Assembly (NCBI GenBank): GCA_030019415.1
Contig: JASEEX010000002.1
Coordinates: forward strand, 3,823 to 67,822
Direction: 5' to 3'
Origin: Thermodesulfovibrionales bacterium
GTDB lineage: Bacteria; Nitrospirota; Thermodesulfovibrionia; Thermodesulfovibrionales; SM23-35
Length of the DNA stretch: 64,000 bases
The notes beneath the pieces are model-generated. The model had not been told where the DNA came from and did no database searches. It worked only from the letters and a program-made list of their open reading frames with translations. How positions within the stretch are numbered: the stretch's first letter is position 1; each line of letters starts with the position of its first letter. The translations under genes and the position numbers were made by a program. Below are positions 1 through 64,000 of this stretch, piece by piece.

Positions 1-157
1 GACGGTTAAAAACCCTCAGGAGCGTTGTCTTACCGCTCTTGGCTGGCCCCATAATCCCGAGGATGCTATTCGTCTCAACCGTTAGATTGAGATCTGACAG
101 CACTTTGTGATTGTTATAATAGAAGTTGAGGTCTTTGACCACAATCTTTGCTGACAT
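1..157 (-). CDS. pstB: Phosphate ABC transporter ATP-binding protein PstB, N-terminal fragment (continues past window start)
   Basis: Reverse-strand ATG at 155-157. My translation is MSAKIVVKDLNFYYNNHKVLSDLNLTVETNSILGIMGPAKSGKTTLLRVFNR, which has a Walker A loop. It lies directly downstream of pstS-pstC-pstA on the same strand. Confidence 0.8.
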   Translation of the reverse strand, partial: MSAKIVVKDLNFYYNNHKVLSDLNLTVETNSILGIMGPAKSGKTTLLRVFNR

Positions 158-176
158 GACTCACCTACATACATTA

Positions 177-1016
177 TCACATTTTTCTGAGAAATTGCCG
201 CATGATGTAATAAGCACTGAGGTTAATAAAAAGAATGGAAAGGATTAAAATAGCTGCTGTCCCGTAAGCATTGGGCATGGATATTCCCTCCCTGGCCAGA
301 ATATAAAAATGGACAGCCATTGTTCTCCCGGAATCAAGTAACGATTGTGGAAGCCTGAGCGAAGAACCCACGGTGAAGATAATGACAGCTGTTTCTTCGA
401 TACATCTTGCAACGCCTAAGACTATCCCGGTTACGATTCCGGGAAGGGCACTGGGTAAAACTACTTTAGTAACAGTTTGCCATTTAGTTACGCCTAAAGA
501 AAAACTTACCTCCCTCAGTTCATGAGGGACAGCCTTTATGGCCTCCTCGCTGGTCCGAATAATTGTGGGCAGAAGCATAATAGACATGGTCATACCCCCG
601 GAAAGGATAGACCACCCTAAGCGAAGGGCCATTACAAAGAAGGCAAACCCAAATAACCCCAGGATAATGGAAGGGATACCGGCCAGACATTCGGTTCCGA
701 AACGGATGATGTGGGTAACCCGGCTCTCTCTGGTATACTCAGTAAGATAGATAGCTGCACCAATACCCAGGGGTATGGCGATCATAAGGGAGACGAATAT
801 AAGGTATAAGGTGCACACGATAGTGGAAAAAATTCCACCAGAACGGCCCATATCTACCGGATTTGAGGTCAGAAATTCAAGGGTTATCTGTGGTAGCCCT
901 TTGACGGAGATAAAGCAGATGATAAAAACTAATATACCTATAGTAAAACCTGTAAGGCCCCAGAGTTGTGCCTTGATCACGCGCTGTATCAATACTGGGT
1001 TTATTCTCTTCGCCAT
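177..1016 (-). CDS. pstA: Phosphate ABC transporter permease PstA
   Basis: 279-aa polytopic protein with a binding-protein-dependent permease signature region (EEAIKAVPHELREVSFSLGVTKWQT). It overlaps pstC by 16 nt within the pst operon. Confidence 0.85.
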   Translation of the reverse strand: MAKRINPVLIQRVIKAQLWGLTGFTIGILVFIICFISVKGLPQITLEFLTSNPVDMGRSGGIFSTIVCTLYLIFVSLMIAIPLGIGAAIYLTEYTRESRVTHIIRFGTECLAGIPSIILGLFGFAFFVMALRLGWSILSGGMTMSIMLLPTIIRTSEEAIKAVPHELREVSFSLGVTKWQTVTKVVLPSALPGIVTGIVLGVARCIEETAVIIFTVGSSLRLPQSLLDSGRTMAVHFYILAREGISMPNAYGTAAILILSILFINLSAYYIMRQFLRKM

Positions 1017-1846
1017 CTCTTTGTGATGATATTTGCAGTGACATTAAAGATCATTATAAAAATGAATAAGACAATCCCTGTGGCAAAGAGGGCAGCCCGA
1101 TGGTCACCTGCTGCGTAACCCATTTCTAAGGCTATATTGCTTGTCAATGTCCGCACCGGGCTTAAGGGGGAGCTGGGAATCTTAAGGGCATTGCCGGCCA
1201 CCATGATCACAGCCATGGTCTCCCCGATGGCCCTGGCCATTCCAAGCATGATAGCAGTAATAATCCCCGAACGGGCTGCTTTTAAAATAACCATGCGGAT
1301 AGTTTGCCAGTGAGTAGCCCCTAAGGCAAGGGAGCCCTCTTTATAACTGTAAGGAACCGCCTGGATGGCATCTATAGAGATGCTTGTGATGGTGGGTAAG
1401 ATCATAATGGCAAGGATAATCGAACAAGCAAGAAGGGAAAGCCCTGGCCCTCCTAAATAATCCCTGATTAAGGGGACTAAAAGAACGACACCCAAAAAAC
1501 CATAAACAACAGAAGGGATTCCAGCCAGAAGCTCTATAGTTGGTTTTAAGATAACCATTAATCGCTGAGGAGCGAACTCTGCTAAGGTGATAGCACAGGC
1601 TAAGGCCAATGGAACGCCTATAATCAGAGCCCCTGTCGTCACAAACAAAGAAGAGACAATCATGGAAAAGATCCCGAAATAACCCTTGGTCGGAGCCCAG
1701 TGGGTACTGAAAAGGAAATTCTTTAACCCTACCTTGAATATGATGGGCATACCTTCTTTAAAGATAAAGACTGCCATTAAGAGCAGGGCTCCAATAGCTG
1801 AAAAAGCCAGGAGCATTAAAATCTTTTCAATTATCTTCTCTTTCAT
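1001..1846 (-). CDS. pstC: Phosphate ABC transporter permease PstC
   Basis: 281-aa polytopic permease with the motif DAIQAVPYSYKEGSLALGATHWQT. It lies between pstS and pstA. Confidence 0.85.
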   Translation of the reverse strand: MKEKIIEKILMLLAFSAIGALLLMAVFIFKEGMPIIFKVGLKNFLFSTHWAPTKGYFGIFSMIVSSLFVTTGALIIGVPLALACAITLAEFAPQRLMVILKPTIELLAGIPSVVYGFLGVVLLVPLIRDYLGGPGLSLLACSIILAIMILPTITSISIDAIQAVPYSYKEGSLALGATHWQTIRMVILKAARSGIITAIMLGMARAIGETMAVIMVAGNALKIPSSPLSPVRTLTSNIALEMGYAAGDHRAALFATGIVLFIFIMIFNVTANIITKRWRRE

Positions 1847-1885
1847 AGTTCTTTACCCCGTTAGATAATAAATATCTAATGGGGT

Positions 1886-2683
1886 TTACCGGATACCAAC
1901 CAACCCTTCCCTTTCCAATATCCCCTGACCTTCAGAACTCAATATGAAATCTATGAAATCTCTGGCTAATCCATGTGGTTCTTCTTCGGTCACAAAGAGG
2001 AAAGGGCGGGTAAGTTCATATCTTTTTTCCTTGATCGTTCCCAGGTTGGGTTCTACCCCGTCAATAGATAAGGCTTTGACCCGCTTGTCTACAATGCCAT
2101 ATGAGATATATCCAATGGCATGAGGATCATGAGCAACGATCTCCCTCACAGAACCGTTTGAATCTTCAACTAAGGCTTCATCAGAAATAGGGACATCGTG
2201 CATAACCATCTCTTCAAAAGCATTTCTGGTTCCTGAACCTTCCTCTCGGGTGACAAAATGTATACGTTTATGCACCCATCCCAATTCAGACCAGTATCTA
2301 ATTTTACCTGCAAAGATATCTCTGAGATGGGTGAGATTAAGGTTGTGGATATTATTCTTTGGGTGGACTATAATTGCTATGCCGTCCCAGGCAATGACAA
2401 TTCTTTTTAGATCTTTTTCTTCTTCCATCAATTCACGAGAACATGTACCAATATCAGCCGCCTCGCCTCTAACTGACCTGATGCCCGCTGTCGAACCCCC
2501 TCCTTGAACATTAATGATTACTCCCCGATGATGCTCCATATAAATCTCAGCCAACTTCTCGGCAAAGGGCTGAATAGAGGTTGAACCAGCAATAGTAATA
2601 ACTACTCCCTCTTTGTTTGAAGGCCTGCAGCCTAAGAGGGCTATTAGAAAGAAAAAAATCAGATAAAGGCGTAGAAATATCAT
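1886..2683 (-). CDS. pstS: Phosphate-binding lipoprotein PstS (PBP superfamily)
   Basis: Periplasmic phosphate-binding fold motifs (IAGSTSIQP, GSGTRNAFEE). I place the start at the internal ATG at 2683, giving MIFLRLYLIFFFLIALLGC with a lipobox, preceded by AGGAGA. The longer track ORF (to 2725) would run into the Pho-box-like repeats. Confidence 0.8.
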   Translation of the reverse strand: MIFLRLYLIFFFLIALLGCRPSNKEGVVITIAGSTSIQPFAEKLAEIYMEHHRGVIINVQGGGSTAGIRSVRGEAADIGTCSRELMEEEKDLKRIVIAWDGIAIIVHPKNNIHNLNLTHLRDIFAGKIRYWSELGWVHKRIHFVTREEGSGTRNAFEEMVMHDVPISDEALVEDSNGSVREIVAHDPHAIGYISYGIVDKRVKALSIDGVEPNLGTIKEKRYELTRPFLFVTEEEPHGLARDFIDFILSSEGQGILEREGLVGIR

Positions 2684-2726
2684 CAATCTCCTATCTTTAT
2701 AAAATACTATAAAATACCATTTCAAT

Positions 2727-2766
2727 TATTAAAGTTATGTTATAGTTTTGTTAAATTTCTGTTACA
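2727..2766 (-). promoter_or_regulatory. Pho-box-like array: four 7-nt direct repeats at 11-bp phasing upstream of pstS
   Basis: The gene-sense strand reads TGTAACA-gaaa-TTTAACA-aaac-TATAACA-taac-TTTAATA. On the plus strand the repeats are tattaaa 2727-2733, tgttata 2738-2744, tgttaaa 2749-2755 and tgttaca 2760-2766. The array ends 44 nt before the proposed pstS ATG. It resembles the TT(A/T/C)ACA direct-repeat architecture bound by PhoP/PhoB-type regulators. Confidence 0.45.
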
Positions 2767-2790
2767 TATCCCATCTCCTGCATCTTGAGA

Positions 2791-4065
2791 TTAATAAGCA
2801 ACCTGCAAAGTTAGCTGCACTCTTTTATCGTCCGATTTACCGGACTGCTTATAATCCACAGTATCATAATCAAGAAGAACCATATTTTTATGCTGTTTGT
2901 CTATATGATAAGCAACACCTGCAATATACCTTCTATTCTCGTCATTTTTTATATCATCATTTGGGTCAAAGAAATCATATCGGCCGATGATGCCAAACTT
3001 CTTATGAGGTTTTAATTCGGCAAAGAAGGAATAACCATCTTTATCATTCTTATCATTACCTTTTTGATTACCCTTGCCCCAATAATATTGGCCTGTTAAG
3101 GTAATATATCCATGCTCAAAGCTCGCAAATCCAAGGTTCACTCTCCAGTCAGGATCGGTGTCCTTATTTCCTTTTCCGGTTATCCCGAAGTAAGAGAACT
3201 GAAGTCCGGGAATAACGCCAGGTAGAGGCCTTAGTGTCAGTCTGCCTTCTAGGACCTTGTTTTCATTCTTTTCATGTGCATGGTATCCACCACCATTATA
3301 AATTCCTAAAGACATACTTCCATAACGACCAGGATAGTAACTGCTTACCTTGTTCTTATAATCTTCGTTCATCTCCCCTCCAAACAAGGAGACAAATGTT
3401 AAACCTATGTCTGCTGAATTAAAGGTTTCATTCCGCTCGAGGAACATGGTGTCCTGACAGCGGTAAAAATTCACATGCTCTTCATAGTCGAGCCACGGCA
3501 TGTGAACGACTCCGACTTCGATGAAAGGTTTTGTGAAGAAGGCAAGATCCGGAAGATTAAACTTTCCATAGAGGTATTTAATCCTTACACTGATAGACCC
3601 ATCCAGACTGCTTCCGGCATCGGATACAGTTGTTATATCTGGAGTTATGCGGGCGCTAAACCAAGGGGTAAACTCTTTATATACGTTTAAGTACCCCCGT
3701 TTCGCAACAAACTTACTGTATCCATCACCACCCGTGGTATTCCCAGTTTCTCCGTCCTGATAAGAGAGATACCACAAGTATCCAAATTTCCAACCTTTAA
3801 GTGCCTTAACTAATTTTCCGATTTCCTTCCCCTCTACAGGAACCGCCTCCTTTACCTTCTCTACAATCTTCTCCTCAATTTTCTTCTCCTTTTCGACTTT
3901 TCCCCTCTCCATTTCCTCCATTACTGATATTGCGTCTTCTTTAGTAAGGACACCCCTTTCTACCAGTTTTTTGAGTATAGGGTTTGTGATTTCCGCAGCT
4001 ATTGCAGTTTCCGTTAACCATAGAAAGCTGCAGAGCCCTAAAACCAAAACTAACAGTTTCATCAT
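2791..4065 (-). CDS. Outer-membrane porin, putatively phosphate-selective (OprO/OprP-like)
   Basis: Signal peptide MMKLLVLVLGLCSFLWLTETAIAAE, a charged coiled N-terminal segment, then alternating beta-strand-like sequence ending in ...LTLQVAY. It sits between phoR and pstS. The family assignment comes from context and general features only. Confidence 0.55.
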   Translation of the reverse strand: MMKLLVLVLGLCSFLWLTETAIAAEITNPILKKLVERGVLTKEDAISVMEEMERGKVEKEKKIEEKIVEKVKEAVPVEGKEIGKLVKALKGWKFGYLWYLSYQDGETGNTTGGDGYSKFVAKRGYLNVYKEFTPWFSARITPDITTVSDAGSSLDGSISVRIKYLYGKFNLPDLAFFTKPFIEVGVVHMPWLDYEEHVNFYRCQDTMFLERNETFNSADIGLTFVSLFGGEMNEDYKNKVSSYYPGRYGSMSLGIYNGGGYHAHEKNENKVLEGRLTLRPLPGVIPGLQFSYFGITGKGNKDTDPDWRVNLGFASFEHGYITLTGQYYWGKGNQKGNDKNDKDGYSFFAELKPHKKFGIIGRYDFFDPNDDIKNDENRRYIAGVAYHIDKQHKNMVLLDYDTVDYKQSGKSDDKRVQLTLQVAY

Positions 4066-4180
4066 AATCTGTCTTCCCTTCGATGAAATTATTAACACAA
4101 CCCCATTAAATGTCTTACGCTGTCACGCATGACTCGCCACTAATTTAATATTTGATTGTTAAAGGAGTATTAAGGCGAGA

Positions 4181-5536
4181 TTAAATTTTGGTTACGGATG
4201 GAATTATGATTTTTACCTTGGTCTCCCCGCCCTGAGTGCTTTCGATCTCCATCTCCCAGCCGTGTGCCTTTACGAGATGTTTGACAATTGCAAGGCCGAG
4301 GCCTGTACCACCAAGCTCTCTTGAACGTGCTCTATCGACCCTGTAAAATCTCTCACCAAGGCGGGAGAGGTGTTTCCTGGGGATACCGATTCCCGTGTCC
4401 TCTACTGATATAACGAAGACGTTTTTCTCTTCTTCACTTTTAATTTTTAACTTTTCTCTTTTCACTTTTACTGTTACTCCTCCTTCTTCTGTAAACTTAA
4501 TTCCATTATCCACAAGATTGAGGAGTATCTGAATCAAGCGATCCCTGTCTGCTTTGGTCTCTTGTGCGTTGGGAGATATCTCTTTTTTCAAGTAAAGCCC
4601 CTTGTTTTTTGCCTTCCCTCTTAGGGTTGCAAATACCGTATCAACAACATTGTCAAGATTCACATCCATTTTTTGTATTTTTATATCACCAAGCTCTATT
4701 CTTGAGAGCGTAAGTAAATCACTTACAAGGGAATTCATGCGCTCACTGTGGGTTCTTATCGTCTCAAGGAACTTGCGTGCATTTTCTTTATCATCAATCG
4801 CTCCTTCGAGAAGTGTTTCAGCAAAACCTTTTATTGCGGTAATAGGTGTCTTTATTTCATGAGAGACATTTGCTACAAAATCCTTTCTCATATCCTCAAG
4901 TTGTTTTAGCCCTGTAATATCATAAAATGTTAAAACTACCCCTGATACTTCCCCTTTTACTGAAAAAGGTGCTGCAGTGGCCACCAGATAAAGTTCTCTC
5001 GGGTGGGTAACTTCGATCTCTAAGGATATCGTCTCTTCGGTTTTAACCACCCTATCAATTACCTCCATAAGTTCTGCCTTCCTCAGGGTCTCCATCAGTG
5101 TCCTGCCTTCGATATTGGATTCGACACCGAAAAAGTTCTTGATAGCTGAATTACTTAAGAGTATCCTGCCTTTGGTATCTGTCAACATTAATCCGTCAGA
5201 CATGTTCATGAGGATAGCCTCTATCTTATATTTCTCCTCCTCACCCTCTTTGAGCCTCGTCTCGAAATTCTGAGCCAGATCATTGATATTCTTTGCAAGT
5301 TCTCCAATTGCGCCTTTTCCCTTCAAGAAAAGACTTTTTCTGAAATCTCCTGATGTTATCGAACCTGAGAATTCTGCTATCTCACTTATAGCCTTTTCTA
5401 CCCGCTTGATCTCAAGAAGGCTAATAACGATGGTAGCTAAAAGTGCAGACAGTAAATAATATTCGATACCTGCCAGCAAAAAAGGAGAAAATATCAGATA
5501 GGCTAAAAGAATACTTTTTAATAATCCAGCCTTCAC
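4181..5536 (-). CDS. phoR: Phosphate-regulon sensor histidine kinase (PhoR-like; HAMP-PAS-HisKA-HATPase)
   Basis: H-box FVANVSHEIKTPITAI, N box LLNLVDNGIKFT, G boxes DTGIGIP and GGTGLGLAIVK. Two N-terminal TM segments. The start overlaps the phoB stop. Confidence 0.8.
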   Translation of the reverse strand: MKAGLLKSILLAYLIFSPFLLAGIEYYLLSALLATIVISLLEIKRVEKAISEIAEFSGSITSGDFRKSLFLKGKGAIGELAKNINDLAQNFETRLKEGEEEKYKIEAILMNMSDGLMLTDTKGRILLSNSAIKNFFGVESNIEGRTLMETLRKAELMEVIDRVVKTEETISLEIEVTHPRELYLVATAAPFSVKGEVSGVVLTFYDITGLKQLEDMRKDFVANVSHEIKTPITAIKGFAETLLEGAIDDKENARKFLETIRTHSERMNSLVSDLLTLSRIELGDIKIQKMDVNLDNVVDTVFATLRGKAKNKGLYLKKEISPNAQETKADRDRLIQILLNLVDNGIKFTEEGGVTVKVKREKLKIKSEEEKNVFVISVEDTGIGIPRKHLSRLGERFYRVDRARSRELGGTGLGLAIVKHLVKAHGWEMEIESTQGGETKVKIIIPSVTKI

Positions 5537-6234
5537 ATCTTGCCTTCAAAATAGTAGCCTATTCCGCGCAAAGTCTTGATATACACTGGGTTAGCCGGGT
5601 CTTCCTCAATATGAGCCCTTAACCTCCTGATATGCACATCAACTGTTCTCAGTTCAACAAAAGCCTCATCACGCCATATCGCATCAAGGAACTGATCCCG
5701 ACTGAATACCTTTCCTCTCTTTTCAGCAAGATAAAGAAGGAGCTTAAACTCTGTTGCACTTAGTTTTACAGGCTTTCCTTTAATAGAAACTGTATATCTC
5801 TCTCTGTTTATTTCCAATTCTCCAATTTTCAGTATCTTCTCGGTTACAGGTTTTTCTGCTGACCTCCTGAGGACAGCTTTTACCCTTGTTACGAGTTCCC
5901 TGGGACTGAACGGCTTTATCATATAGTCATCGGCCCCCATCTCAAGGCCGAGTATCCTGTCGACTTCTTCTCCCTTTGCAGTAAGCATGATAATGGGCAA
6001 TCCTTCTGTTTTTGGATCGTTTCGTAGAATTCGACAGAGTTCCATACCCTGTAGCCCCGGGAGCATGAGATCGAGGACGATGAGGTCATATCTACCCTTT
6101 TTTATCTTATTGATGGCAACCTCACCATCTAAGGCTGAGTCCACAATAAAGCCTTCTTTCTTTAGATTATATGATACAAGCTCAACAAGGTCAGCCTCAT
6201 CATCAACAACGAGGATATGTTCTGGTGGATCCAT
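5533..6234 (-). CDS. phoB: OmpR/PhoB-family response regulator
   Basis: Receiver domain (ILVVDDE ... DLIVLDLMLPG ... MLTAK) plus a winged-helix C-terminus (LTATEFKLLLYLA ... RTVDVHIRRLR ... IKTLRGIGY). It is adjacent to phoR and pst. Confidence 0.8.
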   Translation of the reverse strand: MDPPEHILVVDDEADLVELVSYNLKKEGFIVDSALDGEVAINKIKKGRYDLIVLDLMLPGLQGMELCRILRNDPKTEGLPIIMLTAKGEEVDRILGLEMGADDYMIKPFSPRELVTRVKAVLRRSAEKPVTEKILKIGELEINRERYTVSIKGKPVKLSATEFKLLLYLAEKRGKVFSRDQFLDAIWRDEAFVELRTVDVHIRRLRAHIEEDPANPVYIKTLRGIGYYFEGKM

Positions 6235-7328
6235 TACTTTTCAAAAGCTTGTTCTTGTAACAGTTTCTTTATCATCTTATTATCAACTCCTCTATAGATT
6301 CTTACACTTCCGATCTTTTCAGGCAAAATAAACTTCAACTCCCCTGCAACCGCCTTTTTGTCAAGCTCCATGGATGAAAGGATGTGCCTTATGTCTATAT
6401 CTGCTGGCATTTCTGAGGGTAGACCATATGATTCTACAAGAGACTTTATCCTTAATACCTTATTATTGTCAATAAAGGTGAGCATGCTGGAGAGCCTTGC
6501 CTCAAGGCACATCCCGATCGCAACCGCCTCTCCGTGAAGATATTTCTTGTATTCTGTAACAGTCTCTATTGCGTGTCCGGTAGTATGGCCATAATTCAAG
6601 ATTACTCTTAACCCTGACTCTCTTTCATCCCTTGATACTACCTCTGCCTTTATCTCACATGAACGTTTAATAATATGAGTTAGAGCATCCCTATCAAGGC
6701 TAAGAATTTTGTTTTTGTTGACTCCCAGAAAATCAAATAATTTCTCATCCCATATCACACCATATTTAATCACCTCAGCAAGACCAGCCAATAATTCTTT
6801 TTTAGGCAGGGTTTTAAGTGTCTCCACATCAATCCAGACAAGCCTTGGCTGCCAGAAAGTGCCTATCATATTCTTACCGAGTTTGTGGTTAACACCTGTC
6901 TTACCCCCAACAGAACTATCCACCTGAGCAAGAAGCGTTGTCGGGACCTGGATATAGGAAATTCCTCTCATATATGTAGATGCTGCAAATCCTGTTATAT
7001 CACCTATAACTCCACCTCCGAGTGCGATAAGTGCTGATGACCTATCGAGTTTATGCTTGAGAAGCTCGTCATATATATGCTGCACCCAAAGAAGATCCTT
7101 GTATTCCTCACCATCAGGTATAGTTACAGTAAGTAGATCAAACCCTGCCTTCTTTACCGAGTCTGATACACATTTACCATAAAGTGAAAAAACAGTTGGA
7201 TTACTCACTATGGCAATCCTCGGGCTCAGGCCAAAGGATTTGAGGTTATCCCCGATCCCTCTGAGGATATCGCTTCCAATAACTATATCATAACTTCTCT
7301 CAGCAAGTTCAACCCTTATCTTTTCCAT
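6234..7328 (-). CDS. aroB: 3-dehydroquinate synthase
   Basis: Typical AroB motifs: GGGVIGDITGFAASTYMRGI, VPTTLLAQVDSSVGGKTGVN, and HTTGHAIE ... HGEAVAIGM. I prefer the ATG at 7328; the track ORF begins at a TTG at 7343. Confidence 0.9.
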   Translation of the reverse strand: MEKIRVELAERSYDIVIGSDILRGIGDNLKSFGLSPRIAIVSNPTVFSLYGKCVSDSVKKAGFDLLTVTIPDGEEYKDLLWVQHIYDELLKHKLDRSSALIALGGGVIGDITGFAASTYMRGISYIQVPTTLLAQVDSSVGGKTGVNHKLGKNMIGTFWQPRLVWIDVETLKTLPKKELLAGLAEVIKYGVIWDEKLFDFLGVNKNKILSLDRDALTHIIKRSCEIKAEVVSRDERESGLRVILNYGHTTGHAIETVTEYKKYLHGEAVAIGMCLEARLSSMLTFIDNNKVLRIKSLVESYGLPSEMPADIDIRHILSSMELDKKAVAGELKFILPEKIGSVRIYRGVDNKMIKKLLQEQAFEK

Positions 7329-7387
7329 ATTTTTAAGCCCCAAAAATTCTTAAGAATCGTTTTTGCTATTTGCATATTCTGCCTATA

Positions 7388-7498
7388 TTATCCTCTCAAA
7401 TGTCTCAATTGTGCTTGCCGTAAAAGTTTCCCCTTCTCACCAAAGCTGGTAAAGGATTTGCCAATATGAAGGTCTGAGATATGAAGTATTTTAGGCAT
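7388..7498 (-). pseudogene. 36-codon remnant resembling the N-terminus of a calcineurin-like metallophosphoesterase (SbcD/Mre11-type motif I)
   Basis: My translation from the ATG at 7496-7498 is MPKILHISDLHIGKSFTSFGEKGKLLRQAQLRHLRG, followed by a stop. ILHISDLHIG matches phosphoesterase motif I (DxH). The piece is far too short to be functional. It lies at the left edge of the island. Confidence 0.35.
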
Positions 7499-7540
7499 GG
7501 ATTATATAGATATAATCTTTAGTATATTTTAAGCCATTAC

Positions 7541-8962
7541 TCATTTAATGCTTATAGCAGGCAAGTCTTCTTTAAATTCACTGTCCATGAGATTAATTTG
7601 TTTCCTTATGATGCCTCTTTTCTCTAAGGCAGGTTTTAGACAAAAGTTTTCAAAATCTGTTTTATCAATCTCATCTGGGCTTTTAACATTTGGAAACAAA
7701 AGTTTTAAATAAGCAGTTGCTAATCTCTTTATTGCAATAGTATCTCGTGTATCAGCATTTTTTGGCACATCTAATAACTCACTCACTATTGCTGCAAAAT
7801 CAGATATTTCTCGCAAAGAGTGTAGGGTTTCAGAAAAGTATTCAACATTCAATGTATAGCCTCTTACTTTTAGACTTTCATTTATTCGTGGTAGTCTCCA
7901 ACCTTCAATAAACCCATGAAAACGGTCTAATAAAGCGGAGTCCCGGAAAAAATCAGGTAATTCAGTGAAATACTTCCTATTGAGAGGCTTTTTATCGCTA
8001 TCTAAGGGAATGTTGCCTAATAATATCAAACCAGCGGCAGATGTCTGCCTCACATTGGCTACAGTAAAAATTCCTGATTCCAAATAATTTTTTAAGGCAC
8101 CTCTCAATTCATTTTCATCAGAAAACCTTATGGTTTGAATTTCGTCCATCGAAACAAAATCATACATCGTGATTATGCCCATCGTATTTTTAGATACATC
8201 ATAAAATAACTTTGCTCTTGTAACAGTACCTCCGCTTATTAACCAGCCATATTTGCTTATGTTGCCAAAAATATAAGACTTCCCTGTTCCCTTTGGGGCA
8301 AGCTCTACTATGTTAAGTCGGGGCTCTACAAGTATCAGCAATCGGCTGATAAATAATAATTTTTGAGTTAAGCTATCAAAACCGTCAGGATTATATTCCA
8401 TTGACCTGATTAGTAAATCCATCCATTCTTCAGTGTTATATTCTTTTCTAACATTTCTAAAATATTCAACATCTACATCATAAGGCTTGAATGGCTTATA
8501 ATCCGTAAGTTCAATTACACCCTTTTCTTTCCCTTGAGGTGGAGTATATGCTAATCTTGCTACTCCCCAAACTTCGCCGCCCTTTAATTCAGCATGTCTT
8601 TTAGCTATATAAGTAGGAACCTTGCCTTCATTTAACTTTATACCCATATCTGGGATAGAAAACCTCAATACGCCGGTTTTTACTTCAGGCTCAATAACAA
8701 GCCTGGTTAATATAACAATTTCTTCGGCATCGTTTATCATTCTGCCCTTAATCTTGCTATTTTTCTGAGGGATGTGGTCATTGAGAAATCTCAATAAGGC
8801 TTCTGAATCAAGTGTCCCATCAATATCTGTAAACTTTTTTATTAACCAATCCTTTATAAAAGAAGGAATATTTTTGCCAGAAAATACACTATATCTTTCA
8901 GGAATTTTATAAACTGATTCCTCAGGGAAGGTATCTCTAATCTTTTTGTCTAATTCGTTCAT
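7541..8962 (-). CDS. brxL: BrxL-like AAA+ ATPase (short form, no recognisable Lon-protease domain)
   Basis: 473 aa with Walker A ELAPKGTGKSY and Walker B-like DFVSMDEIQ. The N-terminus (IPSFIKDWLIKKF) is of the type I recall for the BrxL / TIGR02688-like family. It has an ATGA overlap with pglZ. Confidence 0.7.
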   Translation of the reverse strand: MNELDKKIRDTFPEESVYKIPERYSVFSGKNIPSFIKDWLIKKFTDIDGTLDSEALLRFLNDHIPQKNSKIKGRMINDAEEIVILTRLVIEPEVKTGVLRFSIPDMGIKLNEGKVPTYIAKRHAELKGGEVWGVARLAYTPPQGKEKGVIELTDYKPFKPYDVDVEYFRNVRKEYNTEEWMDLLIRSMEYNPDGFDSLTQKLLFISRLLILVEPRLNIVELAPKGTGKSYIFGNISKYGWLISGGTVTRAKLFYDVSKNTMGIITMYDFVSMDEIQTIRFSDENELRGALKNYLESGIFTVANVRQTSAAGLILLGNIPLDSDKKPLNRKYFTELPDFFRDSALLDRFHGFIEGWRLPRINESLKVRGYTLNVEYFSETLHSLREISDFAAIVSELLDVPKNADTRDTIAIKRLATAYLKLLFPNVKSPDEIDKTDFENFCLKPALEKRGIIRKQINLMDSEFKEDLPAISIK

Positions 8963-11307
8963 AGTAAGTCTCTTTCCTTCATGCCACCTAGAATTTCAAT
9001 TGTAATAGAATATTCCTGTTCATTAATTTTTACTTTCATATTATATTTCCCTGGCTTGTAGCCTCCTAAGTCTGCGCACCATTTTTGTTGAGAATTATCA
9101 AACTCCAGACTTAAAGGCATTCCTTTTGGGTCTATCAATAAAGGTTTTCTATCAGGTTTCGGGGTTATGGACAAGAATAGGATAGGTTCTCTTCTACTAA
9201 TCATAATTTCATTTGGGGTTATTTCGTATGTTATATCAGTTATATGTCTTCTTTTAGAAACAATGACAACCGGGACTAGAACTTCTTCAGGTGCGGCGCC
9301 ACCATGAACCTCCCTAACGGGCTTTCTGTAAAGAGATGAATATCTTAAAGCTATCAGTGCCCTAGTTTTATTGCATTCAGGATTGTCAATACTATGGCTG
9401 ACCAAATCATCATCATCTAAGAAATCATTATCTATCCACATACATCTTCCATCATGATGAGCATTTTCAAAATTATAAACCTTTAGATTTCTTTTCAATC
9501 TTGCTAAGGCTGTAGAGCCATGGTCAGAGACAATTGCAATCCTCTCATTTTTATAGACGGATATATTCCTTTGAAGAATCCTTCTTATCAATTCAATATC
9601 CCTTAAGAGACTATCTGGATGCCTGTAAGGTTCCGCTGAATGTACATCTCTGTCATAGTCTCTGATGTATAGCGCATTTTCAAAACGATTACAGTCTGTA
9701 ATCGTTGGAAGATAAGCCCGCGCAATGTACTTTTTTTCAATAAATAATCCCATCTCATTCTCAATAAGGCAGATTATAAAAGGAAACCACTCCATTCCCA
9801 ATGCGTCTATCCAGATAACCTTATCAATATTCTCCCTCTTCAATATCTGGTGGGCAGGTTCAAACGCATAATACCATTTGTAGAAGACATCCTTATTTTT
9901 GTTTCTTTCATTAAGAAAATCATTCAGCAAAGGTGATATGGCGTTCTTCAATTTTGATGCCCTGTACTCTTTAAAATAGTCCAACACCCATCGGTTGTCT
10001 TCATTCAGGTTATCAGGCATGATATCCTGGAGGTAATAGTAAAGCCCTTTATATTTCTCACTGATAGATTGCATATCTGTTTCTCCATTGAGAAACATTT
10101 CAAGTAATATTCTTCTTTCGCATTGCGCAATACCGGTTAAGAGGTTCAATTTTTCTTTATCATCTTTAATTTCTTTTAATGTACTGGTGAGTCTATTTTC
10201 ATAAGAAACAGATATTTCTTTATCTGCATAAAATCTTTCCAATAGTCTTTTTCTTCCTGAATATAACCGAGAATTGTTATCTTTAAGATCAAATATCTTG
10301 AACCAAATACCTTCTAAAAACTCATCGTTATCAATCGTTTCTAAAGAACTCATAACCTGAGAGATATATGTATTATTCCATTCATTCTTAACTGATACAT
10401 ACTGCTTTAATAACCATTTTTTAAAATTGGTATCAGAAAGTGTCCAGAGATTTGCTATATCATCAATATTGACAGTTAATACCCCGAAAACTTTTACTAT
10501 CGCTTCTTCTAAGGTTCTGAACCCAGTTTCAGTAAAAATCTCAAAAAGTTTATTCCAGAAGGTTGTATCCTCATAGCGAAATATTATGGGCAGATCTATC
10601 CCGTAAACTTTCAAAAAAAGAGCTTTTGTATTTCTAATCTCTGCGATGTCAAAAGCGTTGTCAGGCAATCTATTGGGATATAAATGTACGAGGGTACTGG
10701 AAAAACATATTAGTCTTTCAATGTTATCCCTTTTCCACAGATTCAGCCAGTCTTTAGTATTGTTGATGATCTCAGCATTTGGGGCATATGCCACAGAAAA
10801 GTCTGTGATATAGATTATAATTTTGGATTGGTTGTCAGAAAGTACTTGCCACAGCGGAGCCCATTGGTCCTTGCGGTGAAAGCCGTCAAAAAACTCGGTT
10901 TCGAATCTTTCATAAATGCCAATTAGAGGGATATAAATCCTTCTTCGATGGTTTTTGTTGTTTTCAATTTCGGAAATGGTATTAAACAGGGAAGAAAAGT
11001 CTTCTCTGGAATAAAACCTTGCTATTTCCGAAAGGGGTAAAATAATAAGATCCTTTTTGTTATCCAATCCTTTGATGATTTCTATCAAATCTTCTGCTGA
11101 TATCCAACCATCAGAGTGTGGCAAAAAATCGGAAAGTTCTATTTTCCCAACTCCAAGCTGATCAAATGTTTTCACCATATCCTTCAACATATTCATCGAA
11201 GGCAAAAAGATTAATCTGGCAGGATATCGGCTAACAAGGGAACTTCTTGACTTCTTATCTGATTCAATTTCGACGAGTAGTTCATCAACTGAGTTGAAAA
11301 TCTTCAT
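8959..11307 (-). CDS. pglZ: PglZ-domain protein (alkaline-phosphatase superfamily) of a BREX-like system
   Basis: 782 aa. The C-terminal half carries VIWIDALGMEWFPF and RIAIVSDHGS, the metal-site motifs of the PglZ/alkaline-phosphatase fold. It is translationally coupled to brxL. Confidence 0.75.
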   Translation of the reverse strand: MKIFNSVDELLVEIESDKKSRSSLVSRYPARLIFLPSMNMLKDMVKTFDQLGVGKIELSDFLPHSDGWISAEDLIEIIKGLDNKKDLIILPLSEIARFYSREDFSSLFNTISEIENNKNHRRRIYIPLIGIYERFETEFFDGFHRKDQWAPLWQVLSDNQSKIIIYITDFSVAYAPNAEIINNTKDWLNLWKRDNIERLICFSSTLVHLYPNRLPDNAFDIAEIRNTKALFLKVYGIDLPIIFRYEDTTFWNKLFEIFTETGFRTLEEAIVKVFGVLTVNIDDIANLWTLSDTNFKKWLLKQYVSVKNEWNNTYISQVMSSLETIDNDEFLEGIWFKIFDLKDNNSRLYSGRKRLLERFYADKEISVSYENRLTSTLKEIKDDKEKLNLLTGIAQCERRILLEMFLNGETDMQSISEKYKGLYYYLQDIMPDNLNEDNRWVLDYFKEYRASKLKNAISPLLNDFLNERNKNKDVFYKWYYAFEPAHQILKRENIDKVIWIDALGMEWFPFIICLIENEMGLFIEKKYIARAYLPTITDCNRFENALYIRDYDRDVHSAEPYRHPDSLLRDIELIRRILQRNISVYKNERIAIVSDHGSTALARLKRNLKVYNFENAHHDGRCMWIDNDFLDDDDLVSHSIDNPECNKTRALIALRYSSLYRKPVREVHGGAAPEEVLVPVVIVSKRRHITDITYEITPNEIMISRREPILFLSITPKPDRKPLLIDPKGMPLSLEFDNSQQKWCADLGGYKPGKYNMKVKINEQEYSITIEILGGMKERDLL

Positions 11308-11321
11308 TCCTTTTCTATTTC

Positions 11322-11554
11322 TTAAACCTTTTCCAAAAGCTCAAAATATTCTTCCCTGCTTATACCAGATGTCCTCAAGTTGTTTTTAATGATAAACACT
11401 GGTACCTCCTACCAGTCAGGTATATAACCACCGGCCTTTGTATTCAGGGTCTCGTATAAACATAATGGTCACCTTCTACTCGCACACATGTAAATCCTGC
11501 CATTTCGAATACTTTCCTTAGCTTCCATGCCGGTACAGGAACTATCTTGGGCAT
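11322..11554 (-). pseudogene. hicA: Decayed hicA (YcfA-family mRNA-interferase toxin)
   Basis: My translation gives MPKIVPVPAWKLRKVFEMAGFTCVRVEGDHYVYTRP, a TGA stop, then IQRPVVI. After a frame change it continues IPDW, a TAG stop, then EVPVFIIKNNLRTSGISREEYFELLEKV. That is two in-frame stops plus an indel (233 nt, not a multiple of 3). The pattern matches HicA/YcfA proteins. Confidence 0.6.
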
Positions 11555-11557
11555 AAA

Positions 11558-11821
11558 TTATATGCTCACAAGTTCTGTAGCAACCAGTTTCGGAGGTATC
11601 CATTTGCCACTCGCATCTTTTTTGTAACTTGATTCTTCCAGTATGCCCTCGAGTGTTCCCATCTTCTCAGCTTCCTCAATAAAGAGTCTTACAGCGGTTT
11701 TAAGCATTTCCTTGGCATGTTCTACATTATTGCCACAACTTGAAATATCAAGCTCCGGACAGTAGGCCACAAAGGTTTCATTTTCCCTGAAAACAATCAC
11801 ATCAAATTCTATAGGTGTCAT
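11558..11821 (-). CDS. hicB: HicB-like antitoxin-fold protein (UPF0150-type, no obvious DNA-binding tail)
   Basis: 87 aa beginning MTPIEFDVIVFRENETFVAYCPELDISSCGNNVEHAKEMLKTAVRLFIEE, a typical HicB N-terminal fold. AAGGAGG lies 6 nt before the ATG. It sits 13 nt after the brxC stop. Confidence 0.6.
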   Translation of the reverse strand: MTPIEFDVIVFRENETFVAYCPELDISSCGNNVEHAKEMLKTAVRLFIEEAEKMGTLEGILEESSYKKDASGKWIPPKLVATELVSI

Positions 11822-11834
11822 AAATGCCTCCTTC

Positions 11835-14800
11835 TTATTGCGAATTCAAATATTTATCTATTAAATAGGCCAAATCAGGCTTAGCATCCAATATCTTTAA
11901 GAGTATGGGTTTTAGATCTCCTGAATAGGACATCAACCTCTCTTTTACCTGTTCCTTATAAATTATTTTATCAACATCATTAACGGGTGGTTTTTCTTTG
12001 ATTTCGCCAGGAATACCTGTTTCAGGTGGGAGCGTCTGTTTTTTAATCCACCAGTCTTTTACCTTGCTTTCAACCTTGTCTATCTCCCACTGAGCCACCT
12101 CTTCCTGCATATTCTTGTATAGATAATCAATAATCTCACCAATATCGGAATAAAAAATACTCACGGAATCAATATACTGCAAAAACTGAATAAATCCCTG
12201 CTGGATTTTATCTTTCTTTAAAGTTAATTCCAGATCCAGCTTGTTATTTTTTACTGCTTCCAAAATCCTTTTTACATCGTCATAACCTATTTCACTATCA
12301 ACGTTTTTTGTAAGTATGAAAATCTCATCAACGGCATTTTTCACGCCATCCTTCACATCCAGATATTTGACCGACCATATGGGAAGTCCCATATCTTTGA
12401 CGAGCTTTCTTATTTCCCATCTCAAATCATTTAAACTGTTAACATTATCAAAGGAGAAAATATCTCCGAGCGTTTCTACAAGCTCCTTTTCTTCTAATGT
12501 TCCAAGCCTTACTTCTAATTTGCTCGATGAGATTCCTTCCTGCCAGCATCTGAATAGTTCGGTAGTCTTATCCTTCATCATGCTCTGTGTAATGGGTCTA
12601 CCGGTTCCAGCCTCATAAAGTTTTCCAATGTATTTTCTCAATACATATCCCATTAAGGCCATATGTATCATATTGGAATAAATGCCATAAGGTAGCTCGC
12701 TTAAGAACCTCAATCTATCTCCGAGATTAAAGTTAGGTTGATCCTGAAGGTCATTAATTTTGCCCTCAACTTCCCCTGAAATCTTTACAAGAGGATGCTC
12801 TTTATCCGCAGTTTCTTTTATCTCCAGATTTTCCTCCACTACATAATTATTTCCCCTTTTGTCTTTCAGAATACACCGTAAATATGATTCCTGACCCCTT
12901 GAAGTTTTTGATGAAATATCATCTCTCGAATTTGCAAACAGAAATATCTCGATAGACTTTTGGGCCATTTTGTATGTCCATACGTTTTGATTCTCTCTTG
13001 CCTTTTGTAGATTTTCCAATCCATATCTAAAAATACGAGGGGAAATCTGTTCATTGATAAGGTTCCCGATTTTGCTCATCAGTTCCAGCTTCTCTTCCCC
13101 ATTGAGTATAACAGTCACATAGCCGCTTCTGATACTGTTTATCCAGTCATCCACAACCTTCTTTGCAAAGTCTTGATTTGCAATGGCATCATCATTGAAG
13201 TTATGATTGCGTGCCACAACACTTTCAGCATAAAAAGTAATAAATCTGTTGTAGCGGTCTTTTCCGAAAGGCTTATCAATAAAAATGAATATACTATGCT
13301 TGCTGTCTTCCTCTTTTGCGAGTTGTTTTATAGTGTTTTTTATGACTGAGGCTTCAGCATCATCTTTCTGCAAAAAGATCGCAAGATGCAAAGAATAGGT
13401 CTTTCTGAAGCCTTTTGAAAGTTTGCTTCGTAAAATATGTTCTTTTTCACCTACCCAGTAAAAATTGACCTCAGTAGTTCTCAAGATACCGTTTGTGATC
13501 AAACTGGTTAGATTTGTTTTTGAGGCAGGATTGAACTCCAATACCTTTGTTATATCTTCATATTCCAAGAGTGCTTTTTGTTTTTCGGCTTCTATCTCTT
13601 TTACGGGCGGAATAGAAAAAGATACAAGGTAAAGTTCATCAGGGGTTTTTCTGATAATCTCTTTTTTATCAAAATAACCAAGTGCTCTATCAACATCTGG
13701 TTCACAAAATGTTCCTATAAATAAAGACTGTATGTTACCAACCGAAGGGAGTACCAGACTCTGTTGAGCTTCTCCCACAGAAACCATTCTGTATAAGGCA
13801 TTTAGCAATAATGTGCCTTTAAAAACTGCGATGTATTGTTTGCCTAAACTTTCTATATCCTTGATGTGCAATTTAAACTTTTCCAAGATTGGTAAAAACT
13901 TATCTGAATTATCCTTCTCAAACTCTTCTATAAAGTAATCCCATAGATAATCAGCGCTAATAACAGGTGACTTATCATCTGTTTCATTATTCAAGAAATT
14001 CAAAAATCCTTTATCTTTATCGTTCAGAAAACTAAAAATACTTCTTTCGGTCGAGCCTAAATTTCTCGCAATAAAGGTTGCCAGATAGGCAGCGTAGGGA
14101 TGGATAGGGAAAAGATTCTTAACGTTATTTTTTGCAGATACACCCTCATTACCAGAAATTCTTTCTAAAAGTTCATTTAACTGGGGGTTAGCAGAGAAAA
14201 ATCTGTCTTTGAGATCATTCCACTTTATTTCATCTTTCTTTTGTATGGCAGCAGAGATAATGTGGTAAGTTGTAATAGGCTCCATTGAATAGTCTTTGAA
14301 GTGAAATCTGTCAAAGACCTTTTTTACCTCCTCATCGGCAAATCCTGCCTGGTGAGGTGTTCTGTGGCTAATAAGGTACAAAAAGATATTGCCATTTTTG
14401 CTTAGCTCTGCCATATCCTGCAGGGGAGACAAAAATTCGTTTCTGTTTGAATGCTGTAAAACTGCCGAGAATTCATCCCAGAAAATCATTAAATGGTTCG
14501 CAATTCCCTTATCACTTAATTCCTTTGCTATTTCTAAAAGCCATTTATCTATTTTGGAATATATAAAATAGCCGCCTTTCTTGTTAATAATAGATTCAAG
14601 AACCTTCAATATTGTTATATCTCTATTTTTTAACCGATTCACCAAATCGGATGGGCTGTTAACATACATTCTCAGTTCTTGGTTGCTTTTTATTATTTGA
14701 TTCCAGTCTATATGCAAGGGATTATCTTTTATCTGGGCAACCATCTTTTCAAAATCACTTTCTGTCTGAACTTCTACGTTATTTGCCTTCAGTGTATCCT

Positions 14801-15206
14801 TTAAAGCTTTCTCCACAGCCAGAGAAAAGGTTCTGTTATCTGTGATGTTTGCTATGCCCTTGAGAACTATAGGTAAAACCTTTTTTGTTTTCCTGAAATT
14901 TCTTACTTTTTCCCTTAACTGGACATCAAGAGTTTTAAGGTATTCTTCAATATGGCCAGAATCATCCCAGAGCAAATGTTTGACAACAGCAGATGCATGA
15001 CTTTTGCCGGTTCCATAAGCTCCCTGAATTAGGATTGATTTTCGTTCAGTAGACTGGCTTGCTTCAAGGCTTCCCACTGTGGTTTTTAGAATATTGTTAA
15101 ACTTCTCATTAGGTATGAACCGCATCCAGTAGGTTTTATGTTCATTTGTGAGGTCATAATAGGATTCAAAGTAATCATGCAACCCAATGATTTCAGAATA
15201 TCTCAT
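11835..15206 (-). CDS. brxC: BrxC/PglY-like large P-loop ATPase
   Basis: 1123 aa with Walker A ILIQGAYGTGKSH and Walker B HLMIFWDEFS. Its size and position (after brxP, before pglZ) fit BREX BrxC. Confidence 0.65.
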   Translation of the reverse strand: MRYSEIIGLHDYFESYYDLTNEHKTYWMRFIPNEKFNNILKTTVGSLEASQSTERKSILIQGAYGTGKSHASAVVKHLLWDDSGHIEEYLKTLDVQLREKVRNFRKTKKVLPIVLKGIANITDNRTFSLAVEKALKDTLKANNVEVQTESDFEKMVAQIKDNPLHIDWNQIIKSNQELRMYVNSPSDLVNRLKNRDITILKVLESIINKKGGYFIYSKIDKWLLEIAKELSDKGIANHLMIFWDEFSAVLQHSNRNEFLSPLQDMAELSKNGNIFLYLISHRTPHQAGFADEEVKKVFDRFHFKDYSMEPITTYHIISAAIQKKDEIKWNDLKDRFFSANPQLNELLERISGNEGVSAKNNVKNLFPIHPYAAYLATFIARNLGSTERSIFSFLNDKDKGFLNFLNNETDDKSPVISADYLWDYFIEEFEKDNSDKFLPILEKFKLHIKDIESLGKQYIAVFKGTLLLNALYRMVSVGEAQQSLVLPSVGNIQSLFIGTFCEPDVDRALGYFDKKEIIRKTPDELYLVSFSIPPVKEIEAEKQKALLEYEDITKVLEFNPASKTNLTSLITNGILRTTEVNFYWVGEKEHILRSKLSKGFRKTYSLHLAIFLQKDDAEASVIKNTIKQLAKEEDSKHSIFIFIDKPFGKDRYNRFITFYAESVVARNHNFNDDAIANQDFAKKVVDDWINSIRSGYVTVILNGEEKLELMSKIGNLINEQISPRIFRYGLENLQKARENQNVWTYKMAQKSIEIFLFANSRDDISSKTSRGQESYLRCILKDKRGNNYVVEENLEIKETADKEHPLVKISGEVEGKINDLQDQPNFNLGDRLRFLSELPYGIYSNMIHMALMGYVLRKYIGKLYEAGTGRPITQSMMKDKTTELFRCWQEGISSSKLEVRLGTLEEKELVETLGDIFSFDNVNSLNDLRWEIRKLVKDMGLPIWSVKYLDVKDGVKNAVDEIFILTKNVDSEIGYDDVKRILEAVKNNKLDLELTLKKDKIQQGFIQFLQYIDSVSIFYSDIGEIIDYLYKNMQEEVAQWEIDKVESKVKDWWIKKQTLPPETGIPGEIKEKPPVNDVDKIIYKEQVKERLMSYSGDLKPILLKILDAKPDLAYLIDKYLNSQ

Positions 15207-17606
15207 CTACGCCTCCAGACTTTCAGGATAAATCTCTTCGCTTAATAATTCCAATACATCAATATGATTTAAATCTTCTCTTAAATGGATATTATCGAGA
15301 CCTTTGATCAGGTCTGCCTTCAATATGCCATTTTTGTTTTCCTGAAGATAGCGAAGGATATTCTCAAGCTTTCCCTTTGATATGCCAAAAAGACGGTATG
15401 GCCCTTCTTTCTGTTCATCCCTGTAAAATTCAGAAATGGTCAAGTCACGCCTATTTTTACTTTCAGCATATCTGTAAAGAGAATATGCGATTGCTATGGG
15501 ATGGACATCGTCAGTTCCGAGTTTTTGGATGTTACGGGTATTCCCTCGTTTTTCTATGATTCCCAATTTCAATTCATTGCCCAATGGTGTTGTTTCCAGC
15601 ATATTTGCTAAAGCATCTATGCCGCTTGAAATTGTATTCTTGCTACCTGAAAAACCACGGTTCAGTCCTAACTGCACAAGTTCACCTGTTGAATATGAAT
15701 TGCCGAAATCAACATCTGATATGTACCATTTTATTAGACTGGAATTATGGCTAAGATTTATCCAGATTATTTCCCAGGATAATCGTTCATTCTTAAAAAA
15801 TACTGTTTTAAGCTTATGACCCAATCTTGTTATTTTGTTTTCTTTTGTTTTAAGCACATCGGCATCTCTTAGCCATACTATTACTGCATAAGCTTGAATA
15901 GGCCCAAGATTCTTGGTAGAAAACCATTTGTCTGGATCAGTTAAAAAAGAAAATAACCATTCCCTTCTAAGTCCAAATGTCTTATATTTTGTAAAACCTC
16001 CTGATTTGTTTGCCATATTTTTACCCCCCCCCAGAATCATCTTATCAGCCTGTGCCTTAAAACATCCTTTCTCTGCATGGTATAAACAATTTCCACAATG
16101 GTTACATAACGTTGTATCTATCTTTACATAAGGACTAACTTTTAAGGCACCTGTCGGGCATTCTACCTCACATGTGCCACAGTGAATACAATAGGTGGCT
16201 TTGTATAGAATTCTTTCGATCTTATTTTTAAAAATAATGTCATTATTTATTTTCCCTATTTTTACTAAAATCTTATCATCTTTATTCTTTATTACTTCGA
16301 AGTCAAAAATTTTATCTCTTACCTTTATTTCCCCATATTTCTTGTCATCTTCTTTTTTAAAATATATTTCCCCTATCGTCCTTGACCATTCGATAAAATT
16401 TTCATTGGGGTTTGAAATAAGTGCTTCTAAACGTTGGTCAGACGAGAAAAAATCAATTTTGGTTCCGTTAGAGTTTATTCCACCCCATCCCGGCTTTTTT
16501 TTCCATGCCCCCTCGCAAATATATTCCAAAGCTTTATTTTTTTCTGGAACTATCATATCAACATATTCCTTAAGAATTCCCAAGTATTTAGAAGAAACCT
16601 CTGAGTATTTGTAGTTTATAATGTACTCAGACCACTCGGACCCAAAAGGACAGATGCCGCAACCAATCCTGCTCAATCCATATCTGTAAGCCTCATTTAT
16701 TTTTAATTCACGATAGAATGTATACAAAAATACCTCTGCAGAGTTCCAATATCTTATTACCTCAGCATTGATTTGATTTGTATGTTTTGTCCCCTTTGAA
16801 ATTCTAGTGTAACTTTCCCTTTTTGCACTTTCTTCAGCTCTCACTCCCTCAAATGTTAAGATCTTTGGCTGCTTCTTCCCATTAAACATGCAATTAATCA
16901 GACTCATATAGGGTGCTGTCTTATGAACTGTACAACACCACCTGTGTATTCTGCTCGGTGGCCCAAATATCCGCCATGTTTTCTCAGATGGCAATCGGCC
17001 CTTTGCGGTTTCAAACCGTAAACCGGCATAAAGTTTTTGGTAATATGCTTTAGTTTCTTCTACATTTTCATAAGTAGAAGGGAGTTCCATATCTGTGTCT
17101 GTAAAAACTACAATATATTCATCCGGCGGGATTATTCTGCTTACTATATCGAGAACTACCTGCGAGTCTTTACCTCCACTAAATGAAACCGCGAAACAAT
17201 TTACCTTGTTCCTACCCCTTTTATACGACTTGTAAGTATGCTCAACAAAATCCATCGCCTCATTTTCCAATACACGAAGAGCTTCCTGATTCTTTCTGAC
17301 CATTAAGTCTACATTAATAGGTTCAATGATTAAATCTTTCCCGTTCTCCGTAATGTTTATTTGTGGGGACTCAAAAATATTTCCACCTTTAGCCTCTGCA
17401 ACCCATTCCCCCCTGCAGTAATATCTCCTTCCATTTGCCCATAATAATGGTTTTTTTGTTCTCGGACAGTTCCAGAATTTATTGAATTTCAGAAGGTCCA
17501 ACTCCTCAAAAAAAACAGGGCGTGGAAGAATTAAATTATTAATCTCGGTGGGTTTATCTGTTAATATCACACCGTTGATTTCCTTATCCCATATTACTTT
17601 ATACAT
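15207..17606 (-). CDS. brxP: BrxP-like PAPS-reductase-domain protein fused to a 2x[4Fe-4S] ferredoxin module
   Basis: 799 aa with PP-loop AVSFSGGKDSQVV and further PAPS-reductase-family sequence (FEGVRAEES, RWCCTVHK). The ferredoxin clusters are YCIHCGTCEVECPTGAL and CNHCGNCLYHAEKGC. The roughly 125-aa N-terminal region and roughly 280-aa C-terminal region show no motif I recognise. Confidence 0.7.
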   Translation of the reverse strand: MYKVIWDKEINGVILTDKPTEINNLILPRPVFFEELDLLKFNKFWNCPRTKKPLLWANGRRYYCRGEWVAEAKGGNIFESPQINITENGKDLIIEPINVDLMVRKNQEALRVLENEAMDFVEHTYKSYKRGRNKVNCFAVSFSGGKDSQVVLDIVSRIIPPDEYIVVFTDTDMELPSTYENVEETKAYYQKLYAGLRFETAKGRLPSEKTWRIFGPPSRIHRWCCTVHKTAPYMSLINCMFNGKKQPKILTFEGVRAEESAKRESYTRISKGTKHTNQINAEVIRYWNSAEVFLYTFYRELKINEAYRYGLSRIGCGICPFGSEWSEYIINYKYSEVSSKYLGILKEYVDMIVPEKNKALEYICEGAWKKKPGWGGINSNGTKIDFFSSDQRLEALISNPNENFIEWSRTIGEIYFKKEDDKKYGEIKVRDKIFDFEVIKNKDDKILVKIGKINNDIIFKNKIERILYKATYCIHCGTCEVECPTGALKVSPYVKIDTTLCNHCGNCLYHAEKGCFKAQADKMILGGGKNMANKSGGFTKYKTFGLRREWLFSFLTDPDKWFSTKNLGPIQAYAVIVWLRDADVLKTKENKITRLGHKLKTVFFKNERLSWEIIWINLSHNSSLIKWYISDVDFGNSYSTGELVQLGLNRGFSGSKNTISSGIDALANMLETTPLGNELKLGIIEKRGNTRNIQKLGTDDVHPIAIAYSLYRYAESKNRRDLTISEFYRDEQKEGPYRLFGISKGKLENILRYLQENKNGILKADLIKGLDNIHLREDLNHIDVLELLSEEIYPESLEA

Positions 17607-17791
17607 TTATGACCTGTCCTATAGATATTAAAGATATTTATAATGTGTGCTTTTCTTTCTCCATCACTGTTCTACTTTCGTTGATGGTTTCGATAGTCTG
17701 AAAGGGCAGGGAAATCCGCTCGACCTCTGTCCTTTTCCCCTGCCAGTATAAGCCAGTTGGAATATTATTGTTCTCTCTCGGCATAGACTCG

Positions 17792-18052
17792 TTACGCTAC
17801 CTGGAGTGTCAGCCCTTCAATTCTCGATGCCCGTAACCTCTCAACTTTTACATAAACTATTTGTTGACCCGCCTCTTTATTAGCTTCAGAGAGTTCAATA
17901 TTTTTCGCTGCAAGTTCTTTATCATATTCAGGAAGTAACACAATCATGGCATTGTCAGGTATCTTTTCTTCTATCTCGGGATGTTCAAGAATATATAATT
18001 CAAACTCTGTAGAAAGCTGCTGGTTTTTTCTGAACATTTCTTCTCTTGTCAT
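17792..18052 (-). CDS. Hypothetical small acidic protein (86 aa), downstream partner of an overlapping gene pair
   Basis: The ORF has an ATGA overlap (18049-18052) with the upstream 104-aa ORF. I recognise no motif. The architecture resembles a toxin-antitoxin pair. Confidence 0.45.
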   Translation of the reverse strand: MTREEMFRKNQQLSTEFELYILEHPEIEEKIPDNAMIVLLPEYDKELAAKNIELSEANKEAGQQIVYVKVERLRASRIEGLTLQVA

Positions 18053-18363
18053 CTCTTTATCCTCCTTAAATATCTCTCTTTATATCTTTCCCAGTTTTCA
18101 TTTATATCAATATCAGCCAACGTTAATGCCTCATTGAGATCTGCTGCTCCCCAAAATATCTTTTCTTTACTGCCATCCGGATTTAATAAGTCTTTGTGAG
18201 CATATCCATGAGCAGTGTCATATCGAACAATAGGCACCCATTTGCCTTCAAATAATGTTTCGTATTGAACTACAAATCCTGTCACTTTGTCCTTTTCGGT
18301 TATATGTTCATGCCGTTTTCTATCAATATCTGATAGCATAAAGACATAGGATTTTTTCATCAC
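18049..18363 (-). CDS. Hypothetical small basic protein (104 aa), upstream partner of an overlapping gene pair
   Basis: The ORF contains the His-rich core RYDTAHGYAHKD. It is coupled to the 86-aa ORF. Function unknown. Confidence 0.45.
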   Translation of the reverse strand: MMKKSYVFMLSDIDRKRHEHITEKDKVTGFVVQYETLFEGKWVPIVRYDTAHGYAHKDLLNPDGSKEKIFWGAADLNEALTLADIDINENWERYKERYLRRIKR

Positions 18364-18387
18364 ATCGTATTGTCCATCATAAGTTAT

Positions 18388-18606
<219 letters not shown>

Positions 18607-18776
18607 CTATATCAAAATACCCGATTTTTCTATAACTGAGAAAATCACAGTCAGAAATTATTATATGCTTTGTGAGATAAATTAGGTCTTTCCTACACCT
18701 ACATCGGCTATGACTTGAAGATTGCCTTTAAGAAGAAAGGATTACCCTCAAACAATTCTTATGAATCTTTGATTTA

Positions 18777-19286
18777 TTATTCCCTAATGCTAATTTCCTT
18801 AATTATCTCCTCTGCAATTTGGAGAGGGGTTTTGTCATCTGTGCCAATCATGATATCTGCCTTCTCATAAAAGGGCCTCCTATAATTTAATAGTTCCTTT
18901 ACCCTTCCGAAAGGGTTTTCTACCTGAAGCAGGGGCCTATTACTATTATGGCTCGTCCTTTTGAGGATTGTCTCGGGTGTTGCCATAAGACAGACAATGA
19001 CACCATTTTTCCTCATGGCACCCATATTTTCCTGCTTTAATACAGCACCACCACCTGTAGAGATAATGACGTTTTTATTTTCAGAAACCTTTTTTATCAT
19101 TTCCGTTTCTATCTCCCTAAACCTCGGCTCACCGAACTTTTTGAATATCTCATTGATGGTCATCTCCTGGGATTTCTCTATCTCTGTATCCACATCTATG
19201 AGTCCCATATTGAGAAGCCTCGAGAGCTCTCTGCCTACTGCAGTCTTACCAGTTCCCATAAAGCCAGTAAGGACAATGTTCTTCAT
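18777..19286 (-). CDS. aroK: Shikimate kinase
   Basis: P-loop LTGFMGTGKTAVGREL, plus GEPRFREIE and ISTGGGAV. 169 aa. Confidence 0.9.
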   Translation of the reverse strand: MKNIVLTGFMGTGKTAVGRELSRLLNMGLIDVDTEIEKSQEMTINEIFKKFGEPRFREIETEMIKKVSENKNVIISTGGGAVLKQENMGAMRKNGVIVCLMATPETILKRTSHNSNRPLLQVENPFGRVKELLNYRRPFYEKADIMIGTDDKTPLQIAEEIIKEISIRE

Positions 19287-19339
19287 AATAAGATATTGTA
19301 GTAGTTACAAAACGGCAGGTCAATCTGTTATATTTTGAT

Positions 19340-20434
19340 ATGCCAAAGGTTCTTGTTGGAATGAGCGGGGGAGTTGATTCCTCTGTCGCAGCATATCTTC
19401 TGAAGGAGAAGGGATATGAGGTGGAAGGTCTCAGCCTTATTCTATGGGAAGAAAGAGGCAGAACTGATTTCAAAACCTGCTGCTCCCTTCAGGCGATTGA
19501 GGAGGCATCAAGAACTGCTCGACATATCGGAGTACCCCATAACATGATGGATGTGCGAGATGATTTTATAGAAAAGGTGATTGAGCCTTTTGTTAGTGCC
19601 TATACCGCAGGCTCAACTCCCAACCCTTGCATATTATGCAATAGATTCATCAAGTTCCCTTTTCTCATTAGGGATGCTGAAAAAAGAGGTGCTGAATATG
19701 TAGCTACCGGACACTATGCAAGAATAGAAAGACAGGATTCAAGGATTCAAGGATTCAAGGGTTCAAGGGAGACTTCAGTATTTTTGAAAAAAGGAATTGA
19801 TCCCAAAAAAGACCAATCCTATGTTCTTTATATCCTGAAACAGGAGGAGCTTAAAAAACTAATCCTTCCCCTCGGTTATTACAGGAAAGATGAAGTCAGG
19901 GAAATTGCAAAAGGACTTAACCTTCCGGCAACAAAGAGGTCTGAGAGCCAGGAGGTATGCTTTATTGAAAACAGAAATTATTTTAAGTTCATTGAAAAAC
20001 TTTCTCCCCTTGCAGGAAAACCAGGTCCTATCATTGGTATGACCGGAAAGGTAATAGGTACACACAAGGGGATTCATGCATATACTGTTGGCCAGAGAAA
20101 AAGGCTGGGTATATCATCTAAAGAACCCTTTTATGTTGTAAAGATTGATACTATTAGAAACACAGTATATGTAGGTACTCAGGAGGCTGCAAAGAAAAGG
20201 GAATTTTTTGTTGAAGACCTGAACTGGATTTTGCTTCCTCCATCTGAAAAATTTAAAGCCTCTGTAAAGGTACGCTCCATGATGAAGGATGAGCCAGCAA
20301 CAATATCTTTACTCGGAGATAAAGTAAGTGTTGTCTATGATAAACCTCAGTGGGCCCCTGCACCTGGCCAGAGTGCCGTTTTCTACGATGGAGACACAGT
20401 AATCGGTGGGGGAGTAATCAAAACAACAGCCTGA
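19340..20434 (+). CDS. mnmA: tRNA 2-thiouridine(34) synthase MnmA
   Basis: PP-loop VGMSGGVDSSVAAYLL, plus NPCILCN, ATGHYAR and KDQSYVLY. It contains an in-frame octamer array. Confidence 0.9.
   Translation: MPKVLVGMSGGVDSSVAAYLLKEKGYEVEGLSLILWEERGRTDFKTCCSLQAIEEASRTARHIGVPHNMMDVRDDFIEKVIEPFVSAYTAGSTPNPCILCNRFIKFPFLIRDAEKRGAEYVATGHYARIERQDSRIQGFKGSRETSVFLKKGIDPKKDQSYVLYILKQEELKKLILPLGYYRKDEVREIAKGLNLPATKRSESQEVCFIENRNYFKFIEKLSPLAGKPGPIIGMTGKVIGTHKGIHAYTVGQRKRLGISSKEPFYVVKIDTIRNTVYVGTQEAAKKREFFVEDLNWILLPPSEKFKASVKVRSMMKDEPATISLLGDKVSVVYDKPQWAPAPGQSAVFYDGDTVIGGGVIKTTA
19735..19766. repeat. Tandem 8-nt array GGATTCAA x4 inside mnmA
   Basis: ggattcaa ggattcaa ggattcaa gggttcaa. It encodes part of RQDSRIQGFKGSRE, between the conserved GHYAR and KDQSY blocks. 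Confidence 0.9.
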
Positions 20435-21311
20435 CTATATTGGGCACTATTTCAACCTTCGCCGGGGTCTTACCAAAATAATCACCATCTATCTGCACAT
20501 GGGCGTTGCCTTTAACCTCTACAGTAGTTGCTTTTACATATTCTACATCCCTGAACCTGAGATGCCTCCCTACTATTATACCGAAGACATACCTGAGGAT
20601 GTCTAAACGTTTTTTACCCTTAAAAAGACAGATATAAAGAAGGGGGTCAGTGAGTTTTGCATCAGGTGTAATCTTGAAATTCCCTCCATATTTGGCTGCT
20701 TTGCTTATAACTGCAGAATATCCGGAATAAGTTCTTCCATCAATATCAAAAATTAATTCACCGGGATTAAATCCAGATAGGGTTTTTATTCCACTGTAAA
20801 TATAAGCACCCTTACCTGAAATTTTTTTGAGTGTCTCACTTATCCTGAAGACTGCCTCACCATCAAAGCCAATGCCTGCCATTAAGCAAAAGTAACGGCT
20901 AACGCGTTCGGAGTTCGACAGAGCCGAACTCCGAACTATTCTACCGAGTGAGACGGTCTTGGGAGCGCTACTCAAGACAACTTCCATTGCATCCTCTACA
21001 ACCTGGGGAACACTGAGTTCTTTAGCAAGCACATTTGTGGTCCCGAGAGGCAGAATCGCCATCGGAATCTCTGACCCTGCAATCCCATTAATCACCTCGT
21101 TGAATGTGCCATCACCACCAGCTGCAATAATCATAGAGGGTGATTCTTTTATCGCCTCCCTTGCAAGACTTTCTGCATCCCCCTTTTGCTCTGTGAAAAG
21201 TACCTCCACTTTATATCCCCTTGACTTCAGGAAATGAGATGCCCTTACTATTTTTTTATCTGATGCCCTTTTTGCTGTGGGATTAAATATGAGAACGATT
21301 AAGGATTTCAT
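20418..21311 (-). CDS. Diacylglycerol-kinase-family lipid kinase (YegS/BmrU-like)
   Basis: Catalytic-domain motifs IIAAGGDGTFNEVINGI and LPLGTTNVLAKEL. The 3' end overlaps the mnmA 3' end (convergent). Confidence 0.75.
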   Translation of the reverse strand: MKSLIVLIFNPTAKRASDKKIVRASHFLKSRGYKVEVLFTEQKGDAESLAREAIKESPSMIIAAGGDGTFNEVINGIAGSEIPMAILPLGTTNVLAKELSVPQVVEDAMEVVLSSAPKTVSLGRIVRSSALSNSERVSRYFCLMAGIGFDGEAVFRISETLKKISGKGAYIYSGIKTLSGFNPGELIFDIDGRTYSGYSAVISKAAKYGGNFKITPDAKLTDPLLYICLFKGKKRLDILRYVFGIIVGRHLRFRDVEYVKATTVEVKGNAHVQIDGDYFGKTPAKVEIVPNIVRLLF

Positions 21312-22113
21312 CTAACGAAACCATACCTTTGCATAGAGAGACTTTTTCTATTATTGCAGGCAACCTTTCAAGGTACTCTATGATGCCTTCGGCATCTATC
21401 CCTTCCTTCACAAAAAATGCCCTTCCTCCGCTTCTACTCCCCTCACTCTTGATGTTGGGTATCCTCAAATATCCGAAGGCCTTAGATGCCACATAGCCTG
21501 TTGTGTAGTAGGGATCATCAGATACACATAATTCAGCTATCACATGCCCACAGGATGAGACCTTTGACGCAAGGACCAGCGCCTCTTTAACAGTCCCAGT
21601 ATTAATACCATGCCTTGAGAGCCTCGATGAAAGCCCCTTCAATGCCGGCTTAGTAATCCCGAGCCGGGATACCCTTATTCCCCTTTCTCTGTCTGGATCG
21701 AGACGATTGCCCTTTTCGGCTGTAATAATGGCCGCACCTCTCATACCGTCTTTTTTGATCAATTCAAAGGCCCTGTCAATAGCCACCTTCGATACCCCTG
21801 ATGATTGAAGTAACCCCCTCGCCATTTTTTTTCCTTCACCCGGCATGGTATTTTTGATTGTGGCTACAGGTAAAGCCGTGATTGTTTTTGGCTCCTGTTT
21901 TATATCCTCGATTGTAATTATGATTTTATCGGCTTTGCCTCTCGGATGGTTTAATGCCCTCTCAATATATTTTTTAACAACCTCCTGAATTTCTGACTTC
22001 TCATAAATACCTTCCGCACCAGAGATATGAATCTCCTTCTGACTGGCGACTGGCGACTGAGGACTGACGGCTGTTTTAGATGCCCTCATCCTTATGCTCC
22101 ATAGATCCTTCAT
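21283..22113 (-). CDS. bioW: 6-carboxyhexanoate-CoA ligase (pimeloyl-CoA synthetase) BioW
   Basis: Collinear with the remembered Bacillus BioW sequence: SIRMRAS, HISGAE, RGIRVSR, KEALVLASKV, AELCVSDDPYYTTGYVA, GGRAFFV. I place the start at MKDLW (22113), which avoids overlap with mqnC. Confidence 0.75.
   Translation of the reverse strand: MKDLWSIRMRASKTAVSPQSPVASQKEIHISGAEGIYEKSEIQEVVKKYIERALNHPRGKADKIIITIEDIKQEPKTITALPVATIKNTMPGEGKKMARGLLQSSGVSKVAIDRAFELIKKDGMRGAAIITAEKGNRLDPDRERGIRVSRLGITKPALKGLSSRLSRHGINTGTVKEALVLASKVSSCGHVIAELCVSDDPYYTTGYVASKAFGYLRIPNIKSEGSRSGGRAFFVKEGIDAEGIIEYLERLPAIIEKVSLCKGMVSLDEILNRSHI
22041..22075. repeat. Tandem 7-nt array (GACTGGC-type, 5 units) inside bioW
   Basis: gactggc gactggc gactgag gactgac ggctgtt. 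On the gene strand it encodes TAVSPQSPVASQ near the N-terminus. Confidence 0.85.
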
Positions 22114-22144
22114 GGTAGCCTTTTTGCCTCTTGTTTGAGGTCCA

Positions 22145-23281
22145 TCAGAAATATTGAATGATTTTATAGTACGTATTCCTCTGTGCCGGTTTAAATTCGG
22201 CATCCCTTATCGCCTTGATGATATCTTCCTTTGAGACCCTGTAACTTACACCCGTTGATGCTATAACATTTTCTTCTATCATTGTGGAACCAAAGTCATT
22301 TGCTCCAAACCTCAGGGCAACCTGTGCAAGCTTAAGCCCCTGTGTAACCCATGATGCCTGGATATTTTTGATATTGTCGAGATAAATCCTTGAGATTGCA
22401 AGCACCCTCAGATACTCAACAGCAGTAGCAGCAAAGAGTTCTGAGTTCTGAGTTCTGAGTTCTGAGTTTTTACTCTGAGCTCTGAGCTCTAAGCTCTTTG
22501 CTAATTCTGTATTACCCGGCTGGAAACTCCAGGGAATAAAGGCTGTAAAACCTCCAGCTTTATCCTGAAGGCCCCTGATAGCATCCAGATGCTTTATGAT
22601 ATCCTCTGCCTTTTCGATGCTCCCGAACATCATTGTTGCCGTCGTCTTCATGCCAAGTTTGTGTGCCTCTTCCATTACCTTAAGCCATCTATCAGATTTA
22701 ATCTTCTTCGGACTTATCACCTCCTTTACCCTATCAGAGAGAATTTCTGCACCTCCGCCCGGAATAGAGTCAAGCCCTGCATCCCTGAGGAGCCCCAATG
22801 TCTCTCTTATTGTAAGGTTCGCCCTGTCTGCCATATAGCAGATCTCAGGAGGGGAGAAACCATGGATATTCATATCAAATCTGCTCTTTATCTCCCTCAG
22901 CAGGTTTATAAAATAGCTAAGGTCGAGCCCGGGATTTAGTCCTCCCTGAATGAGTATCTGTGTGCCTCCTAATTTTATTGTCTCTTCAATCTTTTTGAGG
23001 AGTTCATTTTTCTCCAAGAGATATGCCTCAGGGTCGTCTTCGTCTCTCCAGAAGGCACAGAAGCGGCATCTGTTTATGCAGATATTTGTATAGTTAATAT
23101 TCCTGTCTATTATAAAAGTGACAATTCCTTCAGGATGTAGTCTTTTTCTCGTTTCATCAGCCATCCGGCCGAGTTCAAGCAGATCAGCCTTTTCAAGGAG
23201 CATCAAGCCTTCTTTCTTCGTAAGACGGTCAGTGTTTTTCTTTATTGGTTTGTTTCTCACTTTTAACTCATAACTTTTCAC
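22145..23281 (-). CDS. mqnC: Radical-SAM cyclic dehypoxanthinyl futalosine synthase (MqnC-like)
   Basis: Motifs DRNINYTNICINRCRFCAFWR and GGTQILIQGGLNP in a CofH/MqnC/MqnE-type fold. The MqnC versus MqnE assignment rests on resemblance to remembered Streptomyces sequences. GTG start at 23281. Confidence 0.6.
   Translation of the reverse strand: MKSYELKVRNKPIKKNTDRLTKKEGLMLLEKADLLELGRMADETRKRLHPEGIVTFIIDRNINYTNICINRCRFCAFWRDEDDPEAYLLEKNELLKKIEETIKLGGTQILIQGGLNPGLDLSYFINLLREIKSRFDMNIHGFSPPEICYMADRANLTIRETLGLLRDAGLDSIPGGGAEILSDRVKEVISPKKIKSDRWLKVMEEAHKLGMKTTATMMFGSIEKAEDIIKHLDAIRGLQDKAGGFTAFIPWSFQPGNTELAKSLELRAQSKNSELRTQNSELFAATAVEYLRVLAISRIYLDNIKNIQASWVTQGLKLAQVALRFGANDFGSTMIEENVIASTGVSYRVSKEDIIKAIRDAEFKPAQRNTYYKIIQYF
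22436..22497. repeat. Tandem 7-nt arrays (GAGTTCT x5, then GAGCTCT x3) inside mqnC
   Basis: gagttct x4, gagtttt, tactct, gagctct x2, aagctct. It encodes LELRAQSKNSELRTQNSEL in-frame. Confidence 0.9.
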
Positions 23282-23291
23282 TTTTAACTTG
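23257..23291. repeat. Tandem 7-nt array (TCACTTT/TAACTTT, 5 units) spanning the mqnE stop and mqnC start
   Basis: tcacttt taactca taacttt tcacttt taacttg. It covers the 14-nt mqnE/mqnC overlap (23268-23281). Confidence 0.85.
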
Positions 23292-24368
23292 TCTATAGAA
23301 CGAATCCCTTTCAGTAGGAACCTTCCCTGCCATCCTTATCAGATATATGAACTGCTCCGGTGTCATTGACTCGGCTGAAAGGGCACCTGCAGAATGGGTA
23401 ATCCTCTCTTCAATAACTGTGCCGCTGAGGTCATCTGCTCCAAAAATAAGTGAAAGCTGAGAGATCTTTTCTCCGAGCATAATCCAATAAGCGGTGATAT
23501 GATCGAAGTTATCGAGTACTACCCTACTTACGGAAATGGTCTTCAGGTCATCTATGCCCGATGAGTAAGAGCCCCCTATTTCGTTGCCCTTTGGATGATA
23601 GGAAAGAGGGATGAATGCCTGGAAGCCACCTGTCCTGTCCTGAAGATCCCTTAGTTTAAGTAAATGGTCAACACGGTGTTTATAGTTTTCAATATGTCCG
23701 TAAAGCATCGTTGCATTCGTCTTAATCCCTAACCTGTGTGCTGTCTCCATAACCTCAAGCCACCTCTCCCCGGAAATCTTCTCGGGACATAGTCTACTCC
23801 TTATCTTATCGTCAAATATCTCAGCACCCCCTCCTGGTATTAATTCGAGGCCGTGTCTTTTGAGGGCAAGTAGTGTCTCTCCCAGACTGAGGCAACTTAT
23901 CCTCGACATATAATCTATCTCGACAGCGGTAAATGCCTTTATATGAAGCTCGGGAAAATTCTTCTTTATCATTGAAAGCATATTCAGGTAGTATTCAAAT
24001 GGCCAGTCAGGATGAAGCCCTCCGACTATATGAACCTCCCGATAAGGTGTGAGGCGTGAGACGTCAGACGTGTAACGTGAAGGCTGAAGTTTTTTAATGA
24101 TTTCATCGATTGTTAATTCAAATGCCCCTTCTTCTCCCTTTGAACGGCTGAAGGCACAGAATCTGCACCGGTTAATACAGATGTTTGTTGGATTGATATG
24201 TCTGTTCCTGATAAAGAATACATTTTTGCCATTTTTCTTCTCAGCCACATGTGAGGCGAGGTCTCCAAGGAAAAAGATGTCCTCTATCTCGAATAATTCG
24301 AGTGCCTCATCCTTAGATACCCTCTCGCCAGCCAATACCTTTTCCTTAATTCTTCTGAGCATAAACAA
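23268..24368 (-). CDS. mqnE: Radical-SAM aminodeoxyfutalosine synthase (MqnE-like)
   Basis: Motifs IKEKVLAGERVS, NRHINPTNICINRCRFCAFSR, VHIVGGLHP, FTAVEI, and MLYGHIENYKHRVDHLLKLRDLQDRTGGFQAFIPL. These match my recollection of MqnE. Confidence 0.6.
   Translation of the reverse strand: MFMLRRIKEKVLAGERVSKDEALELFEIEDIFFLGDLASHVAEKKNGKNVFFIRNRHINPTNICINRCRFCAFSRSKGEEGAFELTIDEIIKKLQPSRYTSDVSRLTPYREVHIVGGLHPDWPFEYYLNMLSMIKKNFPELHIKAFTAVEIDYMSRISCLSLGETLLALKRHGLELIPGGGAEIFDDKIRSRLCPEKISGERWLEVMETAHRLGIKTNATMLYGHIENYKHRVDHLLKLRDLQDRTGGFQAFIPLSYHPKGNEIGGSYSSGIDDLKTISVSRVVLDNFDHITAYWIMLGEKISQLSLIFGADDLSGTVIEERITHSAGALSAESMTPEQFIYLIRMAGKVPTERDSFYRQVKSEKL
24049..24083. repeat. Tandem 7-nt array (GTGAGRC-type, 5 units) inside mqnE
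   Basis: gtgaggc gtgagac gtcagac gtgtaac gtgaagg. It encodes PSRYTSDVSRLTP in-frame, just before the conserved VHIVGGLHP block. Confidence 0.85.
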
Positions 24369-24417
24369 TTATAAATCAAAAGGTATTTGAAAGACCAAGC
24401 CTGAACTTCTTCCAAAA

Positions 24418-25692
24418 CTACTTTATTATGTCTATCCCCATATATGGCCTTAATACCTCAGGAATAACTACGCTTCCATCCTTCTGCTGGTAGTTTTCGA
24501 GGATCGCAATAAGTGTGCGGCCGATTGCAAGGCCAGAACCATTAAGTGTATGGACAAATTCAGTTCCCTTCTTGCCCTCTCGCTTGAACCTTATGTTCGC
24601 CCTCCTTGCCTGGAAATCCGTAAAATTTGAGCATGAAGAGATCTCTCTGTATCTCTGCTGGGCTGAAAGCCAGACCTCGAGGTCATAGGTTTTTGAGGCA
24701 GCAAACCCTAAATCACCTGTACAGAGTGCTACAACCCTATATGGAAGTTCCAACTTCTGAAGGATATCCTCTGCATCTCTTGTCAGGGACTCAAGCCCTT
24801 CATAGGAGTCTTCAGGCTTTACAAATTTAACGAGCTCTACCTTATTGAATTGATGCTGTCTTATAAGGCCCCTCACATCCTTTCCATATGAGCCAGCCTC
24901 ACGCCTGAAGCAGGGTGTATAGGCTGTATAATAAATCGGCAGATCCTCTTCTCTAAGGATTTCATTTCTATGGATATTTGTTACAGGAACTTCTGCAGTA
25001 GGTATTAGATATGACTCAGGATCAGAAATCATGAATAACTCATGGGCGAATTTAGGAAGTTGCCCTGTGCCTATCATGCTCTCTCGATTGACAATAATCG
25101 GAGGAAAAACTTCCTTATATCCCTTTAATGTATTCAAATCCAGCATGAAGTTCATCAAGGCCCTTTCGAGCTTTGCACCAATTCCTTTCATAAGGGCAAA
25201 CCGTGCTCCAGCAATCTTAGATGCCCTCTCAAAGTCAATGATTTCAAGCATTTCACCAATATCCCAGTGATTCATTGGCTCAAAGTCAAATTGCCTCGGC
25301 TCACCCCATCTCCTTATCTCTACGTTTTCTGTCTCATCTTTTCCAACAGGCACAGATTCATGAGGAATGTTAGGGATAAGCAAAAGCTCCTCCATGGAGC
25401 TTTCCTCTAGTTCTCTTAGGCGTTTCTCTTGAAGTGTGATGTAGTCTGAAGTCACTTTTGCTTCCCTTAAAAGCGCCGAGGGGTCTTTACCTTCTTTTCT
25501 AAGTCTGGCTATTTCTTCAGATAATCTGTTCCTCAGCTCCCTCTGGTATTCAATATCCTTGAGCACCATTCTTCTCTCATTTTCTATCTTCAAAAATTTG
25601 TCGAGAATTGAGGGCTCGTACCCTCTATTTTCGAGGGCCTTAACAACCTTCTCCGGATTTCCCATTACAAACCTCGCATCAAGCATCCTCAT
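24418..25692 (-). CDS. serS: Seryl-tRNA synthetase
   Basis: N-terminal coiled-coil arm followed by class II motifs ([24 protein letters not shown]). The start is at MRMLD or MLD, preceded by AGGAGA. The track's longer 5' extension is unlikely. Confidence 0.9.
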
Positions 25693-25755
25693 TTCTCCTT
25701 TCAGATATATTAAACTAATATTTAGACGTATGTAAGTCAAGGAAGGCATCGTTGG

Positions 25756-26400
25756 ATGCTGCCATCCATGAATAAATTACTTGAAATCTACAGGAGGCTC
25801 TATTGTGCCTTTGGACCTCAGTACTGGTGGCCTGGTGAGGCACCATTTGAGGTTGCTATCGGTGCGGTACTTACACAAAACACAAACTGGGGTAATGTGG
25901 AGAAGGCAATAGAGAATTTAAAAAGGGAGAAGGCCTTGAGCGCAAAGAGGATCCATGAGATGAGAACAGGCAGGCTCGCATCATTGATAAAACCAGCAGG
26001 CTATTTCAATATAAAGGCTAAACGACTCAAGGCATTTATAGATTTTCTGATAAATGAATATAATGGAAGCATGGAAAGGATGAAGAATGAGGAGATGCAA
26101 ACCTTACGGGTGAAACTTCTTAAGATTCATGGCATCGGTCCCGAGACAGCAGACTCAATCCTTCTTTATGCCCTAAAAAAACCTGTATTTGTTATTGATG
26201 CCTATACCAAACGGGTCTTATCGCGACATAAGATCATGGGGCATGAGGAGAATTATGAGAAATTTCAAGTATTGTTTCATACAGCACTTAAGAAGGATAT
26301 CCGGCTTTTCAATGAATACCACGCACTTTTTGTAAGACTCGGGAAGACACATTGCAAGACAAAACCAATATGCGGGGGATGTCCTCTTGAGGGAATATAG
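25756..26400 (+). CDS. Endonuclease III-related HhH-GPD protein (COG2231-like)
   Basis: Motifs [40 protein letters not shown], and a C-terminal Cys cluster [13 protein letters not shown]. Confidence 0.7.
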
Positions 26401-26402
26401 AC

Positions 26403-28463
26403 ATGGACAAATTCAGGTTAATTACCTCCTTTTCTCCTAAGGGTGATCAGCCTAAGGCAATAAAAGAACTTACGAAGGGCATGGAAAAGGGGCTGAAACA
26501 TCAAGTACTTTTAGGCGTAACTGGATCCGGTAAGACATTCACCATTGCAAATGTGATTGCGAATATAAACAAGCCGACCCTCGTGATTGTCCATAATAAG
26601 ACCTTAGCTGCACAGCTTTACGGAGAATTTAAAGAGCTCTTCCCAGAAAATGCCGTTGAGTTCTTTGTCAGCTATTATGACTATTACCAGCCTGAGGCTT
26701 ACATCCCGGCAACGGATACATACATAGAGAAAGATGCACTAATAAATGATGATATAGACAGGATGAGACATTCTGCAACAAGGGCAGTTCTCGAAAGAAG
26801 AGATACGATTGTTGTTGCCTCTGTATCATGCATCTATGGCATCGGCTCTCCGCAGGACTACATGGATATGCATCTGGTTATAGAAGAAGGGATGCGAACT
26901 GAGCGTGATGAGATACTGAGGAGACTTGTGGAGATGCAATATACTCGCTCTGACACTGAATTCAGAAGGGGAACATTTCGGGTGAGGGGTGATATTGTGG
27001 AGGTCTATCCTTCATTCTCACTGGATAAGGGAATCCGTATAGAGTTTTTTGGTAGTGATATTGATGCGCTCCATGAGTTCGATCCCCTCACAGGCGAAAG
27101 AATCAGAAAACTCGAGAAAATTGCCCTTTTCCCGAACAGCCACTGGATAACACCGAGAGAAAGGCTCAAGCCAGCATTAAAGAATATAGAAAGAGAAATG
27201 GAGGAGAGGATTGAGTATTTCTTGAGGAGGGGAAAGACTACCGAGGCACAGAGGATTGAGCAGAGGACAAGATTCGATCTGGAGATGCTGAGGGAATTCG
27301 GCTATTGCCATGGCATAGAGAATTATTCGAGACATCTGAGTGGAAGGGCCCCTGGTGAACCTCCATATACATTAATAGATTATTCCCCAGAAGACTTTCT
27401 GATAGTTATTGATGAATCTCATGCAACAATCCCCCAGACTGGCGGCATGTATGAGGGCGATCGTTCAAGAAAACAGACCCTTGTTGATTATGGCTTTAGA
27501 CTTCCTTCTGCACTGGATAACAGGCCACTCACATTCACTGAATTTGAGCACAGGGTCAACCAGGCAATTTATGTATCCGCAACCCCGGGGCCTTATGAAC
27601 TCGAAAAATCAGGAGGTCGTGTGGTTGAACAGATAATCAGGCCAACCGGTCTTATAGACCCAAAATTGACTGTGCGACCTCTCTCTGGACAGGTGGATGA
27701 CCTTCTTGGAGAGATAAGGAAACGTGCAGAAAAAGGCGAGAGGGTCCTCGTAACAACGCTTACAAAGAAGATGGCAGAGGATTTAACTGATTACTATGCT
27801 GACATCGGTGTGAGGGCCCGATATCTCCACTCAGATATTGATACCCTTGAACGTGTCGAGATACTCCGTGATCTAAGAATCGGAAATTTTGATGTATTAA
27901 TTGGTGTCAATCTTTTAAGAGAGGGGCTTGACCTACCCGAGGTCTCACTCGTTGCAATCCTTGATGCTGACAAAGAGGGCTTCCTCCGCTCAGAGCGATC
28001 ATTGATTCAGACATCAGGCCGTGCTGCAAGGAATGTTAATGGAGAGGTAATTCTGTACGCAGACATCATCACTGGCTCAATGCAGAAGGCCCTATATGAG
28101 ACGAACAGAAGAAGAAGGATACAGGAGGAGTATAACAAAAGAATGAATATTATACCCGAGACTGTGAGGTCCAATATTAAGGACATATTGAGTTCAATAT
28201 ACGAGGCTGATTACTGGACCGTACCTGCCCTTGCAGAGGAAAGGGCTGAATACGGATATGATGAGGAGACCCTGAAGAAACTTGAGACTGAGATGAAGGA
28301 GGCTGCAAAGAGGCTTGAATTCGAACGTGCTGCAAAGATAAGGGATAAGATTAAAGAGATAAAACAAAAGGCGATCGAGATAGGGATAAAACTTTCTGCT
28401 ACAATATACAGGACTGAGAATAAATCAGGTGAAGATTTAAGTAGCCTTAACGAAAAGAGTTAA
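26403..28463 (+). CDS. uvrB: Excinuclease ABC subunit B
   Basis: Walker [11 protein letters not shown], then [14 protein letters not shown], helicase motifs and the C-terminal UVR domain ([13 protein letters not shown]). Confidence 0.95.
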
Positions 28464-29234
28464 ATGGAAAGATTGTTAAAGATAATAGGTTCGTGGGCAC
28501 TCTCGCAATTGCGAACAATCGGGCATATGTTTGTCTTTTTGTTGAATTCTCTCTATTTTATATTCGTTCCACCCTTTAAATTCAGATTGCTCTTACGGCA
28601 GATGAGGTTTTTTGGCAACAAATCCCTTTTAGTTATCTTACTAACAGGCTCTTTTACAGGTATGGTCCTCGCCCTTCAGTTATTCTATATCCTCAGGAAG
28701 TTCGGCTCGGAGGCATTGCTTGGTCCCGGTATTGCCCTGAGCCTCACTAGAGAATTGGGGCCAGTACTTTCTGCCTTGATGGTCACAGGCAGGGCTGGCT
28801 CCGCCCTTACCGCAGAGATAGGGATGATGAGGATTTCAGAGCAGATAGATGCCCTTACAGCTATGGCACTTAATCCGATACGGTATCTTATTGTGCCCAA
28901 CATCGTTGCCGCCATAATAGTCTTCCCTTTGCTTGTAGCCATATTTGATGTAATTGGTATATACGGTGGATATATGGTGGGAGTAAAAATCCTTGGAATC
29001 AGTTCAGGAACATACTTCTCTCTTATGGAAGATTATGTGGATATGGAGGATATAATGGTAGGACTTTATAAATCCCTCAGTTTTGGATTGATAGTCTCTT
29101 GGGTATGCTGCTACAAGGGCTTTTATACAGGATACGGTGCAGAAGGTGTCAGCAAATCCACAACAGAGGCCGTTGTTATGTCCTCCATATTTATTCTCAT
29201 ATGGGATTATTTCCTCGGCTCTGTTCTCCTATGA
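28464..29234 (+). CDS. mlaE: MlaE-family ABC permease
   Basis: 256-aa polytopic protein with TRELGPVLSALMVTGRAGSALTAEIGMMRISEQIDAL, the MlaE signature. Confidence 0.8.
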   Translation: MERLLKIIGSWALSQLRTIGHMFVFLLNSLYFIFVPPFKFRLLLRQMRFFGNKSLLVILLTGSFTGMVLALQLFYILRKFGSEALLGPGIALSLTRELGPVLSALMVTGRAGSALTAEIGMMRISEQIDALTAMALNPIRYLIVPNIVAAIIVFPLLVAIFDVIGIYGGYMVGVKILGISSGTYFSLMEDYVDMEDIMVGLYKSLSFGLIVSWVCCYKGFYTGYGAEGVSKSTTEAVVMSSIFILIWDYFLGSVLL

Positions 29235-29245
29235 GAGGTAATTGA

Positions 29246-29989
29246 ATGATCGAAATTATTGACCTCCACAAATCCTTTGATAGCCAGAAGGTCCTTAACG
29301 GTGTGAATTTAAAAATCGCTGATAAAGAAGTGATAACCATAATGGGAAAGAGCGGATGTGGCAAGAGTGTGTTAATAAAACACATTATCGGTCTTCTCAT
29401 GCCCGATAGGGGAAGTGTATTGATTAACGGAGTAGACATTACAAGGCTTGACCTGAAGGAACTTGATAAGATAAGGGAGAAATTGGGTGTGCTTTTTCAG
29501 GGAGGGGCATTATTTGATTCTCTCACTGTATATGGGAATGTCGCCTTCCCTTTGAGTGAAAAGACAAAACTCAGCAAGAGTGGGATTCAGGATAGAGTCA
29601 TACAGGCATTGGAGGATGTGGGGCTTAAAGGTATGGAGAAGAAGTACCCTGCGGAGTTGAGCGGTGGCATGAAAAAGAGGGTTGCCCTTGCAAGGGCACT
29701 TATTACAGAGCCGTCCATAGTGCTTTTTGATGAGCCAACCACAGGCCTTGATCCCATTATTACAAGTTCCATACATATACTTATAAAGGCCACCCATGAA
29801 AAATATGGTTATACTGGTGTGGTAGTAAGCCATGAGGTTCCGGAGATTTTTGAGATTACTGACAGGGTTGCCATGTTGCACAATGGTGTTATAGTAGAGG
29901 TTGGTATACCAGAGGAGATTCAAAATTCTACAAATCCAGTAGTCAGGCAGTTTATAACAGGAAGCCATGAAGGCCCTATAGAAGTTTAA
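29246..29989 (+). CDS. mlaF: MlaF-family ABC ATPase
   Basis: Walker A GKSGCGKS, signature LSGGMKKRVALARAL, Walker B IVLFDEPTTGLD. Confidence 0.8.
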   Translation: MIEIIDLHKSFDSQKVLNGVNLKIADKEVITIMGKSGCGKSVLIKHIIGLLMPDRGSVLINGVDITRLDLKELDKIREKLGVLFQGGALFDSLTVYGNVAFPLSEKTKLSKSGIQDRVIQALEDVGLKGMEKKYPAELSGGMKKRVALARALITEPSIVLFDEPTTGLDPIITSSIHILIKATHEKYGYTGVVVSHEVPEIFEITDRVAMLHNGVIVEVGIPEEIQNSTNPVVRQFITGSHEGPIEV

Positions 29990-30007
29990 GGCCTTTAGGA
30001 GGTCGAG

Positions 30008-30451
30008 ATGAGAAAAATTAATCTTGAATTGGCTGTGGGTTTCTTCGTGTTAATAGGAATCTTTTGCCTTGGGTATCTATCTATAAAACTCGGCAGGCTT
30101 GAGGTCTTTAGTGAAAAAAGATATATTGTGCATGCGAAATTTGAGAAGGCTGGAGGGATCAAGCCAGGCGCTGTCATTGAAATAGCAGGTGTTGAGGTGG
30201 GGAAGGTGAAGAGGGTTATGCTCGATAAGGACTACCAGGCATCAATCTCCCTTCTTATTGAAAAGGATGTGGAGATTCAGGAGGATGCTATAGCATCCAT
30301 AAAAACCAAAGGGCTCATAGGAGAAAAATATATACTGATAACACCTGGAGGGTCGGATAAGACCATACCCGATGGTGGAGTGTTAAGAGAAACAGAATCT
30401 GCTGTCGATTTAGAGGAAATAATCGGAAAGTTTGTTTTCGGAGGGGTTTAG
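30008..30451 (+). CDS. mlaD: MlaD / MCE-domain protein
   Basis: N-terminal TM helix followed by an MCE fold (GIKPGAVIEIAGVEVGKV ... GLIGEKYI). Confidence 0.75.
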   Translation: MRKINLELAVGFFVLIGIFCLGYLSIKLGRLEVFSEKRYIVHAKFEKAGGIKPGAVIEIAGVEVGKVKRVMLDKDYQASISLLIEKDVEIQEDAIASIKTKGLIGEKYILITPGGSDKTIPDGGVLRETESAVDLEEIIGKFVFGGV

Positions 30452-30460
30452 GAGGGAATT

Positions 30461-31900
30461 ATGAACAAACAGGATTCAGGATACAGGATTCAGGATTCAG
30501 GATTAAGGGAGGGGCTGTTTATTATCTTGTTTACTGTTTACTGTCTACTGTTTACTGTCTATTTATCTTCCACACCTGCATATGGTCAGGACAACACCCA
30601 GAAAAAAGATAATCAGAAAATTGTATTAAATCTCGAGCAGTGCATAAAAAAGGCAATTGAGATAAGTCCAGAGATAGGAGAGTCCCGGTATGAGGAAGAG
30701 GTATACAAGTCAAAGAAGCTACAGGCAGATTCAGCGGTCTATCCACAGATAGAAGTCCTTGCCTTGACAGGCCCTTCTCCGAGGGCAAGGGGGGATCAGT
30801 TAGACTCTCCAGATGACTCTACAAGGCCCACCATTAACGGAATCTTTGGTATTGCTGAAGTAACTTTAACTCAGCCTATATATACCTTCGGCAAGATAAG
30901 CAGTTATAAAGAGGCTGCTTTAAGTGGTATAAAAGTAGCAAAGGCAGGTGTAGAGAAAAAGACCTCAGATATTATTTTGAGAACAAAAGAACTCTACTGG
31001 AGCCTCCTCCTTACCAGGGATATTAAAAATCTTGTCCTGGAGATAAAGGACGAATTTGTTACATCCATAGAAAAGGCAGAAAGGCAGCTCGAGGCAGGTT
31101 CTCCATGGGCAGATGAACTGAATCTTTTCAAATTGAGGGCATTCTTAGGCGAGGTTGAGAGGAATCTCAATGAGGCTGAAAAGAGCGAGGCCCTTGCGAA
31201 GAACGCCCTCATGACCAGCCTCGGACTTCCGAAAGGAACAGAGTTTGATATTGCAGAGGCATCTTTATCCCCTGAAGATAAGATGCCTGAAGATATAAAA
31301 AATTACTTAAAAAATGCAACGGAACTGAGACCTGAATTCATCCAGCTCAAGGAGGGCCTGAATGCCAAAAAAGCCCTTCTTGATGCAGAAAAAAGCAATT
31401 TCTATCCTCAGCTTTTTATTGGTTTATCGGGATCTATAGCAGATGCATCAAACAGGAACCGGGTGGAAAACCCCTTTATTTATGACTATTTCAGCCATGT
31501 CTATGGCGCTGCATATCTGGGACTTAAATGGTCTGTTGATTTTGGGATAACACAGGGAAAGGTTAAGGAGGCAGAGGCCGAGTATTATAAATTATTAGAG
31601 AAAAAGAGATTTGCTGATGAGGCAATCCCTCTGCAGGTGAGAAAGGCATATCTTGAATTAGAAGAGGCAAGGAAGAGTATTCCAGAAATGGAGAAGGCTT
31701 ACAAAAATGCAAGAAAATGGCTCGTTGCAGCAATTGCAAACTTCGACCTTGGCATTGGTGAGGCAAAGGAAATAGCTGATGCTGTAACGGCCTATGCCCA
31801 GATGAAGGTAAATTATCTCCGCACTGTGTACAACCATAGAATGTCCTTTGCAAATTTATCTTATGCAACAGGTATAGATATTAAAGAAGTAAAGTCGTAG
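30461..31900 (+). CDS. TolC-family outer-membrane protein
   Basis: 479 aa with a signal peptide and duplicated OEP-type coiled/beta repeats. It is embedded in the mla operon. AGGAGGG lies before the ATG. Confidence 0.75.
   Translation: MNKQDSGYRIQDSGLREGLFIILFTVYCLLFTVYLSSTPAYGQDNTQKKDNQKIVLNLEQCIKKAIEISPEIGESRYEEEVYKSKKLQADSAVYPQIEVLALTGPSPRARGDQLDSPDDSTRPTINGIFGIAEVTLTQPIYTFGKISSYKEAALSGIKVAKAGVEKKTSDIILRTKELYWSLLLTRDIKNLVLEIKDEFVTSIEKAERQLEAGSPWADELNLFKLRAFLGEVERNLNEAEKSEALAKNALMTSLGLPKGTEFDIAEASLSPEDKMPEDIKNYLKNATELRPEFIQLKEGLNAKKALLDAEKSNFYPQLFIGLSGSIADASNRNRVENPFIYDYFSHVYGAAYLGLKWSVDFGITQGKVKEAEAEYYKLLEKKRFADEAIPLQVRKAYLELEEARKSIPEMEKAYKNARKWLVAAIANFDLGIGEAKEIADAVTAYAQMKVNYLRTVYNHRMSFANLSYATGIDIKEVKS
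30470..30504. repeat. Tandem 7-nt array CAGGATT x5 (N-region of the TolC-like signal peptide)
   Basis: caggatt caggata caggatt caggatt caggatt. It encodes QDSGYRIQDSGL. Confidence 0.9.
30530..30564. repeat. Tandem 7-nt array TTTACTG x5 (H-region of the TolC-like signal peptide)
   Basis: tttactg tttactg tctactg tttactg tctattt. It encodes FTVYCLLFTVYL. Confidence 0.9.
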
Positions 31901-31908
31901 GAGGTTTT

Positions 31909-32649
31909 ATGAAAGGAATTCGAGATTCAAGATTCATCCTGTATCATTTGTCATTTTTACTGTTTACCCTGTTAGAAAATGCCCTGCGGCTTGCCACGGG
32001 GTTATTCCTTATTTTACGAACACGGGGTTTAATGCCCCGTGTGAGTTTTCTAACGGGGTTTACTGTTTACTGTTTACTGTTTACTGTTCCTATAGCATAT
32101 GCTGGAGAGCCAACATATCAGGTGAAGCAAACCATTGATGGTGTTCTTGACATTTTAAAGAACAAAGAACTAAAAAAGCCTGAAAAGACAAAAGAAAGGA
32201 GGGCATTGATACGCAAAGTTGTTGGAAATAGATTTGATTTTGAGGAGATGTCAAAAAGGTCCCTCGCCCTTCACTGGCGAGCAAGGTCATCAGAGGAAAA
32301 AAGGGAGTTCGTAGCATTATATAGCGATCTTCTTGAGAGATCCTATATTAAAAAGATTGAAGGCTATGAAGATGAACAGATCTTATATACAGGGGAAACT
32401 ATTGATGGTGACTATGCAGTCGTAAAAACCAAAATAATCACTAAAAGGAATGTTGAGATACCAATAGAATATAGACTAATGAAGAAAAATGCCAAATTTG
32501 AAGTATATGATGTGGTAATAGAGGGTGTGAGTCTTGTGAATAATTATAGAAATCAATTCAACAGGATTATTCGAACCAGCTCATATGCGGAACTCCTCAG
32601 GAGGATGAAGAGTAAACAGGAAGAAGAACTTTTTGTGGAAACCCATTAA
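31909..32649 (+). CDS. mlaC: MlaC / Ttg2D-family periplasmic lipid-binding protein
   Basis: The mature part (from YQVKQTIDGVLDIL to VIEGVSLVNNYRNQFNRII) is typical MlaC. The ATG at 31909 has AGGAGG upstream. The 5' 180 nt is made of a MITE plus heptamers, so the true start and leader are uncertain. Confidence 0.7.
   Translation: MKGIRDSRFILYHLSFLLFTLLENALRLATGLFLILRTRGLMPRVSFLTGFTVYCLLFTVPIAYAGEPTYQVKQTIDGVLDILKNKELKKPEKTKERRALIRKVVGNRFDFEEMSKRSLALHWRARSSEEKREFVALYSDLLERSYIKKIEGYEDEQILYTGETIDGDYAVVKTKIITKRNVEIPIEYRLMKKNAKFEVYDVVIEGVSLVNNYRNQFNRIIRTSSYAELLRRMKSKQEEELFVETH
31962..32063. mobile_element. MITE-like element, family A (TTAGAAA-type termini), inside the mlaC 5' region
   Basis: The termini gtttaccctgttagaaaa and ttttctaacggggtttac are inverted repeats. 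An internal hairpin reads acacggggtttaatgccccgtgt. TTTACTG units flank the element (1 on the left, 4 on the right). Confidence 0.75.
32059..32086. repeat. Tandem 7-nt array TTTACTG x4 (H-region of the MlaC signal peptide)
   Basis: tttactg x4 encodes FTVYCLLFTV, followed by PIAYA-GEP. A fifth unit lies at 31956-31962 on the other side of the MITE. Confidence 0.9.
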
Positions 32650-32703
32650 GGGTTAAATTACGAAAGGTTATCATGAATACAAAAATTATAAAATATCAAG
32701 CAT

Positions 32704-32801
32704 GGGAGTGTATGGGGTTCTGGTGTCCCCCCTGGACTTCAAATCCAGTGTTTCCTGCCAAAATCGGGAAGGGTGGGTTCGATTCCCACACACTCCCGCC
32801 A
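32704..32801 (+). tRNA. selC: tRNA-Sec (anticodon UCA)
   Basis: 8-bp acceptor stem gggagtgt/acactccc, anticodon stem ctgga/tccag with loop cTTCAaa (anticodon TCA). It has a long variable arm, T arm gtggg-ttcgatt-cccac, discriminator g and an encoded CCA. Total 98 nt. Confidence 0.9.
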
Positions 32802-32852
32802 GAAAGTCCTGAACTTACAGGAGTTGGTCTCAAAACACTTTCCATGGATATT

Positions 32853-33386
32853 TTATTCTTTGCTATCTATGTAATCGAAGACCTCCATCAAGCTAGGAAA
32901 CAGAGGATGATTTAAACCGTCATTCCACGGATGTAGAAGGCCGGACCGAAGGATACCAGATTGAAAAGCCTTTTCCAACACCTCAGGGCTGTCATCTATT
33001 ACAGCATAAGAATTTTTAAAAAGAATAGATTTTTCATACCCGATATAAACGTCATCAAACGGCAATTCCCATTTACTCAACCATCTTACCGTTACATCCA
33101 TCGCTTCTTTATCTCTGTGGCTGGCTATAATGATCCAGAAACCTTTTTCTTTCAGGGCAGTCAGAAACGATTTTGAGTCTGGATAGGGCAGAAACTTATC
33201 CTGCTGGATGTGAATCTCTCTTACGGCCTTATAGAACTGGTTATCAGCAAGATACTGCTTCCAGAATGTCCATTCGTTCCACTTTGAAGGAGATGGGAAA
33301 TCGGAATTAACGCCTCTGAGCTGTTTCCACAGGGCTGTTGCAAAATCCCAAAGGGTATTGTCAATATCCACTATAATTTTTTGCAT
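32853..33386 (-). CDS. HAD-superfamily hydrolase (5'(3')-deoxyribonucleotidase-like)
   Basis: HAD motif I IVDIDNTLWD and later IIIASHR ... VIDDSP. The subfamily call is tentative. Confidence 0.5.
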   Translation of the reverse strand: MQKIIVDIDNTLWDFATALWKQLRGVNSDFPSPSKWNEWTFWKQYLADNQFYKAVREIHIQQDKFLPYPDSKSFLTALKEKGFWIIIASHRDKEAMDVTVRWLSKWELPFDDVYIGYEKSILFKNSYAVIDDSPEVLEKAFQSGILRSGLLHPWNDGLNHPLFPSLMEVFDYIDSKE

Positions 33387-33532
33387 CTCTTTGTCCTTGT
33401 AGATATCGGTAAGATTATAGCAAATTCATCCTTGACATTGAGGATACCTCTTTCCAGGCTCGAGCCAGATACACAGTCCCTTTTGCTGCACGGTTTATGT
33501 CTTTCACTCAACCGATTCATTAACTCCTTTGG

Positions 33533-33541
33533 TGGTATAAT
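33533..33541 (+). promoter_or_regulatory. Candidate extended -10 promoter element (TGgTATAAT) for the UPF0016 gene
   Basis: tggtataat lies 61 nt upstream of the ATG at 33602. There is no clear -35 element. Confidence 0.3.
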
Positions 33542-33601
33542 GGTTATGGTAATATCAGGTTATACCTGGGATACTCGAAAAAAGTTACTGAACCCCTGAA
33601 C

Positions 33602-34153
33602 ATGTTAGAAGATATATTGATCCCCCTATTTGCAGTGGGTTTAGCGGAAATAGGTGATAAAACTCAGTTATCCCTCTTACTTTTATCCGCAAAAACAAAA
33701 AAACATCTGCAGCTATTATCAGGTGCCCTGCTCGCTTTCTTAATAGTGGATGGAATTGCTATTTTATTCTGTTCATATATTGCAAATCTTTTACCCATCA
33801 AATTGTTAAAAATCTTTTCAGGAATCGTATTCATAATTCTCGGTGTGCTGATATTAAGAGAGAACGAAGGGAAAGCGGAAAGTAAATCATTTTTCAAGAA
33901 TTCATTTATTTCAGGATTTGTATTGATTTTTATGACAGAGTGGGGAGATAAGACACAGATTGCATCAGGCCTATTCGTAACTAAATACAATGCCCTGATG
34001 GTTTTAACCGGTACCATGATAGCCTTGACCCTGCTATCTCTTATGGCTATCTATTCAGGCAAATTTATTTCAAAAAAGATTGATAAAAAGGTAACGGCAA
34101 AAATTGCTGGAATCGTATTTATATTAACAGGTATATCATTCCTTTTAATATAG
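33602..34153 (+). CDS. UPF0016 (GDT1/TMEM165) family cation (Mn2+/Ca2+) transporter
   Basis: It carries two copies of the E-x-G-D-K-T motif (LAEIGDKTQL and TEWGDKTQI) in a 6-TM, 183-aa protein. Confidence 0.75.
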   Translation: MLEDILIPLFAVGLAEIGDKTQLSLLLLSAKTKKHLQLLSGALLAFLIVDGIAILFCSYIANLLPIKLLKIFSGIVFIILGVLILRENEGKAESKSFFKNSFISGFVLIFMTEWGDKTQIASGLFVTKYNALMVLTGTMIALTLLSLMAIYSGKFISKKIDKKVTAKIAGIVFILTGISFLLI

Positions 34154-34196
34154 AGGTGAAAGGTTACCTCTGGCTGAAAAGTCTGTTAATGTACCT

Positions 34197-35609
34197 TTAA
34201 CTATCTGATAAGGCTGAGCTTATTCCCTTCACAAGGCCCTCTAAATCTACATCCCTTACGGTTCTTACATCAATTATCAGGAAGCCCTCTTTTATCCTTG
34301 CAATAATCGGTGGGTTGCCTTTTCTCAATCTTTCCTCAAACTCATTAACAGAGATTTTATCGGATTTTATTGAGACTATACATGTTGGAAGATCTACCTC
34401 TGGCAGCGCCCCTCCACCAGCCCTTGATGAATCCGCCATGACCTCAATATGGGCATCTTTTATTTCTTTCTTTAATTTTTTAGCTATCCTATTTGCTCGC
34501 CTTCTTATCTCTTCAGGTTTCTGCAGTAGCATCCTGAGTGTCGGGATATTCTTAATCGCCTTCTCTTCTTCGATGTATTCCATTAGTGTTGCTTCAAATC
34601 CGGCAAGGGTAAGCTTATCTATCCTCAAAGCCCTTGTTAGGGGATTTTTCTGAATCTTTTCTATATATTCTCTTTTCCCCACAATTACACCGCCCTGAGG
34701 GCCACCTAAAAGCTTGTCACCGCTGAAGGTAGTTATATCAACTCCAGTTCTCACGATGTCCTCAACTACAGGTTCGCCAAAGATGCCGAAAGGCTTTAAA
34801 TCTACGAGGCATCCGCTCCCGAGGTCGAACATCACGGGGATCTGATACCTCCTGCCGAGACTTGCAAGGTCTTCTATCGAGACTTCCTCGGCGAACCCCA
34901 TAACCCTGAAATTGGATTTGTGGACCTTTAAGATGAGGGCTGTATCTTCATTTATCGCCCTTTCATAGTCGTAAAGATGGGTTTTGTTTGTCGTCCCGAC
35001 CTCACGGAGTATTGCGCCACTTGCTGCCATTACCTCAGGCATCCTGAAGGAACCTCCTATCTCAACGAGTTCACCCCTTGAAACAATCACCTCTTTTCCT
35101 TTTGCCAATGTATTAAGACAGAGCAGGACTGCTGCAGCATTGTTGTTGACAACAAGTGCCTCCTCTGCACCCGTAACCTCTCTAAGGATTCTTCTGACAT
35201 GAATATACCTCTTACCCCTTTTCCCTCCTTTAAGGTCATATTCCAGATTGGAATAACTCCCAGAGACCCGCTTGATGTTTTCGAGAGCCCTTTCAGAAAG
35301 GATAGAACGACCGAGGTTTGTGTGTATTACTACGCCTGTAGCGTTTATGAGGGGATTGAGACTATAAGAGGAGAGCCTTTCGATGATATTTTCTATCTCA
35401 GCCATCATATATTCTTCAGAGAGGCCCGCAGTGAGATCCTCCATGATCTCCTTTCGCCTTAAATCAATCACCTCCCTGATCGCCTGAAGCACATATCTTC
35501 TCGGATAGGTCTTCAGCCACTGCATTCCTTGATTACTCCTCAGGATTTCATCCACAGATGGTAGGCCCGAGAGTAGTTTCTGCTTTTCCTCCATGTCCTT
35601 TTCTAACAT
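34197..35609 (-). CDS. selA: L-seryl-tRNA(Sec) selenium transferase
   Basis: Motifs LPSVDEIL, INATGVVIHTNLGRS, NNNAAAVLL and FSGDKLLGGPQGGVIVG (PLP lysine region). 470 aa. Confidence 0.9.
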   Translation of the reverse strand: MLEKDMEEKQKLLSGLPSVDEILRSNQGMQWLKTYPRRYVLQAIREVIDLRRKEIMEDLTAGLSEEYMMAEIENIIERLSSYSLNPLINATGVVIHTNLGRSILSERALENIKRVSGSYSNLEYDLKGGKRGKRYIHVRRILREVTGAEEALVVNNNAAAVLLCLNTLAKGKEVIVSRGELVEIGGSFRMPEVMAASGAILREVGTTNKTHLYDYERAINEDTALILKVHKSNFRVMGFAEEVSIEDLASLGRRYQIPVMFDLGSGCLVDLKPFGIFGEPVVEDIVRTGVDITTFSGDKLLGGPQGGVIVGKREYIEKIQKNPLTRALRIDKLTLAGFEATLMEYIEEEKAIKNIPTLRMLLQKPEEIRRRANRIAKKLKKEIKDAHIEVMADSSRAGGGALPEVDLPTCIVSIKSDKISVNEFEERLRKGNPPIIARIKEGFLIIDVRTVRDVDLEGLVKGISSALSDS

Positions 35610-35627
35610 AGAATCGAAATAAGGTCA

Positions 35628-35687
35628 ATCCCCGCACCAAAAAACTTCTGGTACAGGGGCGTGGCTTTCTGGTGGTGCGGGGTAAAT
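35628..35687. mobile_element. Short MITE-like hairpin, family B (CCCCGCACCA termini)
   Basis: ccccgcacca ... tggtggtgcggggtaaa, in the selA / ferredoxin divergent intergenic region. Confidence 0.6.
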
Positions 35688-35799
35688 ATTTGGTGTGGAA
35701 GGTTTAACAAAAGTTCGATATAATTAAAACATGATTTTTCTTCAGGTACAATGTCTTTTTGTTGTCTGATAGAAGATAAAATCAGGGAGGACGTAATTT

Positions 35800-36210
35800 A
35801 TGAGAATAGCGTTAGATATGGAAAGATGTGTTGGATGTCAGAGCTGCATGTTTGCGTGTGCCAGAAGGCAAAATGAGGTGGGATTGTCCAAAACATGCAT
35901 AAATGTGAAATCTATTGCAGGTATGGAACGAGGTTTTATCGTGGTTGTTTGCAGGGCCTGTAAAAATCCACCCTGTGTAAAGGTGTGCCCTACAGGTGCG
36001 TTGAAATCCAGGTTGGGTGGTGGAGTGCGTCTTGATATTAAAAAATGTATAGGCTGTGGTTATTGCTGTAATGCCTGTCTTATAGGTGCAATCTTCTGGA
36101 GCGACGAAATCAATAAACCAATGATCTGTACCCACTGTGGTTATTGCGTTAATTTCTGTCCTTATGGAGTGTTGAGATTAGAAAAAAAGGGAGGCGAAAA
36201 AAATGCTTAG
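35800..36210 (+). CDS. 4Fe-4S ferredoxin-type protein (AOR partner)
   Basis: Several CxxCxxCxxxC(P) clusters: CVGCQSCMFAC, CRACKNPPCVKVCP, CIGCGYCCNAC, CTHCGYCVNFCP. It overlaps the aor start by 8 nt. Confidence 0.75.
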   Translation: MRIALDMERCVGCQSCMFACARRQNEVGLSKTCINVKSIAGMERGFIVVVCRACKNPPCVKVCPTGALKSRLGGGVRLDIKKCIGCGYCCNACLIGAIFWSDEINKPMICTHCGYCVNFCPYGVLRLEKKGGEKNA

Positions 36211-37966
36211 AGATGATCCTGTCGCAAATGTCCTTTATGTGGATCTATCAAAGAAAAGCTTCCGGGTAGAGAGAAGGGAAGACATTTTTAGAAAATACAT
36301 AGGTGGTGCCGGTGTTGCTATCCAGCTCCTGCATGAGGAGTGCCCCAGGGATTGTGATGCCCTCGGCCCAGAAAACCCAATTGTTTTTGCCGTAGGACCA
36401 ATGACAGCCTTATTCCCTCTCGCATCGAAAACCGTGGCTATGTTTAAGTCGCCTCACAGCAGAAACTTAGGCGAAAGCCATTGCGGTGGGCGGAGCGCAG
36501 TTGCTATACGTATGGCTGGATACGGAGCTATTTTAGTAAAAGGCGCTTCCGATACACCCCTTTACCTTGCTGTTCACGGCAATCGGGTTTATTTCCGGGA
36601 TGCCTCTTCCGTATGGGGGATAGATACCGTCACGGTCGGCCGTATTATCAGGGAAAATGAGCCTGGAGCGGGATTAAGAACAATTATGAGGATTGGCAAG
36701 GCAGGAGAGAGGCTTGTACCATACTCTTGTGTTACTACAGAAACCTACAGGCATTTTGGCAGGCTGGGCCTTGGGGCGGTCTTTGGAAGTAAAAAGCTCA
36801 AGGCAGTTGTGATCTCTGGCAAACGTTCACTACCTGTAGTAGATATGAAGCAGTATCGGAGGTTATATGATGAGATTTACCAGGCAGTCATAACCACCTC
36901 AGCGATGAAGAAATATCATGAGCTTGGAACGGCTGACAATGTTCTGCCTTTAAATGAGATCGGCGGGCTTCCCACAAAGAATCTCAAGACAGCGAAATTT
37001 GAAAGGGCATCAGAGATTTCTGGTGAAGCATTTGCAGAGAAGTACCTTGGCAGGCGGCTTGCCTGTACTCACTGTCCTGTAGGATGTATACATATAGCAG
37101 CACTTAGGGAGCCTTATGAAGATGAGTCCTATTTTTATAAGACCTCCATGTTTTCTTATGACTATGAACCTATCTATGCCTTAGGTTCCATGTTGGGTGG
37201 ATCTGATACTAAAGGCATGTTAGGGTTAATGCATCAAATAGAGAAACTGGGGCTGGATGTGATGAGTAGTGGGGTAATTCTGGCCTGGGCCACAGAGGCA
37301 CAAGAACGCGGTCTTATCTCTGAAAAAGAAACTGAAGGCATCAGGCTTAACTGGGGAGATTATAGAACCTACATAGACGCTGTAAAACTTCTCGTTGAAC
37401 AACCAAATGAATTTTTCAGGGCCCTCGCTCACGGAGTTAAACATGCAGCCTCCATATACGGCGGAGAGGATTTTGCCTTGTCTTTTGGAGGAAACGAGAT
37501 GCCTGGATATCATACGGGACCCGCAGCACATATAGGTGTTTTGATTGGTGCAAGACACAGCCATCTGGACAATGCCGGCTATAGTATTGATCAGAAGGCC
37601 ATTCTTGCCAAGAAACAGCTTGGTCCTGAGGAACTTGCTAAAGCACTATTAAGTGAGGAGCGTTGGCGTCAGATCCTATCTAGTCTTGTTGTATGTTTCT
37701 TCGCCAGAGGAGTATATCAACCAGATATTGTCTCAAAGGCTCTCAGCGTAACAGGTTTTGATCTTGCTCCAGAGGTCCTCCACCGGATAGGAGAAGAAAT
37801 ACATAAAGAGAAGTACAGGTTCAAGATCAGGGAAGGTTTTTCTCTGGATAACCTTTACCTACCCAAGCGGATCTTTGAGACTCCTTCAGCTTTAGGTAAG
37901 CTGGATGAGAAATTTATTCGAGAGGTAATCGAACATTTTAAGAAGGCGATTTTTGTTGAAAGGTAG
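36203..37966 (+). CDS. aor: Aldehyde:ferredoxin oxidoreductase family (tungstopterin) enzyme
   Basis: The AOR N-terminal domain is followed by the cluster-ligand region (CTHCPVGC) and a typical GLD..S.G segment (KLGLDVMSSG). 587 aa. Confidence 0.85.
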   Translation: MLRDDPVANVLYVDLSKKSFRVERREDIFRKYIGGAGVAIQLLHEECPRDCDALGPENPIVFAVGPMTALFPLASKTVAMFKSPHSRNLGESHCGGRSAVAIRMAGYGAILVKGASDTPLYLAVHGNRVYFRDASSVWGIDTVTVGRIIRENEPGAGLRTIMRIGKAGERLVPYSCVTTETYRHFGRLGLGAVFGSKKLKAVVISGKRSLPVVDMKQYRRLYDEIYQAVITTSAMKKYHELGTADNVLPLNEIGGLPTKNLKTAKFERASEISGEAFAEKYLGRRLACTHCPVGCIHIAALREPYEDESYFYKTSMFSYDYEPIYALGSMLGGSDTKGMLGLMHQIEKLGLDVMSSGVILAWATEAQERGLISEKETEGIRLNWGDYRTYIDAVKLLVEQPNEFFRALAHGVKHAASIYGGEDFALSFGGNEMPGYHTGPAAHIGVLIGARHSHLDNAGYSIDQKAILAKKQLGPEELAKALLSEERWRQILSSLVVCFFARGVYQPDIVSKALSVTGFDLAPEVLHRIGEEIHKEKYRFKIREGFSLDNLYLPKRIFETPSALGKLDEKFIREVIEHFKKAIFVER

Positions 37967-38043
37967 GATGCAGATGACATCCATAAATCATAAGACATCT
38001 TATCTAAAAAGCTTTTAAAAGCTTTATATGGTAAAATAATTTT

Positions 38044-39558
38044 GTGACCCACGACATTCACCCCGCTCCACAAGAAGCCATGGGTGTAAACCCGTGGAGG
38101 AATAGGAAACTATCCCGAAGGGTATATCCCAAAGCAACCCCGAGATTGGTCGGTGTAAAGCTGTGGAGCGGGGTTCACGAAGAGTGTGGTATATTCGGGG
38201 TGTATGGGCATCCTGAGGCAACAAATCTTACATACCTCGGATTATATGCACTTCAGCACAGGGGGCAGGAGGGCTCGGGCATATGCTCATCCGATGGAAG
38301 GCATCTCTTTCTTGAAAAATCCAGGGGACTCGTTGCTGATATCTTCAACGAAAAAAGGCTGAGGAGGCTTCCTGGCCATATAGCAATAGGGCATAACAGA
38401 TATTCTACGGCCGGAAGCAGTATCTTGAAGAATGTCCAGCCCATAGTTGCAAACTTTGCCCTCGGCACCCTTGCGATAGCGCACAATGGAAACCTTGTTA
38501 ATGCGTTAAAGCTCAGGGCATCCCTCGAGGATGAAGGGGCAATATTTCAGTCCACCTCAGACAGTGAAGTTATTGTACATCTTATAGCCCATTCAAAGGG
38601 AGATTTTTATGAGAGGGTCCTTCATGCGCTGAAACAGATAAGCGGTGCCTTCAGCCTTTTAATACTCAGGGAAAAGGAACTCATTGCTGTAAGGGACCCT
38701 TATGGTGTAAGGCCACTTTCTCTCGGTATGAAAGATGGTGCATATATTGTTGCATCAGAGACCTGTGCCTTTGACCTTATAGGGGCTATTTATATAAGGG
38801 ACATAGAGCCAGGGGAGGTTCTCATCATAGGGGAGGAGGGTTTGAGGTCTCTGAGGCTGCTAAACAGTACGAGGAGGGCCTTCTGCGTATTCGAGTTCAT
38901 CTATTTTTCGAGACCTGATAGCAATATATTTGGTGGGGTGAATGTGAATGAGATGAGGAAGGAATTTGGGAGGCAACTTGCAAGGGAGTCTCATACTGAG
39001 GCAGACCTTGTTATACCCGTGCCTGACTCCGGGGTACCTGCAGCAATAGGTTTTTCGGAGGAGAGCAAGATACCTTTTGATTTTGGCCTTATAAGGAACC
39101 ATTATGTTGGGAGGACATTCATAGAGCCAAAGCATAGCATAAGGCATTTCGGTGTTAAGATAAAGCTCAACCCTGTAAGGAAGCTTCTTGAGGGAAAGAG
39201 GTTGGTTGTTATAGACGACTCAATAGTAAGGGGGACGACGAGCAAGAAGATAGTGAAGATGCTCAGGGAAGGAGGGGGTGCAGCAGGGGTACATCTGATG
39301 ATAAGTTCTCCTCCTACCATTGGGCCCTGCTTTTATGGTATAGACACACCCACGAGGAAGGAACTCATCGCATCCACTCACCTCATTGAGGAGGTTCGGA
39401 AATACATAACTGCTGATTCCCTGGCCTATTTAAGCCTCGAGGGGCTCAAAAAGATAGTCCCCGATCCTCAAGATTACTGTACTGCTTGTTTTGATAACAA
39501 CTACCCTCTTAGTTTCCCTGGAGAACACCTTGAACAGATGGATTTGTTATTCAGGTAG
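38044..39558 (+). CDS. purF: Amidophosphoribosyltransferase (start codon uncertain; catalytic Cys codon at 38185)
   Basis: Motifs [16 protein letters not shown], the PRTase loop [12 protein letters not shown], and C-terminal Cys ligands. The 47 codons upstream of the catalytic Cys are almost entirely MITE sequence. Alternative starts are the ATG at 38080 or the TTG at 38146. Confidence 0.9.
38058..38178. mobile_element. MITE-like element, family B variant (CCCCGCTCCAC termini), forming the purF 5' end
   Basis: attcaccccgctccac (38058-38072) pairs with gtggagcggggttcac (38163-38178) as inverted repeats. Confidence 0.7.
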
Positions 39559-39564
39559 GAACAG

Positions 39565-40701
39565 GTGATAACCTCACCACTGAGGGACATATTCAGGATT
39601 AATCTCGATGTAAAAAAATACGAGAGGGTTCTTCTATTTACTGACAGACCTTCAGAAGAGGAGATAGATGAATCAGATAAAGAGCGAAGGTTGAAGTTAA
39701 GATGTCTCTCTATATTTGCTGCCGAGATAGGTAAGAATTTCTGTAAGACAGTCCTATTCCATGAGTATCCTGCTACAGGCAGCCATGGCGCAGAACCACC
39801 AGAAGAACTCTGGGAGCTTGCCTTCGGGAGGAAGACGGTTGAGGCCTTAAAGAAAGAGGGGCTCCTTCTTCCTATTCTTATGAAGGATGCAAAGGATAGT
39901 GATATGAAAAGGGCGGAGGACATCATCAGAAGGCATAAAAATAATGCCGTGAACTGTGTGATTGCCCTTTCAAATTATTCCACGAGCCATACGAGTTTCA
40001 GGGATTTCCTGACGAGGATTTGCGGCTGCCGATATGCGAGCATGCCTCTCTTTGATATCTCGATGCTCGAGTGTGCCATGAATGTTGACTGGAGGGCCCT
40101 CGCAAAAAGGACGAGAGGGCTTGCAAGGGAAGTAAACAAGGCTGAGTTTATAGAAGTAAAGACCTTAAATGGCTCCTATATCTCTTTCTCAAAAAGGGGA
40201 AGGAGGGCAAAATCGGATACAGGGATTCTTACAAGACCAGGCTCTTTTGGCAACCTTCCAGCTGGTGAGGTCTTCCTCGCACCCTTAGAAGGGACAGCCA
40301 AAGGCAGACTCATCCTCGAGTGGGCTCCAACAAGGCGGCTTAAATCTCCCATAACCCTTACTGTTAAGGACGGCTATGTCGTGGATGTTGAGGGTAAAGA
40401 TGAGTATGCTGAATATCTTAGAGCAAAACTTTATGAAAAGAAAGAAAATAGAAATATTGCCGAGTTTGGCATAGGCACGAATGACCATGCTACGAGGCCG
40501 GACAATATCCTTGAGTCAGAAAAGATCCTTGGAACCATACATATAGCCCTCGGCGACAATAGCTCCTTTGGCGGAAAGATCAAAACACCTTTTCATCAGG
40601 ACTTCGTTTTTTTTAAGCCAACGGTGAAATTAATTCATAAGGATGGTAGTAAAAATACTATTCTTAAGTCGGGCAGACTCCTCTGCAGGGAGTGCATATG
40701 A
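39565..40701 (+). CDS. Peptidase M29-like aminopeptidase (AmpS/PepS family)
   Basis: Motifs GNLPAGEVFLAP, EFGIGTN, IHIALGDN and PFHQDFV, as in thermophilic metallo-aminopeptidases. GTG start. The call is made from memory of family motifs. Confidence 0.55.
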   Translation: MITSPLRDIFRINLDVKKYERVLLFTDRPSEEEIDESDKERRLKLRCLSIFAAEIGKNFCKTVLFHEYPATGSHGAEPPEELWELAFGRKTVEALKKEGLLLPILMKDAKDSDMKRAEDIIRRHKNNAVNCVIALSNYSTSHTSFRDFLTRICGCRYASMPLFDISMLECAMNVDWRALAKRTRGLAREVNKAEFIEVKTLNGSYISFSKRGRRAKSDTGILTRPGSFGNLPAGEVFLAPLEGTAKGRLILEWAPTRRLKSPITLTVKDGYVVDVEGKDEYAEYLRAKLYEKKENRNIAEFGIGTNDHATRPDNILESEKILGTIHIALGDNSSFGGKIKTPFHQDFVFFKPTVKLIHKDGSKNTILKSGRLLCRECI

Positions 40702-41687
40702 GAACCCTTTCCCTCGGCTATTCCCCATGCCCCAATGATACTTTCATATTCTATGCCCTCGTCCGCGGGAAGATCGATACAGAGAATATGGGTTTTAAAG
40801 AGGCCCTGCTAGATGTTGAGACCCTTAATCAGATGGCTTTGCGCTCCGAACTCGATATTACAAAGATTTCATATCATGCCTTCGGCCATCTCCGTGAAGA
40901 CTACTGCCTCCTCCGCTCTGGCAGCGCAATAGGCAGAGGCTGTGGGCCTCTGGTAGTTGCAAAGGAGGACTACACCTTGAAGGACTTAAGGGGGAAAAGG
41001 ATAGCAATCCCTGGCAGGCTTACAACGGCAAACCTGCTTTTACAGCTATTTTCTTCAATCTTCAACCTTCAACCTTCAAATCCCCCTCTACCCCCCTTTA
41101 CCCCGTTAGAAAGCCCTGCCATTTGTGGCGGGGATGATATAGGTAAAATCTCAATTCCTTATAGAAAAGACGGGGCTTTAACCCCGCCTTTTCTAACGGG
41201 GTTTACTAAAGGGGGGCGGGGGGGGATTATTGAAATGCCTTTTAATAAGATCATGGATGCAGTTGTGAAGGGAGATGTGGATGCAGGACTGATAATCCAT
41301 GAAGGAAGATTTACCTATCCTTCTTACGGCTTGAAGAAAGTTTTAGACCTCGGCGAGTGGTGGGAAAATGATACAGGGTTACCTGTACCCCTCGGCGGTG
41401 TACTTGCTAAGAGGAATCTGGGAAAAGACCTGATAAAGAGGGCCGATTCAGTTATAAGAAAGAGTATTGAGTATGCATTAAAACATAGGGATGAGCCAAA
41501 GTTCTATATAAAACAGCACTCCCAGGAACTCGAAGAGGAAGTTATAGAGCAGCATATAACTCTCTATGTGAATGATTATTCTTTAGATATTGGTGAGGAA
41601 GGGTTATCAGCCGTTAGAGAGCTCCTCAGAAAGGCGGAAATGAAAGGGATTATCAAGGGATCGAGAAACTCTCTATGCGTTACGTAA
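40698..41687 (+). CDS. mqnD: 1,4-dihydroxy-6-naphthoate synthase (MqnD), carrying a ~59-codon repeat-derived insertion
   Basis: [57 protein letters not shown] and [13 protein letters not shown] are collinear with the remembered Thermus MqnD. There is an ATGA overlap with the upstream gene. Confidence 0.7.
41053..41080. repeat. Tandem 7-nt array CTTCAAC x4 inside mqnD
   Basis: cttcaat cttcaac cttcaac cttcaaa encodes [10 protein letters not shown]. It directly precedes the intragenic MITE. Confidence 0.9.
41081..41225. mobile_element. MITE-like element, family A, in-frame inside mqnD
   Basis: The core inverted termini are tttaccccgttagaaa (41097-) and tttctaacggggtttac (-41206). They are extended by complementary C-rich and G-rich tracts (ccccctctacccccc / ggggggcggggggg). 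The element has no stop codon in the mqnD frame. Confidence 0.75.
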
Positions 41688-43555
41688 TCCTCGGGACTGC
41701 AGGCCATATAGACCACGGAAAGAGTGCCCTCGTAAAGGCCCTGACAGGCATAGACCCTGACAGGCTTAAGGAGGAGAAGGAAAGGGGCATCACGATTGAC
41801 CTCGGTTTTGCAGACCTCAGTTATCCCGATGGCCTTATTATTGGGATTGTAGATGTCCCGGGACATGAGAAGCTCGTCAGGAACATGCTTGCAGGTGCAG
41901 GCGGGATAGACCTCGTGCTTCTTGTGATTGCTGCTGATGAAGGTATTATGCCGCAGAGCCGTGAGCATTTACATATATGTGATCTCCTGAAGATCAAATC
42001 AGGTCTCATTGCAATCACAAAGGCAGACCTTGTAGAGAATGAATGGCTTGAGCTTGCAAAGGATGAAGTGAAGGATTTTGTAAAAGATACATTCCTCGAG
42101 GAGGCACCGATAGTGCCTGTCTCATCAAAAACGATGTTTAATATAGATCTCCTTAAAGAAGAGATAAGAGCTGTAGCATTAAGGGTCGAACCAAAGCCAA
42201 CGAAAGGTCTCTTCAGGCTTCCCATAGATAGGGTCTTTACGTTAAAGGGATTTGGAACTGTTATCACGGGAACTGCTGTATCCGGAAGCATTTCCGTTGA
42301 CGATACTGTGGAAATACTTCCGAGCAATATCAAGAGCAGGGTTCGTGGGCTCCACAGCCACGGCAGACCCATACAAAGAGCGTGTGCAGGGCAGAGGGTG
42401 GCGATAAATCTTCAGGGAGTAGAAAAAGAGGAGTTAAAAAGGGGAGATACCATTGTTTTGCCCAGAAGGTTTATCCCTACAAAGACAGTTGATGCAAAGG
42501 TAGAGCTCCTTCGGGGTGCGCCAGCTCTTAAGCATAAAGGCCTTGTCCATCTCCATCTCGCCACATCAGAGACTATAGCGAGAGTCATCCTCTATGGCAA
42601 GGATGAACTCAAACCAGGCGGTAGTTGCTACTGCCAGCTCAGACTTCAGGACCCTGTTGTATCCATGTCTGGAGATAGATATATCATCAGGAGATTTTCC
42701 CCTGTTGAGACGATTGGTGGAGGAGAAGTACTCGACCCATCTCCACCGAGGAGGAGACACAAGGATGGAGCTGAAGACCTGACGACATTCGAGAAAGGCA
42801 GCCTTAGTGATAAGATTTCTTTAAAGGTTCTATACTCAGGGCTTCACGGTATCTCTACAATGGCTATTGAGGGATGGATAAAGGCTGAAACCCCAGCGAT
42901 AAAAGATTCTATAGAGATACTCATAGAAAAGGGGCTCATCCTGAATATAGAAGATGTACTTATTCATAAGACCGTTTTTGATGCCTTTAGGGAAGGGGTT
43001 CTTCAGACCCTGAAGGATTTTCACGCGAAAAACCCCCTGAAACCCGGAATGCCTAAAGAGGAGCTCAGAGTCACATTAAATATAGAACCCAGACTCTTTG
43101 GCGGACTGATTGCATCACTTAAAGATACCGCTATAGAGAAGGAGATAGTCCGTCTCGGGACCTTCAGTATGGCCCTATCCCGCGCAGAGGAGACACTAAG
43201 GGCTAAGATACTGGAGCTCCTGCAGAAAGGTGGATTTCAACCTCCGACTAAAGAAGAATTATCTCAATCTCTCAAGCTGGATCAGAAACATATTTCAGAT
43301 ATATTAAAACTCATGGTGAAAGAGGGGGGTCTTGTAAGGATTAACGAATCTATGTATCTGACTGCCTCTGTTTATAATAACATGATCGAAATCCTAAAGA
43401 ATTTCTTCAGTAAAAAGCCTGAAATGACCGTAGCAGAATTTAGAGACATCCTCGGCACGACAAGAAAGTATGTTATTCCCTTTTTGGAATACCTTGATTC
43501 AAATAAGATTACATTAAGAGTTGAGGATATAAGGAAGTTCCTGCTCAGACCCTAA
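41675..43555 (+). CDS. selB: Selenocysteine-specific elongation factor
   Basis: GTPase motifs [19 protein letters not shown]-Tu-like domains II/III are followed by a C-terminal winged-helix extension. 626 aa. Confidence 0.9.
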
Positions 43556-44130
43556 TCCGTTCCGCTGATTATTCTTTTTGCCTTGAGAAATTCCCTGTTT
43601 TTTATGGATTCAAGGTAAATCCTTACGAGGTCAAGGACATTCTTATAGAGAAGGAAGTTTGAAGAAAGTTCCAGGAATAGTTCTCTGTGGGTGAATTCTG
43701 AGGCAATTCTGTAGGATCGTTGACCCTGCAGCATATAATATTTAGAAAGGCTTGTATCAGGTATGACCAACCTCCCGAGGATAAGCTCCTTGCCCCTTTT
43801 TCTGGAAAGGGCCTCAGGGAACATGCCGAGCATGAAGAGAGTATAATCTCCAATGTGTTTATGAACCTGAAATTCCCTTGAGAAACTTTGCGCCTTGAGG
43901 AGCACATCGCCTTCTGAGAGCAGATCAGCTATATCTTCAAGACTTTTTCCTGTCGTATCCTTAATTCTATAGAGATTATCAACGTGAATGAACTCACATA
44001 ATATCTGCTCTTCTAAATAGTCTGCAACCTCAGTCTTGTCTGAGGGATTAAATCTGAGCCCGAAATCCAGAGCCCTTCTGAAAAGCCCTCTCAAAGGGTG
44101 CCCTGGATCAATATTTGTCCTTCTTAACAT
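43552..44130 (-). CDS. Hypothetical protein (192 aa)
   Basis: A long ORF with no competing frame and a plausible codon pattern. I recognise no motif. Confidence 0.45.
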   Translation of the reverse strand: MLRRTNIDPGHPLRGLFRRALDFGLRFNPSDKTEVADYLEEQILCEFIHVDNLYRIKDTTGKSLEDIADLLSEGDVLLKAQSFSREFQVHKHIGDYTLFMLGMFPEALSRKRGKELILGRLVIPDTSLSKYYMLQGQRSYRIASEFTHRELFLELSSNFLLYKNVLDLVRIYLESIKNREFLKAKRIISGTD

Positions 44131-44314
44131 AAAATCTTTTATCCCTTTTGACTATGGAGCCTAGCATAAGACTGCAGTACCTTTACCCCTTCTAACGTAA
44201 GTCTATTTAAATTACTTGAGGGCTGTCAAGTACGTCTCTCGTGCCGTTTCTCTTGAGGTTAGAGAGGAGATATGTTGTATATTAAAAAACTCACTACTTA
44301 GGGGAGGCTTATTG

Positions 44315-45019
44315 ATGAGGATTTTGGCTGCATTCATTTCTACCTTTTTATCCCTTGTGCTTCCAGCCAAGGCACTATCAGATATAATCGTCCACGACAT
44401 TGTTGTTCCCATAGGCAAGGAGGTTATGCTCAGGGCTGAAGTAAAGGGAAGATTCTTCAGCAAAGGTGGCGAGATAGTAGAGTTCTTTGTCAACGGGAAA
44501 TCTATTGGAAAGAGTCTTTCAGGCATGGGTGGTTTTGCCTTCAGACAGTTTATTCCGCCCAAAACCGGCATATATCAAATAAAAGCGAGGGCAGGCAAGG
44601 ACGAAGGTAAGGGATTACTCCTCTCCCTTAGGAGGGGCTCGAGGATTGTCTTTGTTGATGTAGAAGGTAGCCTGTTCGAGAGGTTTTCGAATAAGCCGAG
44701 GCACGGGAGCCAGAAAGTGATGAAAGATCTCCACAGAAGATTTCCAGTTGTCCTTCTCCAAACAGGGCTCCTGAACATAAAGTCCATAAAGGCATGGTTA
44801 AAGAAGAATGGATTCCCTGAGCTACCTGTAGTTACCTGGAGAAATGGTGTAGTGTTTAGTGAGTTTAATGAAAAGGGATTTAAAATCAAGGCAGTAATAG
44901 GAAGCCAAGATGTGATCGATTCTGCAAAGGAATACAAACCTCTTGCCCTTAGCTTCGAAGAGACAGAGGATGCAGTAGAAGTAAGGGATTGGGAGGAGAT
45001 TAGGAAAAAGCTGAAGTGA
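44315..45019 (+). CDS. Hypothetical secreted protein
   Basis: An internal ATG preceded by GGGGAGG gives the signal peptide MRILAAFISTFLSLVLPAKA. The rest is unrecognised. Confidence 0.45.
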   Translation: MRILAAFISTFLSLVLPAKALSDIIVHDIVVPIGKEVMLRAEVKGRFFSKGGEIVEFFVNGKSIGKSLSGMGGFAFRQFIPPKTGIYQIKARAGKDEGKGLLLSLRRGSRIVFVDVEGSLFERFSNKPRHGSQKVMKDLHRRFPVVLLQTGLLNIKSIKAWLKKNGFPELPVVTWRNGVVFSEFNEKGFKIKAVIGSQDVIDSAKEYKPLALSFEETEDAVEVRDWEEIRKKLK

Positions 45020-45048
45020 TTGACAGGACTACTGTTAAAGATGGATAA

Positions 45049-45981
45049 TTGAATATGTCTCAAAGATATAATTCCTTCGGCTCTTATATAAGAAAAAAGT
45101 TTGGCACCAATGTTTATAAGGTAAGTGTAGACGCAGGCTTTACATGCCCTAACAGGGATGGAACAATCGGCACATCAGGCTGCATTTACTGTAACAATGG
45201 CAGTTTCAGGCCGAGTTCATGTAAACCCACCCTATCAATAAGTGAACAGATAAGAAACGGTATCATTTATATTAGAAAAAGATATAAGGCCGAGAAGTTC
45301 CTCGTCTATTTTCAGCCCTATACAAACACCTATGCCCCTGTTGAAGAGCTTGAGCATCTTTATAGAGAGGCGCTTTCTGAATCCTCTGTCACAGGGCTTG
45401 CAATCGGCACGCGTCCTGATTGTGTGGATGAGGAGAAGATCACACTTCTCCAGAACCTCGCGGAGAGGTATTTCATTCTCATTGAGTATGGTATGCAGTC
45501 AATCTATGATAGAACACTCGAGTTCATTAACAGAGGCCACGACTACAATATATTTCTTAAGGCGCTCGATCTGACAACGAACAGGGGTATATTTATTGGT
45601 GTCCATGTCATAGTCGGCTTCCCTACAGAGTCAAAAGAGGAGATGCTTTTAATGGCTGATGAGGTCTCACACATCCCGATTGATTTTCTCAAGATTCATC
45701 AGCTTCAGGTGATAAAAGACACACCCCTTGAGATTATATATAAAGAGAATCCATTTCATTTTTTCGATTATGAGGAGTATCTTGATTTCATCACTGAATT
45801 CATAGGAAGGCTTTCTCCCAGGATAGTGCTACAGAGGCTCTTTGCCACTGCACCTGATAATATCCTGATAGCACCGCGATGGGACAAGAGCAGACAGGGG
45901 ATTTTAAGGGATATAGAAAAGAGGCTCGAATTCAAAGACATCTACCAAGGCAAAAATATGAAAGTTTATGCCAAAATATGA
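45049..45981 (+). CDS. Radical SAM protein, TIGR01212 (YhcC) family
   Basis: Motifs VSVDAGFTCPNRDGTIGTSGCIYCN and GTRPDC, typical of that family. Confidence 0.75.
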   Translation: MNMSQRYNSFGSYIRKKFGTNVYKVSVDAGFTCPNRDGTIGTSGCIYCNNGSFRPSSCKPTLSISEQIRNGIIYIRKRYKAEKFLVYFQPYTNTYAPVEELEHLYREALSESSVTGLAIGTRPDCVDEEKITLLQNLAERYFILIEYGMQSIYDRTLEFINRGHDYNIFLKALDLTTNRGIFIGVHVIVGFPTESKEEMLLMADEVSHIPIDFLKIHQLQVIKDTPLEIIYKENPFHFFDYEEYLDFITEFIGRLSPRIVLQRLFATAPDNILIAPRWDKSRQGILRDIEKRLEFKDIYQGKNMKVYAKI

Positions 45982-45996
45982 TGATTGCTGTTTTTT

Positions 45997-46031
45997 TTAA
46001 CTATCAACTGTTAACTTTTAACTTTTCACTG
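45997..46031. repeat. Intergenic tandem 7-nt array (TTAACTT-type, 5 units) just upstream of tRNA-Arg
   Basis: ttaacta tcaactg ttaactt ttaactt ttcactg. Confidence 0.8.
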
Positions 46032-46038
46032 TCGTAAC

Positions 46039-46115
46039 GCCCCCTTAGCTCAGTAGGATAGAGCACAGGTTTCCTAAACCTGGTGTCGCAGGTTCGATTC
46101 CTGCAGGGGGTACCA
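46039..46115 (+). tRNA. tRNA-Arg (anticodon CCT)
   Basis: Cloverleaf: acceptor gccccct/agggggt, D arm gctc-agtaggata-gagc, anticodon stem caggt/acctg with loop ttCCTaa, T arm gcagg-ttcgatt-cctgc, and an encoded CCA. Confidence 0.9.
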
Positions 46116-46167
46116 CTCCTCAATCCTGTTGCAATCACCCGAGATTTTCCCGTAATATACAGCAATC

Positions 46168-46962
46168 ATGAAGATCCAGGTTCTCAGAAACATTGGCAGA
46201 AGGCTTCTTAAGGAAATTCCAACCATGAGGCTTAGACCGTATACTCAAATAGCTATTGGTGTTGGTGCAGCAGGCGATAAGACCTTCCTTATAGATAAAA
46301 GGGCAGAAGAGATTATTATCTCTGGTCTTGATGAGTCAGGGGAAGCCTTAACACTTATCTCTGAAGAGATTGGTATAAAGGACATAAAAGGCGGAGGTAA
46401 GAAGATTCTTATAGACCCCATTGATGGTAGCAAGAATGCAATCTCGGGAATCCCTTTTTACTGTACATCCGTTGCAGTTGTAAATGGAAATACCCTGGGG
46501 GATATCGAACTCGCATATGTTGTGAACCTCATAAATGGTGATGAGTTCTGGGCAGAGAAGGGCAAGGGCGCATTCTTAAATAGTAAGAGGATATATACAC
46601 AAAGGGACGACGAATTTTATCTTATCGCATACGAGGCGCAGTCCCCTCACAAAGACATTCCACGGATAATTCCACTTCTTTCAAAATCAAGAAAAACCCG
46701 ATGTCTCGGTGCTACCGCACTTGACCTTGCATACCTTGCCTTTGGTGCAATCAGCATCTTTGTTACCCCATCCCTTTCGAGGGGCTTTGACTTCGCAAGT
46801 GGCTATCTGCTTGTAAGGGAGGCCGGAGGGATATTTACGGATATTAAAGGTAATACCATCGAGACCTTCGAAGTCAGCCTTAAAAAAGGTTCCTCACTTC
46901 TCGCATCAGGAAATAAAAGACTCCACGAAAAGGCATTGAGACTCCTGGGTAAACCCCGTTAG
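46168..46962 (+). CDS. suhB: Inositol monophosphatase / fructose-1,6-bisphosphatase family protein
   Basis: Motifs ISEE, LIDPIDGSKN, and ATALDLAYLAFG in an IMPase fold. The stop codon lies inside the adjacent MITE terminus. Confidence 0.75.
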   Translation: MKIQVLRNIGRRLLKEIPTMRLRPYTQIAIGVGAAGDKTFLIDKRAEEIIISGLDESGEALTLISEEIGIKDIKGGGKKILIDPIDGSKNAISGIPFYCTSVAVVNGNTLGDIELAYVVNLINGDEFWAEKGKGAFLNSKRIYTQRDDEFYLIAYEAQSPHKDIPRIIPLLSKSRKTRCLGATALDLAYLAFGAISIFVTPSLSRGFDFASGYLLVREAGGIFTDIKGNTIETFEVSLKKGSSLLASGNKRLHEKALRLLGKPR

Positions 46963-47078
46963 AAGACCTTTCGCCCTTCTAACGGGAATGCTCACACGGG
47001 GCATTGACCCCGTGTTTGCTCGAAAAGGAAATTATTTTCACCCCCGCTGCAAGCAGCGGGGCATTCTAACGGGGTAAA
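46949..47078. mobile_element. MITE-like element, family A (~130 nt)
   Basis: Termini gtaaaccccgttagaa and ttctaacggggtaaa. Internal hairpins are cacacggggcattgaccccgtgt and cccgctgcaagcagcggg. It is collinear with the copy at 59599-59729. Confidence 0.8.
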
Positions 47079-47155
47079 TAGTTCGGTACACAGGCAAGAA
47101 CAGCATTTTATCGGTTGTAATATTTAAATCAAGGACGGTATATTTGGATCGTACA

Positions 47156-48151
47156 TCATGAATCATGTATCATAAATCCTTCTTCAAAAGGGGATTGAGG
47201 TTTAGGACTTTCAACAATAGACTCTCCGGGTATTTCTGTGGATCTGAGTATTTCTGTGGAATAGTAGTATGTGAATATGATAGCAATAACCGCAAGACCG
47301 ATGTAGGTCTGAAAGGCATAAGAGATTAGCTGATATGGAAAAGAAAGGACTATACCTATTACAGGTACCAACTTGAAGGGATAGCCGAGGAGGATCAGGA
47401 GAAAACTTATCAGGATATATCCTCCGAAAAGGAGGGTGTAAAGCCAGAATGCCCTCGGGTGCCTCACCACATAATTTATAGCCTCCTTGAGGGATTTCAC
47501 AGGGCCTATACCTTTAATGGAGAGTGCAGCAGCTCCATACATGGTTATTGAGAGGATTCCGAGAAGGAGGGAGAGTGCAATTATTACCAAGATCAGAGAA
47601 AAAAAGGTACCGAGGAAGAGGGCAAGCGTTGAATCCTGACTTTTAACGAAGGATACTAATGCTGTTACGCCTCCCCCAAAGATTCCGAGAACAAAGGCGG
47701 TAGCAATCAGTATAATGCCTATCACGGCGGTAAAACCAAGCATCGGTAGAAAAAGCCTTTTTGCTTCAGAGAAGAATATGTTCATGGTAAATTTTGGAGT
47801 TTTGTCTCTGAGGGCCCTTCCGATAACACCGATAGAACCCCCAAATACATAAATAGTGAATATCGTAGCTATAAGGATGTACATCAGGAGACCCGCGATA
47901 ACGATAAGGACAAGCCCGAAATACTTAGATATGATTTCAGAAGGCTCCTTAAGCAATTTGAAGATATCTTTTATATTTGTAATTTCTGTAAGGTCAATGC
48001 CGAATATGATAAATGCTACCGCAAGTGGTATACCTACTAAGACAAAAAAAGCGATACCACTTAAGATCACCATGCCGAGCTGGACGAGCACAAGCTGCCA
48101 GTTCCTATGAACCACCCTGAATCCTTCCTTTATAGCATCGATGTATCCCAT
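47156..48151 (-). CDS. Polytopic membrane protein of unknown function
   Basis: About 8 hydrophobic segments. The likely start is MGYIDAIKEGF (48151). I cannot name a family with confidence. Confidence 0.5.
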   Translation of the reverse strand: MGYIDAIKEGFRVVHRNWQLVLVQLGMVILSGIAFFVLVGIPLAVAFIIFGIDLTEITNIKDIFKLLKEPSEIISKYFGLVLIVIAGLLMYILIATIFTIYVFGGSIGVIGRALRDKTPKFTMNIFFSEAKRLFLPMLGFTAVIGIILIATAFVLGIFGGGVTALVSFVKSQDSTLALFLGTFFSLILVIIALSLLLGILSITMYGAAALSIKGIGPVKSLKEAINYVVRHPRAFWLYTLLFGGYILISFLLILLGYPFKLVPVIGIVLSFPYQLISYAFQTYIGLAVIAIIFTYYYSTEILRSTEIPGESIVESPKPQSPFEEGFMIHDS

Positions 48152-48340
48152 CTTGCAGTTTAGTATTTGACTACGACAAATTTTTGTCAAGCACTCTCAG
48201 GTCTAAATCACCAATAACCAAGCACCAATCCGCCTCAGGCGGACCAAATAAGCAGTACAACTTGTTTATTGGTTATTGAAACATTGGTTATTATTTGATT
48301 ATTGTGATTTAGTCATTGGTTATTTTGGCTTTACGGGGTA

Positions 48341-48370
48341 TTGACAAATGCATTCGATTTTTAGTATTAT
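48341..48370 (+). promoter_or_regulatory. Candidate sigma70-type promoter for rho
   Basis: TTGACA (48341-48346), an 18-nt spacer, then TATTAT (48365-48370). It lies about 100 nt upstream of the rho ATG. Confidence 0.35.
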
Positions 48371-48473
48371 TGTTATGTTCTTCATGTATAAATTGTAGAA
48401 ACCTTCCTGGATAGGCACAGTCCTACCGGGTTATATAGAAACCACCATATAAGATCCAAATAGGAGTTTAATA

Positions 48474-49760
48474 ATGGAAAACCAAAAAAAGAGTTTAATG
48501 ACGGAAAATATCTCGATTTCAGAACTTAAGGAGAAAACCTTTGATGAACTCACAGGGGTTGCAAGGGAACTCAAGGTAGAAGGCGCTACTGGTATGAGAA
48601 AACAGGATCTTATTTTTGCAATACTCCAGGCACAGACAGAAAAAACAGGGTATGTATTTGGGGAGGGGGTACTCGAGATCCTCCCTGACGGATTTGGCTT
48701 CCTGAGGTCACCCGACTACAGCTATTTGCCAGGACCCGACGACATATATGTATCGCCGTCACAGATACGGAGGTTTAATCTGAGGACAGGTGACCTCGTC
48801 TCAGGCCAGATAAGGCCTCCGAAGGAAAGTGAGAGATATTTTGCCCTTCTCAAGGTAGAGGCAATAAACCACGAATCTCCAGAAGGAAATATAAACAGAC
48901 CATTATTTGATAATCTTATCCCGTATTATCCTACCCAAAAGATTAACCTTGAATACGACCCCGGTGATTATTCTACGAGGGTGATGGACCTTATAACACC
49001 TATAGGCATGGGGCAGAGGGGCATGATAGTTGCGGCGCCGAGGACGGGCAAGACTATGCTTCTGCAGTCTATAGCAAAGGCAGTTAAGAAAAATCATCGA
49101 GATATCCACCTTATAATACTCCTGATTGACGAAAGGCCTGAGGAAGTAACGGACTGGAAAAGGCAGGTTCCTGCAGCAGAGATAATAAGTTCAACTTTTG
49201 ATGAACCACCACATAGACACTGTCAGGTTTCGGAGATGGTCATTGAAAGGGCCAAACGCCTTGTCGAGTGCAAGCGTAATGCTGTAATACTCCTTGACAG
49301 TATAACAAGGCTTGCCAGGGCTTACAATTCTGTTATACCAACAAGTGGTAAAGTCTTATCAGGAGGTCTCGACGCAAATGCACTCCAGAAGCCAAAGAGA
49401 TTTTTCGGGACTGCAAGAAATATAGAAATTGGTGGGAGCCTCACCATAATTGCGACTGCACTTGTAGATACGGGGAGCAGGATGGATGATGTCATATTCG
49501 AGGAATTCAAAGGTACTGGGAATATGGAGCTGCACCTTGACAGAAAGCTTGTTGACAGGAGGATATTCCCGAGTATTGATATCGATGCGTCTGGTACGAG
49601 AAAGGAAGAACTGTTGGTAGACAAGAAGGTACTCAACAAAATGTGGATACTAAGAAAGGTCTTCACCCCTCTGAGTACGGTCGAGAGTATGGAATTCCTC
49701 CTCGGAAAACTTATGGGCACAAAGAGCAACCGGGAATTCCTCGATATGATGAATAAATAA
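48474..49760 (+). CDS. rho: Transcription termination factor Rho
   Basis: N-terminal Rho_N domain, a cold-shock-like RNA-binding domain (GFGFLR), Walker A APRTGKT, and the Q/R loop region. Confidence 0.95.
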
Positions 49761-49786
49761 CCTTAATAAAATCTTCAGCTTCCTGC

Positions 49787-50185
49787 ATGGGGAATAAATT
49801 AGAAGATGACAGTTACTGCTTTGTATGTGGAGAAAAAAATCCCTATGGCCTTAATCTCAAGTTCTCTCTCCATGAGGGGAAGGCATTAGCTGAATTCACT
49901 CCACAAAAGATCCACCAGGGTTACAAAGGTATCGTTCATGGTGGAATAATCTCTACACTTATTGATGAGGCAATGGTTAAAGTGGCTCTGATGCAAGGGA
50001 TGCCTGCTATTACAGCAGAGATCACTGTAAGATTTAAAAAACCTCTTATAGTTGGAGAAAGAGCAATCATTGAGGCCATCATAACAAATATGTATAAAAG
50101 AATTATTGAGGCATCGGCGAGGATAAAAAAAGCAGATGATACGCTGGTAGCTGAAGGCCATGCCAAGCTACTGAGGTGTGATTAA
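49787..50185 (+). CDS. PaaI-family hotdog-fold thioesterase
   Basis: CFVCGEKNPYGL followed by VHGGIISTLIDEAM, a typical PaaI/4HBT pattern. Confidence 0.7.
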   Translation: MGNKLEDDSYCFVCGEKNPYGLNLKFSLHEGKALAEFTPQKIHQGYKGIVHGGIISTLIDEAMVKVALMQGMPAITAEITVRFKKPLIVGERAIIEAIITNMYKRIIEASARIKKADDTLVAEGHAKLLRCD

Positions 50186-50874
50186 GGGTTCAAATTTGGG
50201 AGATTCACTTTCACAATATACCTCTTTATATCGGTTAAAGGTAAACTAAGGATCAGCATCCCATATTTTATATCCCTTAGTATTTTTACCTCTTCATTTA
50301 CTTTTGGCCCTTTATTGAGAATAAGGATCCCCCCTTTTTTAACAATATGGGATGCCTTTTTTATGAAGTCTTTAATACTGAATAAGGCCCTTGTAACTGC
50401 TACATCAACAGCACGCAAGGGGGACAGAGTCCCCCTTGCGAAATTCCCCTCTTTTAAAGGATACGACTCCCGAACTACCCTTACATCTTCAATCCTCTTT
50501 TCTATCACCTCGATCTTTTTCAATTCGAGTTGTCTTGTGATATGTCTGAGAAAGGCAGATTTCTTTCTTGAGGGTTCGATGAGATACATCTCGATCTCAG
50601 GCCTGATAATCTTTATCGGTATCCCTGGAAACCCGGCACCACTTCCAACATCAGCAACCCTTATCTCACCATCAGGCATTGCCTTCAGATAAAGTGAGGA
50701 ATCGAGAAAGTGCTTGGTGACAATATCTTTGTCTTTCCTGAGACTGGTGAGGTTATACGCCTTATTCCATTTCTTAAGCTCAGAGAGATAGGTAATGAAG
50801 GCCCTGAGCTGATCTATTTCTGGAACAAATCCAAGCTCCTCTAGCCCTCTCTTAAGCAGCTCCTTTGCATCCAC
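50182..50874 (-). CDS. rsmG: 16S rRNA (guanine527-N7)-methyltransferase
   Basis: Motifs WNKAYNLTS, HFLDS, and the SAM site DVGSGAGFPGIP. It lies downstream of mnmG. Confidence 0.85.
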   Translation of the reverse strand: MDAKELLKRGLEELGFVPEIDQLRAFITYLSELKKWNKAYNLTSLRKDKDIVTKHFLDSSLYLKAMPDGEIRVADVGSGAGFPGIPIKIIRPEIEMYLIEPSRKKSAFLRHITRQLELKKIEVIEKRIEDVRVVRESYPLKEGNFARGTLSPLRAVDVAVTRALFSIKDFIKKASHIVKKGGILILNKGPKVNEEVKILRDIKYGMLILSLPLTDIKRYIVKVNLPNLNP

Positions 50875-52705
50875 TCTGCCTCTTTAATTTTTCTATTGTC
50901 ACCAATAAGAGGGAAATAGCAGCAGGAGTTACACCAGGAATCCTGCTCGCCTGACCTAAATTTGCAGGCCTAACCTCCTGTAACTTGCTCAGGACCTCTT
51001 TTGAAAGACCTTTTACAGAGGTGTAATCAAAATCCTCGGATATCTTCTTTTCCTCTATCTTCTTAAGCCTCTCCGCCATCTCCATCTGACGGCGGATATA
51101 GCCATCATATTTTACCTGTATCTCAATCTGTTTTTTAATCTCAGGAGTGAGGAATTTATCAGAAGGTGAGGATTCCTCTATGAATTTATATGTTATCTCA
51201 GGCCTTTTTAAAAGCTGCTCCAGAGATTCGTCCCTGTCTGTACCTTCAAACCTTATGCGGGTCTTTTTAATACGCTGAAGCTCTTCATCGGTCAGTCTCT
51301 TTTTTTCCTGAAACTTTTGATAAACCTCCTTGCCCAGAAGCCCGATTTCATAACCCTTATCCATCAGACGCAGATCAGCATTGTCATGTCTTAAAAGAAG
51401 CCTGTATTCCGCCCTTGATGTAAACATCCTATAAGGCTCACTGGTGCCTTTTGTTATGAGGTCGTCAATGAGAACTCCGATGTATGCCTCGTGCCTTCCC
51501 AAGATTAAAGGTTCTTTTCCCTGAAGTTTCAGTAATGCATTTATTCCTGCCATTAGACCCTGTGCAGCAGCCTCCTCATAACCTGATGTTCCGTTTATCT
51601 GTCCAGCGAGAAAGAGTCCATCAATTATCTTTGTCTCGAGGTTGTGCTTTAGCTGTGTTGGATAAACAAAGTCGTACTCTATTGCGTATCCTGGCCTCAT
51701 GATTTCTGCCTCTTCAAGCCCTGGGATTGTCCTTATAAGGCTTACCTGCATATCATAGGGAAGGCTTGTAAATATCCCGTTTGCATAGTACTCCTTGGTA
51801 TCAAGTCCTTCTGGCTCAAGAAAGACCTGATGCCGCTGTCTCTCAGGAAACATAACAACCTTATCTTCTATTGAAGGACAATACCTTGGTCCTGTCCCTT
51901 TAACCCTACCACTATAAATAGATGAACGGTCAAGATTGTCGAAAATTATTTTATGGGTTTCGCTGTTTGTATAAGTTAGATAGCATGGAAGCTGAGGATT
52001 GGTTATCTTCTCTGTGCTGTATGAAAAGGGCTGAGGAGGCTCATCCCCCCATTGTGGTTCGGTTTTTGAAAAATCTATTGTCTTGGCATCGAGCCTCGGT
52101 GGTGTGCAAGTCTTGAAACGACCTATCTTCAAACCTAATCCTCTCAGGGAATCGGAAAGCCCTACTGATGGGAACTCTCCAGCCCTTCCAGCAGGAAAGT
52201 TCTCAAGCCCGATGTGTATCAGTCCTTTCAGAAATGTACCCGTCGTGACAATGACAGCCCCTGCCCCATAGAAGATGCCGAGTGATGTAAGAACCCCCTT
52301 TACCTTCCTATCATCTACAATTATTTTTTCAACAGTATCCTGCTTTATATCGAGGTTTTCCTGAGACTCAATAACCTTTCTCATTGATAGTCTGTATAGA
52401 ACCCTATCTGCCTGTGCCCTCAGAGACCAGACAGCAGGCCCTTTGCTCATATTGAGCATTCTGAACTGGATTCCTGCCCTGTCTGTCACCTTTGCCATCT
52501 CTCCTCCAAGGGCGTCTATCTCACGAACAAGGTGACCCTTAGCAAGTCCGCCAATAGCAGGGTTGCATGACATCTGTGCGATTGTATCGAGGTTTATTGT
52601 GAATAGACAGGTAGAAAAGCCCAGACGGGCAGATGCAAGTGCAGCTTCGCAGCCGGCATGGCCTGCACCAATAACAACTATATCATAATCACCGTCTTTA
52701 TACAT
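50852..52705 (-). CDS. mnmG: tRNA uridine 5-carboxymethylaminomethyl modification enzyme MnmG (GidA)
   Basis: FAD motif YDIVVIGAGHAGCEAA, plus GGLAKGHLVREIDALGG, GPRYCPSIEDK, and the C-terminal GVTPAAISLL. I prefer the ATG at 52705 to the track's TTG at 52744. Confidence 0.95.
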   Translation of the reverse strand: MYKDGDYDIVVIGAGHAGCEAALASARLGFSTCLFTINLDTIAQMSCNPAIGGLAKGHLVREIDALGGEMAKVTDRAGIQFRMLNMSKGPAVWSLRAQADRVLYRLSMRKVIESQENLDIKQDTVEKIIVDDRKVKGVLTSLGIFYGAGAVIVTTGTFLKGLIHIGLENFPAGRAGEFPSVGLSDSLRGLGLKIGRFKTCTPPRLDAKTIDFSKTEPQWGDEPPQPFSYSTEKITNPQLPCYLTYTNSETHKIIFDNLDRSSIYSGRVKGTGPRYCPSIEDKVVMFPERQRHQVFLEPEGLDTKEYYANGIFTSLPYDMQVSLIRTIPGLEEAEIMRPGYAIEYDFVYPTQLKHNLETKIIDGLFLAGQINGTSGYEEAAAQGLMAGINALLKLQGKEPLILGRHEAYIGVLIDDLITKGTSEPYRMFTSRAEYRLLLRHDNADLRLMDKGYEIGLLGKEVYQKFQEKKRLTDEELQRIKKTRIRFEGTDRDESLEQLLKRPEITYKFIEESSPSDKFLTPEIKKQIEIQVKYDGYIRRQMEMAERLKKIEEKKISEDFDYTSVKGLSKEVLSKLQEVRPANLGQASRIPGVTPAAISLLLVTIEKLKRQSGCKGAA

Positions 52706-52744
52706 TATCAATTTACTATAAAAGATTCTTTTTACCTTATTCAA

Positions 52745-52786
52745 TTTACCCCGTTAGAAAGCCCTGTCCTTTCTAACAGGGTTTAC
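52745..52786. mobile_element. Minimal family-A hairpin (termini only, 42 nt)
   Basis: tttaccccgttagaaa-gccctgtcc-tttctaacagggtttac. The ubiE stop codon (52783-52785) lies inside its right terminus. Confidence 0.75.
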
Positions 52787-53478
52787 TTCTTTCCCATATA
52801 AATAGAAGCTATTCCTCCTGATAGGCTTTTATAATTAATATTTCTCAATCCCTCGGCTTCAAGTAGTTCTATGACTTCATCTTTTTCAGGAAATCTGACT
52901 ATAGAGGATGAAAGGTAATCATAGGAATATTTTGAGCCTGATATCAATCCTCCTATTTTCGGCATGATATTTTTTAGATAGAAAAGGTATATACTTTTTA
53001 AAATAGGATTTTGTGGCAGAGAAAGCTCCAATATCAAAAGTAGACCATCTTTTTTTAAAACCCTGACCATCTCTCTAATTCCCCTTCTAAAATCATGGAG
53101 GTTCCTGAAACCGAACCCGATGCTGACTGCATCAAAAACCTCATCTTTAAAAGAAAGATGAAAAAGATCAGATTGCTGTAATATTATTCTTCCATTAAGA
53201 CCGGCTCTTTTAATCTTAACCAGACCTATTTTGAGCATCCGGTCTGAAATATCAATTCCTATGATCTTAGCCCCGGGATACCTGATTGCAAACTCCATCG
53301 CCAGGTCACAAGTTCCAGTACAGGCATCCAGTATTTTCCCCAAATTGAAGGATCTTACCTGGTCGGTCAGGGATCTTCTCCATCTTTTATCGAGGTATAA
53401 ACTGAGGACATGATTCAACAGGTCATATCTTTTATATATCCTTCCGAATAATTCAATCAAATATTCTTTTTTTGCCAT
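52783..53478 (-). CDS. ubiE: Demethylmenaquinone/ubiquinone C-methyltransferase
   Basis: Motifs YDLLNHVLSL..D..WR, the SAM motif ILDACTGTCDL, and GFGFRN. Confidence 0.85.
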   Translation of the reverse strand: MAKKEYLIELFGRIYKRYDLLNHVLSLYLDKRWRRSLTDQVRSFNLGKILDACTGTCDLAMEFAIRYPGAKIIGIDISDRMLKIGLVKIKRAGLNGRIILQQSDLFHLSFKDEVFDAVSIGFGFRNLHDFRRGIREMVRVLKKDGLLLILELSLPQNPILKSIYLFYLKNIMPKIGGLISGSKYSYDYLSSSIVRFPEKDEVIELLEAEGLRNINYKSLSGGIASIYMGKK

Positions 53479-54299
53479 TTTGAATCTTTTTGTCCTCTAT
53501 AACCTACAACCGAAATGCCCGCCTTTTTTGATTCTTCAATAATTTCGTTCTTGTTAAGGGTAATGCTATTTTTTGCCTCAACAGCAAGGACCCTTGCGCC
53601 TACCTCGATCATGGCCCTTAATGTATTTAGTCCCACGGCAGGCACATCAAATCTCATATCCTGGTTTGGCTTGCTGACCTTCACGACCACAGCTCCTTCG
53701 CCTGCAAGCCTCCCTCCCCTCCTTATCGCCTCATCTGTTCCCTCAATGGCTTCTACAGCCATCACAGCCTGATTTTTAACCACAACAGTCTGCCCTATGT
53801 CCAGCCTGCCTATCTCCTTCGCAATCTTCCAGCCAAATTCAATATCTTTCCATTCGTCCTCTGTAGGGCTGTCTTCTGTTAGTATTCCCTCGGGTGTAAG
53901 GAGGCCGAAGCTGAAGGATGCTATATTGAGTATGTTAATGCCTTCTTTTTCTATCTCTTTTGCGATAGCCCGTAAGATTGAGTCATCGCTTCTGTCCTTT
54001 AATGAAAAAAGGAGTTTTACAGCCCTCGGGTCTGGTGTGATCTTGCTTTTGTATAGCAGTGATTTCGGCACCTTTCCTGCCATAACTGCCTCTTTTATGC
54101 CGTATTTTGTCAGGATGCCTATTATCTCTCCGAATTTACCGACATTCACCCATTTTATCTCATCCACGTATGAAGATAGTGACCTCTCAGCGAGAGGATC
54201 CAGTGCAATAGCAAAGACGGTGTATCCCTGCGCCCGTGCCTCTGAGGCGATGGCCTTCGGGAGCTCTCCTGTTCCAGAAATCAGACCCAATTTCTTCAT
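53457..54299 (-). CDS. lpxI: UDP-2,3-diacylglucosamine pyrophosphatase LpxI (DUF1009)
   Basis: Motifs LGLISGTGELP, LDIGQTVVVKNQAVMAVEAIEGTDEAIRRGG, and KPNQDMRFDVPAVG. Confidence 0.75.
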   Translation of the reverse strand: MKKLGLISGTGELPKAIASEARAQGYTVFAIALDPLAERSLSSYVDEIKWVNVGKFGEIIGILTKYGIKEAVMAGKVPKSLLYKSKITPDPRAVKLLFSLKDRSDDSILRAIAKEIEKEGINILNIASFSFGLLTPEGILTEDSPTEDEWKDIEFGWKIAKEIGRLDIGQTVVVKNQAVMAVEAIEGTDEAIRRGGRLAGEGAVVVKVSKPNQDMRFDVPAVGLNTLRAMIEVGARVLAVEAKNSITLNKNEIIEESKKAGISVVGYRGQKDSKWQKKNI

Positions 54300-54315
54300 A
54301 TAAATACCTCATTCA

Positions 54316-55098
54316 TTATCTACAGATACCTCTTTTATTCTTCTGTTGTATGAATTCAATGAGGTGCTTTATTTCGTCCGTGTATGGGAGGTCTTCCTGG
54401 ATCTTCTTTATTGCATCTTTTAGTGTCCGCTTTTCTCTGAAAAGTATCTTGTATGCCTTTTTAAGTTCATTTATTGTTGAGTCAGAGAAGCCATGCCGCT
54501 TGAGACCAATAGTATTAAGGCCGAAGAGTCTTGCCCTTGCTCCTGATGCTATCATATAAGGTGGGATATCCTGTCCTACACCGCTGAAGCCACCAACCAT
54601 TACATAAGCTCCGATTCTTGTAAACTGGTGTACTGCAACGAGTCCGCCTATTACAGCACAGTCTTCCACGACCACATGGCCTGCAAGGGTTGCAACATTT
54701 GCCATTGTTATGTGACTGCCTATCTTGCAGTCATGGGCAATATGGACATAAGCCATGAGAAAATTATTGTCTCCAATTATGGTTATACCGTCTCCGCCAA
54801 CAGATGCTCTATGTATTGTTGTATATTCCCGAATGATATTATTGTTTCCTATCTTTACGCCTGTCTTTTCTCCTTTATATTTCAAGTCCTGTGGTGGGAG
54901 CCCGATGCTTGTGAACGGATAGATTATGCAGTTTTCACCTATCTCGGTGTTGCTTTCTATGATTACATTTGAAACAAGTTTTGTGCCTTTCTTTATATGG
55001 GCTCCCTCTCCCATAATACAGAATGGCCCGATATAGGTCTCTTCATCTATTTCTACGTCCGGGGCTATGATTGCTGTAGGATGAATCTCCCTTTTCAT
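54316..55098 (-). CDS. lpxA: Acyl-ACP:UDP-GlcNAc O-acyltransferase
   Basis: Left-handed beta-helix hexapeptide repeats and a C-terminal helical domain (LFGLNTIGLKRHGFS). Confidence 0.9.
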   Translation of the reverse strand: MKREIHPTAIIAPDVEIDEETYIGPFCIMGEGAHIKKGTKLVSNVIIESNTEIGENCIIYPFTSIGLPPQDLKYKGEKTGVKIGNNNIIREYTTIHRASVGGDGITIIGDNNFLMAYVHIAHDCKIGSHITMANVATLAGHVVVEDCAVIGGLVAVHQFTRIGAYVMVGGFSGVGQDIPPYMIASGARARLFGLNTIGLKRHGFSDSTINELKKAYKILFREKRTLKDAIKKIQEDLPYTDEIKHLIEFIQQKNKRGICR

Positions 55099-55101
55099 AA
55101 T

Positions 55102-55536
55102 TTATATCTCTTCATCCGTGACCATAGCAGTAAATTCAGCTTCGGCGACAACCTTTTCCTCAACAACCGCATTGCCAGAGAACTTCCAAACATTTCCTCT
55201 GTGTTGCAGGATGTTGACCTCTAATCTGAGTTGGTCCCCGGGGACGACCGGTTTTCTGAATTTTGCCTTCTCTATACTCATGAAATAAACGGATTTGCCT
55301 ACATTAGCACCTGGACGAAAAGCCAGTATACCTGCTACCTGTGCCAGTGCCTCTATTATCAAGACGCCAGGCATTATGGGGTGACCTGGGAAATGCCCCT
55401 GAAAGAACCCTTCATTAATGGTCACATTTTTTATTCCCACTGCCTTTACCCCTGGTTCTATATCAATGATTCTGTCTACTAACAGAAATGGATATCTGTG
55501 AGGTAAAAATTTTTGTATCTCCTTTATGTCCATCAT
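55102..55536 (-). CDS. fabZ: 3-hydroxyacyl-ACP dehydratase
   Basis: Motifs LPHRYPFLLVDR, FFQGHFPGHPIMPGVLIIEALAQ. Confidence 0.9.
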   Translation of the reverse strand: MMDIKEIQKFLPHRYPFLLVDRIIDIEPGVKAVGIKNVTINEGFFQGHFPGHPIMPGVLIIEALAQVAGILAFRPGANVGKSVYFMSIEKAKFRKPVVPGDQLRLEVNILQHRGNVWKFSGNAVVEEKVVAEAEFTAMVTDEEI

Positions 55537-56555
55537 ACAGGATTCCTCCTTTCAAGTTCCTCTATCCTTTTTTCGAGCTCCTTTATCTTTTTGTAGAGTT
55601 CTGGCAGTTTTGAAATGACTGCCTGTGACTTCAACCAATCTCTATGTGGCATTGCGGGTGAACCAGAATAGATTCCCTTTGAAACATCTCCTAAAACACC
55701 TGACTGGGCACCAATTATCGTCCCAGACTCTATCTTTACGTGGTCAGTAACCCCAACCTGACCTCCCAGGGTAACAAAATCACCTATCTCGGTGCTACCC
55801 GCTATTCCAACTTGGCCAACAATAATAGCGTTCTTGCCGATTTTGACATTATGTCCTATCTGAACAAGATTATCTATCTTCGTGCCTCTCCCTATTATTG
55901 TGTTCCCCGTTGTTGCCCTATCAATGGAGACATTGGAACCTATCTCAACATCATCCTCAACAATAACACCTCCTACTTGAGGAATCTTATAGTGCCTGCC
56001 TTCATCAAAAACATAACCGAAACCATCAGAACCTATCACTGAACCTGAATGTATTATGACATTATTGCCAATGGTGACCTTCTCTCTCACCACCACATTC
56101 GGGTAGATAATGCATCCCTTTCCTATTGTCGTATTCTCACCTACAAATACAAAAGGATAAATAACGGTTCCTTCGTCTATGAAAACACCGTCTGAAATAT
56201 AGGATAAGGGAAAGATCGAGACATCTTTCCCTGTCCTTGCCTTCTTGGACACAATGGCTTCCTTGCTTATCCCTATAGGTTTTTTTGGTTTTATATAGAA
56301 ATGCTCAAGTAGTTTTGCAAAGGCGAGATGGGGGTTTGGTACCCTCAATTGTGTTATATTGAGGCCATCTATCGGTTCTTTTACTATCACGCATGATGCC
56401 TTGCATCCCGAGAGATACTTTCTATAACTGTCTGCTGAGAGAAAGGTAATATCTCCTTCTTGAGCTCCGTTTATACCTGATACACCTGTGATTTCGATAT
56501 CGGGGTCACCGATTATCTCCCCATTAAGCAGGGATGCAATTTCTCTTAGTTTCAC
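55533..56555 (-). CDS. lpxD: UDP-3-O-acylglucosamine N-acyltransferase
   Basis: N-terminal LpxD domain followed by hexapeptide repeats and a C-terminal coiled tail. The GTG start at 56553-56555 lies inside the MITE terminus. Confidence 0.9.
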   Translation of the reverse strand: MKLREIASLLNGEIIGDPDIEITGVSGINGAQEGDITFLSADSYRKYLSGCKASCVIVKEPIDGLNITQLRVPNPHLAFAKLLEHFYIKPKKPIGISKEAIVSKKARTGKDVSIFPLSYISDGVFIDEGTVIYPFVFVGENTTIGKGCIIYPNVVVREKVTIGNNVIIHSGSVIGSDGFGYVFDEGRHYKIPQVGGVIVEDDVEIGSNVSIDRATTGNTIIGRGTKIDNLVQIGHNVKIGKNAIIVGQVGIAGSTEIGDFVTLGGQVGVTDHVKIESGTIIGAQSGVLGDVSKGIYSGSPAMPHRDWLKSQAVISKLPELYKKIKELEKRIEELERRNPV

Positions 56556-56726
56556 CCCGCACCACCTCTTTTCATGACTCTATCTGTAATGTCCATGCCT
56601 TTATCCCGCACCTTTCCCGAATACCCCGCAGCAAGCTGTGGGGTGAAGGGTTCTCAAATAAATCCTTTCGGCGGGGTCGAATACCCCACTGAAAGGTGCG
56701 GGATTTATTCGTGGTGCGGGGTTCAC
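56551..56726. mobile_element. MITE-like element, family B (176 nt), filling the skp-lpxD intergenic space
   Basis: Termini ttcaccccgcaccac and gtggtgcggggttcac. The internal module ccccgcagcaagctgtgggg is shared with family A copies. Confidence 0.8.
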
Positions 56727-57274
56727 TTCTTCTTTTTTGCCGGTGTTGCCTTTAACTCGTTATATTTTTTTATGATTGTATCAGTAATGTCTATGTCCTT
56801 TTTGGAGTAAAGGACTATGCTCCCGGCCTTCTCTACTATGAGGATGTATCCTTCTTCTTCTCCGATCCTCTCTACTATTTCCCGAATCTCTTTTATGATC
56901 GCATCCGTTAGTTCCAGTTCTTTCTTCTTGACCTCGGCCTGTGAATCCTGGACAAGCCTCTGGTATTCCCTGAGCATTTTTTCGAGTTCTTCCTCTTTGC
57001 TCTTTTTTGCCTCTGCGGAGAGTACGGAGACCTGTTTTTCCAGATCGCTTTTTAGCTTTTCTATGGCCTTGCCCTTCTCATCTATAATTGACTGTTTCGA
57101 TTTTATTAAGGACTCAAGGTCAGACTTAGCCTTCTTTCCAGCATCGGATTCATTTAGAACTTTGTGGAAATCTACACACCCTACCTTTATTGAATCAACC
57201 CCAAAGGAAAAAGTGGCAAGTGACAAGTGAAAAGTGAAAAGTGATAAAATACAAATGATAAGCTTTGTTTTCAT
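56723..57274 (-). CDS. skp: Periplasmic chaperone Skp (OmpH)
   Basis: A signal peptide followed by a long charged coiled-coil region and a Lys-rich tail. It lies between bamA and lpxD, as in many diderms. Confidence 0.75.
   Translation of the reverse strand: MKTKLIICILSLFTFHLSLATFSFGVDSIKVGCVDFHKVLNESDAGKKAKSDLESLIKSKQSIIDEKGKAIEKLKSDLEKQVSVLSAEAKKSKEEELEKMLREYQRLVQDSQAEVKKKELELTDAIIKEIREIVERIGEEEGYILIVEKAGSIVLYSKKDIDITDTIIKKYNELKATPAKKKK
57211..57245. repeat. Tandem 7-nt array (sense-strand TCACTTT-type, 5 units) encoding the Skp signal-peptide core
   Basis: Plus strand: aagtggc aagtgac aagtgaa aagtgaa aagtgat. It encodes LSLFTFHLSLAT. Confidence 0.9.
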
Positions 57275-57295
57275 TTTTCCTCCTTCATCCCTCCC

Positions 57296-59542
57296 CTAAA
57301 AAAATGTCCCAAAAGTAAACTCAATCCTGCTGGATTTTTCTCCTGGTTTTCTATCAAGATTATAACCCCATTCAACCCTTATCGGCCCCATAGGCGAAAT
57401 CCATCTTACACCTGCTCCGGTAGTATATCTGAGGCTGCCGAAATTTTTAAATGATTCATAGGAATTTCCTGCATCAAAAAAAACGACACCCTTAAGCCTT
57501 AGTTCACTCATGATTGGGAAAATATATTCTGCATTGAAGATTAATTCTTCAGTGCCCCCTATTACTTCCCCGGTCTTTTCATCTCTCGGTCCGGCCTCAC
57601 CCCATCCCAATCCCCTCATAGTATATATTCCGCCTACATAAAACCTCTCGTACAGAGGCAGATCCTTTCCCCAGATACCGGTAGCATACCCAAACCTGCC
57701 TCTCAACATGAAGGTTGTCTTTTTGAGCGGGAAATACCAGGCAGAGTCAATTCCGCTTTTTACAAAGTAGTTAGTTCCTCCAATCCCTGCATATGTCAGG
57801 TAGATGGAATTTCTTGAACCCCTTGACGGGTCAAGGTAATTGTCTCTCGAGTCTTTTACTAAGGAGGGGGTGATACTACTGGTTACCCTTGTGCCTTTCT
57901 GCTCCTTTATTATAGTAGAAGCATCTTCAGATACATTATAAATTGTTGCTTCCTCAAAATTATATGCAAGATCACCTCTCAGGTATTCTGAAAATTCCTT
58001 ACCAAAGGAAACCCCGAATCCTGTTGCCTTTTTGTCGAATGCTATGTATTCCCTCGTTATCCTGTAGATGCTTGTAGAGAATGAGATAGGCTTATCCATG
58101 AACCAGGGCTCCCTGAAAGAGATTTCATAGTATGTAGTTCTTCCACCGAGTTCTCCCCTGAGTTTTATGAACTGTCCTTTACCAAAGAGGTTACCCTGTG
58201 TTAGATCAATCATTCCAATGAATTTCTCAATAGAACTATAACCCCCTCCAACACTTAAGAAGCCCGTTGGCCTTTCCTTTACCTTGATATCAAGGTCTAC
58301 CAGTTTTTCCTCCGGGCGTGGTTTCGGTATTACCTCTACAGTCTCGAAAAAGTTAAGGTTATTGACCCTTTCATAGCTTCTTTTCAGGAGCTTGCTGTTA
58401 AAGATATCACCCTCATCAAGCCTTATCTCTCTTCTTATTACTTTATCTCTGGTTTTTGTGTTCCCCGAAATCTCTATCCTGCCCATCCTGTATCTATCAC
58501 CTTCGTCAATCTTCAGGAGTACCTCTACAACTTTTTTGCTCTCATAGGGTATCAGGTCAGGAGTGACAGTTGCAATCGCATACCCGCTTTCTGAGTATAA
58601 TTCAGATATTGAAAGGATGTCTTTTCTAAGGTTTTCTTTGCTGAAAGGCGTGTTAGATGTCAGGGTAATTCTTTTCTTTATTTCGTCATCGCCAAAGACC
58701 TTATTGCCTGAGAATTCTACAGAGGAGATTTTAAACTGGTCGCCTTCTGAGATCGGGATGGTTATCATCATCCCTTTTTTATCATCTGTGAGTTTAACCC
58801 TTGGTTCGCCGACCGCTGCTTTGATAAACCCATTATTAAAATAAAGGTCCCTTATCTTTTCAATATCCGACTCCATACGATCCCTCTTATAATATCCAGA
58901 GGAAGTAATAAACGAAAAGAGCCCCCTCTCCTTCATCTCCGTAACCTTTTTTATCTTACTTGTGGAGATGGCCTTATTCCCCTCTATATTTATTCTTTTT
59001 ATCTTTACCTTTGGGCCTTCCTCTATCTGATAGGTCAGGCTAACCTCGTCAGCGCTTATCTTTTTAATAACGGGGACAATGCTCGACAGCCAGTATCCCT
59101 CTTCCTCATAAAACGCCCTGAGCCTATTCGCATTGTCCTGTATCAAGACTGCATCAGCAATGGAGCCAGTTGTTATAGTGAGTTTTTCCCTTAGCTTGGA
59201 ATCATCAAACTTTTTATTGCCCTGGAATTCGATTTTCACAATGTTAGGTTTTTCCTTCACAATGTATATCAGCTTTATGCCGCCCTCGAATGGTTCGATC
59301 TCTGCCCTGGCATCATCAAAATATCCCATCTTGAATATGTTCTTGATGTCCTCGTTTACCCTGTCCTGGGATACCGGCTCGCCTAATTCCTGGGTAATCT
59401 TAGACTTCACTGCACTCTCTTCAATTCTTTTTAGCCCTTTTATCTCTATCGTGTTAACAACAGGAAGCTCCTGGGCATATATAACTCCAGGCATTAAAAA
59501 CAAGATGATAATTAGAAGAAATAACATTCTTATTTTAGACAT
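57296..59542 (-). CDS. bamA: Outer-membrane protein assembly factor BamA
   Basis: Signal peptide, five POTRA-like repeats, and a C-terminal beta-barrel ending in RIEFTFGTFF. Confidence 0.9.
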   Translation of the reverse strand: MSKIRMLFLLIIILFLMPGVIYAQELPVVNTIEIKGLKRIEESAVKSKITQELGEPVSQDRVNEDIKNIFKMGYFDDARAEIEPFEGGIKLIYIVKEKPNIVKIEFQGNKKFDDSKLREKLTITTGSIADAVLIQDNANRLRAFYEEEGYWLSSIVPVIKKISADEVSLTYQIEEGPKVKIKRINIEGNKAISTSKIKKVTEMKERGLFSFITSSGYYKRDRMESDIEKIRDLYFNNGFIKAAVGEPRVKLTDDKKGMMITIPISEGDQFKISSVEFSGNKVFGDDEIKKRITLTSNTPFSKENLRKDILSISELYSESGYAIATVTPDLIPYESKKVVEVLLKIDEGDRYRMGRIEISGNTKTRDKVIRREIRLDEGDIFNSKLLKRSYERVNNLNFFETVEVIPKPRPEEKLVDLDIKVKERPTGFLSVGGGYSSIEKFIGMIDLTQGNLFGKGQFIKLRGELGGRTTYYEISFREPWFMDKPISFSTSIYRITREYIAFDKKATGFGVSFGKEFSEYLRGDLAYNFEEATIYNVSEDASTIIKEQKGTRVTSSITPSLVKDSRDNYLDPSRGSRNSIYLTYAGIGGTNYFVKSGIDSAWYFPLKKTTFMLRGRFGYATGIWGKDLPLYERFYVGGIYTMRGLGWGEAGPRDEKTGEVIGGTEELIFNAEYIFPIMSELRLKGVVFFDAGNSYESFKNFGSLRYTTGAGVRWISPMGPIRVEWGYNLDRKPGEKSSRIEFTFGTFF

Positions 59543-59598
59543 GTTATCTAACTCCTTTATAATAAACTCGGAAAGTATAGCACTTAAACAGGGATAAA

Positions 59599-59729
59599 GG
59601 TAACCCCGTTAGAAAGTATTTGACTTTCCAACGGGGAGGCTCACACGGGGCTTTAAACCCTGCGTTCGCTCTAAAGGAATTTTATCTTCATCACCACTGC
59701 AAGCAGTGGGGCTTTCTAACGGGGTAAAC
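59599..59729. mobile_element. MITE-like element, family A (~131 nt)
   Basis: Termini ggtaaccccgttagaaa and tttctaacggggtaaac. It is collinear with 46949-47078 by eye, with substitutions scattered along its length. Confidence 0.8.
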
Positions 59730-59973
59730 ACTAATAACAAAAATCCCCGTTAAATATTCAATTTTTGTATGAGGTTGGTTTTAAGCCTACTCTGCCTTTT
59801 CTGGAAAAATTATTAGAACGAAAAGAAACTGTGAGGATTTACGTGAAAATTTTTGCATCTACAATAACAAAGTCAGTCAATAAAATATAGAATCTAAAAT
59901 TAAAATTAATAGGTTTTCTAAAGTAGAATATTGATAAATAAATAATTATGATTTATAGATTAATTTTTCTTAT

Positions 59974-60003
59974 TTGACCATTAAGTAAAGGCTGTTGTAT
60001 ATT
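59974..60003 (+). promoter_or_regulatory. Candidate promoter for dsrAB
   Basis: TTGACC (59974-59979), an 18-nt spacer, then TATATT (59998-60003), within a very AT-rich upstream region. It implies a ~230-nt leader containing the 60044-60086 hairpin. Confidence 0.3.
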
Positions 60004-60043
60004 GATGTACTCAATATTTTCTTATTTTAAAATAGAAGGCTCT

Positions 60044-60086
60044 GTAAACCCCGCACCACGGGTTTAGGTCTGTGGTGCGGGGTAAA
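60044..60086. mobile_element. Minimal family-B hairpin (43 nt) in the dsrA leader
   Basis: gtaaaccccgcaccac-gggtttaggtct-gtggtgcggggtaaag. Confidence 0.7.
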
Positions 60087-60238
60087 GCAATCAGAGAGTG
60101 TATTGCATTACATATTGTTGTTCATACTACTGTCTACTGAAGAATAGGTAGGAAGGGGGTGGAAAAAAGGCAGAGATTTCAAGTTATACAAGTCTCACAA
60201 AGCAGCACAAATTTAAAGATTTAGAAAGGAGGTAATAA

Positions 60239-61684
60239 ATGGCAGCTGAAGGACAAGAGAAATTATGGGACAGAGAAGTAAAAGATCACAGAACTTACAA
60301 AGACATAAGGATCTTTACCGAAGACCAGCTTAAAAAAGCTGCTTCCACTGATGAAGAGCTGAAGGCATTTAAGATCAAACATGCTACCCCGCAGTTGGAT
60401 GAACTGGAAAAGGGTCCGTGGCCAAGTGTTATAAGTGATGTTAAGAGAGAGGCATTACACAGGAAGAAGCTCGGGCAGGATAATTTGATGATACCAGAGG
60501 GAGTAGCGGAGGACCTCTTAGGAGTAGTTGAACTTGCTTATGTAGATAAAGAAACTCACTGGAAACATGGCGGCATTATTGGAGTCCTTGGTTATGGAGG
60601 TGGAGTTATAGGTCGTTATTGTGACGCTCAAGAAAAATTTCCAAACATTGCCCATTTCCACACTATAAGAATCAATCAGCCCGGGGGCCATTTTTATAAC
60701 ACAGATTACATCAGGGGATTGTGTGATATCTGCGAATACCGCGGAAGTGGCATAATGAATATGCATGGCTCAACAGGTGACACTATTTTTCTGGGTACTA
60801 CTACAGAACAATTGGAACCTATATTTTTTGATCTGACCCATGATATGGGCGGCGATATTGGCGGCTCTGGTTCCAACCTCCGCACCCCTTCTGACTGTCT
60901 CGGTATGGCAAGGTGTGAGTTTGCCTGTTACGATACTATGGATATGTGTTATGACATGACCATGAGCTTCCAGGATGAGTTACACAGGCCTGCATTCCCA
61001 TATAAATACAAGTTTAAATTTTCCGGATGCCCAAATGACTGTGTTGCTGCTATAGCTCGTGCCGATCAATCCCATATAGGCACATGGAAGGATGATATCA
61101 GGATTAATCAGGAGGCTGTAAAGGAGTATGTTGCTGGTAAGATTCCACCTGATGGAGGTGGATTTGCAGGCAGGGATTGGGGTCCTTTTGATATCCAGAA
61201 GGAGGTAATTGACCTCTGTCCTACCAAATGCATGGGCTGGGATGGAAAGAAGCTCAGCATTAACAATGCTGAATGCACCCGCTGCATGCATTGTATTGAT
61301 GTTATGCCCGAGGCATTAAGGCCAGGAGTAGATACAGGTATCACCCTCCTCTTCGGGGCAAAGGCGCCTATATTAGAAGGCGCACAGATGTCACTGGTGA
61401 CCATACCATTTATGTATGTAAAGAAGCCTTATGATAACGTTAAAGAGATTACAAGGAAGGTCCAAGAGTGGTGGATGGAAGAAGGCAAAAACCGTGAACG
61501 TCTCGGCGAACTGATTCAGAGGGTTGGTCTGAGGACTTTTATTATGGATGTGCTCGGCATCCCTGTTATGCCTCAGAGCATAAAGGAGCCCCGTTCCAAT
61601 CCATATATGTTCTTTAAAGAGGCTGAGGTTCCCGGAGGATGGACAAGGGATATTAAGGAATTCAGAAAGAAACATCCACTATAA
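60239..61684 (+). CDS. dsrA: Dissimilatory sulfite reductase alpha subunit
   Basis: Collinear with the remembered Desulfovibrio DsrA: LDELEKGPWPS, HWKHGGI.GV.GYGGGVIGRY, GSGSNLRTP, CEFACYD, ELHRPAFPYK.KFKFSGCPNDCVA, CTRCMHCI, WWMEEGKNRERLGE. AAAGGAGGT lies 6 nt before the ATG. Confidence 0.95.
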   Translation: MAAEGQEKLWDREVKDHRTYKDIRIFTEDQLKKAASTDEELKAFKIKHATPQLDELEKGPWPSVISDVKREALHRKKLGQDNLMIPEGVAEDLLGVVELAYVDKETHWKHGGIIGVLGYGGGVIGRYCDAQEKFPNIAHFHTIRINQPGGHFYNTDYIRGLCDICEYRGSGIMNMHGSTGDTIFLGTTTEQLEPIFFDLTHDMGGDIGGSGSNLRTPSDCLGMARCEFACYDTMDMCYDMTMSFQDELHRPAFPYKYKFKFSGCPNDCVAAIARADQSHIGTWKDDIRINQEAVKEYVAGKIPPDGGGFAGRDWGPFDIQKEVIDLCPTKCMGWDGKKLSINNAECTRCMHCIDVMPEALRPGVDTGITLLFGAKAPILEGAQMSLVTIPFMYVKKPYDNVKEITRKVQEWWMEEGKNRERLGELIQRVGLRTFIMDVLGIPVMPQSIKEPRSNPYMFFKEAEVPGGWTRDIKEFRKKHPL

Positions 61685-61708
61685 TAGATACTATAAAGGA
61701 GGTGTTTT

Positions 61709-62887
61709 ATGTCTAAGGGTAAATTCGGCTATTACAATCCCAAAAAGATGATGGAGGGTAGGATTACTGATGTTGGTCCACCTCATTATGAACAGTTTCT
61801 GCCACCCATTATCAGAAAAAATTATGGAAAGTGGGTCTCTCACAGGATTTTGGAGCCCGGGCTGTTAATGCATGTCTCCGAGACCGGGGATAAGGTCTAT
61901 ACAGTGAGAGTTGGCCAACCGAGGTTAGTGTCTGTTGAAAATGTTCGTGAGATATGTGATATCGCTGATAAGTATTGTGATGGTTATGTGAGATGGACAA
62001 CGAGAAACAACGCAGAGTTTATAACAGACAGTGAAGAAAAGGCTCGGGCATTAAAGAAAGACTTGGATAGCAGGAAACATAGCGGAGGCTCTTTCAAATT
62101 CCCTACAGGTGGCACAGGGATGGGTATAACCGCTATCGTACATACCCAGGGGTGGTTTCACTGCCATACACCTGCTACTGATGCATCTGGAATGGTGAAA
62201 TCTGTAGCAGATACCTTGTTCGATTATTTTAAGGAGATGAAATTACCGGCAAAACTCAGGGTCTCTATGGCATGCTGTCTCAATATGTGTGGGGCTGTGC
62301 ACTGCTCTGATATTGCCCTTCTTGGTTATCATCGCAAACCCCCTCTAATTGATCATGATTGGATAGGAAAGATGTGTGAAATCCCGCTTGTCATCGCAGC
62401 CTGTCCATTATATGCAATCAAACCCGTTACTACACCTGAAGGAAAAAGAACTATCTCGATCAACTATGACAAATGTATGTTCTGTGGAAACTGTTACACC
62501 ATGTGTGCTGCAGTGCCCTTAGCAGATAAGGAGGGAGACTGTGTGACTATCCTTGTAGGCGGAAAGATATCAAGTCGCATAACACATCCAAAGTTCTCAA
62601 AGATAGTTGTGCCTGCCTTACCTAACAATCCTCCTCGCTGGACAGAGGTTTGTGATACTGTTAAAAAGATAGTAGATGTTTATGCAAAAGATGCAAATAA
62701 GTACGAAAGATTAGGTGACTGGGCAGCACGTATTGGCTGGGAGAGATTCTTTGAGAAAACTGGTCTTCCCTTTACATGGCATTTACTTGATGATTATCGT
62801 TTGGCTTATGATACCTACAGGACGTCCACTCAATTTAAGTTTACAGAACAGGCATGGGAAGTATCTAAGGCAGCAGGAGGTATATAA
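61709..62887 (+). CDS. dsrB: Dissimilatory sulfite reductase beta subunit
   Basis: Motifs [53 protein letters not shown], and the ferredoxin insert [11 protein letters not shown]. Confidence 0.95.
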
Positions 62888-62898
62888 AAATCACTCGT

Positions 62899-62924
62899 CC
62901 CGTCAGGTCTTAAGACCTGACGGG
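62899..62924 (+). terminator. Perfect palindromic hairpin after dsrB (possible terminator/processing or stabilising stem)
   Basis: cccgtcaggtc-ttaa-gacctgacggg, an 11-bp stem, 12 nt after the dsrB stop. No clean U tract follows, so its function is uncertain. Confidence 0.4.
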
Positions 62925-63013
62925 GCATTAAATCCACTTTAGTTTGATTGACGCTTTCCTGTATCTATTCAGTGAAGAGTAGCCATAGATTGATTTTGTG
63001 CATTATTAAAGAA

Positions 63014-63060
63014 GGACTCCCGACTGATCCCCGACACAGCGGGGACAAGAGCGGGAGTGA
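63014..63060. repeat. Nested palindromic element (GTCACTCCCGC-type)
   Basis: actcccg...cgggagt encloses tccccg...cgggga. It is related to the GTCATTCC palindromes nearby. Confidence 0.6.
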
Positions 63061-63104
63061 CAACACTCAATGATTGGTCATTCTACATAATGTTATGTTA
63101 GGGT

Positions 63105-63162
63105 GTCATTCCGGCTTGTCCGGAATCTTTCTTAAGAAGGATTCCCGACAAGCGGGAATGAC
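63105..63162. repeat. Palindromic element GTCATTCCGGCTTGTCCGGAATC / GATTCCCGACAAGCGGGAATGAC
   Basis: Two inverted arms surround tttcttaagaag. A further truncated copy begins at 63969. Confidence 0.7.
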
Positions 63163-63244
63163 AGCAGAAAAGAATGACATGACTATACCGCGGAGCAGAG
63201 TTTCGAGGAATTCTTTTGATTAAAAACCTTATGAATCAGAGCCA

Positions 63245-63325
63245 GTAAACCCCGTTAGAAAATGACTTTCTCACGGGGTCTATATCATCCCCGCCATAAA
63301 TGGCGAGGCTTTCTAACGGGGTAAA
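63245..63325. mobile_element. MITE-like element, family A (81 nt)
   Basis: gtaaaccccgttagaaaa ... ctttctaacggggtaaa, lying 74 nt upstream of dsrD. Confidence 0.75.
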
Positions 63326-63398
63326 TTGGCACGTTGACAATTATTTTTTTGATGTGGTAATGTAACTGAATCGTAAATTATGAAAGGGGTGAGAATTT

Positions 63399-63653
63399 AT
63401 GGGAATGGAGGAAATTAAGAAGGCTATTGTCGAATATCTTTCAAAGGGTGCGAAGACAAAGGTCTATTTCAACGACATACTTCACGGTGTCAAAAAGACT
63501 ATTCCGGATGCTAAATTACCAGAAGTAAAAAAGGCAGCCACCGAGCTGGTTAGAGAGGGTGTTGTAGAGTACTTTTCCACTGGTAGCACCACAATGTACG
63601 GGTTGAAAGGAAGGGGCATATCCGCAGAAGAAGCAGGCGCTAAGACTGAGTAA
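63399..63653 (+). CDS. dsrD: DsrD (small winged-helix protein of the dsr locus)
   Basis: The 84-aa sequence KVYFNDILHGV ... EVKKAATELVREGVVEYFSTGSTTMYGLKGRG closely parallels the remembered Desulfovibrio DsrD (YWSSGSTTMYGLKG). Confidence 0.85.
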   Translation: MGMEEIKKAIVEYLSKGAKTKVYFNDILHGVKKTIPDAKLPEVKKAATELVREGVVEYFSTGSTTMYGLKGRGISAEEAGAKTE

Positions 63654-63722
63654 GTGATTAAGAAATTATGGTGGTTGGTAAAAAACCCGCCACCACAATT
63701 TCATTCTTTGTAAAACAACTAT

Positions 63723-63865
63723 TACCCAAATCCAGCGATAAACGTGCAAACCATTGCTATTGTGTCACCCTGAGCGTGTCGAAGGGTGACACTGATGTCA
63801 TGGTTCGACTGGCTCACCATGACATTATCGCTTCATTACGACAAATTTATCGCTGGATTTGGGTA
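63723..63865. mobile_element. 143-nt MITE-like element with perfect 20-bp terminal inverted repeats and two internal palindromes
   Basis: tacccaaatccagcgataaa (63723-63742) is the exact reverse complement of 63846-63865. Internal palindromes are gtcaccctgagcgtgtcgaagggtgac (63764-63790) and gtcatggttcgactggctcaccatgac (63797-63823). Confidence 0.8.
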
Positions 63866-63968
63866 TTATATAACTTTTTACACTCCCTCCTTGACGCATT
63901 ATTATTAAGGAGTTCATAAGTAAAACGGCATCCTTATCCGTTTCACTCATTGCGGCTCGTCAGGTTAT

Positions 63969-64000
63969 GTCATTCTGGCTTGTCCAGAATCTTTCTTCAG
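63969..64000. repeat. GTCATTC(T/C)GGCTTGTCC(A/G)GAATC palindromic element, cut by the window end
   Basis: gtcattctggcttgtccagaatctttcttcag matches the left arm of 63105-63162 with two substitutions. Confidence 0.6.

What the first reader, a model, noticed from the sequence alone, without database searches (positions are those of the whole stretch)
11322..11821. HicB-like gene and a decayed hicA embedded between brxC and pglZ
Seen: 13 nt after the brxC stop, an 87-aa HicB-fold ORF with a strong AAGGAGG is followed 3 nt later by a hicA-like reading frame. That frame carries a TGA after codon 36, a frame change, and a TAG. The residual sequence (GDHYVYTRP / RPVVI / PDW / EVPVFIIKNNLRTSGISREEYFELLEKV) is still clearly YcfA/HicA-like. 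The pglZ gene starts 15 nt downstream.

Inference: the toxin has been inactivated while the antitoxin-fold gene is retained inside the operon. Either a TA module hitch-hiked and is decaying, or the HicB-like protein has been recruited as a regulator or accessory of the BREX-like system. As far as I recall, a TA pair splitting brxC from pglZ is not part of the canonical cassette.
Basis: partly seen in the sequence, partly recalled or inferred. Interest (0 to 1): 0.6.

Follow-up and report, generated by a model that had tools for sequence, protein, structure and literature searches.

The report
Decaying hicBA toxin-antitoxin inside BREX operon
A small toxin-antitoxin gene pair (hicBA) sits between two genes of a type 4 BREX phage-defence operon and its toxin gene is now dead, which is the ordinary way such pairs decay; the less ordinary part is that related BREX operons carry intact or different toxin-antitoxin pairs at exactly the same junction.

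Summary
All genes are on the minus strand. brxP-brxC-[hicB-ψhicA]-pglZ-brxL is a complete type 4 BREX cassette, inserted between aroK and aroB.

hicB (87 aa) is intact. It has a HicB-like partial RNase H fold and no DNA-binding domain, which fits the "Class 2" hicBA type.

hicA is a pseudogene with three lesions relative to intact relatives that are 92-94% identical in DNA: Gly37 GGA→TGA, a 2-nt TA insertion, and His48 CAT→TAG.

New here:
- The closest cassettes (PglZ 85% and 75% identical) carry the same hicBA, intact, at the same junction.
- A more distant cassette carries an unrelated hicBA there. Two others carry an MNT-HEPN pair, one with a truncated toxin. Five cassettes are empty.
- So brxC|pglZ has captured RNase-type toxin-antitoxin modules at least three times.
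- Three BREX deletion remnants all keep hicB.

Toxin-first erosion is the known norm for these modules. The "HicB recruited as regulator" idea is not supported: HicB has no DNA-binding domain, and orphan hicB also persists without BREX.

RNase modules embedded in BREX loci were described in 2026, but HicA was not among them. I rate this a new member of a known kind, of modest interest.

The parts
15207..17606 (-). brxP (PAPS-reductase family protein, 799 aa), first gene of the type 4 BREX operon
   Evidence: PADLOC BrxP PDLC02510, E = 2.7e-281.
11835..15206 (-). brxC/pglY ATPase (1123 aa); its stop TAA is at 11837-11835
   Evidence: PADLOC BrxC PDLC02472, E = 3.5e-298, full length.
11822..11834 (-). 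13-nt brxC-hicB spacer holding the Shine-Dalgarno AAGGAGG (11833-11827). There is no room for a promoter or operator of its own.
   Evidence: Sequence. No sigma-70-like site lies upstream of hicB nearer than 14587 on this strand. Similarity to generic hicBA modules begins at about 11833.
11558..11821 (-). hicB, intact, 87 aa. A small antitoxin with a partial RNase H fold and no DNA-binding domain (Class 2 hicBA type).
   Evidence: 688 homologues, the best 120 listed being 76-92% identical; several are named 'HicB family antitoxin' by NCBI. All invariant residues are kept. AF2 pLDDT 94.6, topology beta-beta-beta-alpha-alpha. Foldseek top hits are 2yzt and 6g1c_B HicB N-domain. No Pfam or NCBIfam hit.
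11322..11554 (-). hicA pseudogene. The ancestral gene encoded a 76-aa HicA mRNA-interferase toxin.
   Evidence: The stitched translation scores 33.1 bits on PF07927. Intact orthologues in L001, L007, L009 and L013 score 29.5-32.2 bits. Lineage-specific substitutions are 8/228 nt here against 5/651 nt in hicB plus the pglZ 5' end, Fisher p = 0.007.
11444..11446 (-). Lesion 1: nonsense TGA at codon 37 (GGA Gly in all intact relatives)
11421..11425 (-). Lesion 2: ATATA where relatives have ATA. This is a 2-nt TA insertion that shifts the frame after Val-Val-Ile (codon 44).
11409..11411 (-). Lesion 3: TAG at codon 48 (CAT His in all intact relatives; two substitutions). As a by-product it creates AGGAGG (11410-11405), 5 nt before the GTG at 11399 that opens a 25-aa ORF.
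8959..11307 (-). pglZ (782 aa); its ATG lies 14 nt after the hicA stop
   Evidence: PADLOC PglZ PDLC02542, E = 1.3e-136.
7541..8962 (-). brxL (473 aa), overlapping the pglZ stop by 4 nt
   Evidence: PADLOC BrxL, E = 2.8e-222. NCBIfam TIGR02688, 485 bits.

Best explanation
This is a Class 2 hicBA type II toxin-antitoxin module. The small HicB antitoxin, which lacks a DNA-binding domain, is encoded first. The HicA RNase toxin follows 3 nt later.

The module was captured once in the brxC-pglZ spacer of one lineage of type 4 (phosphorothioate-type) BREX operons and has been inherited with the cassette. It has no promoter space of its own, so it is almost certainly transcribed as part of the BREX operon (inferred).

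In this genome hicA has been killed by two nonsense changes and a 2-nt insertion, while hicB is still intact. This is the usual toxin-first erosion of a toxin-antitoxin module. Losing the toxin is harmless, whereas losing the antitoxin first would be lethal, so hicB is simply what is left.

Shown: the identity of the genes, the lesions, intact orthologues at the same junction, a single origin of the BREX-linked clade, and excess lineage-specific change in hicA.

Inferred: co-transcription, former toxicity of HicA and its neutralisation by HicB, and that hicB currently has no BREX-specific role.
For: - The BREX type 4 gene set is complete.
- The stitched hicA matches PF07927 above the cut-off.
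- DNA identity to intact hicBA is 92-94%, and the three lesions are mapped against five intact relatives.
- The closest cassettes, L007/L008 (PglZ 85%) and L009 (PglZ 75%), have hicB plus an intact 76-aa hicA between brxC and pglZ.
- BREX-linked hicB copies and the remnants form one clade nested inside a large non-BREX family.
- Pairwise dN/dS is 0.04-0.19 for both genes, so most of their history was under constraint.
- Window-specific changes are 8/228 nt in hicA against 5/651 nt in hicB plus the pglZ 5' end, p = 0.007.
- About 9 of about 55 generic family members also show a truncated or frameshifted hicA with an intact hicB.
- No promoter-like site lies upstream of hicB.
- Literature: Class 2 hicBA with a small HicB lacking a DNA-binding domain, and solitary hicB genes, are described in PMC10865869. 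Toxin-only pseudogenisation outnumbers antitoxin-only 185 to 8 in PMC13617665.
Against: - HicB matches no curated HicB profile, and the Foldseek E-values are not significant.
- No expression or toxicity data exist.
- The three lesions cluster within 38 nt, which is denser than simple neutral decay of a young pseudogene would predict. This is unexplained.
- Recurrent capture of toxin-antitoxin modules at this one junction hints that such modules may do something for BREX rather than being pure hitch-hikers.
- I cannot rule out assembly error without reads.
Confidence: 0.8

Rival explanations
1. The toxin-antitoxin module is, or in the ancestor was, a functional part of BREX. On this view an operon-coupled RNase toxin acts as a backup abortive-infection effector. 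It would fire when a phage shuts down host transcription or blocks BREX and the labile antitoxin runs out. This genome would simply have lost that layer.
For: - Among 11 distinct type 4 cassettes sampled, 6 carry a toxin-antitoxin pair exactly between brxC and pglZ, in the operon's orientation and tightly spaced.
- There are three unrelated occupants: hicBA-1 (window, L007/8, L009), hicBA-2 (L081, HicB only 40% identical) and MNT-HEPN (L079, L080).
- Trees place occupied and empty cassettes in the same clades, implying at least three independent gains.
- All the toxins are RNases.
- PMC12839542 proposes HEPN, PIN and Schlafen RNases embedded in BREX loci as backup suicide effectors.
Against: - Occupancy is patchy and five cassettes are empty.
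- Toxins are eroded in 2 of the 6 occupied cassettes (window; L079 HEPN nonsense).
- The same hicBA family lives mostly outside BREX.
- Repeated acquisition of toxin-antitoxin modules at one permissive site is also seen for purely selfish modules (PMC13617665).
- The sample is small and was not drawn at random.
Confidence: 0.25
2. HicB has been recruited as a regulator or accessory protein of BREX, and is retained by selection after toxin loss.
For: - hicB is intact and keeps all family-invariant residues.
- hicB also survives in L074 and L075 after hicA truncation.
- There is a precedent for a HicB with its own activity when coupled to Cas13a (PMC13448076).
Against: - The model has no DNA-binding domain.
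- L074 and L075 keep hicB although BREX is gone, so retention does not depend on BREX.
- Orphan hicB also occurs in non-BREX contexts.
- Window-specific hicB changes are 2 non-synonymous and 0 synonymous. In L074 they are 5 and 5, which looks like relaxed rather than renewed constraint.
Confidence: 0.06
3. hicA is in fact intact or still decoded. Either the lesions are sequencing or assembly errors, or they are bypassed by recoding (UGA as selenocysteine or read-through, plus programmed frameshifting).
For: - The window probably comes from an environmental assembly, since its nearest relatives are metagenomic.
- A tRNA-Sec gene lies in the window at 32704-32801.
Against: - There are three independent lesions of two kinds. 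Two are substitutions, and one of those needs two base changes. The indel is not in a homopolymer.
- Recoding would need three separate events within 38 nt.
- The UGA replaces Gly, not Cys.
- hicA also shows about four times more lineage-specific substitutions than its neighbours.
Confidence: 0.04

Closest known systems
Class 2 hicBA toxin-antitoxin modules (Gerdes 2024, mBio, PMC10865869)
   Same: The gene order is hicB then hicA. HicB is small (87 aa, within the 63-103 codon range) with a partial RNase H fold and no recognisable DNA-binding domain. HicA is a PF07927 toxin. The module is very compact (3-nt gap) and lies in a defence island. Solitary hicB genes are also noted there.
   Different: Here the module lies inside another system's operon with only 13 nt upstream, so it has no promoter of its own. 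The toxin gene is dead. A BREX context is not mentioned in that paper ('BREX' occurs 0 times).
Auxiliary or 'backup' endoRNase effectors embedded in BREX loci (NAR 2026, PMC12839542)
   Same: [quoted passage not shown] These include HEPN, sometimes with MNT in a toxin-antitoxin-like arrangement. The MNT-HEPN pairs I found in L079 and L080 fit this description.
Canonical type 4 BREX (brxP-brxC-pglZ-brxL; PMC12914056, PMC12839542)
   Same: All four core genes are present, full length and in the canonical order.
   Different: A two-gene insert splits brxC from pglZ. Canonical examples have these genes abutting: L010, L011, L082, L084 and Methanosphaera plasmid pNP174.
Toxin-first erosion of chromosomal toxin-antitoxin systems (MBE 2026, PMC13617665)
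   Same: The toxin is pseudogenised with the antitoxin intact. Independent acquisition at the same genomic location is described, and the linkage does not preserve the neighbourhood. BREX remnants L001, L074 and L075 illustrate the last point.
   Different: That work concerns Photorhabdus chromosomal spots and found that toxin-antitoxin systems rarely cluster with defence systems. Here the module is inside a defence operon.
Cas13a-HicAB integrated system (Nat Commun 2026, PMC13448076)
   Same: A HicA/HicB pair is physically integrated with another immune system, and orphan hicA or hicB genes occur near it.
   Different: The partner system and the layout differ (hicA-CRISPR-hicB-cas13a). There is no evidence here of any HicB-BREX interaction.

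Membership tests
HicA toxin (Pfam PF07927) | Profile match above the curated cut-off | tested here: met
   The stitched window translation scores 33.1 bits against a cut-off of 27. The N-terminal 36-aa fragment alone scores 21 bits, below the cut-off. Intact orthologues score 29.5-38.8 bits.
HicA toxin (Pfam PF07927) | Intact reading frame encoding the full domain (about 60-76 aa) | tested here: not met
   TGA at codon 37, a 2-nt insertion after codon 44 and TAG at codon 48. It is therefore filed as a pseudogene of the family, not a functional member.
HicA toxin (Pfam PF07927) | Conserved G-x-H motif with the catalytic histidine (from my knowledge of E. coli and B. pseudomallei HicA) | tested here: met
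   GDH at residues 28-30 is retained in the N-terminal fragment and in all relatives. Catalysis itself was not tested.
HicA toxin (Pfam PF07927) | Toxicity (mRNA cleavage) neutralised by the adjacent HicB | not testable with these tools
   Needs a kill/rescue assay.
HicB antitoxin, small Class 2 type | Match to a curated HicB profile (Pfam or NCBIfam) | tested here: not met
   No family at E <= 1 in Pfam or NCBIfam, and none in PADLOC. Homologues carry no precomputed Pfam domain. NCBI nevertheless names several of them 'HicB family antitoxin'.
HicB antitoxin, small Class 2 type | Partial RNase H fold (beta-beta-beta-alpha...) | tested here: met
   AF2 model with pLDDT 94.6 and elements E9-13, E16-21, E26-30, H33-54, H57-63. 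Foldseek ranks 2yzt (probability 0.99) and the B. pseudomallei HicB N-domain 6g1c_B (probability 0.98, rmsd 0.9 over 52 columns) first. Their E-values are only 0.13-0.67. The profile hit to 2yzt has E = 0.068.
HicB antitoxin, small Class 2 type | Encoded immediately upstream of hicA; 63-103 codons; no DNA-binding domain | tested here: met
   A 3-nt gap here, and gaps of a few to about 20 nt in more than 40 related loci. The protein is 87 aa, with no HTH or RHH element in the model. The class definition is from PMC10865869.
Type 4 BREX | brxP, brxC, pglZ and brxL together in one direction | tested here: met
   PADLOC hits for all four with E-values from 1e-136 to 1e-298, contiguous on the minus strand. 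BrxL also matches TIGR02688.
Type 4 BREX | Phosphorothioate modification and phage exclusion | not testable with these tools
   Needs mass spectrometry or sequencing of the modification, and phage assays.
Classical autoregulated type II toxin-antitoxin operon | Own promoter/operator bound by the antitoxin's DNA-binding domain | tested here: not met
   Only 13 nt separate the brxC stop from hicB, and no promoter-like site is present. HicB has no DNA-binding domain.

The most novel reading that the evidence does not exclude
The brxC|pglZ junction of type 4 BREX operons may be a selected 'slot' for RNase toxin-antitoxin modules (HicBA, MNT-HEPN). These would work as an operon-coupled, second-line abortive-infection trigger. 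Because toxin and labile antitoxin are made only from the BREX transcript, a phage that silences or cripples BREX expression would release the RNase. The window would then show a lineage that has switched this layer off.
Probability: 0.2. Interest if true: 0.6.

Novelty: new member of a known kind. Interest (0 to 1): 0.35.

Why it matters
By itself the locus is an ordinary eroding toxin-antitoxin module.

The comparative series around it is more useful. It contains the same junction in several states:
- with intact hicBA;
- with dead hicA;
- with a different hicBA;
- with MNT-HEPN, both intact and truncated;
- empty;
- as three independent BREX deletion remnants that all keep hicB.

This is a compact natural experiment on how toxin-antitoxin modules enter, ride in, outlive and decay within a defence operon. 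It also yields a concrete, testable candidate (the L007-type cassette) for asking whether operon-embedded RNase modules add a backup layer to the still poorly understood type 4, phosphorothioate-based BREX.

Tried and rejected
1. Curated profiles for HicB (Pfam, NCBIfam, PADLOC) gave no hit. I had to rely on fold and gene context instead.
2. A genome-contig scan with PglZ returned only the pglZ fragment of one Nitrospirae MAG. No full orthologue was found, and the window's own genome is not in that collection.
3. The exact window HicB is not on record.
4. A viral-contig scan with a HicB alignment found nothing, so there is no evidence that phages carry this module.
5. A plasmid search with PglZ found only one archaeal type 4 cassette, and its junction is empty.
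6. A terminator-like hairpin, ACTGGTA-GGAGG-TACCAGT at 11416-11398, spans the TAG lesion. Its folding energy is unremarkable (z = -1.1) and it is absent in L007. I rejected it as a functional element.
7. I considered selenocysteine or read-through decoding of the TGA because a tRNA-Sec gene is in the window. I rejected it because three separate recoding events would be needed and the ancestral codon is Gly.
8. I looked for target-site duplications flanking the insert. Only a 6-nt TAAGAA repeat is present, and similar sequence follows hicA in non-BREX copies, so I do not take it as evidence of transposition.
I redid it with database homologues.

Full report
**1. What is in the sequence**

Everything in this region is encoded on the minus strand. 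The order is as follows.
- brxC is 11835-15206; its stop TAA is at 11837-11835.
- A 13-nt spacer follows. AAGGAGG lies at 11833-11827, 5 nt before the start codon of the next gene.
- An 87-aa ORF follows (11558-11821).
- A 3-nt gap follows, then an ATG at 11554.
- That frame reads MPKIVPVPAWKLRKVFEMAGFTCVRVEGDHYVYTRP and stops at TGA (11446-11444).
- HicA-like sequence continues (IQRPVVI), changes frame, meets TAG (11411-11409), and ends ...EVPVFIIKNNLRTSGISREEYFELLEKV with TAA at 11324-11322.
- pglZ starts at 11307.

**2. The surrounding system**

PADLOC profiles identify the neighbours with E-values between 1e-136 and 1e-298:
- BrxP, 15207-17606
- BrxC, 11835-15206
- PglZ, 8959-11307
- BrxL, 7541-8962

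NCBIfam agrees for BrxL. This is a complete type 4 BREX cassette, the type recently shown to make phosphorothioate DNA (PMC12914056).

The island lies between shikimate kinase (aroK, 18777-19286) and 3-dehydroquinate synthase (aroB, 6234-7343). Its G+C content is 34-38%, against 41-42% in the flanks.

**3. Identity of the two small genes**

*hicA.*
- The stitched translation matches Pfam HicA_toxin (PF07927) at 33.1 bits (cut-off 27). The N-terminal fragment alone gives E = 3.5e-4.

*hicB.*
- The 87-aa ORF matches no Pfam, NCBIfam or PADLOC profile.
- It has 688 homologues. The best 120 listed are 76-92% identical, and NCBI names several of them 'HicB family antitoxin'.
- An AlphaFold model built on 27 homologues is confident (pLDDT 94.6). 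It has three beta-strands, a long helix and a short helix.
- Foldseek ranks T. thermophilus TTHA1756 (2yzt, probability 0.99) and the N-terminal domain of B. pseudomallei HicB (6g1c_B, probability 0.98, rmsd 0.9 Å over 52 columns) first. The E-values are not significant for so small a domain.
- A sequence profile also finds 2yzt marginally (E = 0.068).
- The model has no HTH or RHH domain.

Gene order, protein size and the missing DNA-binding domain match the 'Class 2 hicBA' type described as the commonest HicA context by Gerdes (PMC10865869).

**4. The lesions**

The closest HicB homologue (P0001, 92% identical) is followed 3 nt later by an intact 76-aa hicA. DNA alignment with five intact relatives (L001, L007, L009, L013, L016/L019) shows three lesions in the window:
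- GGA (Gly37) has become TGA.
- ATA has become ATATA, a 2-nt insertion after Val-Val-Ile.
- CAT (His48) has become TAG, which needs two substitutions.

Outside these lesions the gene is well preserved. Pairwise dN/dS against intact relatives is 0.04-0.08, so most of its history was under purifying selection.

On the window's own branch, hicA carries 8 unique substitutions in 228 nt. hicB has 2 in 261 nt and the first 390 nt of pglZ have 3. The contrast of hicA against the other two is significant (Fisher p = 0.007). This is what a fairly recent pseudogene looks like.

The three lesions are of different kinds and none lies in a homopolymer, so assembly error is unlikely. I could not check reads.

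**5. Orthologous cassettes**

PglZ homologues were traced to their contigs.
- L007/L008 (PglZ 85%, BrxC 89% identical) and L009 (PglZ 75%, BrxC 88%) have the same hicB plus an intact 76-aa hicA between brxC and pglZ.
- L081 (PglZ 54%) has a different pair at the same place. Its HicB-like protein is 89 aa and only 40% identical. Its 76-aa HicA is 55% identical (38.8 bits) and appears to start at TTG.
- L079 and L080 (PglZ 56-57%) have an MNT nucleotidyltransferase plus a HEPN pair there. In L079 the HEPN toxin is cut at codon 96 of 130 by a nonsense change.
- L010, L011/L012, L082/L083, L084 and the Methanosphaera plasmid pNP174 have nothing between brxC and pglZ.

Simple neighbour-joining trees of BrxC and PglZ agree with each other. 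They group the window, L007 and L009 together. They group L011 (empty) with L079 and L080, and L082 (empty) with L081. That implies at least three independent gains of a toxin-antitoxin module at this one junction.

A tree of hicB DNA puts the BREX-linked copies and the remnants in a single clade, nested within a large family. That family otherwise shows no BREX genes in its flanks. L081 falls far outside this clade.

The sample has 11 distinct cassettes and was not drawn at random. The frequencies are therefore indicative only.

**6. Remnants**

Three kinds of contig show what happens when this cassette decays.
- L001-L006 and L013 come from a Nitrospirae MAG and related samples. They carry intact hicBA followed by only the first ~390 nt of pglZ, 93.5% identical to the window, in an unrelated neighbourhood. 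The fragment evolves like a pseudogene, with 4 synonymous and 14 non-synonymous unique changes.
- L074 shares the window's aroK neighbourhood. It keeps about 62 codons of brxP joined directly to hicB. Its hicA is cut after about 40 nt and is followed by other defence-like genes.
- L075 shares the aroB side. It keeps hicB and about 28 codons of hicA, joined to the last ~80 codons of brxL.

In every case hicB survives, and hicA is either intact together with it or truncated. This is what the logic of a toxin-antitoxin pair predicts.

Within the generic family, about 9 of about 55 loci also have a truncated or frameshifted hicA next to an intact hicB. Some of those frameshifts could be assembly errors.

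Toxin-first pseudogenisation is the documented norm: 185 toxin-only cases against 8 antitoxin-only in Photorhabdus (PMC13617665).

**7. How it most likely works**

The module has only 13 nt upstream, no promoter-like site and an antitoxin without a DNA-binding domain. It is therefore most likely expressed from the BREX operon transcript (inference).

In the ancestral state HicA would be an RNase toxin held in check by HicB. This is inferred from the family; nothing was tested here. In this genome the toxin is dead and hicB is a leftover.

I find no support for HicB as a BREX regulator or accessory:
- it has no DNA-binding domain;
- it is retained just as well where BREX is gone (L074, L075);
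- its window-specific changes are 2 non-synonymous and 0 synonymous, and in L074 they are 5 and 5.

The main open question is whether these modules are pure hitch-hikers in a permissive spacer or whether they give BREX a backup abortive-infection layer. A 2026 survey proposed that role for HEPN, PIN and Schlafen RNases embedded in BREX loci (PMC12839542). That survey does not report HicA.

The recurrence at one junction argues for the backup-layer reading. The patchiness, the eroded toxins and the mostly non-BREX life of the family argue against it. I put this reading at about 0.2-0.25.

**8. Verdict**

In kind this is already known, both as toxin-antitoxin erosion and as RNase modules embedded in BREX. 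The HicBA occupant and the recurrent brxC|pglZ slot in type 4 cassettes were not found in the papers I searched. I file it as a new member of a known kind, with modest interest.

Noticed in passing
L079:1781-2399 and L080:3391-4114: In two type 4 BREX cassettes (PglZ 56-57% identical to the window's), an MNT nucleotidyltransferase plus HEPN toxin-antitoxin pair occupies the same brxC|pglZ junction. In L079 the HEPN gene is truncated at codon 96 of 130 by a nonsense change. This is a second case of toxin erosion in this slot.
   Followed up: yes
L081:5595-6097: A third occupant of the junction: a HicB-like 89-aa gene (40% identical) plus a HicA. The contig's gene caller lists HicA as 60 aa, but the similarity extends to a 76-aa protein that appears to start at TTG (5867). 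It falls far outside the window's hicBA clade.
   Followed up: yes
L001:5986-6905 (also L002-L006, L013): Intact hicBA plus only the first ~390 nt of pglZ, 93.5% identical to the window, sit in an unrelated neighbourhood of a Nitrospirae MAG, with an ABC1 kinase downstream. This is either a BREX remnant or a fragment that moved out of a cassette together with the toxin-antitoxin module. The pglZ piece evolves like a pseudogene.
   Followed up: partly
L074:5618-10144: A relative with the same aroK neighbourhood has the brxP 5' end (about 62 codons) joined in frame to hicB. Its hicA is cut after about 40 nt. After that come a methyltransferase-like fragment, a RadC-like gene, an AAA ATPase and an S8-like peptidase instead of BREX. 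The aroK-aroB site therefore looks like a defence-island hot spot with turnover.
   Followed up: partly
L075:1-1580: A relative with the same aroB neighbourhood has a deletion that joins hicA codon ~28 to the last ~80 codons of brxL. This removes pglZ while hicB is kept.
   Followed up: partly
window 11397-11411 (minus strand): The CAT→TAG lesion turns TGAGG into AGGAGG (11410-11405), 5 nt upstream of GTG 11399. That GTG opens a 25-codon ORF (the HicA C-terminus) ending 14 nt before the pglZ start. It might reload ribosomes and limit polarity on pglZ after the premature stops. This is pure inference.
   Followed up: no
window 17792-18576 (minus strand): The island also holds a lone DUF433 gene (18388-18576, E = 5e-27). 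In L074 the DUF433 gene is followed by a DUF5615/PIN-like gene that is missing here. There is also an overlapping DUF7718 (18049-18363) and DUF5647 (17792-18052) pair of unknown function. These may be further toxin-antitoxin-like modules or their remnants.
   Followed up: partly
window 17638-17784 (minus strand): A 48-codon ORF lies just upstream of brxP (…LYWQGKRTEVERISLPFQTIETINES…). The surrounding DNA is 88% identical in L074. From memory it resembles the N-terminus of Mod-type DNA methyltransferases. It has no Pfam hit. It could be a remnant or a leader.
   Followed up: no
window 7541-17606 versus L009, L010: The cassettes are mosaic. With L010, BrxL is 88% identical but PglZ only 55% and BrxC 59%. 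With L009, BrxC is 88% but BrxP only 61%. This suggests recombination between cassettes, with BrxC and PglZ the fast-changing parts.
   Followed up: no
window 32704-32801 (plus strand): A selenocysteine tRNA gene (Rfam 75 bits; ARAGORN anticodon TCA). I considered and rejected it as an explanation for the in-frame TGA in hicA.
   Followed up: partly

Follow-up and report, generated by a model that had tools for sequence, protein, structure and literature searches.

Non-triplet tandem repeats carried in frame by mnmA, bioW, mqnC, mqnE and other genes of a Thermodesulfovibrionales sub-clade

Four short tandem arrays in a metagenome-assembled genome (MAG) from the Thermodesulfovibrionales (Nitrospirota) are confirmed: they lie in frame within mnmA, bioW, mqnC and mqnE, and they are statistically significant. 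They are probably heptanucleotide simple repeats of the LSSR/STRR type, resident in the genes of one sub-clade of this order, generated by slippage and filtered by selection. The most fitting description is that of passengers, neutral or slightly deleterious, which the genes tolerate and which have no function in themselves. On this reading, essential bacterial genes can retain non-triplet simple repeats and other very small repeat elements, which turn over in place.

The window, i.e. the whole 64-kb stretch of DNA analysed, was examined with TRF and by counting period matches, and all four arrays that an earlier note had claimed between positions 19735 and 24083 were found. Genes were identified by their NCBIfam equivalog scores, which exceed the curated cutoff in all four cases. 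The genes and arrays of this segment are:

19340..20434, plus strand: mnmA, tRNA 2-thiouridine(34) synthase, 364 aa (NF001138, 411 bits, cutoff 284; alignments to PDB 2DER and 9HLN)
19734..19768, plus strand: octamer array in mnmA, three AGGATTCA, one AGGGTTCA and a partial unit, codons 132-143, peptide QDSRIQGFKGSR (TRF; 23/24 period-8 matches)
21283..22113, minus strand: bioW, 6-carboxyhexanoate-CoA ligase, likely starting at ATG 22113 (MKDLWSIRMRAS), which matches the annotation of relative L081 (NF002360, 263 bits, cutoff 226; PDB 5FLG)
22041..22075, minus strand: degenerate heptamer array in bioW, near the N-terminus, peptide VSPQSPVASQ (22/28 period-7 matches)
22145..23260, minus strand: mqnC, cyclic dehypoxanthinyl futalosine synthase, product 100% identical to the 371-aa form in public record P0001 (TIGR03699, 496 bits, cutoff 428)
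22436..22497, minus strand: two adjoining heptamer arrays in mqnC, on the plus strand GAGTTCT x5 then GAGCTCT x3, peptide KSLELRAQSKNSELRTQNSEL (TRF; 47/55 period-7 matches)
23259..23290, minus strand: heptamer array spanning the mqnE stop/mqnC start junction, ACTTTTA x4.6 on the plus strand (TRF)
23268..24362, minus strand: mqnE, aminofutalosine synthase (TIGR03700, 488 bits, cutoff 434.55; PDB 6XI9, E 2e-89)
24049..24083, minus strand: degenerate heptamer array in mqnE, peptide PSRYTSDVSRLT (20/28 period-7 matches)

The four ORFs read across their arrays without a stop codon, which bears out the proposal that the repeats keep the frame open as a translated addition. TRF describes the mnmA array as 4.4 copies of AGGATTCA (period 8, 96% matches) and the mqnC array as 8-9 copies of a heptamer (period 7, 85% matches). 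The plus-strand series of bioW is GACTGGC GACTGGC GACTGAG GACTGAC GGCTGTT (coding-strand unit AGTCNNC); its perfect part covers 22041-22059 (TRF, period 7, 2.7 copies of GACTGGC) and is followed by a degenerate continuation to 22075. The mqnE array (plus strand GTGAGGC GTGAGAC GTCAGAC GTGTAAC GTGAAGG) is too degenerate to be called by TRF. With a threshold of at least 20 matches out of 28 per 35 nt, the window holds ten period-7 clusters and one period-8 cluster, and zero clusters of periods 5, 6, 9 and 10; zero clusters were obtained at this threshold in 30 shuffles of the window. A stricter scan gave six arrays versus none in the shuffles. The likeness to cyanobacterial STRR heptamers seen by the earlier note is apt, as period 7 dominates.

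The arrays occupy permissive loops, as had been supposed. Alignments to solved structures show a gap at each of the four sites (6 aa in BioW against PDB 5FLG, 19 aa in MqnC and ~7 aa in MqnE against 6XI9). The flanking blocks, initially described as contiguous in homologues, are instead joined there by short variable loops; GHYVR and KDQSY are separated by 17 residues in E. coli MnmA versus 28 in the window. The added length, first put at about 8-20 residues, is corrected to ~6-19 aa relative to solved structures and ~15 aa relative to the shortest close relatives. Among homologues, internal length variation is confined to three hot spots in MnmA (120-121 sequences), all of them between predicted beta-strands, and to a single hypervariable hot spot in MqnC, the array site (119-120 sequences). 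In the MnmA structure model (mean pLDDT 86.6) the array residues 134-143 are the only segment below pLDDT 50, and are placed at the tip of a beta-hairpin formed by strands 128-131 and 147-150.

Relatives carry arrays at all four sites, so the insertions are not recent as first thought. Independently assembled relatives (~65-95% protein identity) share the array sites, but their arrays are homogenised to other units and differ in copy number; this indicates that the arrays have long been resident, evolve in concert and change length without loss of frame. The window and L081 (93-95% identical) show net intragenic length differences of 24, 33, 36, 15, 30 and 57 nt, each divisible by 3, while the larger differences in intergenic and junction regions (134, 28, 25 and 8 nt) are not. 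At mnmA, L081 (96% identical) has exactly 24 nt, or three units, fewer than the window, and L086 (79% core identity) has a collinear array of AAAGTTCA-type octamers (AGAGTTCA AAAGTTCA AAAGTTCA AAGGTTCA) equal in length (22 aa) and register, homogenised to a different unit. By these two comparisons the mnmA array is ancestral, and what happened recently is a change in copy number. At the bioW, mqnC and mqnE sites the arrays of relatives belong to different unit families: L081 has AAAAGTS-type units in bioW (33 nt longer than in the window) and NNGAGTC units in mqnE (15 nt shorter). Across lineages bioW arrays keep an AGTC core and differ in the remaining unit positions. The junction array shapes the MqnE C-terminus and the MqnC N-terminus; both termini differ in L081, where the junction shows the 25-nt indel.

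Arrays of this kind occur throughout the clade. The window, L001, L002, L007 and L081-L085 have about 2-3 period-7 arrays per 10 kb, and L004, L005, L008, L009, L011, L017 and L039 have none. Within the clade 34 of 41 arrays lie inside ORFs; in unrelated phyla heptamer arrays are sporadic and mostly intergenic (5 of 33 inside ORFs). This mostly intragenic spread had escaped the earlier note, as had arrays in signal peptides and two other miniature elements found at the same sites. They are present in the following features of the window:

4436..4470, minus strand: heptamer array in a PhoR/PnpS-type histidine kinase, ACTTTTA x5 on the plus strand, codons 356-367, peptide KVKREKLKIKSE (TRF)
30470..30561, plus strand: two heptamer arrays, CAGGATT x5.6 and TGTTTAC x4.4, in a TolC-like outer-membrane protein (TRF)
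31918..32088, plus strand: N-terminus of an MlaC/HpnM-like protein with an ATTCAAG array, a 90-nt MITE copy (31968-32057) and a GTTTACT x4.4 array (TRF)
41053..41228, plus strand: in-frame insert of 57 aa in MqnD, composed of a CTTCAAC x3.9 array and a GC-rich hairpin that a 99-nt MITE (41102-41200) interrupts (Pfam PF02621, PDB 2CZL)
45995..46035, no strand assigned: intergenic TTAACTG-type heptamer array ending 3 nt before a tRNA gene (TRF, period-7 scan)
57211..57244, minus strand: heptamer array in a Skp-like chaperone, AAGTGAC x4.9 on the plus strand, encoding the signal-peptide hydrophobic core (LSLFTFHLSLATFS) (TRF)

The identities of the four conserved enzymes stand, but not the restriction of arrays to cytoplasmic enzymes. 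The TolC-like arrays encode the n-region and hydrophobic core of the signal peptide and are conserved in L081 with point differences, and the GTTTACT array encodes the signal-peptide core of the MlaC/HpnM-like protein. Together with the Skp-like chaperone, these are three exported proteins whose signal peptide has no hydrophobic core other than the array-encoded one. Within enzymes the array peptides favour hydrophilic residues (mean Kyte-Doolittle -0.80; random heptamers free of stops, -0.03; P about 0.002).

In MqnD the array, the GC-rich hairpin (peptide NPPLPPF...TKGGRGGI) and the MITE are all nested in frame; PF02621 matches the protein as two stretches, and the alignment with PDB 2CZL covers residues 3-122 and 180-325. 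A GC-rich hairpin is also nested in L081 at the site of the histidine-kinase array, and L081 lacks the MITE of the MlaC/HpnM-like gene. GC hairpins adjoin arrays more often than expected, in 4 of 13 cases versus 3.3% (P 7e-4).

In the process we propose, strand slippage or unequal exchange would create arrays of 7 (occasionally 8) nt units and alter their length; for heptanucleotide LSSRs this mechanism was put forward by Mrazek et al. 2007 (cited in PMC4679880). Within each array the unit is homogenised again and again, as the relatives show, so that orthologous arrays keep site and register while drifting to different units. Selection then removes gene-breaking variants, and the survivors are stop-free arrays of net length multiple of 3, placed at hairpin tips or loops between structural elements and encoding hydrophilic, disordered peptides of 7-aa periodicity; frame, position and hydropathy all show this. 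Hydrophobic arrays survive where they are useful or harmless, a pattern seen in the signal-peptide cores of three proteins. The gathering of GC-rich hairpins and MITEs at array sites could reflect shared permissiveness or targeting.

Some observations sit uneasily with this process. Identical unit pairs occur at non-orthologous sites or in different genomes 16 times versus 1.0 expected (three pairs being orthologous), and pairs within one mismatch 95 times versus 24, under a null that has no stop-free and hydrophilicity filters. Such recurring unit families are not obviously accounted for by pure local slippage. In bioW, mqnC and mqnE every unit differs between the window and L081 at 2-3 positions despite 95% identical flanks, which calls for very fast turnover or replacement from elsewhere. 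It is also unexpected that non-triplet repeats, if simply deleterious, show almost no depletion in ORFs. Arrays might have been copied between loci or seeded by a templated or mobile mechanism, through ectopic gene conversion or as footprints or target-site duplications of miniature elements. GTGAGGC is shared by window mqnE and L081 mqnC, CACTTTT/ACTTTTA by window positions 4436 and 23259 and L081 bioW, and GTTTACT by positions 30528 and 32058; the MITE lies between direct GTAAAC repeats, a sequence contained in every unit of (AGTAAAC)n arrays; the excess of adjoining hairpins and the sporadic arrays of unrelated phyla point the same way, TAACTGA repeats being similarly patchy and read as possible horizontal spread (PMC4679880). 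We nevertheless consider copying rather unlikely. Far-diverged orthologous arrays still agree in site, register and a common core, which fits inheritance with homogenisation, the MITE flank is unrelated to most units, and no candidate enzyme was identified. Shared permissive sites also predict co-location, and the stop-free and hydrophilic filters acting on slippage-prone sequences may explain recurring units.

A function of the arrays themselves, for example as flexible linkers, 7-residue-periodic segments or signal-peptide cores, would agree with the persistence of their sites over long divergence, with the three array-encoded hydrophobic cores and with arrays at or just past starts or gene junctions (30470, 31918, 23259, 57211), reminiscent of the start-proximal bias in PMC4679880. 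It is improbable, given that close relatives share neither unit nor peptide, that the insert is predicted to be disordered, and that it is absent at each site in some relatives (MnmA reads VEKKLLK there; MqnC of relative P0084 is insert-free). These are, moreover, housekeeping enzymes whose solved homologues lack the segment. Units of 7 and 8 nt are not multiples of 3, so that a change of one unit would shift the frame, and heptanucleotide repeats mediate phase variation in Haemophilus. Contingency loci toggled by slippage of one or two units are very improbable here: the genes serve core metabolism and tRNA modification rather than surface or host interaction, every assembly examined keeps all of them in frame, with net differences in multiples of 3, and short, mostly imperfect arrays have lower slippage rates. 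Short repeats in a MAG can also be mis-assembled. An artefact is effectively refuted, however, by independent assemblies from other samples and pipelines that hold arrays at the same sites in intact ORFs (GCA_040753955.1, GCA_049302185.1, JGI 3300045950, 3300036760 and 3300009034) and by periodic inserts at the hot spots of more than 100 homologous proteins (NCBI, JGI, ENA, Logan); the arrays (32-62 nt) are also shorter than a read.

Slippage-born, selection-filtered repeats, the reading we favour, can be set against known systems. In the account of Mrazek et al. 2007 given by PMC4679880 and PMC4692102, LSSRs have units of 5-11 nt, chiefly heptanucleotides. The arrays resemble them in their head-to-tail arrangement beyond chance length, dominant period 7, sporadic lineage-specific distribution and proposed slippage origin. 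The heptamer LSSRs described so far are enriched in non-coding DNA and depleted in ORFs (GGGNATC of Xanthomonas and Nostoc, PMC4692102; TAACTGA, PMC4679880), as expected of non-triplet units, whereas here most arrays are inside ORFs, many of them mid-enzyme. With cyanobacterial STRR the arrays share tandem heptamers, several unit families dispersed in one genome and associated tiny elements. Elhai and colleagues are said to have described, in 2008, other very small dispersed elements accompanying STRR. STRR go back to Mazel et al. 1990, and PMC4692102 mentions the three heptanucleotides of Calothrix PCC 7601. The present arrays differ in belonging to Nitrospirota, in their units, in being mostly intragenic and translated, and in that one of the four is an octamer.

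Rickettsia palindromic elements (RPE) are a selfish DNA that enters protein-coding genes without disturbing their frame (Ogata et al. 2000, 2002, as reported in PMC10969869). The likeness lies in the in-frame gain of repeat-derived peptides by conserved, mutually unrelated proteins, where fold and function allow it, and the hairpin and MITE of MqnD and the MITE of the MlaC-like gene behave in this way. RPE are, however, palindromic, dispersed, ~100-150 bp long, with a conserved peptide and from an obligate intracellular pathogen, unlike the four direct tandem repeats of 7-8 nt, which encode no conserved peptide and belong to a lineage of free-living anaerobes. TAACTGA direct repeats, known from Beggiatoaceae, Cyanobacteria and Bacteroidetes with 2-6 copies per set, are a single dominant unit found mostly just upstream of starts (PMC4679880), in contrast to the many, mostly intra-ORF families described here. 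Both are heptamer direct repeats of patchy phylogeny, TAACTGA sets too occurring occasionally in ORFs at protein termini, and the window itself has the TTAACTG-type array at 45995.

The genes carrying short tandem arrays in this AT-rich window (G+C 41.5%), whose nearest public records are Thermodesulfovibrionales / Nitrospirota MAGs, encode MnmA, BioW, MqnC and MqnE, and all four products score above the curated cutoffs of their NCBIfam equivalog models. MnmA aligns end to end with the solved homologues 2DER and 9HLN, BioW with 5FLG and MqnE with 6XI9; MqnC is alignable end to end with 6XI9, as a paralogue. Sequence inspection and TRF confirmed the positions that the earlier note had assigned to all four arrays:

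19734-19768, plus strand, octamer array in mnmA (TRF: 4.4 copies, 96% matches)
22041-22075, minus strand, heptamer array in bioW (TRF: perfect part only, 2.7 copies)
22436-22497, minus strand, heptamer arrays in mqnC (TRF: 8-9 copies, 85% matches)
24049-24083, minus strand, heptamer array in mqnE (degenerate; not reported by TRF at a minimum score of 30)

The bioW and mqnE arrays were re-scored by a period-specific match count with shuffles in place of TRF. Matches at the array's own period number 23/24 for mnmA (period 8) and 22/28, 47/55 and 20/28 for bioW, mqnC and mqnE, respectively (period 7). At the same stringency the window has ten clusters of period 7 and one of period 8, against none in 30 shuffles, and none of period 5, 6, 9 or 10; a stricter scan gave six arrays against none in shuffles. 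The repeat units found in the window include GACTGGC, GAGTTCT, GAGCTCT, GTGAGRC, ACTTTTA, GTTTACT and CAGGATT, among others. An Rfam scan of the window at gathering thresholds returned only two tRNAs and no match at the arrays.

All four ORFs are continuous across their arrays, in agreement with the claim that these are in frame. Public data contain over 100 homologues of MqnC and as many of MnmA, at 63-95% identity, whose lengths range from 339 to 388 aa (one 658-aa outlier set aside) and from 336 to 433 aa, respectively. The species itself is represented there by single contigs, from NCBI and Logan sources only. MqnC length varies at a single internal hot spot, the array site, between FQPGNTEL and ATAVEYLR, and MnmA length at three. 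The inserts found at these hot spots are of two kinds: 7-residue-periodic peptides (e.g., RAKSEKQRAQSRGQRA, SRITHHASRI, SQLSTLNSQL, KSQKSEVRSQKSD), which are the product expected of a translated heptamer array, and PPSPPFTKGGSGGI-type peptides. Six loci from independent assemblies were compared in synteny. The closest relative, L081, shares 93-95% DNA identity with the window across ~21 kb and differs from it by 21 indels, of which those within genes coincide with arrays. The net intragenic lengths (24, 33, 36, 15, 30 and 57 nt) are all multiples of three, which directly indicates that the ORFs include the arrays and that the frame is under selection. None of the larger indels in intergenic regions or at gene junctions (134, 28, 25 and 8 nt) is divisible by three. 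The 134-nt one is an insertion in the aroK-mnmA interval of L081 (equivalent to window position 19288) that is absent from the window; it has an internal inverted repeat (GTCATTGCGAG...CTCGCAATGAC) and is probably another miniature element family.

Tolerance in surface loops, also proposed in the earlier note, is well supported for MnmA by its structural model; for BioW, MqnC and MqnE the support comes indirectly, from indel hot spots and gaps in alignments. The MnmA model (101-sequence alignment; mean pLDDT 86.6, pTM 0.85) has a sole segment below pLDDT 50, residues 134-143. This is the array, which forms the tip of a hairpin between strands 128-131 and 147-150; the two remaining hot spots, used in relatives, likewise lie between strands. 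Gaps relative to solved homologues at the array sites amount to ~9-10 aa in MnmA, 6 in BioW, ~7 in MqnE and 19 in MqnC. The position in MqnC rests on this gap against 6XI9, as its AlphaFold2 model (39-sequence alignment; mean pLDDT 53.7) is unusable.

The idea that the arrays are recent insertions did not hold, since relatives have mnmA arrays at the same site. L081 MnmA (96% protein identity) has exactly three octamer units fewer than the window. The more distant relative L086 (79% core identity in MnmA) has an array with the window's 22-residue length and register built from another homogenised unit (AGAGTTCA AAAGTTCA AAAGTTCA AAGGTTCA versus AGGATTCA x3 + AGGGTTCA in the window), and still more distant relatives have related heptamers there (AGTCAGA, AAAGTCA, AGTTCAG). 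The collinear array of equal length in L086 and the relatives' heptamers thus point to an ancestral mnmA array that contracted in L081 and whose units evolve in concert. An expansion by three units in the window was considered and dropped because the L086 array is collinear and equally long; contraction in L081 is the more parsimonious explanation of the difference. The bioW arrays have an AGTC core in common, the rest of the unit being lineage-specific (AGTCNNC in the window and in the relative L082, AAAAGTS in L081). At the mqnC and mqnE sites the unit families of the window and L081, 95%-identical genomes, are wholly different, and the GTGAGGC family is found in mqnE of the window and in mqnC of L081.

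The encoded peptides are biased as well. At this base composition, about 39% of random heptamers have a stop codon in some frame. Stop-free random heptamers encode 7-mers with a mean hydropathy of -0.03, 38% of them above +0.5, against a mean of -0.80 and 3% above +0.5 for 29 internal arrays of the clade (resampling P ~0.002 versus the stop-free null, an approximate value because orthologous arrays are not fully independent). The clearly hydrophobic arrays of the window encode the N-termini of three exported proteins, a TolC-like outer-membrane protein (OEP), an MlaC/HpnM-like protein and a Skp-like protein:

30461-30567, signal peptide of the TolC-like OEP, array-encoded, core LFTVYCLLFTVY
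32032-32100, signal peptide of the MlaC/HpnM-like protein, array-encoded, core FTVYCLLFTV
57201-57274, signal peptide of the Skp-like protein, array-encoded, core LSLFTFHLSLATFS

The coding-strand units of these cores are T-rich (TGTTTAC, GTTTACT and GTCACTT, respectively), and a second array (CAGGATT) encodes the polar n-region of OEP. Each of the three genes has a strong Shine-Dalgarno sequence, and the canonical signal peptide that it encodes has no hydrophobic core apart from the array-encoded one. A crude position test of N-terminal versus internal array hydropathy was not significant (Mann-Whitney p = 0.45), so signal-peptide hydrophobicity is kept as a qualitative pattern.

Two families of tiny elements reside with the arrays. 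One is a GC-rich hairpin of ~40 nt with the consensus ~CCCCCC-N3-4-CCCCCC-TTTAGTAAA-GGGGGG-N3-4-GGGGGG, translated as PPxPPF/LxKGGxGG and present in MnmA, MqnE and MqnC of many relatives. The 221 kb of clade loci contain 13 copies, of which four are no more than 40 nt away from an array (expected fraction 3.3%, P ~7e-4); one copy is nested in the array of the L081 histidine kinase gene. The other is a MITE-like family of 31-119 nt with termini CCCGTTAGAA...TTCTAACGGG, present in at least six copies in the window and flanked, in a common orientation, by direct GTAAAC / GTAAA[CT] repeats. Their locations are:

41082-41101 with 41201-41228, window, GC hairpin
17509-17551, L081, GC hairpin
L082, L083, L085 and L086 (homologous loci of other assemblies), further GC hairpins
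1852, window, MITE family site
31968-32057, window, MITE family site
41102-41200, window, MITE family site
46955-47073, window, MITE family site
52750-52780, window, MITE family site
59605-59723, window, MITE family site
63251-63320, window, MITE family site

L081 lacks the copy at 31968-32057, which is embedded in the (GTTTACT)n array of the MlaC-like ORF; this copy may give the ORF a second possible start, an ATG at codon 42. ORF 40692-41687 encodes MqnD, another enzyme of the menaquinone pathway, and aligns with residues 3-122 and 180-325 to the Thermus thermophilus protein (2CZL/3A3U), relative to which it has an in-frame composite insert of 57 residues (~41053-41228): a CTTCAAC array adjoins a GC hairpin that is split by the 99-nt MITE at 41102-41200. 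The MITE flank motif is also present in the hairpin loop and in AGTAAAC arrays. As far as sequence goes, the co-location of arrays and tiny elements would be compatible both with targeting and with shared permissive sites.

Density and location set these loci apart. In the window and its closer relatives (L001, L002, L007 and L081-L085) the density of period-7 arrays is 2-3 per 10 kb, and none were found in the other Nitrospirota loci scanned, which include a Thermodesulfovibrio sp. and a Magnetominusculus. A literature search with a lenient two-term filter, which is not proof of absence, had no report of such arrays in Nitrospirota or the Thermodesulfovibrio group among its top results. Within the array-rich clade 34/41 arrays lie inside ORFs, which make up 89% of the sequence; the fraction is 5/33 in loci of other phyla with heptamer arrays (Planctomycetota, Campylobacterales, Desulfobacterota and others). 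Dense heptamer arrays surround mqnC in five of the loci outside the clade (L014, L033, L042, L058 and L078, from Desulfaltia, Planctomycetota, a deltaproteobacterium and Campylobacterales), with up to seven in 3.5 kb, almost all intergenic. Heptameric repeats are described, in PMC4692102 and PMC4679880 (citing Mrazek et al. 2007), as the commonest long simple sequence repeats (LSSR) of bacteria and as over-represented in non-coding DNA; what is unusual here is therefore their location inside genes, not heptamer arrays as such.

The arrays fit the definition of heptanucleotide-class LSSR (Mrazek 2007) in having head-to-tail units of 1-11 nt (TRF periods 7 and 8) and in being longer than chance when the window is compared with shuffles. 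They depart from it in the expected avoidance of coding sequence by non-triplet units. The earlier note had likened them to the cyanobacterial heptanucleotide repeats STRR. Those of bioW, mqnC and mqnE are indeed tandem heptanucleotides, that of mnmA having period 8 though its site has heptamers in relatives, but no window unit is known to match STRR1-3, and STRR belong to (heterocystous) cyanobacteria. The arrays are thus not STRR sensu stricto, because phylum and units differ. The nesting of STRR and SDR reportedly described by Elhai et al. in 2008 offers an analogy. Rickettsia palindromic elements (RPE) are in-frame insertions in conserved genes (Ogata et al. 2000, 2002, as cited in PMC10969869), and the arrays resemble them in occupying structurally tolerated sites of conserved proteins (open ORFs, the MnmA hairpin tip, gaps against PDB structures). 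Being direct repeats devoid of inverted symmetry, they are nonetheless not RPE-like: a dispersed, conserved palindrome is found only in the MITE and GC hairpin families. In behaviour these two are RPE-like, the Rickettsia elements being their closest parallel.

Persisting at their sites, changing in concert, filtered for frame, located in loops and biased in hydropathy, the arrays are probably heptanucleotide-class repeats that have long been passengers of their genes, neither recent insertions nor functional modules. Slippage or unequal exchange would create the arrays and change their length, the slippage step being inferred from the literature; units would be homogenised within each array, and selection would retain those arrays that are in frame, free of stops, placed in loops and hydrophilic. 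Simple local slippage leaves one main observation not fully explained: the recurrence of units, together with the fast replacement of whole arrays. Across the clade, identical pairs of units number 16 where random heptamers would give 1.0, and pairs within one mismatch number 95 where 24 would be expected; the null takes no account of coding filters, and three pairs are orthologous. This recurrence is what the main rival would account for, namely that arrays are copied or seeded between loci, possibly in connection with the co-resident elements; set beside the mnmA array that has kept its site, length and register, we regard it as unlikely. Equally doubtful is an active, sequence-biased process that, instead of passive slippage, seeds, copies or homogenises 7-nt arrays, which would serve as landing pads for the GC hairpin and the CCCGTTAGAA MITE. 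Were it true, translated selfish repeats nested in three tiers would keep remodelling conserved enzymes and signal peptides. They would be the free-living equivalent, on a larger scale, of the Rickettsia RPEs and would give rise to new stretches of protein, signal-peptide cores among them, and perhaps to new start codons.

That the arrays are functional in themselves has little probability; the signal-peptide cores lean that way, and the exchange of whole unit families at mqnC and mqnE between close genomes leans the other. Non-triplet simple repeats are expected to be absent from bacterial coding sequence, phase-variable genes excepted. Phase variation is very improbable here: the one close genome pair, window and L081, displays no frame-shifting change in copy number, all net intragenic differences being multiples of three, and MnmA, BioW, MqnC and MqnE are not surface, host-interaction or restriction-modification genes. 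An assembly or sequencing artefact has a negligible chance, arrays being present in loci of independent assemblies.

No new molecular system is demonstrated here. The window and its relatives offer a clean and well-populated example of how non-triplet repeats and nested miniature elements persist in essential genes of a free-living lineage. With ~80% of its heptamer arrays inside ORFs, essential enzymes included, this lineage challenges the textbook expectation and provides a natural experiment on the speed of array turnover, on the positions that tolerate arbitrary peptides and on selection for frame, stops and hydropathy. Junk repeats may also be a source of new functional protein segments, as suggested by the signal peptides built from arrays and by the MITE of the MlaC-like gene. 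A specific cause, if found (missing mismatch repair, a particular polymerase), would address why 7 nt is favoured in bacterial long simple repeats. On the practical side, array-encoded segments inflate protein lengths (MnmA spans 344-433 aa among close relatives) and yield spurious low-complexity "motifs" (e.g., SRITHHASRI, PPLSKGGxGG); alignments, domain annotation and the choice of start codons in MAGs can all go wrong because of them.

Other features of the window were recorded. An intergenic TTAACTG-type heptamer array (45995-46035) ends 3 nt upstream of a tRNA gene (46039-46112), and a tRNA-Sec gene is found at 32704-32797. An 11.4-kb island (~7400-18750) is missing from the otherwise syntenic L081. 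It encodes two large proteins (782 and 1123 aa) with no Pfam match, a BrxL-like Lon protease, a PAPS-reductase / 4Fe-4S / DUF4007 protein (799 aa) and small DUF5647, DUF7718 and DUF433 proteins, and looks like a BREX- or Dnd-related defence island adjoining toxin-antitoxin-like genes.

Follow-up and report, generated by a model that had tools for sequence, protein, structure and literature searches.

Heptanucleotide tandem arrays of near-constant length in an uncultured Nitrospirota lineage

Tandem heptanucleotides in bacteria were reportedly described by Mazel and colleagues in 1990, as the STRR heptamers of cyanobacteria. The heptamers of Xanthomonas (GGGAATC) and Nostoc PCC 7120 (GGGGA(C/T)T) are G-rich, period 7 is the only period strongly over-represented in them and four units are clearly preferred; in Xanthomonas they occur both as single arrays and as convergent inverted pairs, of which there are 70-75 per genome (Rehm et al. 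2015, PMC4692102). These repeats show no IS association and keep their type while varying in length among related genomes, each genome using one unit which is mostly intergenic, under-represented in genes and repeated up to 26 times (PMC4692102). The TAACTGA direct repeats of marine Beggiatoaceae and some Cyanobacteria and Bacteroidetes likewise consist of a single unit, overwhelmingly intergenic and just upstream of start codons, for which a translational role has been proposed; their counts for two to six copies (68, 40, 19, 2 and 1) fall sharply past four, and the few copies within ORFs all take the orientation free of stop codons and lie at protein peripheries (MacGregor 2015, PMC4679880). 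In the survey of long SSRs by Mrazek et al. (2007), tandem heptanucleotides outnumber every other long-SSR class in many non-pathogen genomes; polymerase-footprint slippage has been proposed for them, and such surveys report that triplet-multiple units are favoured in genes.

The window analysed here, a stretch of 64,000 nucleotides from a Thermodesulfovibrionales bacterium, contains arrays of about 35 bases, members of a population of 7-base tandem repeats that extends across an uncultured Nitrospirota lineage; no published report of heptamer repeats in Nitrospirota was found. The closest known counterparts are the heptamers of Xanthomonas, Nostoc and Beggiatoaceae, which have the same 4-5-unit ceiling. 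With the Xanthomonas and Nostoc repeats the arrays share the 7-nt unit, the period-7 bias, the preference for four units, the occurrence as singles and inverted pairs, the lack of an IS link and, between related genomes, a type that is kept while length varies, and an element family in the window's relatives has arms of the form (AATCCCC)n, that is, (GGGGATT)n. Unlike those repeats, they comprise many unrelated units which are mostly not G-rich, they have a hard ceiling of five, and about 82% of them (130 of 158) lie in frame and without stop codons within long open frames. They resemble the TAACTGA repeats as heptamers of 2-6 copies, and the window units TTTACTG and TTAACTG are similar to TAACTGA itself, but the units here are diverse and mostly coding rather than single and intergenic. 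Although they are tandem heptanucleotides like the STRR and long-SSR repeats, non-triplet units are here the main coding repeats, unlike in the surveyed long SSRs.

Arrays in the window were called by TRF and by a separate in-house repeat scan (Table 1), and were compared with those of L002, a 95%-identical relative represented by a 21-kb locus, over 20 kb. The existence of the arrays is far above chance: seven period-7 arrays scoring at least 12 were found against 0.05 in shuffles, and the number of such arrays at other periods is about zero. A tandem 7-nt array is present at, or a few bases from, every position given in a preliminary description of this DNA, so that the eight arrays named there are genuine, but that list omitted five others (those beginning at 4436, 19734, 22436, 31918 and 41052), and the placement of most arrays inside genes had gone unnoticed.

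Table 1. Tandem arrays, MITE copies and an associated palindrome in the window, with the corresponding sites in L002
Feature	Position	Strand	Called by	Context	Site in L002 and remarks
MITE copy, shortest, 29-nt hairpin	1856..1884			Flanks TTTA/TTTA	33 nt (MITE plus one TTTA) exactly missing: clean 29+4-nt insertion
Heptamer array, sense AAAAGTN x ~5	4436..4470	-	TRF + scan	Encodes VKVKREKLKIKS, HATPase_c domain loop of PAS histidine kinase	C-run/G-run palindrome instead
Octamer array AGGATTCA x4.5, 36 nt	19734..19769	+	TRF + scan	In frame within mnmA, encodes QDSRIQGFKGSRE	1.5 units vs 4.5 in window (24 nt = 3 units)
Heptamer array GACTGGC (sense CAGTCNC)	22041..22067/75	-	TRF	To 22075 in frame, BioW N-terminal loop, peptide VSPQSPVASQ	Other unit (GACTTTT/CACTTTT), phase unchanged, additional 33-nt module
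Two adjoining modules, sense AGAGCTC x3 then AGAACTC x4.7	22436..22497	-	TRF + scan	Encode KSLELRAQSKNSELRTQNSEL in FQPGNTEL...ATAVEYL loop of MqnE/CofH-type radical-SAM enzyme	One module, different; loop holds 0-3 modules of unrelated units across ~80 relatives
Degenerate heptamer array ACTTTTA (sense AAAAGTN), 76% matches, weakest	23259..23290	-	TRF	Covers MqnC-like C-terminal tail and stop codon, and MqnE-like GTG start	Window 25 nt longer
Degenerate heptamer array GTGAGNC (sense ACGYCTC), TRF score <30	24045..24085	-	scan	In frame, loop of MqnC-like radical-SAM enzyme, peptide QPSRYTSDVSRLTP	AGTCNNN units, 15 nt less
CAGGATT x5.6	30470..30508	+	TRF	Encodes N-terminal QDSGYRIQDSGLR segment of TolC-like outer-membrane efflux protein	Equal length, 2 substitutions
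TTTACTG x4.4-4.8	30528..30561	+	TRF	Encodes signal-peptide hydrophobic core LFTVYCLLFTV of TolC-like protein	Equal length
GATTCAA-type array x2.7	31918..31936	+	TRF	MlaC N-terminus (IRDSRF)	
(TTTACTG)5+TT array, split by MITE	31953..32090	+	TRF	MlaC signal peptide; TTTACTG x4.4 at 32058-32088	Degenerate array without MITE
MITE copy, 92 nt	31967-32058			In mlaC array	
YCTTCAA x4 array	41052..41079	+	TRF + scan	Starts 174-nt in-frame insertion dividing VitK2_biosynth (MqnA/D) domain	
C-run/G-run palindrome AATCCCCCTCTACCCCCCTTTA ... TAAAGGGGGGCGGGGGGGGATT	41079..41228	+		MITE nested at centre	
MITE copy, TTTA TSD	41101-41201			Nested in palindrome in mqnA/D	
Intergenic heptamer array AACTNTT x ~5	45997..46032	+	TRF + scan	6 nt upstream of tRNA-Arg(CCT)	
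MITE copy, 121 nt, TAAA TSD	46954..47074			Away from arrays	
MITE copy, 33 nt, TTTA TSD	52749..52781				
Heptamer array, sense TCACTTN x4.9	57211..57244	-	TRF	Encodes OmpH/Skp signal-peptide hydrophobic core SLFTFHLSLATF	
MITE copy, 121 nt	59604..59724				
MITE copy, 72 nt, TAAA TSD	63250..63321				

The wider population was surveyed in about 145 related Thermodesulfovibrionia loci (about 1.7 Mb), which represent one genomic neighbourhood across many genomes, so that orthologous sites are counted repeatedly. Among 80 relatives there are 133 arrays of period 7, 20 of period 8 and at most 5 of each other period. Arrays of 6- and 9-mers, in which any change of copy number would preserve the frame, hardly occur, and the preference for periods 7 and 8 is therefore mechanistic rather than selective. 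Array length has its mode at 31-33 nt, which is four units plus 3-5 nt, and meets a wall at 35 nt; the mode of intergenic arrays is identical, and period-8 arrays end at 34-38 nt. The size regularity noted in the preliminary description is real, since 46 of 47 perfect runs of at least 27 nt in 1.69 Mb of related loci span 27-35 nt, the single longer one measuring 40 nt. A module holds at most about five identical units, and tracts beyond this ceiling are chains of two or three unlike modules. The copy-number spectrum is thus not geometric, and the earlier argument against simple slippage holds to the extent that unconstrained slippage alone is insufficient. A ceiling of about five units, which can also be seen in the published Beggiatoaceae counts and the Xanthomonas data, accounts for the near-constant length better than a MITE-linked process does. 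A reading-frame filter adds to it, in that coding arrays vary only by three units; this filter alone does not create the mode, because coding DNA holds perfect arrays of two and three units as often as those of four.

The arrays lie inside Pfam domains, and encode loop inserts in MnmA, BioW, two Mqn radical-SAM enzymes and a histidine kinase, and signal-peptide segments in TolC-like, MlaC and OmpH proteins. TCA occurs on the sense strand in 53% of units and TGA in 1%. Most modules lie within genes, keep the frame and have no stop on the sense strand, and are therefore translated, either into loop inserts of 10-12 residues or into parts of signal peptides. Turnover of the modules is much faster than that of the flanking sequence. 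Over the 20 kb compared with L002, every indel of at least 4 nt falls at an array, a MITE or a small intergenic hairpin, and among close relatives coding arrays differ in length by 0 (15 cases), +21 (one case) or +24 nt (four cases, 12 nt against 36 nt at the mnmA site), or else the module is replaced. The sole non-triplet array indel, of 14 nt, is intergenic and separates genomes that are 99.6% identical. Among the compared relatives, no clean de novo birth of an array was observed.

The reading which we favour, with a probability of roughly 0.55, is that the arrays are short tandem arrays of heptanucleotides, with a minor class of octanucleotides, of the STRR or long-SSR kind, which pervade an uncultured Thermodesulfovibrionia (Nitrospirota) clade and which are amplified by replication or repair misalignment up to a ceiling of about five units and filtered by reading frame and selection. 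Endogenous misalignment with an intrinsic 7-8-nt register would amplify short seeds, and tracts of more than about five identical units would be unstable and would collapse or diverge, because misaligned homology would then exceed roughly 25-30 bp; it is in this instability that we infer the cause of the ceiling to lie. Within genes, the only length changes to survive would be those of three units (21 or 24 nt), which would produce the visible coding state of one resident unit plus three. A copy or gene-conversion process would spread units among sites in one genome, and selection would retain arrays in tolerant places, with hydrophilic units in surface loops and T-rich units in signal peptides. 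Against this it can be said that a change from 1.5 to 4.5 units in one step cannot result from any single one-unit slip, and that frameshifted intermediates in bioW or the mqn genes should be lethal; the non-periodic sequence that borders perfect arrays also counts against it.

As an alternative, whole modules of about 4.5 units, or inverted two-module elements of about 70 nt, might be installed in one step by a dedicated writer that works from a template or by a mobile-element process, with selection filtering them afterwards. Such a writer might be a reverse-transcriptase/telomerase-like enzyme, an alternative end-joining polymerase working by repeated realignment and snap-back, or the transposition of non-autonomous elements with heptamer-array arms. 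It is a possible but doubtful explanation. Perfect arrays of 4.0-5.0 units border sharp, non-periodic flanks; 95%-identical genomes carry entirely different arrays at one site; a single genome-wide unit is the rule in the other taxa; and the chained modules of relatives are often inverted pairs which fold into bulged hairpins (z down to -13), as expected from snap-back synthesis. Identical units at different sites are, moreover, seven-fold more frequent within one genome than between genomes, and a two-module element of about 73 nt, (TAGGGRT)4-AGYAAAAGAMAAAAAAC-(YAAYCCC)4, is dispersed over the loops of three unrelated genes (MqnE, MqnC-like and MnmA) in five genomes with 83% column identity. 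Local slippage alone predicts neither of these last two observations, and a templated or dispersal component may take part in the spread of arrays. In one relative, L011, the 73-nt element occupies a site which is empty in five others, but the sequence flanking this insertion is itself unusually diverged, which points to recombination having brought in the allele and not to a new insertion. The writer is further opposed by the absence of any candidate enzyme gene seen within the window, by the lack of target-site duplications flanking the arrays, by the diversity of units (147 distinct units in 241 arrays), and by the three-unit changes and same-length homogenisation seen among close relatives, which resemble in-situ dynamics.

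It is unlikely that the length is fixed by selection on the array as a functional nucleic-acid element, whether a site bound by an oligomeric protein, a hairpin, or a G-quadruplex as proposed for Xanthomonas and Nostoc. The same loops do hold periodic arrays in many species, and the complementarity of arms is kept despite species-specific units; but the G-quadruplex rationale invoked for four units in Xanthomonas is inapplicable and cannot account for the ceiling here, because the units, unrelated to one another, are for the most part not G-rich. The arrays occur on both strands, in loops, signal peptides and intergenic DNA, and share no position relative to genes; their sequence, and even their presence, is not conserved between 95%-identical genomes; the arrays of the window itself lack a complementary partner; and no Rfam family matches them. 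Several arrays fall where envelope genes (TolC-like, MlaC and OmpH) encode the signal peptide at their 5' ends, which recalls the Neisseria opa CTCTT repeats, non-triplet tandem repeats that also code for a signal-peptide hydrophobic core and that are perfect, hypervariable and frame-switching. The chance that the arrays are contingency repeats which switch genes by frameshift is nonetheless close to negligible, for unlike opa repeats they are length-stable or shift by three units, as in the length-identical TolC-like arrays of L002; no frameshifted allele was found among the compared relatives, and the arrays are for the most part imperfect and situated in housekeeping enzymes (MnmA, BioW and Mqn).

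There remains the suggestion of the preliminary description that the arrays arose from MITEs, by target-site-primed synthesis or as an insertion footprint (to which an excision footprint may be added), and that some of their units mirror MITE termini. The junction in mlaC at which the right MITE terminus runs into the array reads exactly as described, with GGGG|TTTAC adjoining TTTACTG units, and 2 of 9 MITE copies have an array no more than 30 nt away, where 1.1% would be expected. The MITE, however, has the termini CCCCGTTAGAAA...TTTCTAACGGGG and ends in GGGG, while the flanking TTTA is a target-site duplication of 4 bp, found as a direct repeat around every copy and once only at the empty site in L002; a mirroring of the termini by units is not confirmed, and a 4-bp duplication does not match a period of 7. 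The family has 6-8 copies in the window, none in the L002 locus and one in each of only 3 of about 145 other loci, most of which contain arrays. A MITE origin is highly improbable, and for this MITE family it is refuted by the clean insertion at the L002 empty site, the L002 mlaC array and the array-rich loci free of MITEs. The element targets TTTAC[T/C], so that a (TTTACTG)5 array presents five tandem targets, and this preference together with shared permissive sites accounts for both adjacencies: the arrays are independent of the MITE, which landed in the TTTACTG array through target choice. In mlaC it split the array after 1.6 units and duplicated TTTA; the insertion totals 96 nt and is therefore in frame, the ORF is open throughout it, and deleting the 92-nt MITE together with one TTTA gives back (TTTACTG)5+TT in phase. 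In-frame insertions of this kind (the MITE, 96 nt in mlaC and 105 nt in mqnA/D, the C/G-run palindrome and the two-module hairpins) resemble the Rickettsia palindromic elements of Ogata and colleagues (2000), reportedly small non-coding repeats carried in frame within genes at tolerated surface positions; those are said to be palindromes of 100-150 bp from one family with no internal 7-nt periodicity, whereas the single arrays here are not palindromic. The sequence GGGGTTCAC occurs twice, and its copy at 56718 forms one end of another hairpin element, at a distance of 490 nt from the TCACTTT array.

The preliminary description had listed arrays of a short unit in the window, and a period-7 array was recovered by TRF and a lag-autocorrelation scan at every position that it named, together with further arrays that it lacked (see the table). 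At a score of at least 12, the window contains 7 period-7 arrays compared to 0.05 in Markov shuffles, and the other periods from 2 to 15 yield nothing save one array at period 8 and the period-14 harmonics; the repeats are therefore heptanucleotide arrays in the sense of having a 7-nt unit that is in excess over neighbouring periods. The modules, each of which is one array of a single unit, are 27-39 nt long in the window. GC skew in the window tracks gene orientation. At the gathering score, Rfam returned no family overlapping an array or a MITE (a small hairpin element present in several copies) and matched only tRNA-Sec and tRNA-Arg.

Scanning genomes for the MqnE-like protein produced 80 orthologous loci, all from Nitrospirota/Thermodesulfovibrionia MAGs, and a metagenome scan contributed 80 additional loci; one Logan contig (L001) is identical to positions 9340-24506 of the window. 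Over the 1.17 Mb of the 80 loci from genomes, a score of at least 12 is reached by 133 arrays of period 7 and 20 of period 8, and by no more than 5 at each other period from 4 to 12. Arrays are absent from low-GC Thermodesulfovibrio-like loci and from several high-GC loci, so the trait is clade-specific. The units are diverse, with 147 distinct units among 241 arrays in the loci compared, and an ACT/AGT core was rejected as a motif defining all of them, since it is just 2-fold enriched (49% vs 24%).

The earlier expectation that array lengths would not follow a geometric spectrum is borne out in the relatives' loci, where lengths have a mode at 31-33 nt and are nearly absent between 41 and 57 nt, and where two-module tracts form a further cluster at 58-74 nt. 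Perfect runs are approximately flat in frequency from 2 to 4 units, show a bump at 31-33 nt and end at 35 nt, with a single exception of 40 nt, and period-8 arrays end at 34-38 nt. Each array thus has few copies (2-6), and their number favours or is capped at about four; what had been described as a constant length of about five units is a real ceiling which is common to other heptamer-bearing bacteria. In coding arrays the reading frame permits only steps of three units, and this filter makes the ceiling sharper in the clade; it was rejected as the only cause of the mode, because intergenic arrays (n=28) have the same mode of 31-33 nt as the whole set and because perfect arrays of 2-3 units are common in coding DNA too. 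The possibility that the 35-nt wall is an assembly artefact can be rejected by reasoning, in that imperfect tracts of 60-104 nt do assemble, the loci derive from many pipelines, and the empty range of 36-54 nt lies under the usual k-mer limits.

Bacterial heptanucleotide arrays have been known since 1990. G-rich heptamers in Xanthomonas and Nostoc prefer four units and form many convergent inverted pairs (Rehm et al. 2015, PMC4692102), and sets of 2-6 copies of TAACTGA occur with counts of 68, 40, 19, 2 and 1 (MacGregor 2015, PMC4679880); Mrazek 2007, as cited in both of these papers, is credited with the observation that heptamers are the commonest long SSR and with the idea of polymerase slippage. 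A literature search found no description of such arrays for Nitrospirota. The ceiling here is the same as in other heptamer bacteria and is shared by dozens of unrelated and mostly non-G-rich units, which counts against a G-quadruplex explanation and suggests that the ceiling is a feature of the machinery by which arrays are generated or deleted. One order contains both array-rich and array-free lineages, and comparing them is a way to trace the enzyme responsible.

The arrays are not predominantly intergenic: of the 158 arrays that reach 25 nt, 130 fall within open frames of at least 120 codons, and the density is 0.15/kb in coding and 0.20/kb in non-coding DNA, a similarity that is unlike the situation in Xanthomonas or Nostoc. 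Translation of a heptamer array passes through all three frames, so its sense-strand units must be stop-free. TCA/TGA is 2.2-fold enriched in units, and sense units contain TCA in 53% of cases and TGA in 1%, a strand bias attributable to stop-codon avoidance. As judged from sequence, this avoidance and the preserved frame show that the arrays are translated and not removed. In a comparison of about 80 species, the loop of the MqnE-like protein between FQPGNTEL and ATAVEYL holds 0-3 modules, whose units are unrelated. Non-triplet repeats can be a major and fast source of loop and signal-peptide variation in housekeeping genes, and in metagenome-assembled genomes such inserts upset alignments, the calling of start codons and estimates of identity. 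One degenerate array (23259-23290) bridges two genes, encoding the final residues and the TGA stop codon of the MqnC-like gene and continuing into the GTG at which the MqnE-like gene starts. The neighbouring TolC-like gene (30470-30561) and mlaC (31918-32090) have a matching two-part 5' layout, in which a GATTCAG/GATTCAA-type array is followed after about 20 nt by a TTTACTG array, and the entire signal peptide resembles a cassette that was duplicated or copied.

Locations of arrays, array hosts and hairpin elements in the window and in loci from relatives (L-numbers)
Feature	Location	Remark
Further period-7 arrays	window 4436-4470, 22436-22497, 31918-31936, 41052-41079	TRF, lag-autocorrelation; 62-nt tract at 22436 is two unlike modules
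Further 8-mer array	window 19734-19769	
HATPase_c loop of histidine kinase	window	array host; Pfam + translation
MnmA	window	array host; Pfam + translation
BioW N-terminal loop	window	array host; Pfam + translation
Two Mqn radical-SAM enzymes, two loops	window	array hosts; Pfam + translation
MqnA/D	window	array host; Pfam + translation
Signal-peptide n- and h-regions of TolC-like protein, MlaC, OmpH	window	array hosts; Pfam + translation
MITE in mlaC signal-peptide region	window 31967-32058	in frame, 92+4 = 96 nt; ORF open
MITE in mqnA/D	window 41101-41201	in frame, 101+4 = 105 nt; ORF open
C-run/G-run palindrome	window 41079-41228; L002 histidine-kinase loop opposite window ~4433-4456; L096/L097 MqnE loop	window copy hosts a nested MITE
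Third hairpin family	window 60048-60081, 56603-56726	TAAA flanks at 60044/60082
73-nt element	L011 3036-3108; L048 5150-5222; L044 2443-2512; L054 10727-10802; L068 1933-2006	

The turnover of the arrays can be followed against a relative's locus (L002, from MAG223) which has about 95% nucleotide identity to the window across 20 kb, and in which all indels of at least 4 nt coincide with arrays, MITEs or small hairpins between genes. Both TolC-like arrays have equal lengths in the two loci, the mnmA array is 36 nt in the window and 12 nt in L002, and the arrays of the MqnE and MqnC loops have unlike sequences. At the bioW site, position and phase are kept while the units are GACTGGC in the window and GACTTTT/CACTTTT in L002, which also has one extra module. 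Among 30 close pairs, array lengths differ by 0 nt in 15 cases, by 21 nt in one and by 24 nt in four, the remaining sites being occupied by another module or element. The sole non-triplet array indel, of 14 nt (two heptamers), distinguishes L026 (12865-12880) from the 99.6% identical L115 and is non-coding, downstream of a folK-like gene. The arrays do not behave as phase-variable contingency SSRs with frame-shifting copy-number changes between close strains, since coding arrays differ in length by 0, 21 or 24 nt. One array is fully homogenised in L084 and heterogeneous at equal length in L005. A search of the metagenome collection for near-identical strains that would reveal polymorphism gave a closest match of 82% protein identity. 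In the divergent intergenic region on the serS/uvrB side (25701-25766), L002 has extra segments of 28 nt (CAGGACGTTGATAATATCTACGTCCTTC, a hairpin) and 18 nt.

The MITE copies all have the form CCCCGTTAGAAA...TTTCTAACGGGG, are 29-121 nt long and carry direct TTTA or TAAA on both sides, with a target consensus TTTAC[T/C] when all are oriented alike; there are 6-8 in the window, none in the 21 kb of L002 and one each in three other loci. At window position 1852 exactly 33 nt, corresponding to a 29-nt MITE and one TTTA, are absent from L002, so TTTA is a 4-bp target-site duplication. Removal of the MITE and one TTTA from the mlaC array restores (TTTACTG)5+TT, and the same site in L002 has a degenerate array and no MITE. 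The proposal that arrays are footprints or duplication products of the MITE fails, given a duplication of only 4 bp and the occurrence of arrays where the MITE is absent. The proposal that array units mirror its ends is not borne out; GGGGTTCAC belongs to a different hairpin element and adjoins no array. The MITE is itself RPE-like, in that it is a palindromic insertion found in frame. An ATG within the mlaC copy at about 32034 may be the true start of the gene, as opposed to the upstream ATG at 31909, and would yield a signal peptide of ordinary appearance (MPRVSFLTGFTVYCLLFTVPIAYA). A second palindrome family with C-runs and G-runs (AATCCCCCCTTACCCCCCTTTAC / TAAAGGGGGGCGGGGGGGGATT) also lies in frame in conserved genes, and a third, with ends CCCCGCACCAC...GTGGTGCGGGG, accounts for the GGGGTTCAC string that lies at the stop codon of ompH.

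Some arrays in relatives are combined into inverted structures. Unit complementarity between adjacent modules is only modest (a mean of 4.0 vs 3.5 of 7), so folding was needed to reveal hairpins in a subset of pairs: among 41 pairs of neighbouring modules, 12 fold at z<-3, and of the 113 loop regions of MqnE that were folded, 36% have z<-2, the best being -9. Convergent inverted pairs of the Xanthomonas type occur in relatives, including a perfect intergenic pair (L051 13550-13619), and not among the window's own arrays, for which no convincing complementary partner arms were found; single arrays are not palindromic. A two-module element of 73 nt, (TAGGGRT)4-AGYAAAAGAMAAAAAAC-(YAAYCCC)4, occupies loops of MqnE, MqnC-like and MnmA proteins in five genomes with 83% column identity, encodes GVRDxGLG..KTNPxxPxPNP-like peptides, and has a C-rich arm complementary to the GGGGATT repeat of Nostoc. 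It is RPE-like in being an in-frame palindrome that is missing from the site in relatives and recurs in genes that are not related. The L011 copy, a 69-nt element in the comparison with five empty relatives, was rejected as a clean birth event because its flanks are divergent, and for the same reason it is probably an imported allele. Identical units make up 9.2% of within-locus non-adjacent pairs and 1.3% of pairs between loci, a comparison confounded by differences in base composition between genomes. The folding pairs, the dispersed element and this within-locus sharing together suggest a copy or dispersal component among the arrays.

The 7-8-nt register is mechanistic, because 6- and 9-mers, which would be in frame, are rare. 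The minimal efficient processing segment in E. coli recombination is about 25-30 bp, and the ceiling would reflect instability once misaligned homology exceeds about that length. A serious rival, though an unlikely one, is a dedicated enzymatic process that would write whole modules (about 4.5 units of 7-8 nt), as well as inverted copies of them, in one step. It carries weight because no birth event of an array was captured among the loci compared, and because slippage by itself accounts neither for a jump from 1.5 to 4.5 units nor for the units that sites have in common. If such a writer did exist, the heptamer arrays of Nitrospirota, Cyanobacteria, Xanthomonas and Beggiatoaceae would all belong to a single class of insertions that carry no genes and are mobile or templated, and in-frame peptide inserts, even whole signal-peptide segments, would be made continuously in the clade.

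Two other features of the window were observed. An 11.5-kb island (7331-18802) is absent from L002, where its flanks are joined directly, and its gene content, which includes BrxL (a Lon-like ATPase), a PglY/BrxC-like protein, a PAPS-reductase/4Fe-4S protein and small DUF433/DUF7718/DUF5647 genes, makes it look like a BREX type-4-like defence island. Directly downstream of mlaC lies a tRNA-Sec gene (32704-32801), and the organism therefore uses selenocysteine.
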